A stretch of 64,000 nt of DNA from Octopus vulgaris (Eukaryota): the NCBI GenBank assembly GCA_951406725.2, contig OX597818.1, forward strand, positions 111,042,001 to 111,106,000, given 5' to 3'. The notes under the pieces were generated by a model that saw only the letters and a program-made list of their open reading frames with translations, was not told the DNA's origin and ran no database searches. Positions 1 to 64,000 of this stretch are shown one piece after another. The translations under genes were made by a program, and so were the position numbers. Each line of letters opens with the position of its first letter. Position 1 is the stretch's first letter.

Positions 1-81
1 TAGTTCTCTTGTAATTGTTTAGCCCGAGGTCAGTCCTGATCTGCCAATATACTGCACTGTAAATAAATCATATCGACTAAC

Positions 82-115
82 CTTACGGCCTTTGAAGAAT
101 TCCTCTGCTACTTTC
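82..115 (-). CDS. Exon 19 (type B1, 34 nt): [11 protein letters not shown]
   Basis: ttcttttgcag|GAAAGTAG...GGCCGTAAG|gttagt; phase 2->0. Confidence 0.85.
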
Positions 116-3100
116 CTGCAAAAGAAACAAATAGACACATATTTTCAGCACATCATCACAATCATCATCATTACTTCTACATCAATTCACAAAAAGAACC
201 ATTACAGAACTGTTATTTTATGTTTGTACATTTTATTATTTAAATCTAAATCTAGAATTCATTTGAATAGGTTTAATCTCTGATTATTACCAGGCATCAT
301 ATTTGTGGATGTCTGTACAGTATGAAACTGGAATGTATTTAGCTTCCAAAAGATTTCTCTGTCAGAAAAAGCAGCCATGGTGAGTCGATGTCAGTTTTAG
401 GTTTATCTTAACTGGCTTCTTAACAAGAGCATGACTCTTGCTAATAGGTAAAGCATCTTAGTTTTCCAAAAGGAACAAATGAATAAATAATATCACAAAG
501 TATTATAAATGCTTCAAATTTTCATTAAGCTTGAAACTCGTGTTCATTCATTCAAATTAAGCTTCATTCAATTATTCTGGCAAAAGACTTTTGTCTTTGA
601 ATAACAAGTAATTCTTCATTATCTCGCTTCTATATTGCTCACTGGCCAGTCCATGGTCAGTTTTGGTAGCATATCAGGCATTTTAAGATGAGGTTGCAAA
701 CCCTCTGATTTAACCCTTCCCCAATTATAGAGACAAAGACACTGTGGATGTGCCCTAAGATATTTTATCCCTGGATTTGATTGGTAATTTATTTATCAGA
801 ACCAGGAGGATAGAAGGTAATGTTGACTTGTGTGGGATTTGAACTCATAGCAAAGCGTGCTGGAAAGAGAAGTACAACACTTTCAATCTGACACTCTTAT
901 GATCCTGTCAATTTCCACCAAACAAATACTTAGTAACTTTTTAACAGTCCTCTAAGCAAACATAGTTTAATAGCCACTGGAGTATGTGATAAATATTTTG
1001 GTATAAAACAAGAGAAACCTCAGTCATAATGCTGACTTACATGGAACTGCACCTTGTTACCACATTGTGATATCACAGATTGGTTAATGATACTTTTCGT
1101 CTCATTCCTTATTTGAATCATATGTCTTTTCACCCTTTAGTGTTGAAACTGGCTAAAACCAGCCAACGTTAAATCCCCTTTATTTGTTCAAACCAACCAA
1201 ATCTAACCGTATCCGACTGCTCTATGAAACTGCTAAAAAATAAACAAATCATGTTGCTGAATTCTCGTAGCTTTTAGATAATGTGCAATGAAGCCTTTCC
1301 CACTTTTATTCAAGTATAAATAGTGTGAAATTGTTTAAATCACATAGTTTTTTTCAATATTTGAAGAGAAGTCTGTAATTTGTTTTTAATGAAATGGCAT
1401 CAGTAAGTAGCAATTCTGACTTTGAAGGTTTTACTCTTGACGATATAGAAAATATAAATGAAAACAAGAGTATTTTGTCTTCGGATGAATCTGATATTGA
1501 TATTAGTGAATATTCATCAGATGAGGAAGATCTTGAGAATGAATGTGATAAAAATGAAAGTGATGAAAATGATATCATAAACATGGCAACATGGTCAAAG
1601 ATTACAGCACCAATCACTATTCCTGATTTCACAAAAAAACACTGGTCCACAACACAATTTACCTCATGATGCTCAACTATTGGACTATCTATTTTTAATT
1701 TTATTCAGAAAGTTTTTTTGAAACTGTTATGGAGGAAACAAACATATAATTTCTATTCGCGAAGGAAACAATCCGTTATGGCAGCCAACTTAAACTGTGG
1801 AAATGAGAACATTTTTCACAATCAATATTATGTTTGGTGTTAAACAGCTTTCTTGACTGTGAAACTACTGGAGTCCTGATATAAGGTATGCTGATCCATA
1901 TATGTCAAGCATAATGTTGAAGACAAGGCATTCAAAAATATCTCAGTATTTACATTCAATTAATTCTGCTAATGACCCCAACAAAAACAACCCAAAATAT
2001 GATCCCCTGTACAAAGTATGTCCTGTAATTGATTGCAAGTTACTTGGCAACCCTACTGGTGCTAGTGCCAAGTAAAAGTATCTGTATCAATGCCACATAA
2101 GGGCACTTGTGCCGTTGTCAGATTAGAAACCTCTATGCTGCTGCCACATAAAAAGCAACAAGAACACTCTGTAAAGTAGTTGGCATTAGGAAGGGCTTCC
2201 AGCTGTAGAAATAAAACCAAAACTGATTGGAGCCTATCTGTCTTCCATGCTGGCATGGGTTGCCCAATCTGAAGGAACTAGCAAGATGGAGAGCTGTAAC
2301 AGGCTCCAGTCATCTGCTTCAGCAAGGTTTCTATGGACAGATGCCCTTCCTAATGCCAACCACTTTACAAAGTGTACTGAGTGCTTTTATATGTGACACC
2401 AGCACAAGTTCTTGTCAATTGTTCAATTCATTTCAATGTGAACTGGGGAAAGAAATTATCTTGGACTGAAAATCCCCTCTTATTCTGTTTCTCTTCTGTC
2501 TCTGTTCTGTGGGTGTATGGAATAGGCTTGAACCTTTTGTCTTGCAGTTAAATACATGCAAACAAAAATTGTGTATTAAAAGTTGCGCAACCAGGATTTA
2601 CTGAAGTTGAAATACTGAACATAGATATTATGTGTTGCCTCATGAAAACAGTGTCATGACTCTTGTTACTATTTCCTACATTTATATTTCCTTATAGCGT
2701 TATCATATTTATACATCACAATCTCCTCATAATTCAAAGTCAAAATCAAACTTAAACAGAGTGTTATAAAATTACATACTTGATGTCTTCAGCTGACATA
2801 TTGTCTGGTTGTTCATTGAGTTTCTTTTCAAAAGCTTTATAATCCTAGAAGGGTTTACAATAAAAGCATTTGTTGTAACTTTATAATAAAATGCAATGAC
2901 TTAACATTAATAGTTCTATTTTGGACTGGTTAATGAAACAAAACATTATCTCACTTACATGAACACCTTAAAAAAAAAAACCTGATTTTTTTTCTCTATA
3001 CATGCTAACTTAGAATAAAGACACAGTTCTATATTTAAGAGATGAGGAATTATGTACATTATTTACACTTGACGGATATTTGTCCTCATCTTGTTTGTTG

Positions 3101-6100
3101 TTAACACATTTCGGCTGATATACCCTCCAGCCTTCATAAGGTGTCTTGGAGAAATTTTGAACCTGGGTTCTCATTCCTAAGGTATTTTTCGATGTTGTTG
3201 TTATTATTATTATTATTATTATTATTCAGGTCACTGCCTGGAATCGAACTCAGAATCTTGGGGTTAGTAGTCCGTGCTCTTAAACACTATGCCCACAGGC
3301 ATATGGCGTAGTGGCTAAGAGTGCGGGCTACTGATTCCAAGTTCGATTCCAGGCAGTGACCTCAACAACAGCAGCAACAACAACAACAAGATTGAAAAAT
3401 ACCTTAGGAATGAGAACCCAGGTTTGAAATTTCCCCAAGACACCTGATGAAGGCTGAAGTGTATATCAGCTGAAACGTGTTAACAACCAACAAGATGAGG
3501 ACAAATATCTGTCAATTGTAAATAATGTAAATTAGAATAAAGAGCTGAAGTCATTGACTAATAGGGGATATTGCCTAACTTGAGAAGTGATGCAGTAAAG
3601 GGATGTGACATAATACTACAATGCATTTCTTCTTGCACAGTCAACTGATTTTCATATTCCCTTCTTAAAAGAAGATTCTATGTAGTCACCAAAAGATAGC
3701 AACAAAATCTCCCTTAAATCTTGCAAAAAAAAATAAAGGGTGTGGCTGTGTAGTAAGTCTATTAGTTTACATTTGAAAGGAGGAATGGGTATTTCTCCTA
3801 CCAACCACAAACTCTACCTCTGCCTATCACCTGAAATGTTATTTCTTGTCCTATGAAAAGATAGAAAGCTATGTTGACTTCAGCAGAATTTTGAATCCAG
3901 AAATTCAAGAAAGGTGTTATGCTGTCATTTGATCTGCTCAGCTACATCTTCGTCAACTATCATCATCATTCAATGTCTGTTTTCCATGCTGGCATGGGTT
4001 GGACTGTCTGACAGGAGCTGACTAGGCTCCATGTCTACTTTTGTATTATTTCTATAGCTTGATGCCCTTCCTATTGCCAACCACTTTACCGAGTGTACTG
4101 GATGATTTTATGCATAACCAGCATGGGTGTGTATACATGGCATTTGACTGGGTGGATTTTATGTGGCTCCAGCACCCATGAGCCTCCAAGATTACGAATG
4201 TTGAGCTAGAGAAGGATGCAATGGGCATGCCTGTATGCAAGGCCGGCCACACTTCTACTTAGCTTGACATGTCTTATTAAGCACAGTAATCCACCAGGAG
4301 CCCCAGACCACATCATCCCCTTTGTAAGACCCAACATCCGAATATTCTCTCACCACTTTATCCTACATCTTCCTCTGGTCTACCCCTTCCACTTTAAAAT
4401 TGTTTTAAATAAATATTTCTGGAAGGGCAGGTTAGTTTCCATTTCCATTTCGTAGAGCTGGTTGTTGCTTGACCTCAACATTTGTAGAAAAAAACAAATG
4501 GATGGCGAGGAAATTTAGTCCAAATGCATGAAGGTGAAAGAATTCATACAAAAGGCACCCAAGAAGCAGATGGTGATGTGAAACTGGGTGGCATGTAAAG
4601 CCTGTAGCCAATTTTCTGATAAAACAATGGACTTTGATCAAAAACAAACAGCTGGTCATCTTATGTCTATATGAATGAAAATAACAAACTGTAGATTGGA
4701 AATCATCATCAATATCATAGTTTTAATATTCACATTTTATAGCTTTCATGGGTTTGGCAGAATTCGTTCACATAGATGTTTTTACATTGTAAGGATTTAA
4801 TGAGTTACTTTGGTCTTTAGATTCCCATAGAAAAACAATTGGAGCTAAACAACAATAACTGTAATAGTAACAGCAATAGCCACAAAAATCACAATCAATG
4901 CTTCTGCTGGTGCTAATGCTGCCGTTGCTGCTACTGGGGGTGGAGGTGCTGGTGCTGTTACCCTAACTATTTTAAAAAAGGAATACCCACAACAATTCAC
5001 CTTAAAAGCAAAACAATGCTAAATCTAAAAATGACTGTTAAGGGCTCTGGCTGGATGACTTAAACATATGAAACATAACAAGTCTGTGGTTAGGATGCTT
5101 AACTGTTTCAACTTACATTAACTGAGGATCTACTAACTTATTTCCAACAGCTACACAAACTCAATATGCTGCCTCGTACAAAATAAATAAGAACTAACCT
5201 TGCTCTCTCCAAAATGTTTTTTTGCGATAAATCTGCAAAAGAAAGGAACACACGTAATGACTATCATCATCAACATCATGATCATCATCATTTTTATGTC
5301 TCTAGACAAGGAAAAACATCATAAGATTATAACTTTTTGTACAACTTCATCTTGAGACATGAATTCTCTCTTAATATTGGAACCTACATTTGGACTTCAT
5401 TCAATTACTTCCATTTCTGAACCATATTACTAGTTTTATTCCTGGCTTAATGCATGGTTCCATATCATTAATATTTTAGCAAATACTAGCAGTATCGCCT
5501 GGCGTTGCTCGGGTTTGTAAGGGAAATAATTATATAAGCATTTTTAGAGATGTAAAGTATAATAGCCATCTCAATATGGCTAACCACAAAGGGGGAGGGG
5601 TGTTACTGTAGCTTTTTACGTTCTGAGATTTAATAATAAATTTTAGAGAGTTACTTCCCTTATATATGTCAAAAATGGATTAAAAATGGGAAAAATTGAT
5701 GGTAAATTTTTTTTTAAATCGTAGACTCATCGTAGACGCGCGCTAATACCCAGACGGTCTCGATATGAATCACGACTATAAGATACCTGGTTTTGGTTAA
5801 ACTGCACTGCAAAATGTGGGAGTAGTTAGGAATCTAAATCGTAGGAGACAGACACACAACCTCACTTTTATATATAAAGATTTCCTCTATTTACATAATA
5901 TTGAGGTCTCTTTCTTTCTTTTGTTATCTTACTGTTTTTACCAATATACATATATATATATATATATAAATATATATATAGTTACAGAGATGTACTTGCA
6001 TAGCAAGTGACTTGATCTGAGATCGTGTGCTGGAACGAAAACAGTTGCAGCGTTGAAGGTGTTTATAAGCCATTTAAGAAACACACAAAAACCGTTAGAT

Positions 6101-9100
6101 TCACTTCAACATTTAAATTTAATTTGCCAAAATATTTTCGTCGCTTTGAGACCGCGACCTGTTAGCACGATATTTTTGTCAGTGAACAGGTCGCGGTCTC
6201 AAAGTGAGGAAAATATTTTGGCAAATTAAATTTAAATGTTGAAGTGAATCTAACGGTTTTTGTGTGTTTCTTAAATGGCTTACAAACACCTTCCACGCTG
6301 CAATATATATATACACACATATATATATATGTATGTATGTATGTATGTGTGTATATGTGTATGCATGTATGTGTGTGTGCGTGTCTGTGCTTGTGATTGT
6401 CCTCCACCACTGCTTGACAACGAATGTTGGTTTGTTTACATCCCTGTCACCTAGTGGTTTGACAAAGGAAACAGATAGAATAAGTACAATGCTTACAAAA
6501 ATAAAACTGGAGTTGATTCATTAAACTACAATTCTTCAAGGCATTGCCCCAGCATGGCCACAGACCAATGGCTGGAAAAAGCAGAAGAATAAAAGAATAC
6601 ATTCTCTGCTTTGGTCTTATGTTCAAGGCATGAGAAAGCTTGAGTTTACATGAGAAGGCCTAACAGACCTGGTAGAAACAGCAGCCAAATCTCCCTCAAA
6701 TCACACCTTACTGTCTTATGTATGTATATATATATATGAGCCAATGAGGGGGACCTCTACATGGTAGCTAGACCTGGTAGAAATAGCAGCCAAATTTCCC
6801 CCAAATCACACCTTACTGTCTTATCTATGTATATATGTATGTATGAGCCTATGAGGGAGACCCCTACATGGCAGCTAGACATGGTAGAAATAGCAGCCAA
6901 ATCTCCCTCAAATCACACCTTACTGTCTTATGTATGTATATATATATATATATATATACAAGCCACTACGGTTATTTAATGTAAAGTCTTCCTCAAATCA
7001 CTCTCGGTATTTACTCTCTTCCAAGAACATTTTCACTCACTCTTATCTCTTAGCTTGCCATACATTTTACTCATGTATCTATCAGCGTGATAGACGGAAA
7101 CAAATATTACATCGCCATCCCCATCGCCATCGCATTCTTTTGTCTACCTGTCAACACACTCACAGTGAATTAGTTTCATTTTATTCGTTGCACACTGTGT
7201 GTATGCGTTTGCGTGTGCTGTAAACCAGACTAAGAAAAGCATTTGACATACACACCAGAATGTGAGTTTTCTGTAAATTTTGCTTAATTGGAGTTTAAAT
7301 TTTAAAAACTGGACCTGGCATGACCCGATGCATTCTACTCTTAAAAATGCTAGGTAAATTGTAATTGAAGAAATCCTATATTGTAGATTTCTATAAGTGA
7401 CAAAGGGAGGCAGATAAAATCTGCCTTTTATAATAAGAGATTTACAAATATTGGTTTCAAATTTTGGCACAAGACCTGCAATGTCAACTGGTACTTATTT
7501 TATCAACCCTGAAAAGAAGGAAGGCCAAAGGTGACCTTGGTGAGATATAAACTCAGAACGTGAAGATGGACAAAATGCCGCTAAGCACTTTGCCTGGCAT
7601 AGTAACGATTCTACCAGCTCACCACCATAGCAAACACAGAAATATTGAACTGATGTCACTACTGGCCTTACTAATTCCATTATTGGAAAGACGTATATGT
7701 CTTGATTCTTTGATTCTCATGAGTTTCCCACTTTGGAATTACAAATCTTCATTCTATAGCATTATATTAATTCATTTCTCACTCCATATGTATTAAAATG
7801 TTTATTCTATCATTAAGGCTTTTCAATATTCTTCCATCCCAACCTTTAGAACCTTGCAGTTTTTCATGTACAAGGCACTCCATAAATGCATGGCATGGTA
7901 TAAATGCAGTTTTAATGTTCCAAATGAAACAATGCAGATGGAGATGCATAAAAAAAACATTTTCATCTCAAAAGATGAAGTTAATAATCTGAAAAATTTA
8001 TAATCACATCTGCAATAACTCATCTCAAACATTTGCATATTTAAGAAACATTATCTCTATATCTATAAATGGCAAAATGTTTGTGTATTTGTGTGTCTGT
8101 GTGTCCATTATACAAACCCACAGTTTTTCTTGTAAAAGGCTCGCATTTCCTATGGGCTTTCAAAACTGTCTGAGGGTGGTCGTGAATATCTTTTCATTTC
8201 CCCAGTCACCCCATAAAGCCATTTAAAAAAATCGATAAATCAACCCCTTATACCCACAAGTTATGGGCATGTCCATTCAAAATTGCTAAAACATAGAAAT
8301 TTGTACGCAGTGCATGTGTACAGCTAGATACACCAATAGATGGCCAGCTGTTTTTTGATTGGACGGAGATAATTTTACCCTTGACAGTTAAATGCGTATG
8401 TGCATTTGCAGACAGTCTGTAAAACTCAGTGCATTTTTGTGCTTTGTGAAGACATGTTATCATATGTTTTGGCTTTCAAACGCGCATGCTTTTTTCATTT
8501 GAGAAATGCAGGGAATAATTAATGAGTTAGACCAAGTGAATGACAAGAGAGAGGGATTTTCATGAAAGACCAAATATACCTGATATGCTATCATTCCTTA
8601 AGTATGCCATAAAAGAGTTGGAGCCTATTCAATGAATCTATTTAGGAAGGGCTTTACTTTTATACTTCCGATTGATTGAAGTTATCCAGCGAGAGCTGAG
8701 GATGTTTTATTCAAGTAGGATTAAAAATGGAAAATGGGTAAGTTGATCCCCCAAGGAATTTTCATAAAAAACATTTATTTCTTTGCATTCAGCCTAAGAT
8801 TGAATCATTTGCTACCCACACAGCAGGGGCATAGGGTTATCAGGGTGATTCTTTTGGTGCAAGAAATCTTAATTTGATTTGAGTTTACCAAAATTGCCAA
8901 TCAATCAGTGGAAACTCAATAAAACTATTCCTTGCAGGTTTCCGCACTTAAATTCACTGCAGTCTTTCTTTTTAGCCCTAACTTGAGGTATGAATGACCT
9001 AAGATACAAAGATTTTCTTAAGCAAAATTTCATGCTTTTGTGTTTTGAGATACGAGTGAAAATTGAGATGCTAATAAATTTCCAGTCACATTTTTCCACT

Positions 9101-12100
9101 TGCTAGAAAATTTGAAAACCCTCGTCAGCACTGATTATTCATTTCATTTTGTTGGTAAAGGTTTGCTTTCATGGTGGTCTTTATCGACTTTTTAACATGC
9201 TCCCTCTTCATCTTCAACAAAGCCACCAAATTTGCGATGATTAATTACCCAGTGCATCTGCACCTCTGGGTGGGTTCAGAATCTGCAGAGGTTCAGTCAA
9301 ATGTGTTAAAAAACATATGCAATGGAAAGGTGAACGTAATTTCTAAAAACAAAGAAAGAGATTTAGCACAAAATTAGCACGATGACCCGGTGTTGCTGGG
9401 TCATAATGCTAGTTCTCAAATTAAAAATACAGCCTTTCTCATTTACAAAACAAACAGCTAAAGAAACAAAGAAATGAACAAAACATGTTACTGTGGACCT
9501 GTTTAGTTCTGTAGAGTGTTAGAGTAATCAAGAATGAGGCCAGACTGGAGTTTATATTGTAGTGGTCTTTGTGGTGTAAATGGACACCCTACAGATTAAT
9601 GAACCAAAGCTACATAGAAATCATAAGAGGATCACACCCTCAACAGGTCTGAGGTGTAGAATAACACTTGGGGCATTTGCTTGCTCATTTAGAAATGCAT
9701 AACAATTTGTCTCCTTGTTAAATATAATCAATTAAACACCAAAGATAAACTTGCAGCATGTAGAGTCTATTGACTTTGACTGTTGTTGTACATCATAACA
9801 ACGTATTCCCAAAGATGATTGTCTCTGAAGACTGGTCCTTAGGATTCACTTTAGTCATATTCCTGACAATAGAATCTGGCTACATCATCAATCTCGGCAT
9901 GACTTTTGGATTGGCAAAGAAGAAAAGAGATTAAATGGGTTTTTTTTTTTTTGTCAGAACATAAGGTATAGCAATTGAGAGGTAAAAACCATTTTCACTG
10001 ACCAGCTGTAGCTATTTAAACTCTTTGGCATTTAAAAGGGTTATATCCGGCCCAAATGTTCCACCGGCCTTATGTTCAAAATAGCCAGATCTGGCTTCTC
10101 ACACCTACCCTACAATCTCATTTTACAAATAAACAATCATCTCACGAAATTCTCAAAGCTCCAAGATAAATCATGATCAATTCAAAATGATGTGAATAAA
10201 GCAGCTTTACATTTGCCAGAGTAATCCGATTGCCAAACGGTTAATCATTGTGTCCGAAGTCAGGACGCCATGATAGATCGTCAACTTCTACACTTCTTGT
10301 TTTTTTCTGTGTATCTTTCTGTCGAAGAGCGTAGGCTTGAAACGTAAAAGACTTTTTCTATTTCTATTCCTGAGCGCTATATTAATACATTTGTTTGTTT
10401 GTACTCCACCTGCCTTCATCTTTTGTTTATTTTCATAAACTTACCCGTTCTATATATATATCTTTATATAGTCTTTATATGACTGGCTTCTTTCAGTTTC
10501 TGCCTAATAAATCTGCTCAGAAGACTTTGATAGCATTGCAGAAGATATTTGTCTAGGGTACCATGTAGTAGGACTGAACCTAGAACTATGTAGTAGAGAA
10601 GGACTTGAAATTTCAATGGACATGTTGTGCAGCATCTGTGTGGCTTCCATGGGGTACATGGAGACAAACGAGTTGGATCTCACAATGAGGACAGAACTAG
10701 ACTGCTGGAGTTCTGTGATGCAAATGACCTTATGATCTGTAATACTAACTTCAGCAAACCAGTCAGTCACCTGTTCACTTACAAATCTGGTAGTGACATA
10801 AATTAGATCGACTACATGGAAAAGGTGGCTCACTATAAATGCAAAGTCCTTCCCAAGTGAAAAGTGTACCCCACAACATAAGCTAGTCATAAGAGACCTC
10901 AGGCCTAGGGTTAGAATGATGCCAAGAAGCAAAGCAGTCTGGAAGCTTAAGAAGTCTCAGAATAGTCAGAGACTTGGAGACATATTCACTGAAGTATTTC
11001 ATGAGATACTAACATGTAACTTAGAAGAGAACTGAAAATTCCCATGTGACAACTTAATGGATGGTACAAACACCCACCTCAAACCTAAGGTGACATGGTG
11101 GTGGAACAGGGAAGTGTACAGGACCATTAGAGCAAATAAATGGGCCCAAAAGATACTGGAAAACTGGTAGTAACAGAGAACCATGTGAGACAGATAGAAG
11201 AGAGGCTAGGAGGCAGAAAAAAAGAAGTTCAAAAATGGTCTGTAGCATGATGACCAGAGGCTCAAGGGGTTTCAGATTGCAAAACAGTGTGTCAGAGAAA
11301 ATGGTGATACTGTAAGAGAGAACTGTGTTTGCATGAATAAGGGTTCTCTTGCATTTTAACGATTCTGCAAAGAAGGAGGCTTGGAATAGCCATTATGAAA
11401 GGCTGCTAAATGTAGAGAATGCATGAGAAAAGAAGAGTCTATCTAATGTGGACCAAACAGAGGGACCAGATTTCTGAATAGATAGTGTCTTGGTAGATAA
11501 AGCTTTGAAGGACATGAAGACAGGGAAATATCCAGCCCATCAGGGATCACTAATGAAATCTTTAAAATATATGGCCTAATCACCTGTATAGTTAATTAGG
11601 TTGGCTATGAAGGAACCATACACAAAGACTGGTGTAACAGCATGACAGTCAACTATTACAAAGGTAAATGTAATGCCTTAGGCAAAAATAATTACTGAAG
11701 TATCAAATTGCTGGAGCAAGTAATGAAAGTTACAGAGAGGGTTATAGCTCAAGTAATTAAGAAGACAGTTAATCTGGATGAGAAGTAGTTTGCTTTCATA
11801 CCAAGGAGAAGCACCATGATGCTATCTTTCTGGTAAGGCAACAGCAGGTGAAGCATTTAGCCAAGAATAAACCTCTGTACTTAGCTTTTGCTGATTTAGA
11901 GACAAGTCTTTGACATGGTTCCCAACTCCTTTATCAGATGCTCTATGTGGAAGCTAGGGATTGATGAGAGCTGTACAAGCCATGTACAGAGATGCTGTCA
12001 GTAAGGTGAAGGTCGACAACGAGTATAGCAATGAATTTAGTGTACAGGCAGGAGTTCACAAAGGATCAGTTCTCATGTCCCCCTTATTTATTATAATGCA

Positions 12101-15100
12101 CCAGGCCATAACAGATGAATTTAAGTATGGCTGCCCTTGGGAACTCTTCTATACGGATGACCTTGTTCTTATGGCTGATTCACTATCGGAACTAGAGAAG
12201 AAATTTCAGGTATAGAAGAGAATACATTAAGGATCTTCTCAATCTGATCAGGATAAGATCTTCTGGTTGACATGTGGTGCATCTAGGGCCAAAGGCTAAC
12301 CTCACAGACTCTGAAGTCATAGACGTGATTAAAGCAATCAAATGTCGCAAGACAGATGAAGTGGATGAAATTTCACCTGAGATGTTAAGAATATAAAAAA
12401 GAGAAGGTATTCTCTGGTTGGACTTCTAGAAGGACACCAAAACAATGGCGGTCTGGGGTGATAATCCCAATTTTGAAAAAAATGGAGAGAAAACTGAAGG
12501 AAACAAATGTTTGGACTAGGAATTCCTTGCTTTGTATATGTGTTATTCCTCATGCTGAACCACTAGGTTATGGGGATGTAAACACACCAACATCTCTCGT
12601 CAAGTGATGGTGATGGGACAAACACAGATATAATCACACACACGCATCAATATATACATACGACTGGCTTCTTTCAGATTTTGTCTACAATATTCACTTG
12701 CAAAGCTTTGGTCAGTCCAAAGAAACCATGTGGTTGAGAAGCAAGTTTCTTACCACACAGCTATGCCTGTTCAGTCAAGTAAAAAAAAAAAAAGATAGAG
12801 GGTATACAGAGGGCAGGGCTACTGGACAGCAATGATGTGAGGAAACAGGGCTGTGAGGATAGGATTGGGGAGTAAGCATAGTGCATCATCATTTAACATC
12901 AACATTATTTAACATCTGCCTTCCATGCTGGTATGGGTAGGATGGTTCACTAGGAACCATCCAGACAGAGGTTTGCATCAGACTTCTATGACTATTTTGG
13001 CAGAATTTTTACAGCTGGATGCATTTCCTAACACTAACCACTCAGCAGAGTGGACTTAATGCATTTCATGTGGCCAAGCACAGGTGAGGTCATTTTTGGC
13101 TTGGTTTTTACAGCTGAATACCCTTCCAAATGCCAATAACAGAATTTGAACTCAAAATGTAAAGACAGACCAAAATGCCACTAAGCATTATGCCTGTTGT
13201 GCTAACGATTCTATCAGCTCACCACCTTAAATTTTTTATATATCATTATATTGTGATCACATTTATACAAAACAATCTCCTCATTTCAATAAAGAAAAAA
13301 TCCAATTTAAACAAAATGTAATATAAATATTTACTTAGCTCTGTCTTTGTCAATATCTTCACTGTCCAGATCAGTCAAGAGAGGTCTGTAAGCCTGTAAA
13401 TATTCAAAAGGAAAGCATGTGTTTAGACTTTATAATAAAATAAATGATTTAATTGACTCTTCAATCAAACTGGATATTGCCTCACTTCCTGAAGCAATTG
13501 GTTGTTTTGCTTCTCTACATCCACAGCAACATCAAATTTCAGATATTTCAGGAACATTGGAATAATTCCAGAACATATAGTTTCAACCAACTTTGTACTG
13601 TAGGAAAATTAAAGTAATAATTTCTAAACAATGCACAAGATCACACATTTTGTAGGAGTCTAGTTCTTTGCCCACAGAACTCAACTAGTAAAGGGATGTG
13701 GTTTACTACTTAAAATTTTAACTTAAGTGACCTGGAATTCAGCCTATATCCAACCCAAGTATTCTACCTGTTTTATATTCACACCAACCACATCTGACTT
13801 CTCACACCTACCCTACAATGTCATTCTAAAAAGAAATAATCACACCACTCAAAGCCTTAAAGCTACAAGATAGTACATGATTAAATCAAAACAATGTGAA
13901 TAAATAGTCAGTATATTTGACAGAGGACTATGAATGCCAAAAGTTTAAACAACAATAACAAAAATAATATAATTAAATACGAATCCAATAGAAGAAACAA
14001 AGACTTTCTCTTTCATTAGTTTCAATATCAATGCTGCAGTGGGTACTTCTACCTCCACAAATTCAACAACTTTTTGTTGCTTTAACAAGCTTGAATGAAT
14101 GGGATGCTACACTGAACTCACTTGCATTTTATTTCAGAAATTGCAAACATTAAACTAGTATATCAAAATCTTGTATACCGTCAAGTCTCTTCCTCTTAAT
14201 GCTGTACCAAATTACCAATATTTGAAAGAGGTTTAGAATTCCAAAACAAAGTAGAGAAGCAAAATAAGTTTGGAGAAAAGAATAAATATAATTTCTATTT
14301 CTTAATAGAAAAAGGCCCTCACAAAAGGTTGCATATAATCATTTCATTTGCTTAATTATAGCAACTAAACTGTTATCAACTATCATCTTTGAAATGACAT
14401 CAGCTTATATTAAGTTCCTCGACTTCAGACAATGATCTACTAGAAAGACAAAACTTTTATATTTTTTAGAGGTTTGTCAGATGAGGCAAGTTAGTTTTTG
14501 GGACATTTTAGTATACCTGCCTCAGACTTGTAAGAATTTCAGTGTATGATGTTCAACCTGAATATCTGAAGGTAAAAAATAACCGGTGGAGAGGAACTGC
14601 TGATTTGGTCCAAATGCATGAAGGTGAGGGAATTACCAATAAGGTCACCCAAGAACCAATCTTTTAAATATTTTGGTAGAAAACAAGAGAAATCTCAGTC
14701 ATGACATCTCTAGTTAGAAACACATCAGAAAGAAAAGGTGACTTAGATGAAACTGCACCTTGTTACATACTGTGATGTCACAGGTAGGCTAATGATACCA
14801 TTTACCTTATTTCTTAAATGAATTATAAGTCTTTAGAAAAACCTTCATAGATGATAGAATGTTGAAGGTTTTTGCAGCTTTATTTTTAACCCTTTAACAG
14901 ATTATTCAGTGAAATGTAATTCATATTTATCCACATTGTTCTGAATTAGTCATGCATTATCTTGTAGATTTGGGGTTTTGATTATGTGATTGTATATGGA
15001 TAAAACCCAAACTGCATGTCATGTTTATCTCCACATGAGTGCAAATGAGGACTTGTAGATTGGATGTTGCTGCTGTTGCTGCTACTACTGGCACCACCAT

Positions 15101-18100
15101 GATCACCATTCCCACCACCACCATTACTACCACTACAGCTATTGCCACCACTACATTCACGGCATAACTGTTATGTTAACAAGTTATCAGGCTGAGGAAT
15201 AATTCATGTGCATTGTTTTTCAAATTTAATAATGCATGCAGAAATAAAATGCATTGGCTAAATTTTATGTGTTATTTGGAAGAGAACTTTTATGGATTTT
15301 TTAGTTTTTATGTATTTTCAGATCATTAAAATGGAATAACAAATGGACAAAACTGAGCATTTTCAACACCATTTGCCTTTAATCAAGATGTTAAGTCCAC
15401 CAAAGCTGCATGTGAGATTTGTGCTGTGTATGGATGAGGAGAAATGTCTCAAAGTACCCCTTGCTGTTGGCTTCTATTCCTCAAAAATACAAATTTTTAT
15501 CTCATGGACAAATCACACACACTGGTCAACCAATTAAGTTCAATTTTCCATTGACGGAAGGTTGTTCAGCACAGTTTTTTTATCATACTCGATCCAATCT
15601 GCCAATTCTCTGGTCATTTGATGTGGATTTTTGTGGAGATGTTCATTCAACCACTCTTCATCAAACTCAGTTGGTTGACTGGTGCGTGATCTGTCCTTGA
15701 TCTCAAAACTCCCATTTTTGAAGCACGTAAACCAACGGTGGGCAGTACTTTGAGGTATTGCTTTTTCTCCATGCATAGCACAAATCTTGCAAGCAGCTTT
15801 GGTGAGCTTAACACCTTGATTAAATGCAGAAAGCAAATGGTGTCATTTTAATGATCTGAAAATACATAAAACTCAATAAAATTAAAAAATCAAAACACAC
15901 TATTTTGTAGAGCAAAAAATTCTCTTTCAAAAACATAACATATTTTGCGAATGTATCTTATTTCTGCATGCATTTTTGAATTTGAAAAAAATGTTTATGA
16001 ATCATTCGCCAAGTCAATACACTGTTACAAGTCTTACCTGTAGCTAGGTTGTGGCTTAATATTAGACAACGTGAAGAGATTACTTGCTAGATCAATCCCA
16101 ACATTGACATGAATTGAAGGCAAATTGAAGGGCAAATTCTAAATAAAAAAGAAAAAAACACCACCTGCACTGGATTTGATCCTATGACCTAAGAACATGT
16201 AATTCAATATTTTATTCTTGCAACCATAGCATTTGTGCAGGTGTATATACTTTGGCAGTTTATAATTAAAATATGCTAAGATTTATTAACAAATCAGTTC
16301 TTTTTAGCTCTGTTGTTATTGTTTAGCCTTAAGTCAGCCCTAATCCAGTAGACCTATTATCCCAAAAGAATGGTTCTTATGACTAAACCAAATAAGGATA
16401 CTTTTGCAGGGCCTCCATCACTGGTTGGAAAAAGGGAGGATGAAACCATCACTTGTTTGGTATCATCAGACTATATACCTCAAGTGAATGCTTACTACAG
16501 AAGGAATTCCACTGAATGCATAGGAACAACTGGTGGTATTAGAATGGAAAAGAGATAAAATTTAACACCAAAGAACAAGTAAAGTCCATGCAAAAGAGCT
16601 TTCGAAGAGCTTGCTGCTGCCAAATTTCATACACAACATTTGGTTTGACCCCAGGTTAGGGGTTGAGTATTGAGATAGGTTCTGGAACCACATGATTGCA
16701 AAATAAATGCATATCAATGCTTGTGTCTGCTTTGTAGGTGTGAAAGTGGATGGCTGTATTTTAATGGATGTGGCAGTGGGTGTGTGGGTAAGACATTCAA
16801 TTTGAAACCACATGATTCCTGATTCAATCCCATTGCACAGCACCTTGGACAAGTGTTTTCTACCATAGTAATTGTTTGACCAATTCCTTGTGAATAAAAT
16901 TTGGTAGATGGAAACTGTGTAGAAGACCAGCTATTGCATGTACATTGAAGCCCCCCTCTGTCTACAGCACAATGTTATCTAAGGAAAAGACAAAGGCTAA
17001 TACAGCTTCACAGCAGTGTCACTACAAGCATAGCTGTGAGAAAGGAAAGAGCAGGATGAGATACCACAAGGCATCCAATCAGGACTGCTACTATTATTAT
17101 CAAATTCCTAAAGTGAAAGGTAGATTAACTTCATTGGTATTTGAACTCAGAATATAGACAACCAAGACAAATACCACAAAGCCTTCTACCTGATGCTCAA
17201 ATCAATCTGCCAATATACTGCATAGTAAATAAATCATATCAACTAACCTTAAAGTCGTGAAAGTATTTTTTCGCATATCTCCTGCAAAAGAAACAAACAT
17301 ATTTTCACCACATCATCACAATCATCTTCATAATTTATTTCTACATCAGCTCACAAAAAGAACCATTACAGAAATGCTATTTTGCGTTTGTACATTTTAT
17401 TATTTTAATCTAAATCTAGAATTCATTTCAATAGTTTTACTCTCTGAATATCACCAGGTGTCATATTTATGAATGTCTGTAGAGTATCAAACCTTCATCG
17501 ATTATTAATCTTGAAAGAATGCTGAAGTTTTTGCAGTTTTCTCAAAAATGTATTTGAATGAGTTTTTTTATGGAACTTTATAGGTTAATAGTATTATTTT
17601 CTCTTCTTAATTTTATTATGCAAGCTTTCTTTTCAGATGCATACTGTTGCTGTCCCCCATTCCTGAGTCTCATGGGATCACATCTTCAACACCTTCAATG
17701 TTTGAAGTGTCACACCCTAACAGTGGAAGGAACCTGTGAAGAGGTAGATTCAGAAAGACCTGGGATGAAGTGGTGAAGCACAACCTTCAAATGTTGGGCC
17801 ACACAGAGGCAATGACAAATAACCAAGACCTTTGGAGATATGCTCTGCTTAAGAAGACCCGGCAAGCCAAGTGATCATAGCAGTGGCCTAAGCCAGTGTC
17901 ACATAACCAGCTCATTTAAGTGTACCCTTCAAGTGTTGGGCAACATGCCACACTTGAGAAGACATGTCGAGTGAAGTGAAATTGATGTTGTGGCTGATAC
18001 CAGAACTACCTGACAGGCACCTGTGCTGGTGGTGCATAACAAGCACCATTTGAGCATGGTTGATGCTAGTGCTGTCAAACTGGCTCCCATACTGGTGGCA

Positions 18101-21100
18101 CATAAAAAGCACCCACTACACTCTCAGAGTGATTGGCATTAGGAAGGGCATCCAGCTGTAGAAATATTATCAGATCAGATTGGAGCCTGGTGCAGCCTTC
18201 TGGCTTGCCAGTTTTCAGTCAAACCATCAAATCCATGCCAGCATAGAGAGCAGATATTAAACAATGATGATGATAATGATTCACATTGTGCATGAATGTT
18301 TTACATTCAGAATCAATGTTCTTGATAACTGGTCACAACCAGTTTCCTTAGATATCAAGGACCTTTCTTACAATCCTTGCTCTTCCCAATACAGCAGATT
18401 TCAGAATCGATGCAATTCTTGTAGTTACACAAAACTCAATAAGAGAGCCTTTAAGTCTGTTGGTGATGACTGAGATTATTGGTTGTTGTTAGTTAATAAT
18501 TTTATTTTTCCTTAACTTTGTCCCACCTTGCTTCTCCTTGCCTGGCTGACTGAGGTAGCCAGCTACCACCTCTATAGTAAGACAACTATCTCTGTCTCTG
18601 TCATACACAAAACTCTTGCCAGGCTCACAGCCATATCCCTCAACTCCACTCCCTCTCTCAACTAAGAGCCCATTGGCAACTAACTCCACTTGTGCTGGTG
18701 CCACGTGATGGCACATGTGACACTGCCATGTAGGAAGTTTCCATGCTACCGCCACATAAAATACGCTGAGTACACTCTCTAAAGTAGTTGGTGTTAGGAA
18801 GGGCTTCCAGCGACAGAGACCATGCCAAAACATACACATGGAGCTTGTTGTGGCCCTCCAACTTGCCAGTTCCTATCAAACTATCTGATCCATGCCATTA
18901 AATGATGATGGTTATACATGATGTTGATGATGGTGGTGGGGTTAAAGGTCTTTACTTGTAGGTAAAAAATGTTTTGCTTTTTATAATTGAATCAGGGCAA
19001 AATGAAGACAGACCTGGTTGAGATGACAATCATTTTAACTGACAGATCTTGCAGATTTAAACAGGACTATTATATGTAATATAATCTTTACATGACTTTG
19101 TAGCGCAGAAGATTTTAAAGACATAATTTCTTATACATTATTTGTTATTTGTATTAAAATTTCAGATTTGTTTTCAATTTCAGCTTCATAAAAATGAGAC
19201 ACTTTCATCAAAAAGCAATCAAGATTGGCAGATGATTTTATCCAAAGTTTGATGTCATCATCATCAACATCGTAATCATCATTTAATATCTGTTTTCCAT
19301 GCCAGCATAGGTTGGATTGTTCGACCAGAACCGGCAAGGTGGGGAGCTGCAACAAGCTCCAGTCCCCTGCTTTGGCAAGGTTTCTACAGCTGAATGCACT
19401 TCCAACCACTTTACAGAGTGCACTGGGTGCTTTTGAAGTGGCATCAGCAGAGATACATCTTACATGGCACCAGGAAAGGGGAATCTTAATTTTAATCAGA
19501 GTTTAAAACGTTTTATTGTTCAATTCATTTCAATGTGAACTCGGGAAAGAAATGATCTTGAACTGAAAATTCTCCCCTGTTTCTGTTCTGTAGGTGTATG
19601 GAATAGGTTTGAGCCTTTTGTCTTACAGTTAAATACATACAAACAAAAATGTTGCGCAACCAAGACTTACTGAAGTTGAAATACTGAACATAGATATTTC
19701 ATGTTGTCTCATATCAACAATGTCATGGCTTCTCTTATTAATTCCTACATTTATATTTCCTTATATCATTATCATATTTATACATCACAGTCTCCTCATA
19801 ATGCAAAGTCAAAATCAAACATAAGCAGAGTGTTATATAATCACTTACTTGGCTTGTATGCGGTTAAAACCTTCCGTTGCTTCTTTTACAAAGTCTTCAA
19901 ATTGCTAAAAAAGTTTCAAAAGTATTTGCTGTATGTTTATAACGACTTGATGTGAAGAGTTTTATTTTGCCCTAGTTTGAACTCTTCAATGAAACAAAAC
20001 ACTACCTGACTCACCGAAACACTACAGGAAAAAAAACAACTAAATCTTTTCTTTATATATGCTAAATTCCAGTAAAGAGCTGAAATCATTGACTGATGGG
20101 GGATGTTGCCTAACTTGAGAAGTGATGCAGTAAAGGGATTAAGCATAATACTACAAGGCATTTCATCTTGCACTGTCAACTGATTTTTCATATTCCTTTC
20201 TTAAAAGAAGATTCTATGTAGTCACCAAAAGATAGCAACAAAATCTCCCTTAAATCTTGCAAAAAAACTAAAAGGTATGGCTGTGTGGTAAGTTTATTAG
20301 TTTACATTTGAAAAGAGGAATGGGTATTTCTCCTACCAACCACAAACTCTACCTCTGCCTATCACCTGAAATGTTATTTCTTGTCTTATGAAAAGATGAA
20401 AAAGCTATGTTGACCTCAGCACGATTCTGAAATTCAGAAATTCAAGAAAAGTGTTATGCTGTCATTTGATCTGCTCAGCTACATCTTCGTCAACTATCAT
20501 CATCTTTCAATGTTTGTTTTCCATGCCGGCATGGGTTGGACTGTCTGACAGGAGCTGACTAGGCTCCATGTCTACTTTTGTATTGTTTCTATAGCTTGAT
20601 GACATTCTTATTGCCAACCACTTTACAGAGTGTACTGGATGCTTTTATGCATAACCAGCATGGGTGTGTAAACATGGCATTGGACTAGGTGGATTTTATG
20701 TGCACCAACACCCATGAGCCTCCAAGATTACGAATGTTGAGCTAGAGAAGGATGCAATGGACATGCCTGTATGCAAGGCCGACCACACTTCTACTTAGCT
20801 TGACGTGTCTTATTAAGCACAGTAAACCACCAGGAGTCCCAGACCCTATCCTGTCACTCTCTCTGTGAGACCTAGCATCTGAAGATCCTCTCTCACCACT
20901 TCATCCCACATCCTCCTGGATCTACCCCTTCCACTTTAAAAGTGTTTTAAATAACTTTTTCTGGAAGGGCAGGTTAGTTTCCATTTTAATTTGATAGCGC
21001 TATTTTCTGTGTGACTTCAACATCTGAAGGAAAAAACAAATGGATGGAGAGGAAACTGTTGATTTGGTCCAAATGCATGAAGATGAGAGAATTCATACAA

Positions 21101-24100
21101 AAGGCAGCCAAGAATCCGATGGTGGTGTTAAACTATGTAGCATATAAACCCTGTAGGCAATTTTCTGAAAATACAAAGTTTTTTGATGAAAACCAAACAG
21201 CTGCTCATCTTAAATCGATATAAATGAAAATAACAGCCTGTAGATTGGAAATCATCATCATCATCATAGTTTTAACATTCATATTTCATAGCCTACATGG
21301 GTCTGGCAGAATTCATTCATGTCGATGTTTTTACAGTTTAAGGATTTAATGTGTGTCCTTGGTCTTTAGATTCTCATAGAAAAACATTTGGAGCTAAACA
21401 ACAATAACTGTAACAGTAACAACAATAACCACAAACATCACAGTCAATGCTGCTGCTGCTACTGGTGTTGGAGCTGGCATTGCTACCGGAAGTATTTTAA
21501 AAAAGGAATACCCACAGCAATTCACTTTAAAAGCAAAACAATGCTAAATCTAAAAATGATTGTTAAGGGCTCTGGCTGGATGACTTAAACATATGAAACA
21601 TAACAAGTCTGTGGTTAGGATGCTTAACTGTTTCAACTCACATTAACAGAGGATCTACTAACTTATTTCCAACAGCTACACAAACTCAATATGCTGCCTC
21701 ATACAAAATAAATAAATAATAAGAACTCACTGTTGTATATCCACAATGTTTTCTTGCTAGATCCCTGCAAAAGAAATAAAGGGACACATCATCATGACTA
21801 TCATCATTAACATCATGATCATCATCATTTCATCATTTTTGTGTCTCTAGACAAAGAAAAACATCATAAGATTATAACTTTTAGTACAACTTCATCTTGA
21901 GACATAAATTCTCTCTTAATATTGGAACCTACATTAGGACTTCATTTCAATTACTTCCATTTCTGAACCATATTACTAGTTTTATTCCTGGCTTAATGCA
22001 TGGTACCAGATCATTAATATTTTAGCAAATATTTACAAATATTTGCTTCAAATTTTTGCACAGGCCTGCAATGTCAACTGGTACTTATTTTATCAACCCT
22101 GAAAAGAAGGAAGGCAAAGGTGACCTTGGTACGATATGAACTCAGAATGTGAAGATGGACAAAATGCCGCAAAGCATTTTGCCTGGCATAGTAACGATTC
22201 TGCCATCTCACCACCATAGCAAACACAGAAATATTGAACTGATGTCACTACTGGCCTTACTAATTCCATTATTAGTAAGACGTATATGTCCTGATTCTTT
22301 GATTCTCATGAGTTTCCCACTTTGGAATTACGGAATCTTCATTCTATAGCATTATATTAATTCATTTCTCACTCCATATGTATTAAAATATTTATTCTAT
22401 CACTAAGGCTTTTCAATATTCTTCCATCCCAAACTTTAGAACCTCGCAGTGTTTCATGTACAAGGCCCTCCATAAATGCATGGCATGTTATAAATGCAGT
22501 TTTAATGTTCCAAATGAAACAATGCAGATGGAGATGCATAAAAAAAAACATTTTCATCTCAAAAGATGAAGTTAATAATCTGAAAAACTTATAATCACAT
22601 CTGTAATAAATCATCTCAAACATTTACATATTTAAGAAACATTATTCTCAAATTCAAAATACAGCCTTTCTCATTTACAAAACAAACAGCCAAAGAAACA
22701 AAGAAATAAACAAAACATGTTACTGTGGACCTGTTTAGTTCTGTAGAGTGTTAGAGTAATCAAGAATGAGGCCAGACTGGAGTTTATATTATAGTGGTCC
22801 TTGTGGTGTAAATGGACACCATACAGATTAATGAACCAAAGCTACATAGAAATCATAAAAGAGGATTACACCTTCAACATGTCTGAGGTGTTGAATAACA
22901 CTTGGGGCATTTGCTTGCTCATTTTCATATGCATAACAATTTGTCTCTTTGTTAAATATTATCAATTAAGCACCAAAGATAAACTTGCAGCATGTAGAGC
23001 CCATTGACCTTGGCTTTTGTTATACATCATAACAACGTATTCCCAAAGATGATTATGTCTCTGAAGACTGGTTCTTAGGATTCATTTTAACTATATTCCT
23101 GACAGTAGCATCTGGCTTACACCAGCAGTCTAGGCATAACTTTTGGATTGGCAAAGAAAAAAAGTAGTTTTGTAAAAAAAAATATTTATATCACAACTTC
23201 AAATATTGCAAATGACAGATGAAAACCAATTTTCACTGACCAGCTGTGGCTATTTAACACTTTGGCATTTCAACAAGCTATATCCTGCCCAAATATTCCA
23301 TTTGCTTTCTCCTCAAAATAGCCACATCTGGCATCTCACTCCATGCAATAACAGAGGATATAATTTATATCTTCATTATATTTGTTTCTGTCATTAGACT
23401 GTGGCCATGCTGGGGCACTTCCTTCAAGAATTTTAATTGAACAAATGAACCCCTGTATATATTTTTAAAAACCTAGTATTAGCTTTGTTGGTCTACTTTG
23501 CAGAACCTCTGTGTCATGGTGATGGAAGCACAACACTGGTCTTCAAGCAGAGGTTTGGGACAAACACAAAGTCACACATGCACACACAGATGCAGACATA
23601 GTATATAGACTTACATATATATATATACATATACACACACACACATATATATACATGATAGGCTTCTTTCAGTTTCTGTAAATAATTCCACCCATGAGAA
23701 TTTGGTAGCCTTGAGGCTATAACAGAAGACATTTGCCTAAGGTGCCATGCAGTGAGACTGAACCTTGAACCATCATCATCATCATTTAACATCTGCTTTC
23801 CATGCTGGCATGGGTTGGATGGTTTGACAGAGGACTGGTGAACCAGAGGCAGCACCACTCTCAATCTGATCTGGCAAATTTTCTACAGCTGGATGCCATT
23901 CCTAACACCAACCACTCCAAGAGTGTAGTGAGTGCTTTTAAGTGCCACCGGCACGAAGGCCAGTCAGGCGGTTCTGACAACGACCATGCTCAAAAGGTGT
24001 TTTTTACATGCTACCTGCATAGGAGCCAGTCTGGCGGCACTGGCAATGACCACACTTGAATGTTGTTTTTCACTTGCAACCAGCACATGTGCTGGTGGGG

Positions 24101-27100
24101 CAACTCTGGCAATGATCACACTCGAATGGTGCTTTTCACATGTCACCAGTATGGGAGCCAATCCGTTGCCCTGGCAACAATCATGCTTGCATGTGCTTTT
24201 AACATTCCACTGGGATGAGTGCCAATCAGGCAGTACAGTCATCGGCCATGTCAGCAATTTTGATTTTGATTTCACTTGCCTCAGTGTCTTCAAAAGCCAG
24301 GTTTATTGTCCAATGAATGGGGAGTATCATGGTCTCACTTGGCTTGTTAGGTCTTCTGAAGAACAGCATATTTCCAAAGGTCTCAGTCACTAGTCATTGC
24401 TTCGGTAAGGTACAATGTTCGAAGGTCGTGCTTCGCCACCCCAACTCAGGTTTTCTTGGGTCTACTTCTTCTACAGGTTCCCTCAACTGCTAAGCTGTGA
24501 CACTTTCTCACACAGCTGTCCTCATTCATTCGCAATACATGACCATAGCAGCGCAGTTGTCTCTCTTGCACACCACATCTGATACTTCTTAAATCCAACT
24601 TTTCTCAGGAAAGACTTGTAATTTCACAGATGCTGAGTAGCATCTGTGTGGCTTCCATGGGGTACATGGAGACAAATGAGTTGGATCTCACAATGAGGAC
24701 AGACCTAGACTGCTGGAGTTCTGTGATGCAAATGACCTTATGATCTGTAATACTAACCTCAGCAAACCAGCCAGTCACCTGTTCACTTACAAATCTGGTA
24801 GTGACATAAATTAGATCGACTACATGGAAAAGGTGGCTCACTATAAATGCAAAGTCCTTCCCAAGTGAAAAGTGTACCCCACAACATAAGCTAGTCATAA
24901 GAGACCTCAGGCCTAGGGTTAGAATGATGCCAAGAAGCAAAGCAGTCTGGAAGCTTAAGAAGTCTCAGAATAGTCAGAGACTTGGAGACATATTCACTGA
25001 AGTATTTCATGAGATACTAACATGTAACTTAGAAGAGAACTGAAAATTCCCATGTGACAACTTAATGAGGGCCATTGACCAAATTAATGGATGGTACAAC
25101 CACCCACCTCAGACCTAAGGTGACATGGTGGTGGAACAGGGAAGTGTACAGGACCATTAGAGCAAATAAATGGGCCCAAAAGATACTGGAAAACTGGTAG
25201 TAACAGAGAACCATGTGAGACAGATAGAAGAGAGACTAGGAGGCAGAAAAAAAGAAGTTCAAAAATGGTCTGTAGCATGATGACCAGAGGCTCAAGGGGT
25301 TTCAGATTGCAAAACAGTGTGTCAGAGAAAATGGTGATACTGTAAGAGAGAACTGTGTTTGCATGAATAAGGGTTCTCTTGCATTTTAACGATTCTGCAA
25401 AGAAGGAGGCTTGGAATAGCCATTATGAAAGGCTGCTAAATGTAGAGAATGCATGAGAAAAGAAGAGTCTATCTAATGTGGACCAAACAGAGGGACCAGA
25501 TTTCTGAATAGATAGTGTCTTGGTAGATAAAGCTTTGAAGGACATGAAGACAGGGAAATATCCAGCCCATCAGGGATCACTAATGAAATCTTTAAAATAT
25601 ATGGCCTAATCACCTGTATAGTTAATTAGGTTGGCTATGAAGGAACCATACACAAAGACTGGTGTAACAGCATGACAGTCAACTATTACAAAGGTAAATG
25701 TAATGCCTTAGGCAAAAATAATTACTGAAGTATCAAATTGCTGGAGCAAGTAATGAAAGTTACAGAGAGGGTTATAGCTCAAGTAATTAAGAAGACAGTT
25801 AACCTGGATGAGAAGTAGTTTGCTTTCATACCAAGGAGAAGCACCACTGATGCTATCTTTCTGGTAAGGCAACAGCAGGTGAAGCATTTAGCCAAGAATA
25901 AACCTCTGTACTTAGCTTTTGCTGATTTAGAGACAAGTCTTTGACATGGTTCCCAACTCCTTTATCAGATGCTCTGTGTGGAAGCTAGGGATTGATGAGA
26001 GCTGTACAAGCCATGTACAGAGATGCTGTCAGTAAGGTGAAGGTCGACAATGAGTATAGCAATGAATTTAGTGTACAGGCAGGAGTTCACAAAGGATCAG
26101 TTCTCATGTCCCCCTTATTTATTATAATGCTCCAGGCCATAACAGATGAATTTAAGTATGGCTGCCCTTGGGAGCTCCTCTATACTGATGACCTTGTTCT
26201 TATGGCTGATTCACTATCAGACCTAGAAGAAATTTCAGGAATGAAAGCAAGGTCTGCAATCAAATGGAGTTAAGTTAGTAAAGACCAAAGTCCTAGTAAA
26301 TAGAAAACATGGAAATCACAAATCCTCTCAAGGAGATGGCCCTGCTCTATATGTCAGAAAGGTGTCAGTAGCAACTCCATACAGTGTACCGAGTGCAAGC
26401 TATGGACACTTAAGAGATGCAGTGATACCATAGGAAGGTTAACAGAGATATTGGACTTTGCATGAGGGAGATGTGCAGTAACAGTAAACACTAAGAACAA
26501 ACAGAGAATAGACTTCCTCAAATGCCTGGTGGGAATCTTTAGAAGTAGCAGAAAACTTTTGTTACCTAGGTGAACATGTCAGCAGTGGAGGAGTAAGTTC
26601 TGAAAGTGTAGCTGTCAGAATTAGAATAGGCTAGACAAAGTTCAGAGAGCTACTATCTTTGTTGGAAAGAAAATTCCTCTCCCTCACTGCGAATGGCAAA
26701 TCGTATGATACCTATGAAAGTACAGCTATGCTGCATGGCAGTGGGACATAGGTTATGGATATAGAGGACCTGAGAAGGCCTGAAAGAAATGCAGCCAAGA
26801 TGTTCAGCAGTGTGGGTAAAATCAGTGTGCATGTACAACAGAGACTAAAAGCTTTAAGTCAAGAATTAGGCAAAAATAAGAAGCCCTTTGGTACACTTGG
26901 ATGAAAAGATGCAGCAGAGAGAGTAAAAACCCCAAGGCTATGTCATAGGAGGACTCTGAGGTTAAGCTGGACTCTGATTAAAGTATTCTGGCAGAATATC
27001 TTCACCGTAACAAGAAGCCCTCTTCCACTCCTGCCATTAAGAATTCAGCTGGAATTCCTCTCTCTAAAAAGAAGAATATTCTTTGGATTGGAAGAGAATA

Positions 27101-28751
27101 CATTAAGGATCTTCTCAATCTGATCAGGATGGAATCTTCTAGTTGACTTGAGGTGCATGTAGGGCCAAGAACTAACCTCACAGAGGATGAAGTCATAGAG
27201 GTGATTAAAGCACTCAAACGTTGCAAGACAGATGAAGTGGATGAAATTTCATCTGAGATGTTAAGAAAATTAAAAAGAGAAGGTATTCTCTGGTTGATTT
27301 GTGTATAGCAGGTAGCATGGACTTCTGAAAGGACACCAAAACAATGGCAGTCTGGGGTGATGATCCCAATTTTGAAAAAGGGAGAGAAAACTGAAGGAAA
27401 CAAATGTTCGAACTAGGAATTCCTTGCTTTGTATATGTATTATTCCTTGTTTCTGTTCTGGGTTGATATAAAAACTATGAAAGTTACATGACAAGGAATT
27501 ATTCAAATTGAAATACTGAATATAAATATATTTGTCATGGATACTTTTATTATTTTCTACATCACCATCATCATCATCATCATCACCATCACTATCACTT
27601 AACATCTGTTGTCCAAGGTGGCAAGGGTTGGTTGCTTTGACCAGAAATGGTAAGGTGAGGGGCTGTACCAGGCTCCAGTCTGATTTGGTATCGTTTCTAT
27701 GCTTGGATGCCCTTCCTAACACCAACCACTCCAAGAATGTAATGGGTACCTTTATGTGCCACCTGCATGAGTGCCAGCTGTATGACACTAATATCTGCCA
27801 CGACTACAATGCCATTTAGCTTGATGGGTCTTCTTCTCAAGCACAGCATATTATCAAAAGTCTCAGTCATAGTTCATTGCCTCCATGAGGCCTGATGCTC
27901 GCCATTATCATGATCATGATGATGACAATCATCATCATCATTTAACATCCACCTTCCATGTTGGCATGGGAGGGATAGTTTCACAGGAGCTGGCCAGGCA
28001 GACTTATGTGTCTGTGTTAGCAGGGTTTTTACACTATCCACCCAGTGGAATGGACTGAGCGATCTTTACATGGCCAGTTTTGACAAGGTTTTCACAGATG
28101 GATGCTCTTCCAAATGCCAACCATTTTACAGTATAAACTGAATGCTTTTTAAGTGGCACAGGCACTGACAGGGTTACCAAGTAACTTGCAAGAAAAAAAT
28201 CTTTTGGAAGGGGAAGGGGCATTGCAGGAGGTGATCTAAGATGATGAATTGTTATAGTGAGCCAGAGGAGGTGGAAGATTACCTGGCCCGAGGGAGTGGG
28301 GAGAGATCAGGAATGGGGACAGAAACAGGTGTGTTGCCCTGAAGGAGATACAGGGTTACCAAACCTGAAGGAAGAGCAGAAGAATGAAAAAGAGGGAGGG
28401 AAATAATGAGAGAAATGGTGGCGAAATGCAGGGCATACTAACAAGGGATGGAGATAAGAATATAAAGGGGAAGGTGAAGCAAGTACAACAAAGACAGAGG
28501 GAGAGGGTAGCATATCCTTGAGGTTCAAAGGTCATAATGCAAGTGATAGGTCATTACCAAAGAAGCGTTGAGTAGAGAGTGAGGAAGGGAAATGCAGTGA
28601 GTGGTGAAAGCATGGATATATAAAACGGGGAGCTACTGGACAGAAATGATGTAGAGAAATAGTGAGGCCAAGATTGAGGAGTGAGAGGTAAGCATAGTGC
28701 ATCATCATTGTTTAATGTCTGCCTTCCAAGCTGGCATGGGTGAAATAGTTT

Positions 28752-28788
<37 letters not shown>

Positions 28789-31700
28789 ATAGAGAAGGTG
28801 ACAAAGTGCTGGGCATACCCACAAGGGACAGGGATCAGAATATAAATAGGATTGTTGAATAAAGGCAGAAAGGCATACAGATGGTAGCAAGTGTCAAGGC
28901 ATACCTTTGAGGTTCAAAGGTCATAATATAAGTGGCAGGATATTGCCAAAGAAGTGTGATGAGAGAGTGGGGAGTGGAAGTGAGAGGTAAAAACTTGGGT
29001 ATATATAGAATCAAGAGGGTTACTGGATAGGAATGATACAGAGAGACAGGACCATGAGGACAGAGTTGGGGAGTGAATTGTAGCCATAGTACATGAAAGA
29101 GAAAATGTGAGGATTAGAAGAAATGTAGACATGTAGATTGGTTTGTTGGGATAGTGTGTGAAAGTTTTCTTGTTACATGTGGGTGGAACACACAGGTTAA
29201 GGGCTAGAGGAAAGCAATGATACAGTGAAGAAGGAGAAAATGTGAGGAAGAGAAGAGATGTAGAGATGTAATTTGGTTTGTTGGGTTAGAGCAAGGATCA
29301 CCAAACTTTTATCACGGCAGGCCAGAGAGAGAATGATGAGCACAGACCATATAACCATTTTGTTTAATACAATACAGTGAATACACAAAAAACAAAGACA
29401 ATCAACATATTTATCAAAGAAGGCAACATTAGCAATAAGATAATTATATCACAACCAGAGCACATAAATCCAAATTTCACAAACTAAGCAGCAAAAAAAG
29501 TTTGTGAAATTTATGAAACTGGTGTTTAGCTTGTGAGATATCATCAGTTTTTGCTTTGCAATTGTTGCATCCAACCAAGAGAATTGCTTTCAAATGTTCA
29601 TCAGTTAACCTCATTCGATGTGCTGACTTCACATACATCACTTTTGAAAATTTTTGCTCACAGACATAAGTTATCCCAAACACTGGTGCCATACCAGAGG
29701 CAAATGAACTTTCATTGTAGGTGTTTACACAAAAGATACAGTGTAGCAGCGTCTTCCTGAGTCTCCTTCTTCTGCAGGTACCATCCACATTCAGTGATTG
29801 ACACTTCTTTATGCAACTGTCCTCCTGCATTCATATACCTCAGTTGTCCAGACCAATGTGGTCTTCTCTCTTTCATGCTACATTTGATTCCTCTTATGTC
29901 CAGCTTTTCTCTCAATACATTTGCACATTGTTATACATGCACACTGATGTTGCATATCCACAAAAGCATAATGCCTTCATTTCTCTCCAATCTAAACATG
30001 TCTTTTGCATTCTGAGCCCATGTCTCAATACCATGGAGTATAACCATTCACACAAAAGCTTCACCTGATTTTTATTCTAGAATAGTTTAAAACTTTGGCA
30101 CAAGGCCGGTAACTTCAAAGAAGGCAAATTCAATTACATTGTCCCCACTGCTCAATTTTTACTTATTCTATTAAATGTGAAAGGATGAAAGGCAAAGTCA
30201 ACCTGGGATGAAATTAGAACTCACAATGTAAAGATGGATGAAATTCCACTAAGCTATATGCCAGCTGCGCTAAAAATTCTGACAGCTCACCACCTTATAT
30301 ATATATCATCATCATCGTCATTTAACGTCTGTTTTCCATGCTAGCATGGGTTGGACGGTTCGACCGGGGTCTGGGAAACCAGGAGGCTGCACCAGGCTTC
30401 AGTCTGATCTGGCAGTGTTTCTACAGTTGGATGCCCTTCCTAATGCCAACCACCCCTTGAGTGTAGTGGGTTCTTTTCACATGCCATATATATATATATA
30501 TATATGTATGTATATCAATATATTGTGATCACATTTATACAACACAATCTACCTATTTCAATAAACTAAAGATTAAACAAAATGTAATAAAAATATTTAC
30601 TTAGTTTCTTCTTTGTCAAGAAGTGTATGACAGTACAGGTCCTTTGAAAGTTCTCCACAACCCTATAAATATTCAAAATGATAGCATATGTTTAGACTTT
30701 ATAATAAAATAAATGATTTAACATCAGTAGTTCTATTTTACCATGTAAATGACTCTTCAATCAAACTGGATATTGCCTCACTTCCTGAAGTAATTGGTTG
30801 TTTTGCTTCTCTACATCCACAGAATGTACACTAATTTACAGATGCTTAATTTGAATGAATGAGCAAATGCAGATTTGGTCTAAATGCATGAAAGTGAGGG
30901 AATTACCAATAAGGTCACCCAAGACCAATCTTTTAAATATTTTGGTGGAAAACAAGAGAAATCTCAGTCATGACAAATCTAGTTAGAAACACATCATAAA
31001 GAACAGGTGACTTAGATGAAACTGCACCTTGTTACATACTGTGATGTCACAAGTAGGCTAATGATATCGTTTACCTTATTTCTTATATGAATTAAGAGTC
31101 TTCAGAAAAACCTTCATAGATGACAGAATGTTGAAGGTATTAGAATGGACAAGGGATCAAATCTAAGTCCATGCAAAATACCTTTCTAAGAGCTTGCTGC
31201 TACTAAATTTCATACACAACATTTGGCTGGACACCCAGGTTAGGGGTTGAGTATTGAGATTGATCCTGGAATCACATGCTTGCAAAGTAAACTACTTAAA
31301 TGCATATCAATGCTTGTGCCTGCTTTGCAGGTGTAAGTGGATGGCTGTATTTTAAATGGGTGTGGCCATAGATGGGTAGGGAAGATGTTCAATTTGCAAC
31401 CACATGATTCCTGATTTAATCCCAATACCCAGCATCTTGGACAAGTGTTTTCTACCAGTTATTGTTTGACCAATTCCTTGTGAATAAAATTTGGTAGATG
31501 GAAACTGTGTAGAAGACCAGCTGTTGCTTGTACATTGAAGCCTCTGACTACAGCACAATGTTATCTAAGGAAAAGACAAAGGCCAATACAGCTTCACAGT
31601 AGTGTTACCACAAGCATGGCTGTGAGAAGGGAAAGAGCATGATGAGATACCACAAGGCATCCAGTCAGGTGTTTTAACAATCCTGGACTGCTACTATTAT

Positions 31701-34700
31701 TATCAATTTCAAAAAGTGAAAGGTGAAATTAACTTCACTGATATTTGAACTCAGAATGTAGACAACAAAGACAAATACTGCAAAGCCTTCTACCCGATGC
31801 TTGAATCTCTCTGCCAATATACTGCATTGTAAATAAATCGTATCAACTAACCTGAGAGTCTTCGAAGTGTTTTCTTGCAAGTCTCCTGCAAAAGAAACAA
31901 ACACATGTTCATCACATCATCACAATCATCATCATTACTTCTACATCAATTCACAAAAGGAACCATTGCAGAACTGTTATTTTATGTTTGTACATTTTAT
32001 TATTTAAATCTAAATCTAGAATTCATTTGAATAGGTTTAATCTCTGATTATCACCAGGCATCATATTTGTGGATGTCAGTACAGTATGAAACTGGAATGT
32101 ATTTAGCTTCCAAAAGATTTCTCTGTCAGAAAAAGCAGCCATGGTGAGTTGATGTCAGTTTTAGGTTTATCTTAACTGGCTTCTTAACAAGAGCATGACT
32201 CTTGCTAATAGGTAAAGCATCTTGGTTTTCCAAAATGGACAAAGGAACAAATAATATTACAAAGTATTATAAATGCTTCAAATTTTCATTAAGCTTGAAA
32301 CTCATGTTCATTCATTCAAATTAAGCTTCATTCAATTATTCTGGCAAAAGACTTTTGTCTTTGAATAACAAGTAATTCTTCATTATCTCACTTCTATATT
32401 GCTCACTGGCCAGTCCTTGGTCAGTTTTGGTAGCATATCAGGCAATTTAAGAAGTGGTTGCAAACCCTTTGATTTAACCCTTCCCCAATTATAGAGACAG
32501 AGACACTGTGGATGTGCCCTAAGATATTTTACACAGCACAATGACACAGTGAAGAAGTTAAGAAAGTTCAATTCATTTCTTTTGTTCTTGACTACAGTTC
32601 ATTATTTCAATGTGAACTGGAGAAAGAAATGATTCTGAATTGAAAATTCTCCCCTTATTCTGTTCCTCCCCTGTCTCTGTTCTGTGGGTGTATGGAATAG
32701 GTTTGAGCCTTTTGTTTTTCAGTTAAATACATACAAACAAAAATAGTGCATTAAAAGTGGCATAACAAGGACTTTCTGAAGTTGAAATACTGAACATATA
32801 TATTTAATTATGTCTCTTACTATTTCCTATATTTACACATCTTTATATTGTTATCATATTTATACATCACAGTCTCCTCATAATTAAAGATAAAAATTAA
32901 ATTTAAGCAGAATGTTATAAAATTACTTACCTGACATCTTCACCGTCAAAATCTTTGGCATAGTTATCAATTTCTTTTGTGAATTCTTTATATTCCTAAA
33001 AAAGTTTACAATAAAGACAATAAATGCAATGATTTAACATTAATAGTTCTATTTTGGATTGATTTCGACTCTTCAATGAAACAAAACATTACCTGACTCA
33101 CAGAAACACTTAAACAAAAAAAACCAACTAAATCTTTTCTCTATATATGCTAAATTCCAGTAAAGAGCTGAAATCATTCACTGATGGGGGATATTACCTA
33201 ACTTGAGAAGTGATGCACTAAAGGGATGTAACATAATACTACAAGGCATTTCATCTTGCACTGTCAACTGATTTTGATATTCCCTTCTTAAAAGAAGATT
33301 CTATGCAGTCACTAAAAGATAGCAACAAAATCTCCCTTAGATCTTGAAAAAAAAAAGAAAAAGACAAAAAGAAAGGCATGACTGCATGGTAAGAAATTGG
33401 TTTCCTAACCACATGACTCTAGGTTCAGTCCTACTGTGCAACTTTGGGCAAGTGTCTTCTACTATAGCCTTGGGCCAATCAAAATCTTGTGAGTTTGTGA
33501 GTAGATTTAGTTACAGAGACTGAAAGAAGACTGCTACACACACCCACACACACACACACACACACGAGTGTGTGTGCATCTTTGTTTGTCCTGAACCATT
33601 GCATGACAACCAGTGTTGGTGTGTTTATGCACCAATAACCTAGCAGTCCACCAAAAGTGATCAACAGAATAAGTACCAATCTTAAAAACAATAGGTACAG
33701 GGGTTGAGTCATTCCACTAAAAATTATGAAAGGTGGTACCCCAGCATGGCCACAGTCTAGCAACTGAAACAAGATGAAAGATATATTGGATAATGCTGTA
33801 TCAAGATACACAGTGAGTTCATTAGCTTCTATTTCAAAGGAGGAATGGGTACTTCTCCAACCAGCTACAATCACTACTGCTGCCTATCAGCTAAATTGCT
33901 GTATGTTGTGTTATCAGACATGAAAAGATGGAAAGCTATGTTGACCTCCGCACAATTTTGAATACAGAAATTCAAGAAAAGTGTTAAGCTGTCATTTGAT
34001 TGCTCAGCTAAATCTTCATCAACTATCATCTTTAAAATGTCTTAAACACGTTTGTTAGAAGGGGCAGGTAAGTTTCCATGATATTTTGGTAGCCCTGTCT
34101 CAGACTTGTAAGGATTTCCATGTATGTTGTTCAACCTCAACATCTGAAGGAAAAAAAATGTATGGAGAGGGAACTGCTGATTTCATCCAAATGCATGAAG
34201 GTGAGAGAATTCATACTAAAAGCACCCAAGAAGCAGATGGTGGTGTTAAAGTGAGTGGTATGTAAGACCTGTAGCCAGTTTTCTGATTAAACAAAGGACT
34301 TTGATCAAAACCAAACAGCTGGTCATCTTATGTCCAGATGAAGGAAAATAACGACCTATTGGAAATCATCATCATCATCATCATCATAGTTTTAATATAC
34401 ACATTTCATAGCTTACATGGGTCTGGCAAAATTCATTCACATAGTATTTTTACAGTGTAAGGATTTAATGTGTGTCCTTGGTCTTTAGACTCTGATGGAA
34501 AGACAACTGGAGCTAAACAACAAAAACTGTAATAGTAACAGCAATAGCCACAATAGTCACAATCAATGGTGCTGCAGCTACATCCACAATGTTTACATGC
34601 ATTTTAAAAGAGGAATACTCTCAACAATTCAACTGCAAAAGCAAAGAAAAATCATAAATCTTAAAATGACTGTTAAGGGCTCTCGCTCGATGAGATAAAA

Positions 34701-35454
34701 CATATGAGAGATAACAAGTCTGTGGTTAGGATGCTTTTCTGTTTCAACTCACATTAACAGAGGATCTACCAACTTATTTCCAACAGCTACACAAACTCAA
34801 TATGCTGTCTTTTACTAAAATAAATAAATAGTGAGAACTCACTTTTGTATATCCACAATGTTTTCTTGCTAGAGCCCTGCAAAAGAAATAAAAGGACACA
34901 CATCATCATCATGATCTTCATCATTTTTATGTCTTGAGACAAAGATGAACATCATAAGAATATAACTTTTATATAATTTCAGGAGAGGGCTAAGTCAATT
35001 ACATTGACCCCACTGCTCAATTTTTATTTATTCTATCGAACGTGAAAGGATGAAAGTCAACTGCAATAGAATTTGAACTCAGGATTGGGGAGTGAGAGGT
35101 AAGCATAGTGCATCATCATTTAACATCATCATTATTTAACATCTGCCTTCCATGCTTGTATGGGTAGGACGGTTCACTAGGAACCATCCAGACAGAGATT
35201 TGCACCAGACTTCTATGACTATTTTGGCAGAATTTTTACAGCTGGATGCCCTTCCTAACACTAACCACTCAGCAGAGTGAACTTAATGCATTTCATGTGG
35301 CCAAGCACAAGTGAGGTCAGTTTTGGCTTGGTTTTTACAGCTGGATACCCTTCCAAATGCCAATAACAGAATTTGAACTCAAAATGTAAAGACAGATCGA
35401 AATGCTACTAAGCATTATGCCTGTTGTGCTAATGATTCTATCAGCTAAACACCT

Positions 35455-35486
<32 letters not shown>

Positions 35487-38400
35487 TATCATTATATTGT
35501 GATCACATTTATACAAAACAGTCTCCTCATTTCAATGAAGCAAAAATCCAATTTAAATAAAATTTAATAAAAATATTTACTTAGCTTCTGCTTTGTCAAC
35601 ATATTGGTTATTGTCCAGTTCAGTGCAAAGATTTTTGTAACCCTATAAATATTCAAAATGAAAGCACATGTTTAGACTTTATAATAAACTGAATGATTTA
35701 ACATCTGCAGTTCTATTTTACCATGTAACTCACTCTTCAATCAAACTGGATATTGCCTGCCTTCCTGAAGCAATTGGTTGTTTTGCTTCTCTACATCCAC
35801 AGCAACATCAAATTTCAGATATTTTAGGAACATTGGAATAATTCCAGAACATATTCTTTCAACCAACTTAGGACTGTAGGAAAATTAAAGTAATCATTTC
35901 TAAACAATGCACAAGATCACACATTTTGTAGGAGTCTAATTATTTGCAACACAGAGCTTGACTAATAAAGGAATGTGGTCTACTAATTAGGGTTTTAACT
36001 TCACAATTATAAAATAATGGCTTTGCTTCCTGGACCAAGAGGTACATTATGCCCCTGAGTAAAACAGTTCAGTATATTTCCCTCTAATCTACTTAGCTGA
36101 CAATATGCAACAGCTGAGTGATGCTGGAGCCCTCTCTCAATCCAGCTATCATGTCCTCACTTTTGGGTGAAAGGTAGGATGGTTGAGGAGTTGTTTGTAT
36201 CGAATTGTCACTGCATAGACACATAAAACACTTACTGGAAGTATGGTTTCATGATACCAGATTATATTATTTTGTGTGAGATAGCTACGGAGTTATTTTT
36301 GTGGATTATTTTTCTAAATACTTGACTAATATTTTCTGAAATCAGAAAAGATGCAAGACAAAATTGACAAATGTGAGATTCAAAATCAGGCAATAATCCT
36401 CCACTTCATGAAAAGAAGTTCCAAAATACTCCTTACATCTCGAATAAGAGAGAAAAAAGTTGAGAGATTTGGATATACTGGATCTTACATTATCCAGATA
36501 TAGTATTTGGGTAAGGAAAGAAGACAAAATGGTATCACTTTCAACAACATTGCTCATTCAGAACTGACCTGGAATTAAGCCTTTCAGACTGAATGCACCC
36601 ATATCCAGCCTGAATATTCTAACTGTTTAATATTCACACCAGCCTCATCTAACTTCTCATACCTTCCCTACAATGTCATTTTTAAAATAAATAATCACAC
36701 AATTAAAACTACAAGATAATGAATGATTAATTCAAAACAATGTGAATAAATAAGGAGCACCTTTGACACAAGTATTTGAATGTTAAAGGGGTAAACAAGA
36801 ATAACAAAAATAAAATTAAATACGAGTCCAATAGAAGAAACAAAGACTTTCTCTTTCATTAGTTTCAATATCAAAGCTGCAGTTGTTACTTCTACCAACA
36901 CAACTTCAACAACTTTCCTTGTGTTATCAAGCTTCAATAAATGGGATGATACACTGAACTCACTTGCATTTCAATTCAGAAATTTCAAACATTAAACTAG
37001 TATATGAAAATCTTGTATACCGTCAAGTCTCTTCCTCTTAATGCTGCACCAAATTACCAATATTGAAAACAGGTTTAGAAATTCAAAACAAAGTAGAGAA
37101 TCAAAATATGTTTGGAGAAGAAAATAAATCTAATCTCTATTTCTTAACAGAAAAGGGCCATCACAGAAGGCTGCATATAATCGTTTCATTTGCTTAATTA
37201 TAGCAACTAAATTGTCATCAACTATTATCTTTCAAATGGCATCAGCTTATATTAAGTTCCTCGACTTCAGACAATGATCTACTAGAAAGACAAAACTTTT
37301 ATATTTTTTATAGGTTTGTCAGATGAGGCAAGTTACGATTTGGGTCATTTTGGTAGCCCTGCCTCAGACTTGTAAGAATTTCAGTGTATGATGTTCAACC
37401 TGAATAACGGAAGGTAAAAAATAATCGGTGGAGAGGAACTGCTGATTTGGTCCAAATGCATGAAAGTGAGGGAATTACCAATAAGGTCACCCAAGAACCA
37501 ATCTTTTAAATATTTTGGTGGAAAACAAGAGAAATCTCAATCATGACATCTCTAGTTAGAAACACATCAGAAAGAACAGGTGACTTAGATGAAACTGCAC
37601 CTTGTTACATACTGTGATGTCAAAGGTAGGTTAATGATCTCATTTACCTTATTTCTTAAATGAATTAAGAGTCTTTAGAAAAACCTTCATAGATGACAGA
37701 ATGTTGAAGATTATTCAGTCAAATGCAATGGCTGTTTATCCATAATGCAGATCCAATGTCATTAGTAGTACTGCTGCTGCTGCTACTGATGCCAGCAACA
37801 GCAGCACTATATTAACCACAAGAATACTGCAATGACAGCATACCTTGTTGTTAGTGTTATCTGTAGTTATCTGTAGTTGCTGCTCAATTTCAGACAGTAT
37901 TAAGAGATTATCTGCTAAATTAATCCAAACATGACATGAATTGAGGTACATGAAGGGAAAATGCAGAATAAATAAATAAATAAAAAAAACACCTGCACTG
38001 GATTTGATCGTATGACATAAGAGCATGTAATCCAATAGTTTTGTCCCACAACAATCACATTTCTACAGGTGTATCCACTTTGGTAGTTGATAATTAAATA
38101 ACACCAGATTTATTAACAAATCAGTTCTTTTTAGCTCTGTTGTAATTCTTTAGCCCCAGGTTAGTCCAGATCCAGCAGACCTATTATCCAAAAGAATGTT
38201 TCTTATGACTAAACCCAATAAGGACACTTATGCAGGGCCTCCATCACTGGTAGGAAAAGGGGCGGATGAATCCATCACTTGTTTGGTATCATCAGACCAT
38301 ATACCTCGAGTGAATGCTTACTACAGAAGGAATTCCACTGAATGCATCATAGGAACAGCTGATGGTATTAGAATGGAAAACAGATCAAATTTAAAACCGA

Positions 38401-41400
38401 AGAACAAGTAAGGTCCATACAAAAGAGATTTTGAAGAGCTTGCTGCTGCCAAATTTCATACACAGCATTTGGTATGACCCCAGGTTAAAGTAGAAGACTA
38501 GGTGTTGCATGTACAATGAAGCCTCCCAATGCACAGCACCTTGGACAAGTGTTTTCTACCATAGTAATTGTTTGACCAATTCCTTGTGAATAAAATTTGG
38601 TAGATGGAAACTGTGTAGAAAACCAGCTGTTGTTTATACATTGAAGCCTCTGTCTACAGCACAATGTTATCTAAGGAAAAGACAAAGGCCAATACAGCTT
38701 TACAGTAGTGTCACCACAAGCATGGCTGTGAGAAGGGAAAGAGCATGATGAGATACCACAAGGCATCCAGTCAGGTGTTTTAACAATCCTGGACTGCTAC
38801 TATTATTATCAATTTCAAAAAGTAAAAGGTAAAATTAATTTCACTGATATTTGAACTCAGAATGTAGAAAACCAAGACAAATACTGCAAAGCCTTCTATC
38901 CGATGCTTGAATCTCTCTGCCAATATACTGCACAGTAAATAAATCATATCAACTAACCTCATGCTTTTTAAAGTGTTTCTCTACCAGCTTCCTGCAAAAG
39001 AAACAAACATATTTTCATCACATCATTGCAATCATCATTACTTCTACACCAGCTCACAAAAAGAACCATTACAGAACTGTTATTTTATATTTGTACATTT
39101 TATTATTTTAATCTAAATTTAGAATTCATTTGAATAGGTTTAATCTCTGATTATCCCCAGGCATCATATTTATGGATGTCTGTAGAGTATGAAACTGGAA
39201 TGTATTTAGTGTACTAAGATTTCTCTGTCATCAAAAGCAGCCATGGTGAGTCGATGTCAGTTTTAGGTTTATCATTATTCCTTAACTTTGTCCCACCTTG
39301 CTCCTCCTTGCCTGGCTGACTGACGTAGTCAACTACCTCCTCTATAGTAAGACAACTATATCTGTCTCTCTGTCATACACTAAACTCTTGCCAGGCTCCC
39401 AGCCATATCCCTCGATTCTGCTCCTTCACTCAACTAAGAGCCCTTTGTCTTGCAAGTCACTTGACAACTCCACTGGTCTTGTTGTCATGTGAGATCACAT
39501 GTGCCACTGCCATGTAGGAAGTTCCTATGCACTGCCACATAAAATACGCTGAGTACATTCAGTAAAGTAACTGACACTGGGAAGTGCTCCCAGCAGCATA
39601 GACCATGCCGAAACATACAAATGGAGCCTGCTGTGGCCCTCCAGCTTGCCAGTTCCTATCAAACTATCCAATCCATACCATTAAATGATGATGGTTGTAC
39701 ATGATGTTGATGATGGTGGTGGTGTTAAAGGTCTTTACTTGTAAGTAAAAAAATGTTTTACTTTTTATAATTGAATCAGGGCAAAATGAAGACAGACCAG
39801 GTTGAGAGGACAATCATTTTAACTGACAGATCTTGCAGATTTAAACAGGATTATTATATGTAATGGTATATATCTTTACATGACTTTGTAGTGCAGAAGA
39901 TTTTAAAGACATAATTTCTTATACATTATTTGTTATTTGTATTAAAATTTCAGATTTGTTTTCAATTTCAGCTTCATAAGAATGAGACACTTTCATCAAA
40001 AAGCAATCAAGATTGGCAGATGATTTTATCCAAAGTTTGAGGTCATCATCATCATCATTAAACATTTGTATTTCATGCTAGCATAGGTTGGACTGTTTGA
40101 CTGGAACTGGCAAGGTGGGGAGCTGCAACAGGCTCCAGTCCTCTGCTTTGGTGAGGTTTTTATGGCTGAATGCACTTCGTAATGCCATCCACTTTACTGA
40201 GTGCACTGGGTGCTTTTGAAATGGCACCAGCAGAGATACATCTTACATGGCACCAGGAAAGGGGAATTTTAATTTTAATCAGAGTTTAAAACCTTTATTC
40301 TTCAATTCATTTCTATATGAACTGGGGAAAGAAATGATCTTGAACTGAAAATTCCCCCCCTTATTCTGTTCTCCCCTGCCTCTGTTCTGTAGGTGTATGG
40401 AATAGGTTTGAGCCTTTTGTTTTGCAGTTAAATACATACAAACAAAAATAGTGTATTAAAAGTTGCGCAACCGGGACTTACTGAAGTTGAAATACTGAAC
40501 ATAGATATTTCATGTTGTCTCATATCAACAATGTCATGGCTTCTCTTATTATTTCTTACATTTATAGTTCTTACATCGTTATCATATTTATACATCACAG
40601 TCTCCTTATAATTCAAACTCAAAATGAAACTTAAGCAGAATATTATACAATCACTTACTTTGCCGCTTCTTGTCCAAATTGTTTCCAATATTCATTCACA
40701 TCCTTTTCAAACTTTTTATATTCCTAGAAAAGTTTATAACAAAAGCATTTGTTGTAACTTAATAATAAAAGTAATGATTTGACATAAATATTTCTATCAA
40801 GATGAATAAAGAGTAAGCAACGTTTTGAACCATGAAGAATTTGTACTGGATTTTTTGCAGTTTTGAATTTTTTAAAACCATTTTTTAGCAATTATCTCAT
40901 TAATACAGACATAGATTTGCCAAATGGATCAATAAATTAATATTGATATTTTTTTACTGTTGTTACAATCATCTGAAAGAGAAATGTCAATATGTGATAT
41001 TTGAGCAATTTTGTTATTCAACTTCAAAAAAGGAGTTAAAGCAGCAGAAACTGCTTGCAATATCAATGAAACATTTGGTGAGGAAATGACCAGTGAGTGG
41101 TCAGCTCGAAAATGGTTTAAATAATTTCGCAGCAGAGACCTGAACCTTGAAGATCGCAAGCATCGTGGATGCCCATCTGTCATTGATGACGGTCATTGAG
41201 AAAGATACCGATAAATCTACTCAAGAAACGGCAAAAGAACTTCAAGTTAGCCAGAAAACTGCCTGCAACCATTTGCATGCAATTGGAAAATAAAAAATTT
41301 TGACAAAGGGGTACGACATGATTTGAATGAAAATGCACAGACCAATCCATTTCTTGACCATATTGCAACTTGCAATGAAAAGTGGATTCTGTACAATAAT

Positions 41401-44400
41401 AAAAAAACAATCTTCACAGTGGTTGGACCAAAATGAAGCACCAAAAACCTTCCCTAAACCCGAGCTCTTCAAAAGGAAGGTTATGGTGACTGTTTAATGG
41501 TGTACTGCTGGACTCATCCACTATAACTTCATAAAACAGGGAAAAACCATTACTGTAGGAACATATTGTCATGAAATTGCCAAAATGAATGAAAAACTGC
41601 CACTGCTCCAGCTGAATTAGGTGATCAGAAGCTGGCCAATCAGAAGAGGGCAATGCTTGACCACATGTTTCACTAATGACACTCCATAAGTTGAGAGAAC
41701 TTGGCTACGAAGTTTTTCCATACCCAGCTTATTCCCCATACCTTTTTCCTACTGACTACCACTTTTTCAAACACCTTCAAGGTTTCCTTCAAGAGAAGGA
41801 GTACAAAAATTAAACAGATGCTGAAAGTTCGCTCAAAAAAGTTCATCGGCTCCAGAACTCCAGATTTTTATGTTACCAGAACAAACAAACTTGTAACTCG
41901 TTGGCTAAAATGTGTTGATTGTAATAGTACTTTGATGAATAAAATTTCTGCACTGTTGAGATATATTATGAAGAGTTTCATATTTCAAAACGTTTCTTAC
42001 TTTTCAACTCTGCTTGATATTTTGGACTGGTTTCGACTCTTCAATGAAATGAAACATTACCTGACTCAGAGAAACACTACAGAAAAAAACAACTAAATCT
42101 TTTCTCTATATATGCTAAATTCCAGTAAAGAGCTGAAATCATTGACTGATGGGGGATATTGCCTACCTTGAGAAGTGATGCACAAAAGGGATGTAGCATA
42201 ATACTACAAGGCATTTCTTCTTGCACAGTCAACTGATTTTGATACTTCTTTCTTAAAAAATATTCTACGCAGTCACTAAAAGATAGTAACAAAATCTCTC
42301 TTAAATCTTGCAAAAAAACTAAAAGGTGTGGCTGTGTGGTAAGTCTATTAGTTTACATTTGAAAGGAGGAATGGGTATTTCTCCTACCAACCACAAACTC
42401 TACCTCTGCCTATCACCTGAAATGTTATTTCTTGTTTTATGAAAAGATGAAAAAGCTATGTTGACGTCAGCACGATTCTGAAATTCAGAAATTCAAGAAA
42501 GGTGTTATGTTATTTGATGGCTCAGCTAAATCTTCATCAATTATCAGCATCATCATTATCACTTAAAGTCTATTTTCCATGCTGGTATGGGTTGGACAGT
42601 CTGACAGGAACTGACCAGGCTCCATTCCTCTATTTTTGAATGGTTTCTACTGCTGGATGTGCTTGCTAACACAAACCACTTTATAGAGTGTACTGGATGC
42701 TTTTACACAGCACCACCATGGGTGTGTATACATGCCACTAGATTTGGTGGATTTTGTATGGCACCAGCCCCCATGAGTCTCCAAGATTATGAATGCTCAG
42801 CTAGAAAAGGATGCTGCAAGTATGCCTGTATGTAAGGACAGCTACACCTCTACTTAGCCTGACGTGTCATGTCAAGCACAGCAAACCATCAGGAGTCCCA
42901 AATTCTGTCCTGTCACTCCCTCTGTGAGACCCCCCCCCCATCTGAAGATCCTCTCTCACCACTTCATCCTACATCTTCCTGGGTCTACTCCTTCTACTTT
43001 AAAAGTGTTTAAAATAAGTTTTTCAGAAGAGGTGAGTTAGTTTCCATTTTAATTTGATAGCGCTGTTTGTTGCTTGACCTCAACATCTGAAGAAAAAAAA
43101 ATGGTTGGAGAGGGAACTGTTGATTTGGTCTAAATGCATGAAAGTGAGAGAATTCGCACAAAAGTCACCCAAGAAGTAGATAGTAGAACTGGGTGGCATG
43201 TAAAATGTGTTCCCAGTTTCCTGATAAACAATGGATTTGATCAAAACCCAACAGCTGGTCATCTTATGAAGGAAAACATAGTTTTAACATCCACATTTTA
43301 TAGCTTTCATGGGTTTGGCAGAATTCATTAATGTAGTATTTTTATAGTGTAAGGATTTAATGTGTTTCTTTGGTCTTTAGACTTCATGGAAAAACAATTG
43401 GAGCTAAACAACAATATCTGTAATAGTAACAACAATAGCCACAAAAATAACAATCAGAGCCTCTGCTGGTGCTAATGCTGCTGTTGCTGCAACTGGTTGT
43501 GGCGGTGCTGCTGCTACCACACTTTGTCTCCATGCATTTTATAAAAGGAATACCCACAACAATTCACCTTCACAAGCAAAACATTGCTAAATCTAAAAAT
43601 TGTCCATTAAGGGCTCTGGTTTTATGTGATAAAACAGATGAGAGATAAGTCGTGGTTAGGATGCTTGTCTCTTTCTACTCACATTAACAGAGGATCTACT
43701 AACTTATTTCCAACAGCTACACAAACTCAATATGCTGCCTCATACAAAATAAATAAATAATAAGAACTCACTGTTGTATATCCATAATATTTTCTTGCCA
43801 CATCCCTGCAAAAGAAATAAAGGGACATACATCATCTTGACTATCATCATTAACATCATCATCATCATCATTTATATATATCTAGACAAAGAAAAACATC
43901 ATAAGATTATAATATTTTGTACAACTTCATCTTGAGACATGAATTCTCTCTTAATATTGGAACCTACATTTGGACTTCATTTCAGTTGGTACTTATTTAA
44001 TCAACCCTGAAACGAAGGAAGGCAAAGGTGAGATGAAAACTCAGAACGTGAAGATGGACAAAATGCCGCTAAGCACTTTGCCTGACATAGTAACGATTCT
44101 GCCATCTCACCACCATAGCAAACACAGAAATATTGAACTGATGTCACTACTGGCCTTACTAATTCCATTATTGGTAAGACGTATATGTCCTGATTCTTTC
44201 ATTCTCATGAGTTTCCCACTTTAGAATTATGGAATCTTCATTCTATAGCATTATGTTAATTCATTTCTCACTCCATATGTATTAAAATGCTTATTCTATC
44301 ATTAAGGCTTTTCAATATTCTTCCATCCCAAACTTTAGAACCTCGCAGTGTTTCATGTACAAGGCCCTCCATAAATGCATGGCATGTTATAAATGCAGTT

Positions 44401-47400
44401 TTAATGTTCCAAATGAAACAATGCAGATGGAGATGCATAAAAAAACATTTTCATCTCAAAAGATGAAGTTAATAATCTGAAAAACTTATAATCACATCTG
44501 CAATAACTCATCTCAAACATTTACATATTTAAGAAACATTATTCTCAAATTAAAAATACAGCCTTTCTCATTTACAAAACAAACAGCCAAAGAAACAAAG
44601 AAATACAGAAAACATGTTACTGTGAATTTGTTTAGTTCTGTAGAGTGTTAGAGTAATGAAGAATGAGGCCAGACTGGAGTTTATATTCTAGTGGTCCTTG
44701 TGGTGTAAATGGACACCATACAGATTCATGAACCAAAGCTACATAGAAATCATAAGAGGATCACACCCTCAACATGTCTGAGGTGTAGAATAACACTTGG
44801 GGCATTTGCTTGCTCATTTTCATATGCATAACAATTTGTCTCCTCATAAAATATTATCAATTAAGCACCAAAGATAACCTTGGCAGCATGTAGAGTCCAC
44901 TGACTTTGGCTGTTGTTGTACATCATAACAACATATTCCCAAAGATGATCATGTCTCTGAAGACTGGTCCTTAGGATTCACTTTAGTCATATTCCTGACA
45001 ATAGCATCTGGCTACACCAGCATTCTAGGCATGACTTTTGAATTGGCAAAGAAGAAAAGAGATTAAATGGGTTTTTTTTTTGTTAGAACATAAAGTATAG
45101 CAATTGAGAGGTGAAAACCATTTTCACTAACCAGCTTTGGCTATTTAAACTCTTTGGCATTTCAAAGGGTTATATCCGGCCCAAATGTTCCACCTACTTT
45201 ATGTTCAAAATAGCCACATCTGTCTTAACCTTCATAAAAGAGGATCACACCCTCAACAGGTCTGAAGTGTAGAATCCCACTTGGGTCATTTGCTTGCTCA
45301 TTTCAATATGCATAACAATTTGTCTCCTCATAAAATATAACCTTTGCAGCATGTAGAGTCCACTGAATTTGGCTGTTGTTGTACATCATTATAACGTATT
45401 CTCAAAGATGGTCATGTCTCTGAAGACTGGTCCTTAGGATTCACTTTAGCCATATTCCTGACAACAGCATAAGGCTACACTAGCAGTCTAGGTATGACTT
45501 TTTGTAATGAGAGAATCCTGAACAAATGATGGTAGGTGGACTAATTGATTGCAATAAGTAAGAACTGAGTGAACTGTCAGGGTGTTGTTGATGGTGTTGG
45601 TTCAACTGTATTTGTTTACTGTGTTAGTTTGATATGCGTTAGTTTAACAGTCCATAGATACTGAGTATCATACCCACTTTTGAGTAGTATGGAGTGTATT
45701 CTATGTTAACATGTATTTCTATGTTATTTTTAGATATGTTAATATAATATATATATCTTATTTTTAGATAACCACAACCACCTATTTATTCTGTGTAATA
45801 CCATTTTACACCGGATGTGTATACTCACATCATAACGTTTTTGACAATGAACTATCCGAAGCTCATGCGGGACTGATTTTTACTTGAATATGGAAGGTTT
45901 ACTAGTTATGACAATTCAATTACAGAAACAACAGCAGCAGTCGTTAGAATTTCAGAAGCAACAGCAACTGTTAGTACAACTGATACAGAAGAAAACAGAA
46001 AATACATTTAGTTCATTCACCCCTGATACTGTCACAAACTCAATAGAAGATTTCACATATATCTCAGAGGAGGACACTACCCTCTCTGCTTACTTTAGAA
46101 GGCATGCAGAAATTTTTAGAGAAGAATACTGCAACTGGCAAGACAAGAAAAAAACTCAACTTTTGTTGAGAAAGTTGGCACCAGCTAAGTATGAGATATA
46201 CTACAATTACATATTACCAAAGAAACCAGTTGAAGTCTGTTTTAAAGAAATGGTGAATATTCTATCAAAGATTTTCAGCAAGAAAAAAGCTCTTTATTTA
46301 ATATGCACTGACAATGTATGAATATTTAAAAAAAAAAAAGGATGATGATTTTATTATATATACTGGAATTATTAATAAGGTATGTGAGAGATTTAAAATT
46401 AATGAACTAAAACCAGATATGTTTAAATACTTGAGAACTACACTACAGATTCGACTGTCCTTCTAAAGATTGAAAATGCTTCAAGTGTGGTATAAGATAG
46501 GTCATAAAAAATCACACTGTAAAACGAAACCTAGAAAACGGTTCAACAAGAAAAATCATGTAAACAGTTTATTAGTGACAAGAAATACAAATGAAACTCA
46601 TAGGAAATTTGTGTATGCAAAAATTAATAATACAAATGTAAAACTATAGTTAGATACAGGTAGTGACATTAATTAATGAAAACACATGGAAAACAATTGG
46701 CACACCTACACTACAGAAAACCTCAAAGATTGCATGTGGAGTCTCGGAGATTAAATTAATTTTTACAGGTGAAATTATCTGTAATGTTACATTTTGCAGT
46801 AAGACTATAAAAGTGAAAGCTTATGTGTTAAAAAATACAAGCAACCTTTTTGGAACTGTTTGACTTATGAGGTTTACCCATAAATAATTTTTGTAAAAAT
46901 GTAATGAGGTTGTGTGCCAGTTCAAATACAGAGTCATAAAATTTAAAAAAAGAAGAGGAAAGGTTGTTCCCTGATGTTTTTTTTAGATGAAATGAGTTGG
47001 TGCAATAAATTTAAAGCAAAATTTCATGTAAAAGAAAATTCATTACCAGTATTTAAACCTAAACATAATGTACTGTTTGCAGCATTGGAACAAGTAGATA
47101 AGGAATTAGACAGACTGGAGAAAATGGGAGTGATTGAAAAGGTCAACTATTCAGATTGGGTGTCCCTAACAGTGTATGTAAACAAGAAGAACAATGAAAT
47201 TTGTGTATGTGCAGATTTCTTGATGAGACTAAATGAATGTTCAAGACAGTATAACTACTCATTACCTAGCCCAGAAGAAAACTAAATGGTGGTAAATTAT
47301 TCTCAAAATTAGATCTTTCTCATTCTTACTTACAAATACAACTGGAACATGAATGTACCAAACTTCTCACATTAAATACCCATAAAGGTCTATACAAATT

Positions 47401-50400
47401 TAACTGGCTCCTGTTTAGCATAAAAGTTGCTCTAGCTATATTCCAACAAGTGATTGATGCGATGCTAGTAGAGTGTGACTTTGGGATGACCCACCTGGAC
47501 AATATATTGATTAAAAGTGAATCTTGTGATCAGCATGTTGAGCATGTGAAATGTGTTTTTGAAAAAGTAAAAGATTATGGTTTCAAAATGGGTGAGGAGA
47601 GATGCAAATTTTCTTGCCTAAAATTAAGAACTTAGGACAAATTATTGATAAAAATTTGTCAAGGGCAGATATGATGAAAAATATGCCCCCTTCAACAAAT
47701 ATATCTACCTTAGAAGATTTTTGGGGGACTTGCAAACTATTATCAGCTTTATATAACAAATATGCACAAGGTAGGAGCTCCACTAGATAATTTACTAAAA
47801 AAGTTGTAAAGTAGAATTGTTCTGAAAATTGTCAGGTGTTTGAAGAAATTAAAAAGATATTGATGTCAGATTTGTTTTTAGCACATTTTTATCCTGCATT
47901 GGAAATTGTATTAGCTTCAGATGCCAGTGAGTATGGTATTGGAGCAGTAATTCTACATAAATACGAGGATGGGTAACATGAAGACCGTGGGCAATGCCAC
48001 ATGTTCTTTACTACAAGCAGAGAAAATTTACAGCCAAATCAAAAAAGAGGTTCTAGTGATTATTTTCGCTGTAAAAAAATTTCAAAGACTTTTAACACAG
48101 TAAAAACTTTCATCTACAGACTGATCATCATCCATTATTATCTACATATGGGTTGAAGAAAAGAATCCCAACCCTTACTGCTAGTAGGTTGCAATGCTGG
48201 GGTGTTATATTACTAAATTATGATTTTAAGATGGGGTTTATACCATCTAAGAAATTAGGGTACGCTGATTGGTTTGTTAAGATTGATACCAAAAATTACT
48301 TAACCACATGATTGCAGCATTGCATGCAGGAAAAGAAATTAAAAATGTTTTATGTAATGTTGTATGAGAATTACCAGATACTTTAGAAGAAATCAAACTA
48401 AAAGCAGAGAATGATGAATTTATTTAAAAAATTACAAGAACTCTGAATGCTGAAAAAAGAAATAAAATTATGCACTTTGCAGAATGCAACATGAATTTGA
48501 ACCTGCTCTCAATTTGTGACAATGTGCTAATGTATACACAAAGTGTGGTAGTGCTGGTCACACTATAAAAACAAATACTAAAGGAATTTCACATTGGTCA
48601 TTTGGGGATTTCAAGAATGAAATCATTGATGAGAATCTATGTGTACTGGTCAAGAATGGACTGAGAGATTGGAGAATCACTGAAAGCATGCAGAGGCTGT
48701 GCTCTAGCTGCAAAATCACCTACCACGAAATGGCAACTGTGGCCAAAAACAGATATTCCATGGTCCAGACTGCATGTTGATTTCACAGATCCACTTAACG
48801 ATTCACATTACCTTGTTGTGATAGACAGTTTTTCTAAGTGGCCTGAAGTACATAAATGTAAGAAATCAACATCCTCAGTTACAGTAAGCTTTTTACACAA
48901 ATTGTTTGTTTCTTGATACAATTGTATGTGATAATGGAACTGAGTTTACTGCAGTTGAGTTCAAAAAATTCTGTAAAATGTCCTCTATCAAACGTGACCA
49001 GTCTGCCATATCATCTTGTTGTGATAGACAGACAAGCAGAGCATTTTGTCGATACATTTAAGAGGGCTTTAAAGAAAGTGATTAACAAAATAATGGATGA
49101 CCTAGTACTTCAACAGTTTTTAAGGGTATATCAGGTGACATCAGATCCTGATGCCTCTCTAGAATGTCACCTGTAGAATTAATGTTCACTAGGAAAATTA
49201 GATCAGTGTTCAACAAATTCTTACTGAGTGAAAAAAAAAAGAGAAATATTGGACAACAAATATAATACAAAATTTTTCAAAATTAGTGACAACGTTTTCT
49301 TTAAAATGTATAAAAACAGTAAAGAAATGTGGGAAGACAGGGTGATTGCTAATCAGATTGCGAAAGTGTTATTTTTGATAAAAGGTCACAACTACAAACA
49401 TAAGTGACATATAAATCAATTAAAAAGAAAATTCACTGAGGAAACGGTCACAAGAAACGAAATTCCAGTGGAAATCTTTCGTGATACATTTAATGAACCA
49501 GCACCTACACAAATTGTGGAAGCTACATGTTCAAGTATAAGGAAAAGAAAACGAACAGATGTACTTGAAACAGACCCTAAATGCAAAAGATATTAAGCTC
49601 TGAGCAGAACTAAATTCTCAAAATGGGAAGATGTTAAGGGAGAATCCTCAATATCCCCACATGACTGAAGGCGGACTAACCAATAACAATAAATAAGAAC
49701 TGAGTGAACTATCAGGATGTAGTTGACAGTGTTAGTTTGACGTGTGTTGGTTTAACAGTCCATAGTTGAAAAATGAATACTGAGTATCATACCTACTTTT
49801 GAGCAGTATGGAGTGCAATTTGTGTTATCATATATTTCTGCAATAAGATATTTTTAGATAACCACAACTATTTATTTCATGCAAAACCACTCTACAAGGA
49901 GGGGAGCTGGCAGAAACATTAGCAAACTGTGCGAAATGCTTAGTGGTATTTTGTCTGTCTTTACGTTCTGAGTTCAAATTCTGCCAAGGTTGACTTTGCC
50001 TTTCATCAATAAATCAAGTACCAGTTGCATACTGGAGTTGATCTAATCGACTGGCCCACCCCAACCCCAAAAGTTTCAGGCCTTGTACCTAGAGTAGAAA
50101 AGAATACCCTTTTACACCAGATGTGTATACTCATGTCAGACACTTTTGGGTTTGCAGATAAAAAAGAGGGTGTTTTTTAGTTAGAACATGAAGAAAATAT
50201 TGTAATTGAGAGATGAAAACCATTTTAACTAACCAGTTCTGGTTTTTTAACTCTTTGGTATTTAAAGCAGTTATATCCAGTCCCAATGTTCCACCTGCTT
50301 TATGTTGAAAACAACCGCAGCTGGCCTCTCACACCTACCCTACAATCTCATTGTACAAATAGACAATCATCTCACGAAATTCTCAATGCTACAAGATAAA

Positions 50401-53400
50401 CCATGATCAATTCAAAATGATGTGAATAAAGAAGCTTGCATTTCCCAGAGTAATCTCATTGCTAAACGGTTGGTCATTGTATATTTTTGTAGTATTATAA
50501 TATTTAATGATGCATATTTTTATATCCTTGTAGAGTGTATTATTTTCAAAATACAACTCATTAGAATTTAAAGATAAGGATCAGTCCTCAGCCCCTTCTT
50601 GTTCATCATACTCTTCCAGGTAATATCAGTGGAATTTAAGTCGATCAGGCCCTGGGAGTTCCTCTATGTTGATGATCTTGTCTTAATAGCAGAAGCATTG
50701 CCAGAACTTGACAAAAAAAATTCAGGTATGAAAGCAAGGTTTGCAATCAAAAAACCTAAGAGTTAATTTAGCATAAACTAAAGTCTGAGTAAGTAGGAAA
50801 GCAGACAAATCACATATTCTTTCAGGTAGATGGACCTGCTTGATATATAGAAAAGGCATAGGTAGAAACTCCTTAAAGTGTACCTGCTGCAAGCCATGGA
50901 CACATAAGAGGTATGGCTATATCAGAAGATGGTTAACAGACAAAAAAGTCTTTGTGTATGGCAGATGTATAAGTACAATAAGCACTAGAACTGTACAGAA
51001 AATGGATTCCATTAAATGCCAAAGGAGGAGGGGGTACCCAGAAGTAGTTGATTGTTTTCATTATCTAGGTGATAGAGTCAGTAGTGGAGGTGGGTGCTCC
51101 AAGAGCATAGCTGCTAGAATATGCTGGGCAAAGTTAAGAGAGCTTCTATCTTTGTTGGTAACTAAGGACCTCTGCCTCAGAGTGAAAGGCAGATTGTATG
51201 ATGCCTGTGTGCAAACAACCATGCAACACAGCAGTGAAACATAGACTGTCACTGAAGAGGACATGTGAAGGCTTGAAAGAAATGAAGCCATTATACTTTG
51301 CTGGATGTGCAATGCATGTGTGCATGCATGACAGTGTAAGAGTCTTGAAAGTAAAATTGGGCAGAAGAGGCATCAGATGTGGTGTGCAAGATAGACAATT
51401 GCACTAGTATAATCATGTTATGTGTACAGATGAAGACAGCTGCATAAAGAAGTGCAAATCTCTAACTGTGGAGAAACCCTTGGAATATGTAAACCCAGGA
51501 ACACAAGGCACGAGGTGGTGAAGCATGATCTTCAAATGCTGGGTCTCACAGAAGCAATGACCTTTGGCAAGACCTTTGGCAATTTGCTGTGCTTCAGAAG
51601 GCTTCACAGTTGTGGCCAGAACTAGTGACATGTAAAAACACCCATGCAAATGACACATAAAAGCACCTATGTCCTTGGTCTACCCCTAAGTCTCTTGCCA
51701 ATCGGCATGGTTAGAAGAATGCATCTTGTGATTCTTTCTTGCAATATGCTAATCTAGTACCAGAGAGGAAACGGTTCAAGACACAGAAGTAGAAGTTCAA
51801 CCTAGAGAGACTCCCTGCTCTCTAAGCTATGCATCCTGTCAAGTAACATTACTCTAGAAACCTTTTCATACACTGTGGCATGAAAAGAGGCAGCAGAGAC
51901 AGTAAAAACCTCCAATGCTAAGTCATAGGAGGACTCTGGGGTTAATCTGGACTCTGATTTCAGGTTGACCAATAAAGTATTCTGGCAGAATATCTCCTCA
52001 CTTTATAACAAGAAGCCCTCTTCCACCGTTGACGTTAAGAATTCAGCTGGAATTCTTCTCTCAAAAAAAGAAAAGTATTCTTTGGGTTGGAAGAGAATAC
52101 ATAAAGGATCTTCTCTATCTGATCCGTATAAGATCTTCTGGTTGACATGAGGTACATCTAGGGCCAAAGGCTAACCTCACAGAGATAATTAAAGCACTCA
52201 AGTGTGCCAAGGCAGCTGAAGTGGATGAAATTTCACCTGAGATGTTAAGAAAATTAAAAAGAGAAGATATTCTCTGGTTGATTTGTGTATAGCAGGTGGC
52301 TTGGACTTCTGAAAAGACACCAAAACAATGGCAATTTGAGGTGATGATCTCAATTTTGAAAAAGGGAGAGAAAACTGAAGGAAACAAATGTTTGGACTAG
52401 GAATTCCTTGCTTTGTATATGTATTATTCCTTGTTTCTGTTCTGGGTTGTTAAATGACAAGGACTTATTCAAATTGAATACTGAAATTAAATAAATTTAG
52501 TTATTTCTCACATCAACATTGTCATGGATACTTTTACTATTTTCTACATATACCTTTATACTGGTTTCAAAGTTTGGCACAAGGCCAGCAACTTTCTGAG
52601 AAGGCTACATCAATTACAATGATCCCAGTGCTCAACTGTTACTTATCCTATCAAACATGAAAGGATGAAAGGCAAAGTCAACCTTCGCTGAAATTTGAAC
52701 TCAGAATGTAAAAATGGATGAAATGCGACTAAGCACTATGATTCTCCCAGTTCTTCATTTTACATATATCTTTATATTGTTATTACATTTATACATCACA
52801 ATCTCCTCCTTTCCTTTTACAGTAAAAATCCAATTTAAACAATATGTAATTTAAATATTTACATAGTTCTTTCTTTCTGTACCTCTCGAGGACTGAACAG
52901 CTGAATGAAAAACATGTCATAATCCTGCAAATATTCAAAATGAAAGCATATATTTAGACTTTATAATAAACTGAATGTTTTAACATATGTAGTTCTATTT
53001 TACCATGTAATTGACTCTTCAATCAAACTGGATATTGCCTCACTTCCTGAAGCAATTGGTTGTTTTGGTTCTCTACATCCACAGCAACATCAAATTTCTA
53101 AAGGAATAATAAAATTAAATACGAGTCCAATACAAGAAACAAACAAAGACTTTCTCTTTCATTAGTTTCAATATCAAAGCTGCAGTGGGTACTTTTACCT
53201 CCACAAATTCAACAACTTTCCTTGTGTTATCAAGCTTCAGTAAATTGTAAACATTAAACTAGTATATCAAAATCTTGTATACCATCAAGTCTCTTCCTCT
53301 TAATGCTGTACCAAATTACCAATATTCGAAAGAGGTTTAGAATTCCAAAACAAAGTAGAGAAGCAAAATAAGTTTGGAGAAGAGAATAAATATAATTTCT

Positions 53401-56400
53401 ATTTCTTAATAGAAAAAGGCCCTCACAGAAGGCAGCATATAATCATATCATTTGTTCAATTAAAGCAAGTAAATTGTTATCAACTATCATCTTTGAAATG
53501 GCATCACCTAGTATTAAGTTCCTCAATTTCAGACAATGATCCAAAAGAAAGTCAATACTTTTATGATTTTTTTTATAGGTTTGTCAGATGAGGCAAGTTA
53601 GTTTCCATATTTTGGTAGCTCTGCCTCAGACTTGTAACAATTTCAGTGTATGATGTTCAACCTGAATATGTGAATGTAAACAATAATTGGAGAAGAGGAA
53701 CTGCTATAAATTTCTTATATGAATAGTCTGATGAAACAGTGTCCCTGACACCCTTGTTTCAGACAACAGAACGCTGTTGCAATGTATTTGTTTATCCATA
53801 AGCATATAAGTTTCCATGATATTTTCACAACCTTGTAAATTTTGAGTTGTAAGAATCTCAGTGTAAGATGTTCAACCTGAGTATCTGAAGTTAAAAAATA
53901 ATCGGTGGAGAGGAACTGCTGATTTGGTCCGAATGCATGAAAGTGAGGGAATTCTCAATAAGGTCACCCAAGAACCAATCTTTTAATATTTTGGTAGAAA
54001 ACAAGAGAAACCTCAGCCATGACATCTCTAGTTAGAAACACATCAGAAAGAACAGGTGACTTAGATGAAACTGCACCTTGTTATATACCGTAATATTACA
54101 TGTACGCTAATGATATTGTTTTCCTTATTTCTCATCTATAATATAATATAAGATGGAACATGTGTGCATGCATATGTGACTGACCGTTAGGTTGATCCCA
54201 CATAAAATCAATACATTTCATCCGATTTCGTTCACTTATGTTCCACAGATGATTCTACACTCCTTAGATTTTTCTCTTATGGAGTAATATGGAGTAATGG
54301 GGCATCTAGGGTCAGAAGGTCAGAAAACCCTGTTACGGTGACTATTGTGGACAAGGGAGATAGCTCTTTGTGAAGTAATGGTCAGAAACTGATTGTCTCC
54401 CTTACACTGAAAGGTGTGTGTGTGTGTGTGTGTGTCGCCTCATTCTCAGAGAAATATCCTACAATATCCACAAACTCAAACAGTACATTGCAGACAATGA
54501 GATTCTTCTCAATTCTAATCAAACTGACATGTACAATTTTGTCCTCAGAAACATGTACACACACACTGGTAAAAGCATCTTCTTAGATGCACCCGGTGAA
54601 ACTGGAAAAACATTCCTTCTGAATCTTCTTGTTGTGAAGTTGCGGCATAATAGTGACCTTGCTATTGCTGTTGCCTCCTCAGGAACAGCACATTCTGCCT
54701 TCAAATTGCCTTTCAATGTAGCACATCAAGAAAACCCAATGTGCCACATAATGCATTCCTTGGACAAAGCAACAGTTTTTAAAATATGCAAACTCATTGT
54801 TTGGGATGAAACAAATATGTCCCATAAATGTTTCCTACAAGCACTTCATACCACAATGAGAGACCTTAGATCAAACAACAACATCCTTGGAGGTGTGACT
54901 CTATATCTTGCAAGAGATTTTCGACAAACTCTACCTATCATTATACTCAAAGGAACACCTGCTGATGAACTTAATGCTTGCCTTAAAAAAAACCCTCCTT
55001 TGGATGCATGTTCAATCGAAACAACTCGTCATCAACCTGAGATCACTCCTACAGACTGGTCAGCCGACATTCCACAACAAAATACAAGGTCAGTTGCTGA
55101 AAGTTGTTGGATTGGACCTTCGAACATTGTACTTTTCACATGGACAGTTCTATGTCAGTTGATCCAGAGTTGGCCATCCAGACAACTTATTCATCTATGC
55201 TCCTGAAGGAAAAACAAAGAATGACACCAACAAAGCAGCCCTACAGTAGCTATTCATCTACTACATTCTTCACATCTATGCTAAACTGTAGCCATTAGCA
55301 ATCAGACTTTCTGCAAGCATTTCATTGATATTTTACTTCATATCCCTAATTGTTGTTAACAGTACATTGCCTTCAATGACCCTTCTAACCTCAAGCATGC
55401 TGTTCAATCATAAGCATGCTCTGACATTTATTTCTGTACATGCCATTATCCTATTTGTGTGTTTGATATAAATGTTTGTTTTTTTTCTTTATCATACATG
55501 ACTTTCATTGAAAAAAAGTTTCAATACAATTGTGTCAGGTATTACAAGAAAAATAAGTACATGATACAAAATGCTTCAAGTAAGATATAGGGTGCTTAAT
55601 GCCTACTGCAATTGCGATCTCATTTCATGGATTTTCATTTATTATTAACTGCCAAATTTGTATTCAAAAAAATCTGTTTATTACCTAAGTTTCTTAATAC
55701 CATGTCATAAGCTGCTAATGAAAATGGTAATTATACATTATACACTTATCAACTTGAAACTACTTCTAACTGTGAGCTAATTCAACTTAAACATAACTCT
55801 GTCTCTTTATATGTACACTGGCTGACATACTTGGTAATTCCCAGGAAAGTGGGGCTTATCCCTTGGTTTCGTTCTCATAATTGTTTCGCTAATTCAATAA
55901 CAACAATACAAAGTATGTAGCCCTTAAAATGGTTTTTGTGCATTTACAGAGAATACTAAACTGTCTTACAAAGGATCTTGTTTTTAGGAATTCTCAATAA
56001 GTTATGAATACCTAACTTGTGAAATCAGTTACATAATAACATGAAATTAAGTTACCCAGTAGTAAGAATTCAAATAAAGAGCTTTAATGCATTCTCAGAG
56101 TATATAGAACATAGGAAGAAATACCAAGGTATGTATACTAAAATCGTGAAGCATGTTATGTAATAACAGGTTTATTGGATATGAGATAATAACAATTCAA
56201 AGTACATAACTCTGAAATGGGCTGTTTCCTCAGGGGTGCTAGTGTTGATATATTCATGAATAAGTCACTAACTGAAATAAGTGGATCTATTGTTTCGGAA
56301 AATACTATTTACTTGTTTAAGAGTTGTACTGGATAAATTGCGAAAATAACTCTAACAGTTCAAATACTAAGAAATAAGCATACTCAATTTGATTTATACC

Positions 56401-59400
56401 AAATAATTTAAGAAAATGAATTGGTTATTTCCCTTGGCTTTTAAAATAAAATATATTAGATATATATAAGGATCCCTTCCAGGAGCCCTCCTATCAATTT
56501 TTTCAACAATCTGAGTATGACATGTGGTTTCCAGATATGAGTTCTACTCTTGAGTCAAGTTTCATCAGAAGTGATAAAACGATGTAGGAGGAGTTAGCTA
56601 ACAACTCCACAGACAAAATTTCCCACATAGGTAGTAGACATATAAAGAGACAGAGTTAAAGAGACCTATAAGCTGATAATATATAGAATGGTATTCAGCT
56701 TCCCCATCAAAATTTTCAATTTTCAAGCGGTGACAGATGCTTTGAAATTTCATCAAATGCCACTCTTTACACTGTCTTTACATTTGTCTGAGAGAAGCTG
56801 AGGATATGCAATGGAGGAAAAAAACTGTTGTAGAGGGTAGAACAGATTTACAAACAAAAATAATAAAGAACCAATCAATAGAACTACTATGAATTATAAG
56901 TCTTTTGTGAAACCTTCATAGATGACAGAATGTTGAAGGTTTTTGCAGGTTTATTTTTAACCCTTTAGCAGATTATTTAGTCAAATGTAATGTGTATTTA
57001 TCCATAATGTCTTGAATTAATTATGCATTATCTTGTAGATTTGGGATTTCAATGATGTTGTAAATTGATGAAACCCAAACTACTGGTCATGTTTATCCCC
57101 ACATGAGTGCAAATGAGAACTTGTAGATTAGATGTTACTACTACTACCACCACTGCCACCACCACCAGCACTGCTATTGCCACCACCACTACTACTACCA
57201 CCATGATATTTATCAGAGGACTACTACAATATCAATTTACACTGTTGCAATTTTTATTTGTAGTTAGGTTGCTGACTAATTTAAGACAACATGAAGATAT
57301 CTGTTAAATTCATTCCAACACTGACATGAATTGAGGTACAGGAAGGGCAAACTCTGAATAAATAAATAAATAAATAAAAAAACACCTACACTGGATTTGA
57401 TCCTATGAACTAAGAGCATGTAATCCAATATTTCATTCCCACAACCACCCCATTTCTACAGGTGTATCTATTTCATCAGTTTATAATTAAATAATACCAG
57501 ATTTACTAAGAGTCCAGTTCTCTTGTAATTGTTTAGTCCCATTCAGTCCTGATCTTCCAATATACTGCACTGTAAATGAATCATATCAACTAACCTCATG
57601 GCCTTTGAAGGATTCCATCACAAGTTTCCTGCAAAAGAAACAAACATATTTCAACACATCATTGCAATCATCATTACTTCTACATCAGCTCACAAAAAGA
57701 ACCATTACAGAACTACTATTTTGTGTTTGTAAAGTTTTTTATTCTAATCAAAATCTATGATACATTTGAATAGGTTTAATTGCTGATTATCACCAGGCAT
57801 CATATTTGTGGATGTCTGTATAGTATCAAACTGGAATGTATTTAGCTTCCTAAATACATTCCGTGCTGGTGGCACGTGAAAAGCACCAACCAATCATGGC
57901 CATTGCCATCCACCACTGGCCCCTGTGCCAGTGGCACATAAAAAGCACCCACTACACTCATGGAGTGGTTGGTGTTAGGAAGGGCATCCAGCTGTAGAAA
58001 CACTGCCAGATAAGACTGGAACCTGGTGCAGCCTTCTGGCTTCCCAGACCCCGGTCAAATCGTCCAACCCATGCTAGCATGGAAAACGGACATTAAACGA
58101 TGATGATGATATATATATATATACATACACTCACACATGTATCCCTAATTCCTTAACCCCTATCCACACACATACAAAGGCACTACTATCCATAATTCAA
58201 AGCTCACAGACACACACACACAAAATAAATATGACTGCCCACATATGCACACAAACAAAATAACCATAAACCTCCATATGCATACACAAATACACACACA
58301 CAAACTTTACACTATCCACAAACATGACAGTGTCCACACTTACACAGACTTACACAAACACTTCTGACCATAATTCTAAACACACACACAAATATATAAT
58401 TGCCCACATTTATACACACAAATATGATTGCCCACATTTACACAGACACACATACACATTTCAGCTTATGTGTGTACGCATACACATGCACAACGCCAGG
58501 ACACCATTCCTTTGCTCTCCAGAATGAAACACACCTCTTCAGACAAACAGATAAAAGGAAGATACAGGTAGTAAGACAGACAGGCATGCCAAGATCTAGG
58601 CTAAAACAAAGTCTTCAGAGACAGAAACCCAGAGAACTGTAGGGGGAAGAGAGATGGAGGGAGAGGGAGAGAGACAGAAGGTGAAGAGGGAAGAGAGATT
58701 TAATGATTGTAGCCTATGTTTTTGAACAAATATGAAATGGATTTGCCATAGTGTATCCTGCATATGGCCTCAACCAACATCATACTGACGTCGACTGTCT
58801 TGATCTTGTAACACTGTAGTGTCTGGATGTCATGGGGTACTGTGTTGGTTACAACGACCTCAACTATAGGAGATTCTTCAATAAGTTTGGAAGCATCAGA
58901 GGATGAATGCCATGTGTGGCCATGACATATATATTGTAAGTACCTCTGTTCTTCAAAGACTCAGCTATTTTCATAAATGGTCTCACTTCATCCACCATAT
59001 TGTCCACAATAATGGCGATTTGGCTTCCTACATCACCAACCATATTTAAAAGAGTTTTTTCTTAGGTTTGTAGCATTGGCAAGTACTTCAGTTCATAGAT
59101 CAGCCAGTTGTGATCCTGGCCAGGAAGGAGGGTGAGTTGCAGCCATCCTCACTGTTAGCCTCTTTCACCTCACCATGGATTGCAGCAATGTCCAGACCTA
59201 GGCGCCCTGCATATGATATAACACACTTCACTGAGTTTGCATTGTGGGAGACAATGACAACATTGTGGTAGTCTGGGATTGATTCTATGATGTACTGAAT
59301 GAGGAAAGGTGATACCCTTAAGCTGTCTAGAGGAACATTGAAGAAACCTTGAATTTCCTTCTGGTGTAGATCCATAGAGATGATGTGCGTAAGCCCTGAT

Positions 59401-59898
59401 CTTGACAACATGGTAACCAAAAGCTTACAAGCAATGGATCCTCGCTTCCTCATCTTACTTTGTTGTGAGTATGGCAGGTAGGGTAAGACCCTGACTATGT
59501 TCCAAACACAACTCATCTTACAGGTGCAAAAGATAATCATTAGTTCCCATATGGTGTTGTTGACTTCCTTTGTTGTTGTCTGAATGATGTAGTTGCCTTT
59601 GCCTTGGACTGATTCTTTGATTTCAACATTGGTTTCTCTATCACTTTTGTGATAAGCCCTCATGTCTCCCAGCTTGATACCGAGATGATCTGCTATAAGC
59701 TGAGCCAATCCAGGATGTGAATTCCCTGCCAGAATCATCACGGGTCCTTTTTGGCCAAGAGAGCCCAGGTTGGAGGGCCGCGATACCACAACCCTTTGGC
59801 ATGCCATTACATCAACAACAATGGTACGTTTTTGTCCTCTATCTTCTCCCTATACAACAGGGTAATCTTTGCAGAGATGGTCGTGTCTGGAAGCAAGC

Positions 59899-59936
<38 letters not shown>

Positions 59937-62900
59937 ATATCTATTTAATAAAGAGACATGATCATGTGAAAGAGAAAAAGGCAAAAAGACTCTGACATTG
60001 ATATTTTTATTGTCATTCCTTAATTGCATACCACTGTTTCTCCTTCCTTGGCCTACAGAGATAGCCAATTATTTTCTCTATAGCAGGACAGTGATCTCTG
60101 TCCCTCAGTCATGCACTAACTTCTTCTTGATTACAAGTAAGTTTACTGCCATTAATTCTCACCATTAATAGGGAAAAACTATATTATTGAAAAAAAAAAA
60201 AAAGTGAATTGATGACAGTGAACTTTCCTTGCAGTGAATCGATGATGGTGAACTTACTAGACATGCTGCTTTCTAGGCAATAGCCACTGCTCTCGGATTC
60301 ACTATGTCTCTCAACTAAGTGGTCTTTCTCTTCCAAATTACTTGGCAATCCCACTGGTAACTGTGCCATGTAAAAAGCACTTTTGCTGGTGCCATGTAAA
60401 AAGCTGCCTTGCTGGTGCCACATAAGAAGAAACCAGTACATTCTGTAAAGTAGTTAGCACTGGGAAGGGCTTCCTGCTGTAGAAACCAAGCTAAAACAGA
60501 TGGCCGGAACCTGCTGCAGTCTTCTTGCTTGCCAGTTCATGCCATCATGTAAAATGGATATATGATGATGATGATTACCATAACACTAAACACTGAATGT
60601 TAGGATTTGCTTTTTCTACATTTCTGACAACAGCACCTATTAATACTACACTGGACATTTTTAAAGAATTCTTAAAAGTTGTAGCTAAACAAATTTTTTT
60701 TTTACTTTTTATAATCAAACCTGAGCAAAATGAAGATAGAACAGGCTGAGATGACAATCATGTTAACTGACAGATCTTGGAGATTTAAACAGGATTATTA
60801 TCTTTGCATGGCTTTGTAGCTCATAAAGGTATCAGTTCTTATTCATTAATTGTTATTAGTACTAAATTAAAAATTTTTTTTAGGCTTCAACTTCATAAAA
60901 ATGAGATATTTCCATCAAAAAGGAATCAAGATTGGAGCCTTCTATCAAAAGATTGATGCTGTCATCATTGTCATTATTGTTAGTAATCCTCATCATTTAA
61001 CATCTGTTTTTTCATGCTAGCATGGTTTAGGCAGTCTGACTGGAGCTGGCAAAGTGGAGAGCTGTAATAGGCTCCAGTCATCTGCTTTAACTAGGCTTCT
61101 ATGGCTGGGTGCCCTTCCTAATACCAACCACTTTACAGAGTGCAGTGAGTGCTTTTATTTGGTACCAGTACAGGTGCTTTTCATGTGGCTCCAGGAAAGG
61201 TGAATTTTAACTTTAATCAGAGTTTAAAATGTTTATTCTTCAATTCATTTCTTTTGTTCTTGAGAATTGTTGATCATTTCAACGTGAACTGAGGAAAGAA
61301 TTGATCCTGAACTGAAAATTCTCCCCTTATTCTGTTTCTCCCCGTCTCTGTTCTGTGTGTGTAATGAATAAGCTTGAGCCTTTTGTCAAGTTAAATACAT
61401 ATAAACAAAAATAGTGTATTAAAAGTTGCATAACTAAGACTTACTGAACATATAGATTTTGTGCTATCTCATATCAACAATGTCATGGATGCTCTTATTT
61501 ATACATCCTGGCATCCTTATCATATTTATATGCATCACAGTCACATAATTAAAGATAAGAATCAAACTTAAACTGAATGTTATAAAATTACATACCAGGC
61601 ATCTATGCTTTTAATACTGTATGGATGTTTCTTGATTTCCCTCTTAAAATGTTCATATTCCTAGAAGAGTTTACAATAAAAGTATATGTTGTAACTTTAT
61701 AATAAAAGCAATGATTTGACATTAATAGTTCTATTTTTGACTGGTTTCAACTCTTCAATAAAACAAAACATTACCTGACTCACAGAAACACTTAAGCAAA
61801 AAAAAAAAAATCCTTTTCTCTACACATCCTAACTTCCAGTAAAGAGCTGAAATTATTGTTTGATGGGAGATATTACCTAACTTGAGAAGTGATGCAGTAA
61901 AGGGATGTGACATAATACTACAAGGCATTTCATCTTGTACTGTCAACTGATTTTGATATTCCTTTCTTAACAGAAGGTTCTATGCAGTTACTAAAAGATA
62001 GCAGCAAATATCTCCCTGAAATCTTGCAGAAGGCAAGGCTGTGTGGTAAGAAGTCTGTTTCCCAACCACATAGTTGCAGGTTCAGTCCCACAACATGTAA
62101 CCACAGGCAAGTATCTTCTACTATAAGTGGAGGCACATAGCCTAGTGGTTAGAGCAGCAGACTCGTGGTCGAGGGATCAAGGGTTCGAATCTCAGATCAG
62201 ACAATGTGTGTGTTTATGAGCAAAACACCTAAGCTCCAAGCGGCTCTGGCAGAAGGTAATGGCGAAACTTCTGCTGACTCTTTTGCCACAACTTTCTCGC
62301 ACTCTTTCCTACTGCATCTTGCAGCTCACCTGCGATGGACTGGCGTTCCGTCCAGGTGGGGAACCTATACGCCAAGAAACTGGGAAACAGGCCCTTATGA
62401 GCCAGGCATGGCTCGAGAAGGAACAAACAACAAAGTCTTCTACTATAGCTTTGGGCTGACCAAAGTCTTGAAAATGGATTTGGTTACAGAGACTGAAAGA
62501 AGCCTGCCACAAACACACACACGAGTGTGTGTGTGTGTGTGTGTGTGCATATTTGTTTGTCCTGAACCACTGCATGACAACCAATGTTGGTGTGTTTATG
62601 CCCCCATAACCTAGTAGTTCACCAAAAATGATCAACAGAATAAGTACCAATCTTAAAAACAATAGGTACAGGGGTTGAGACATTCCACTAAAAATTCTGA
62701 AAGGTAGTACCCCAGCATGGCCACAGTCTAGCAACTGAAATAGTAACAGTTATAGCCACAAATCACAATCAATGCTGCTGCTACTGTCTCCACAATTTTA
62801 AAAGAGGAACACCCTCAACAATACACCTTCAAAAGCAAAACAATACTAAATCTAAAAACGACTGTTAAGGTCTCTGGTTTGTGATATAACATATGAGAGA

Positions 62901-63064
62901 TAACAAGTCTATGGTTATGATGCTTGTCTGTTTCAACTCACATTAACCGAAGATCTACTAACTTATTTCCAACAGCTACACAAACTCAATATGCTGCCTC
63001 ATACAAAATAAATAAGTAGTGAGAACTAACCGTGTAATCTCGAAAATGTTTCCTTGCTAGTTTA
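82..63064 (-). CDS. Multi-exon tandem-repeat protein gene (19 micro-exons, partial at both ends), family unassigned
   Basis: Hand-spliced exons in transcript order give: [300 protein letters not shown]. All exons have canonical AG/GT sites, phases are compatible, there are no stops, and length variants differ by multiples of 3. Confidence 0.85.
1133..2035 (+). mobile_element. Decayed piggyBac-like transposon 5' fragment
   Basis: ORF 1394-1669 has an acidic SD/E-rich N-terminus. Downstream frameshifted sequence translates to NYWSPD...ISQYLHFNN...[12 protein letters not shown], matching piggyBac (DDE_Tnp_1_7) motifs, with stops. Confidence 0.75.
2050..2405. repeat. Opposed fragments of the abundant RTE-tail/SINE repeat
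   Basis: Motif CCATGCTGGCATGGGTTG...GATGCCCTTCCTAATGCCAACCAC and its reverse complement; more than 12 copies in the window. Confidence 0.65.
2780..2844 (-). CDS. Exon 18 (type A1, 65 nt): [21 protein letters not shown](K)
   Basis: ttctag|GATTAT...ATCAA|gtatgt; phase 0->2. Confidence 0.85.
3022..3531. mobile_element. Palindromic insertion: head-to-head tRNA-derived heads with Penelope-like tails, 12-bp TSD
   Basis: Inverted arms ~3055-3290 and ~3305-3529; TTAGAATAAAGA at 3010-3021 and 3532-3543; insertion absent from paralogous introns (~20070, ~33160, ~42125, ~61840); A/B-box-like GGCGTAGTGG...GTTCGATTCC. Confidence 0.75.
3960..4395. repeat. RTE-tail/SINE repeat shared by paralogous introns (also ~20495-20935, ~42545-43000)
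   Basis: (CAT)n end followed by TTTCCATGCTGGCATGGGTTGGAC...GATGCCCTTCC motif. Confidence 0.65.
5199..5232 (-). CDS. Exon 17 (type B2, 34 nt): [11 protein letters not shown]
   Basis: ttcttttgcag|ATTTATCG...AGCAAG|gttagt; phase 2->0. Confidence 0.85.
6045..6303. repeat. Near-perfect inverted repeat (119-bp arms, 21-nt loop)
   Basis: 6045-6163 is the reverse complement of 6185-6303 with few mismatches. Confidence 0.9.
6666..6960 (+). repeat. Three tandem copies of a ~105-bp unit ending in TA/TG microsatellite
   Basis: AGACCTGGTAGAAATAGCAGCCAAATCTCCCTCAAATCACACCTTACTGTCTTAT recurs at ~6666, ~6770 and ~6877. Confidence 0.85.
8054..9412 (+). mobile_element. Non-autonomous Helitron
   Basis: A|TCTCTATATC... 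5' end; 3' hairpin ATGACCCGG-TGTTG-CTGGGTCAT (9382-9404) then CTAG|T; empty site aaacatta|ttctcaaa at ~22640, ~44540 and ~63940. Confidence 0.85.
10632..12212 (+). mobile_element. Decayed RTE-clade LINE (endonuclease end to RT)
   Basis: ORF 11961-12215: [18 protein letters not shown]...[13 protein letters not shown] (GVxQG and YADD motifs); many stops and frameshifts. Confidence 0.85.
13335..13393 (-). CDS. Exon 16 (type A2, 59 nt): [19 protein letters not shown](K)
   Basis: atttacag|GCTTAC...GCTAA|gtaaat; phase 0->2; 3 nt shorter than other A2 exons. Confidence 0.82.
15186..16019. mobile_element. Mariner-derived palindromic element (two inverted 5' halves)
   Basis: ORF 15540-15836(-) [38 protein letters not shown] matches the mariner N-terminal HTH; a homologous 5' half runs on + from ~15190 to ~15460. 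Confidence 0.8.
17248..17281 (-). CDS. Exon 15 (type B1, 34 nt): [11 protein letters not shown]
   Basis: ttcttttgcag|GAGATATG...TTTAAG|gttagt. Confidence 0.85.
17690..18280 (+). mobile_element. RTE 3' end with (GAT)n tail
   Basis: C-terminal [18 protein letters not shown]-like remnant, then GTTGGCATTAGGAAGGGCATCCAGC-type tail and GAT repeats. Confidence 0.65.
19849..19904 (-). CDS. Exon 14 (type A1, 56 nt): [18 protein letters not shown](K)
   Basis: tttttag|CAATTT...GCCAA|gtaagt; 9 nt shorter than other A1 exons, frame kept. Confidence 0.85.
21731..21764 (-). CDS. Exon 13 (type B2, 34 nt): [11 protein letters not shown]
   Basis: ttcttttgcag|GGATCTAG...ACAACA|gtgagt. Confidence 0.85.
23770..24635 (-). 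mobile_element. RTE 3' fragment in antisense, with internal ~58-bp tandem repeats
   Basis: (CAT)n end, tail motif, repeated GCCAGTCxGGCGGxxCTGGCAAxGAxCA units, and the antisense RTE C-terminus. Confidence 0.7.
24640..26880 (+). mobile_element. Decayed RTE-clade LINE, near-identical to 10632-12212 but extending further 3'
   Basis: ORF 25992-26273 with [13 protein letters not shown]; same disablements as the 10.6-kb copy. Confidence 0.85.
26885..27400 (+). mobile_element. Second LINE RT fragment (copies at ~12215-12510 and ~51870-52385)
   Basis: Translates [13 protein letters not shown]...DEISSEML...[23 protein letters not shown], the pre-RT region of non-LTR elements. Confidence 0.7.
29292..29742 (-). 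mobile_element. hAT (SPIN/Buster-like) transposon 3' fragment
   Basis: [30 protein letters not shown] matches the hAT C-terminal dimerisation motif; TIR-like CAAGGATCACCAAACTTTT at 29292. Confidence 0.75.
30601..30662 (-). CDS. Exon 12 (type A2, 62 nt): [20 protein letters not shown](K)
   Basis: atttatag|GGTTGT...ACTAA|gtaaat. Confidence 0.82.
31852..31885 (-). CDS. Exon 11 (type B1, 34 nt): [11 protein letters not shown]
   Basis: ttcttttgcag|GAGACTTG...TCTCAG|gttagt. Confidence 0.85.
32931..32995 (-). CDS. Exon 10 (type A1, 65 nt): [21 protein letters not shown](R)
   Basis: tttttag|GAATAT...GTCAG|gtaagt. Confidence 0.87.
33374..33780 (+). mobile_element. tRNA-derived SINE (paralogous copy at ~62030-62740)
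   Basis: GGTAAGAA...GGTTCAGTCC head, TTGGGCAAGTGTCTTCTACTATAGCC core, internal CA/TG microsatellite, CCCCAGCATGGCCACAGTC end. Confidence 0.75.
34843..34876 (-). CDS. Exon 9 (type B2, 34 nt): [11 protein letters not shown]
   Basis: ttcttttgcag|GGCTCTAG...ACAAAA|gtgagt. Confidence 0.85.
35581..35642 (-). CDS. Exon 8 (type A2, 62 nt): [20 protein letters not shown](K)
   Basis: atttatag|GGTTAC...GCTAA|gtaaat. Confidence 0.85.
36002..36563 (+). mobile_element. Possible highly decayed mariner fragment
   Basis: Present here but absent from the paralog at ~13725; one frame reads [13 protein letters not shown], similar to mariner WDxxGVIFVDYL. Confidence 0.45.
38958..38991 (-). CDS. Exon 7 (type B1, 34 nt): [11 protein letters not shown]
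   Basis: ttcttttgcag|GAAGCTGG...CATGAG|gttagt. Confidence 0.85.
40659..40723 (-). CDS. Exon 6 (type A1, 65 nt): [21 protein letters not shown](K)
   Basis: ttttctag|GAATAT...GCAAA|gtaagt. Confidence 0.87.
40797..42017 (+). mobile_element. Near full-length decayed mariner transposon with TA TSD
   Basis: TA|TCAAG...CTTGA|TA; degenerate TIRs; motifs [17 protein letters not shown] and [16 protein letters not shown] (YSPDLAPSD-like); empty site ttcta|ttttggact in paralogs. Confidence 0.88.
43772..43805 (-). CDS. Exon 5 (type B2, 34 nt): [11 protein letters not shown]
   Basis: ttcttttgcag|GGATGTGG...ACAACA|gtgagt. Confidence 0.85.
44750..45502 (+). repeat. Local direct duplication (~44750-45040 repeated at ~45235-45502)
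   Basis: AGAGGATCACACCCTCAACA...GGTCCTTAGGATTCACTTTAG...ATGACTTTT occurs twice. Confidence 0.8.
45503..50142 (+). mobile_element. Decayed Gypsy/Ty3 LTR retrotransposon, structurally complete
   Basis: LTRs ~45503-45837 and ~49632-50142 (TG...CA; the 3' LTR holds a SINE at ~49897-50105); CTTTT TSD; purine tract before the 3' LTR; gag (45884), protease LDTGSD (~46650), RT, RNaseH ([13 protein letters not shown]), then integrase (H-x3-H...CRGC); many stops. Confidence 0.9.
50575..51660 (+). mobile_element. RTE LINE 3' portion
   Basis: [12 protein letters not shown] motif; ORF 50840-51244 with [15 protein letters not shown]...KGRLYDACV. Confidence 0.8.
52863..52924 (-). CDS. Exon 4 (type A2, 62 nt): [20 protein letters not shown](M)
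   Basis: atttgcag|GATTAT...ACTAT|gtaaat; same flanking context as other A2 exons. Confidence 0.8.
54135..55866 (+). mobile_element. Internally deleted Helitron with Pif1-like helicase remnant
   Basis: A|TCTATAATAT 5' end; ORF 54418-55206 with [13 protein letters not shown] (Walker A), LIVWDE and DFRQTLP; 3' end approximate (host intron resumes ~56890). Confidence 0.8.
57595..57628 (-). CDS. Exon 3 (type B1, 34 nt): [11 protein letters not shown]
   Basis: ttcttttgcag|GAAACTTG...CATGAG|gttagt. Confidence 0.85.
57855..58110 (+). repeat. RTE-tail/SINE repeat with (GAT)n end
   Basis: GTGGTTGGTGTTAGGAAGGGCATCCAGCTGTAGAAAC...CCCATGCTAGCATGGAAAACGGAC. Confidence 0.7.
58700..59807 (-). pseudogene. 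PRPSAP: Processed pseudogene of phosphoribosyl pyrophosphate synthase-associated protein (PRPSAP1/2-like)
   Basis: Intronless; ILAGNSHP...[18 protein letters not shown]...[12 protein letters not shown]; premature TGA at 59100-59102; the C-terminal part ([13 protein letters not shown]...ATHG...[10 protein letters not shown]...[16 protein letters not shown]) continues with frameshifts to TAA at 58700-58702. Confidence 0.88.
61596..61660 (-). CDS. Exon 2 (type A1, 65 nt): [21 protein letters not shown](W)
   Basis: cttctag|GAATAT...GCCTG|gtatgt. Confidence 0.85.
62126..62435 (+). mobile_element. tRNA-derived SINE nested inside another SINE
   Basis: GCCTAGTGGTTAGAGCAGCAGACTC...GGGTTCGAATCTC head; ACA tail; TCTTCTACTATA duplicated on both sides; absent from the paralog at ~33460. 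Confidence 0.8.
63031..63064 (-). CDS. Exon 1 in window (type B2, 34 nt): [11 protein letters not shown]
   Basis: ttcttttgtag|TAAACTAG...TACACG|gttagt. Confidence 0.83.
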
Positions 63065-64000
63065 CTACAAAAGAAATAAAAGAACACACATCATCATGAC
63101 TGTCATCATCAACATAATTATCATCATCATGAAGTAACATTTTCAACAATAATTTCATCTTTAGATGGCGTTTTTAAAAAAAATATTTGAACCTAGATTT
63201 AAACTGCATTTCATTTACCTTTGTCTGTGAACCTCATTAGGAGTTTTATTCTCAGCTATGTGCATAGTATCAGACTTTTAATATTTATCTCTCTGCAAAA
63301 ACAGAAATATTACTTTCAAATTTTGGCACCAGGCCTGCAATTTTGAGGGAGTGAATAAGTCAATAATATCGACCATGTAATCAACTAGTACTTAGTTTAT
63401 TGAAAACATGAAGGCCAAAGGTGACCTTGGTGAGATATAAACTCAGAACGTGAAGATGGACAAAATGCCGCTAAGCATTTTACCTGGTATAGTAATGATT
63501 CTGCCAGCTCACCACCATAGCAAACACAGAAATATTGAACTGATGTCACTACTGGCCTTACTAATTCCATTATTGGTAAGACGTATATGTCCTGATTCTT
63601 TGATTCTCATGAGTTTCCCACTTTGGAATTACGGAATCTTCATTCTATAGCATTATATTAATTCATTTCTCACTCAATATGTATTAAAATATTTCTTCTA
63701 TCATTAAGGCTTTTCAATATTCTTCCATCCCAACCTTTAAAACCTTGCAGTGTTTCATGTACAAGGCCCTCCATAAATGCATGGCATGTTATAAATGCAG
63801 TTTTAATGTTCCAACTGAAACAATGCAGATGGAGATGCATAAAAAAAACATTTTCATCTCAAAAGATGAAGTTAATAATCTGAAAAACTTATAATCACAT
63901 CTGCAATAACTCATCTCAAACATTTACATATTTAAGAAACATTATTCTCAAATTAAAAATACACCCCTTTCTCATTTACAAAACAAACAGCCAAAGAAAC

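Follow-up and report, generated by a model that had tools for sequence, protein, structure and literature searches.

The closest described parallel to the locus reported here is the 'peak of divergence' described under gene conversion for the red/green opsin duplicates of primates (Fawcett and Innan 2011, PMC3924837). The octopus gene resembles the opsins in the homogenized introns of its paralogous units and in exons that are nearer to their orthologues than to their paralogues; it differs in carrying 74 such peaks in one gene, with four intron classes over about 240 kb, and its exons are still changing fast. The exon–intron pattern itself is thus already known, and what is new here is its scale and, likely, a repeat protein derived from a UBA domain. 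Accelerated evolution is also known from snake venom PLA2 and serum-protein genes (PMC6609765). These share with the octopus gene exons that outdiverge introns and an omega at or above 1, whereas the octopus gene is a single gene with internal repeats, a non-secreted product, and direct signs of intron conversion. NBPF/Olduvai (DUF1220) likewise consists of a lineage-expanded, tandem two-exon module with a higher-order repeat, but the octopus protein has no such Pfam match, and Olduvai HLS copies are described as quite similar (PMC11725983), whereas the octopus repeats are 35% identical to one another. In a one-exon repeat-protein system spanning thousands of genes, fixed-phase exon–intron units were also amplified into repeat proteins; the octopus case is one gene with a two-exon, helical, non-LRR unit. 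Compared with C. elegans SEPT-1 (PMC13411925), a protein of 166 aa with no repeat array, the octopus gene has no known linked antidote or distortion.

The window, the 64-kb stretch of Octopus vulgaris DNA analyzed here, is in its entirety the middle of one 94-exon gene on the minus strand that overruns both window ends. The gene model encodes 2,064 aa, with AG/GT boundaries throughout, no internal stops, and exon phases alternating between 0 and 2. In window coordinates, extrapolated beyond the window (chromosome position = window + 111042000), it starts with an ATG at 143869, followed by 13 N-terminal exons, in which four segments are UBA-like (143869 to 94480), a repeat array of 37 short and 37 long exons (89801 to -148625; residues 384–1573), and seven C-terminal exons with a degenerate SEP-like segment and an Ala/Glu/Lys tail (-151181 to -178066). 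Short and long exons alternate in the array, forming 37 helical two-exon repeats of 32–33 aa. The gene is intact and spliced: all 74 repeat exons keep frame and AG/GT ends, the O. sinensis model XP_036358878.1 has the same exons in the same order with eight missing, and one presumed RNA run (X13) joins S28 to L29 and L29 to S29 at the predicted splice sites, its loose ends extending into L28 and L30. X13 shows two haplotypes, which may be alleles or additional copies. A Dscam-type array of mutually exclusive exons was rejected, since consecutive exons are joined in run X13 and the O. sinensis model (occasional skipping is possible), as was an assembly artefact, given mutually divergent units with one-to-one counterparts in other species. 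Homologues were found in Octopus and Argonauta only. A literature search returned no paper with any of six accessions (supplements may list it under other ids), and searches on octopus NSFL1C and cephalopod UBA/p47 gave only unrelated items. A 75-bp repeat in the locus is a palindromic minisatellite inside an intron; a neuropeptide precursor suggested by it was dropped, as were TPR and apolipoprotein assignments, none of them with Pfam support.

The gene quite probably arose by duplication of p47, its neighbor, which is intact and lies head to head with it 27 kb away (plus strand, extrapolated start at 170530). NSFL1C/p47, the UBA–SEP–UBX p97 cofactor of the UBXN2 family, shares with the octopus gene a UBA-like N-terminus, a phase-0 intron at the same UBA site, and an SEP-like motif in which both intron positions agree with p47. 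Pfam matches the predicted protein (P0002) to UBA_4 PF14555 (E 3e-8) and PF22566 (E 7e-7), and each of the two families matches three stretches of model P0003. The repeat profile aligns with the end of the p47 UBA exon in an intron-anchored, gap-free register (shuffle p=0.0015) and with the gene's own UBA-like segments at p<0.02 in three of five cases, while hhalign of repeat against UBA gave P=0.055. Local alignment of the SEP-like segment gave p=0.06 to the p47 SEP and p=0.001 to a UBXN11-like SEP. Unlike p47, the octopus protein carries a repeat insert of 1,190 aa and no fewer than four UBA-like segments, and it ends in an Ala-rich tail, with no Pfam match to a UBX domain; its SEP stays below Pfam detection (PF08059), and a regular-expression search for an SHP-type box motif found none. 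On these sequence features it is likely a p47 derivative rather than a member of the NSFL1C/p47 (UBXN2) family.

No signal peptide or membrane helix was found (the top 19-residue hydropathy is 0.11 at the N-terminus and 1.24 overall, in the Ala tail), which argues that the protein is intracellular rather than secreted. Together with the UBA-like domains, this corrects the functional guess of the earlier note, which thought of a recognition, immune or gamete-interaction protein: the product would be intracellular and likely p47-derived, neither secreted like a toxin nor exposed on gametes. The note's idea of a separate function for every repeat may still apply. In further searches, 27 single long exons gave no Pfam match, PDB sequence searches with P0002 and P0004 gave only matches at E>0.5, ESM Atlas gave no usable match, and a single-sequence AlphaFold model of P0003 was unusable (pLDDT 37). 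For the P0005 model, Foldseek found nothing at E<=0.001, an absence that does not make the fold new, and the VIA-align matches, the best to Af1502 (Z 6.3, rmsd 2.9, 63 aligned) and one to Sin3B PAH1 (Z 4.9, rmsd 3.2, 62 aligned), lie within the helical-bundle background.

Within the window, the short exons lie at 82–115 (S15, 34 nt, phase 2 to 0, odd class), 5199–5232 (S14, even class), 17248–17281 (S13), 21731–21764 (S12), 31852–31885 (S11), 34843–34876 (S10), 38958–38991 (S9), 43772–43805 (S8), 57595–57628 (S7), and 63031–63064 (S6), and the long exons at 2780–2844 (L15, 65 nt, phase 0 to 2), 13335–13393 (L14, 59 nt), 19849–19904 (L13, 56 nt), 30601–30662 (L12, 62 nt), 32931–32995 (L11, 65 nt), 35581–35642 (L10, 62 nt), 40659–40723 (L9, 65 nt), 52863–52924 (L8, 62 nt), and 61596–61660 (L7, 65 nt), all on the minus strand. 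Hand counts in the earlier note had suggested that these exons diverge more than their introns. Our recounts agree for S15 against S11 (20/34 nt identical) and L15 against L11 (36/65), and for the introns at 181–470 and 31945–32235 (284 matches, 6 mismatches; 97.9%). The identity reported between 2521–2629 and 40401–40509 is also right (102/109, 93.6%) but belongs to a different exon pair, the one ending at 2844 and 40723; the flanks of the 2844/32995 pair differ at 41 of 342 nt, an identity of 88% against 55% in the exon.

The pattern holds throughout the array. Of 449 same-class pairs, each with at least 200 aligned flank nucleotides and not independent of one another, 444 have a larger p-distance in the exon than in the intron. 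Neither outcome that the earlier note named as refuting it, exon divergence similar to that of introns or frequent frameshift or stop alleles, was seen: the repeat exons all stay in frame and carry no stop. Over these pairs, intron K is 0.113, exon dS 0.56, and dN 0.57, so that exons diverge four to five times as much as introns at silent and replacement sites alike. Four-fold sites give a K2P of 0.45 against 0.12 in introns (0.44 at non-CpG-prone sites, n=158), a ratio of 4.4 (3.1–6.0), and the excess persists in transversions alone. Because several flanks contain insertions, which lengthen intron trees built from fixed windows, only the tree lengths from clean flanks are used, 0.46–0.83. Whole exons have been converted or duplicated in some cases (5 of the 449 pairs). 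S9 is identical to S27, and L15 to L5 beyond the window, which we read as a recent unit duplication; the intron upstream of S15 (149–767, minus strand) is 96.8% identical to unit 5, its parent, and no less similar to unrelated units (96.9% to 31913–32531 of unit 11, 97.4% to a portion of unit 27).

What keeps the introns alike? We hold with considerable confidence that it is gene conversion between repeats. The exons are nearer to their O. bimaculoides orthologues than to their paralogues: the positional orthologue is the best match for 34 of 40 exon peptides, and in a tree it is the partner of 16 of the 17 repeats. Units 1/3, 6/32, 6/8, 8/32, and 9/27 nevertheless share 577–1,299 nt at 97–98%, among them a tract between units 8 and 6 (44037–44985 against 63439–64391, 97.1%), which have separate orthologues in O. 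bimaculoides, and a 1,299-nt putative conversion tract over S9 (37975–39273, 98.0% to unit 27 beyond the window), both on the minus strand. Since repeats with one-to-one counterparts still share tracts of 0.6–1.3 kb at this identity, their introns were likely converted after the split, and on sequence grounds paralogous introns are likely younger than it. A dS of 0.123 (PMC10925132), a genome mean rather than a local value, leads one to expect an 11% difference; the tracts differ by 2–3% (binomial p<1e-16 for each of six tested, chosen from the best of 111). One shared intron piece is confined to the array and is not a dispersed element. Pairwise divergences correlate at 0.21 and 0.53 within an intron and at 0.13 across an exon.

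What keeps the exons apart is less certain. That selection on binding surfaces does so has, in our estimate, somewhat better than an even chance; selection on the exons in some form is likely, short of proof. It is unlikely, by comparison with this reading, that the array is a spacer with surfaces drifting near-neutrally rather than a set of recognition modules, its introns homogenized by conversion and its exons held apart only through misfolding or domain swapping of near-identical neighbors or a mismatch block to conversion. In titin Ig work, near-identical adjacent domains are reported to misfold or domain-swap. Consistent with a spacer, mean dN/dS among paralogous repeats is 1.02 (bootstrap 0.84–1.21), M0 omega (1.19–1.26) is not distinguishable from 1 as a mean, and position 2 relative to four-fold sites gives 0.96 (0.69–1.33); conserved positions are mainly hydrophobic anchors, repeat number varies (the eight exons missing from O. 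sinensis), and Argonauta repeats have diverged in parallel. Exon edges are sharp, with intron divergence of 0.07–0.14 at 10–40 nt and 0.08–0.12 far off, and the lack of a raised shoulder counts against a long-tract, selection-only barrier, which predicts one. Against a spacer, M2a beats M1a (p=3e-4 and 1.5e-3) with a site class of omega 1.8–2.2, although conversion can inflate site-model tests. Relative to O. sinensis, 28 of 1,061 aa changed in the repeats and 3 of 585 in the N- and C-terminal parts (p=0.002), a rate five times that of the rest of the protein. A hot spot in runs X3 and X4, a region picked for its differences, has 13 in 198 exon nt, 12 of them replacements, against 14 in 891 intron nt, and the protein tolerates two identical repeats, 5 and 15, though these are non-adjacent. 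Relative to O. bimaculoides, repeat dN is at least 0.17, against the genome dS of 0.123 (PMC10925132); the N and C parts, with at least 0.10 and 0.12, are fast as well, so that weaker constraint or an elevated mutation rate at the locus may account for some of it. Diversifying selection, which the earlier note had offered as one explanation, thus stands as a likely component, given the M2a class and the fast repeats, and falls as a sole cause.

The latter point bears on pure acceleration in the manner of venom genes, in which the array expanded just before the lineage of O. bimaculoides separated, and the exons then ran ahead through positive selection or hypermutation of the locus, with no conversion. 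Star-like trees, the M2a signal, and a mean intron p of 0.11 for units with orthologues, near the species dS of 0.123, fit such a history. In 90 simulations of acceleration without conversion, however, four-fold p never rose above 0.20, against 0.34 observed, omega values of 5–7 failed to reproduce the 4.4-fold excess, the 97–98% tracts join units older than the split, flank trees of adjacent introns conflict, and an L17/L19 tract stops within an exon. This alternative is largely refuted already, and we regard it as very improbable; the same four-fold ratio and tracts uphold the other explanation in the earlier note, converted introns with protected exons. Purifying selection on introns without conversion is hardly credible: exons of 34 nt may need intronic enhancers, and one even-class intron piece is 94–97% alike at 12 other array sites, but the similarity spans kilobases broken by many insertions (35% repeat-like), and the nearest-neighbor unit shifts from intron to intron.

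We therefore favor, as reasonably probable, a p47-derived gene in which conversion keeps the introns alike and selection keeps each repeat's exons distinct. The p47 UBA exon and the next exon would have been remodeled into a two-helix unit, which may then have doubled into an odd–even pair, predicted to form a 65-aa four-helix bundle, and multiplied through unequal crossing over until there were about 18 bundles. Same-class conversion would repeatedly reset introns to about 11% divergence, while tracts overwriting an exon would mostly be purged by selection or halted where the exon sequences mismatch, and the exons would in this way retain their full age. The hydrophobic core would be conserved and surface positions would be under diversifying selection. 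The protein would most likely act as an intracellular multivalent binding array, possibly a ubiquitin-pathway scaffold uncoupled from p97, in which each bundle would present a different surface to fast-changing partners, as in host–parasite or germline conflict.

What is the relevance of such a gene? A single gene here offers dozens of replicates of a 'selection versus conversion' peak, from which the length of tracts and the strength of the barrier can be measured directly, and with them the old dispute over whether acceleration or conversion lets exons outrun introns. The likely parent gene lies next door and intron positions are intact, a record of how a UBA exon may yield a repeat protein. 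We speculate, as a rather doubtful extension, that in incirrate octopods a p47 exon became a repeat unit with a new fold, from which an intracellular array for recognition was built; its roughly 18 four-helix bundles would be hypervariable and still under selection, in part balancing. The homogenized introns would serve as a homology scaffold for exon duplication, swapping, and micro-conversion, an MHC- or NLR-like generator of diversity within one gene for immunity or germline conflict. As an octopod-restricted, fast-evolving protein, it is in any case a candidate for a role in cephalopod immunity or genetic conflict.

A splice-site scan across the 340 kb of DNA surrounding the window revealed 74 minus-strand exons, short and long in strict alternation, from 89801 to -148625 (coordinates beyond 1-64000 are extrapolated from the contig). 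The 37 short exons (34 of them 34 nt long) and 37 long exons (56-65 nt) contain no stops, and their length differences are always multiples of three. One long and one short exon form a repeat unit, mostly of 32-33 aa, and units fall into odd and even classes by flank identity, same-class flanks being mostly 84-98% identical. The last exon led to XP_036358878.1, an uncharacterised O. sinensis model of 1,935 aa with identical exon order, which, mapped back onto the genome, yields a gene of 94 exons and 2,064 aa, all AG/GT, without internal stop and with intron phases 0,0,2,0,2,...; by this match the source is an Octopus closely related to O. sinensis. Gene structure and splicing are evident: contigs of sequencing run X13, presumably RNA, lack precisely the introns of 730 and 913 nt and continue into the following exons; no splice joint was seen in run X5. 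All 31 matches of a 401-nt probe in the 2.8-Gb genome lie inside ~220 kb of this contig, no second locus emerged among eight candidates scored, and hydropathy indicated neither signal peptide nor membrane helix.

Several local features accompany this array. Eight exons, S14 to L18 (short and long exons numbered by unit; window 82-5232 onward to -27085), are missing from the O. sinensis model. L15-S15-L16 is a near copy of L5-S5-L6 and S16 resembles S12, making this a chimeric duplication. Degenerate acidic transposase-like sequence, recognised by eye at 1390-2040, is common to the unit 5 copy, and intron 7 holds a 75-bp minisatellite (121500-123600) whose unit is palindromic and which includes one block in inverted orientation. 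A repeat-like insertion in the unit 14 and unit 12 introns (10631-12210 versus 24639-26239; 98.7-99% identical) either arrived recently and was then copied from one unit to the other, or is present as two independent young copies.

The earlier note held that paralogous exons diverge far more than their own introns. All four of its hand counts were reproduced on recount and the contrast is real, although its 94% intron figure belonged to another pair; the proper pair has flanks 88% identical against 55% for the exon. Across the 449 same-class pairs retained for having at least 200 aligned flank nucleotides, intron K is 0.113 (slightly underestimated by flank trimming; 0.119 with fixed windows), dS 0.56 and dN 0.57, with dN/dS 1.02 (0.84-1.21, exon bootstrap). 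Four-fold sites diverge by 0.45, the four-fold/intron ratio is 4.4 (3.1-6.0), and transversions alone give 0.20 versus 0.054. Accelerated evolution without conversion does not reproduce this: simulations on a star tree (omega 1, 5 and 7; 90 runs) attain the observed 35% amino-acid identity, but their silent divergence tops out at 0.20 versus 0.34 observed. Exon silent sites are therefore older than the introns.

Intron conversion is strongly indicated. Repeats pair by position with those of O. bimaculoides (34 of 40 exon peptides; 16 of 17 repeats in the tree), and these orthologous units thus predate a split placed at 13-34 My, with mean autosomal dS 0.123, by one source (PMC10925132) and at 34 My by another (10.1101/2023.05.16.540928). 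By scaling, exon silent divergence is ~3.7 times that of the split. Yet 111 tracts (at least 350 nt, at least 95% identity) link different units, just five of them spanning an exon; units 1/3, 6/32, 6/8, 8/32 and 9/27 have 577-1,299 nt in common at 97-98%, which would be unlikely even if the neutral rate were halved (p = 2e-4 to 5e-11, for tracts picked from the best), and trees of adjacent flanks conflict. This scheme is too simple in one respect: no clear shoulder of raised divergence flanks the exons, which points to short or mismatch-stalled tracts in addition to selection. At L17 and L19 (-13655 to -14302 versus -29508 to -30156) the upstream intron is 99.4% identical and the first 13 codons are shared before divergence sets in, marking a tract end inside the exon.

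The repeats themselves appear to be under diversifying selection. In our own implementation of codon models, applied to 14 odd-class and 15 even-class repeats out of 37 with branch lengths rescaled only, M0 omega is 1.19-1.26, indistinguishable from 1; M2a outperforms M1a (p = 3e-4 and 1.5e-3; site class omega 1.8-2.2), a test that conversion can inflate. The hydrophobic anchors are invariant in character. Repeat residues differ more often than those of the N- and C-terminal parts, both from O. sinensis (28/1,061 versus 3/585, p = 0.002) and, leaving out 22 misaligned residues of P0006, from O. bimaculoides (175/620 versus 116/585, p = 7e-4), where dN is at least 0.17 in repeats and at least 0.10 and 0.12 in the two terminal parts, respectively. 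In a region selected, with bias, for differing from O. sinensis, four X3 and X4 contigs, which may be extra copies, differ 13 times over 198 exon nt (12 of these changes being replacements) versus 14 times over 891 intron nt. Run X13 contains two spliced S29-L30 versions (-92256 to -91427), one matching the present genome and the other the O. sinensis model; several replacement changes separate them, and no silent ones are visible. Four different readings exist for residue 1295 across the present genome, X13, X3 and X4. Such variants could reflect balanced alleles, a pool of several animals or an additional copy.

Where did the repeats originate? Among 1.84 billion representatives there were six matches (one from O. 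sinensis, four from nearly consecutive models of Argonauta hians, and a fragment without a name), and a separate search found O. bimaculoides pieces. Argonauta repeats (from three models with 22 profile matches, of which the nine with enough repeat coverage were used) form their own groups within the odd and even classes in a tree of 33 columns with many forks open; the odd-even pair is thus likely to predate the Argonauta split, each lineage having diversified its own copies. The gene itself probably derives from a p47-type gene. Pfam detects UBA-like domains in its N-terminal part, and 27 kb away, on the opposite strand, begins a p47-type gene that contains UBA and SEP pieces together with what we take to be UBX-like ones. 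Anchored on the phase-0 intron and compared gap-free, the repeat profile fits the 19 residues that end the UBA exon of p47 (p = 0.0015 by shuffling) as well as the gene's own UBA1 (p = 0.006), UBA2 (p = 0.013) and UBA4 (p = 0.003), and matches neither UBA3 (p = 0.08) nor a fifth candidate (p = 0.9); hhalign of repeat and UBA gives P = 0.055. A SEP-like segment, undetected by Pfam and weakly aligned, shares both intron positions with the p47 SEP, one at its start and one that splits it; SHP and UBX are absent from the protein. A second SEP-domain exon, presumably UBXN11-like, lies on another contig (G000:C21). In an AlphaFold model of the repeat-bearing segment P0005 (four-row alignment; mean pLDDT 63, 84-89 at residues 11-60 and poor at 71-135), each repeat is predicted as two helices; structural matches, all at background level, cover residues 7-73 and 133-206, suggesting that an even plus an odd repeat may form one helical bundle.

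The exon/intron pattern is of a known kind, the same as the divergence peak of primate red/green opsin type (PMC3924837). Here it is carried by an uncharacterised octopod protein; we found no paper on this gene in the main texts of the open-licence literature. The main rival to a functional role for individual repeats is that they serve as spacer, required merely to remain unlike one another. We speculate instead that the protein is a p97-uncoupled, multivalent intracellular binding array engaged in an arms race, a setting in which C. elegans SEPT-1 offers a precedent of a SEP-type protein in conflict (PMC13411925).
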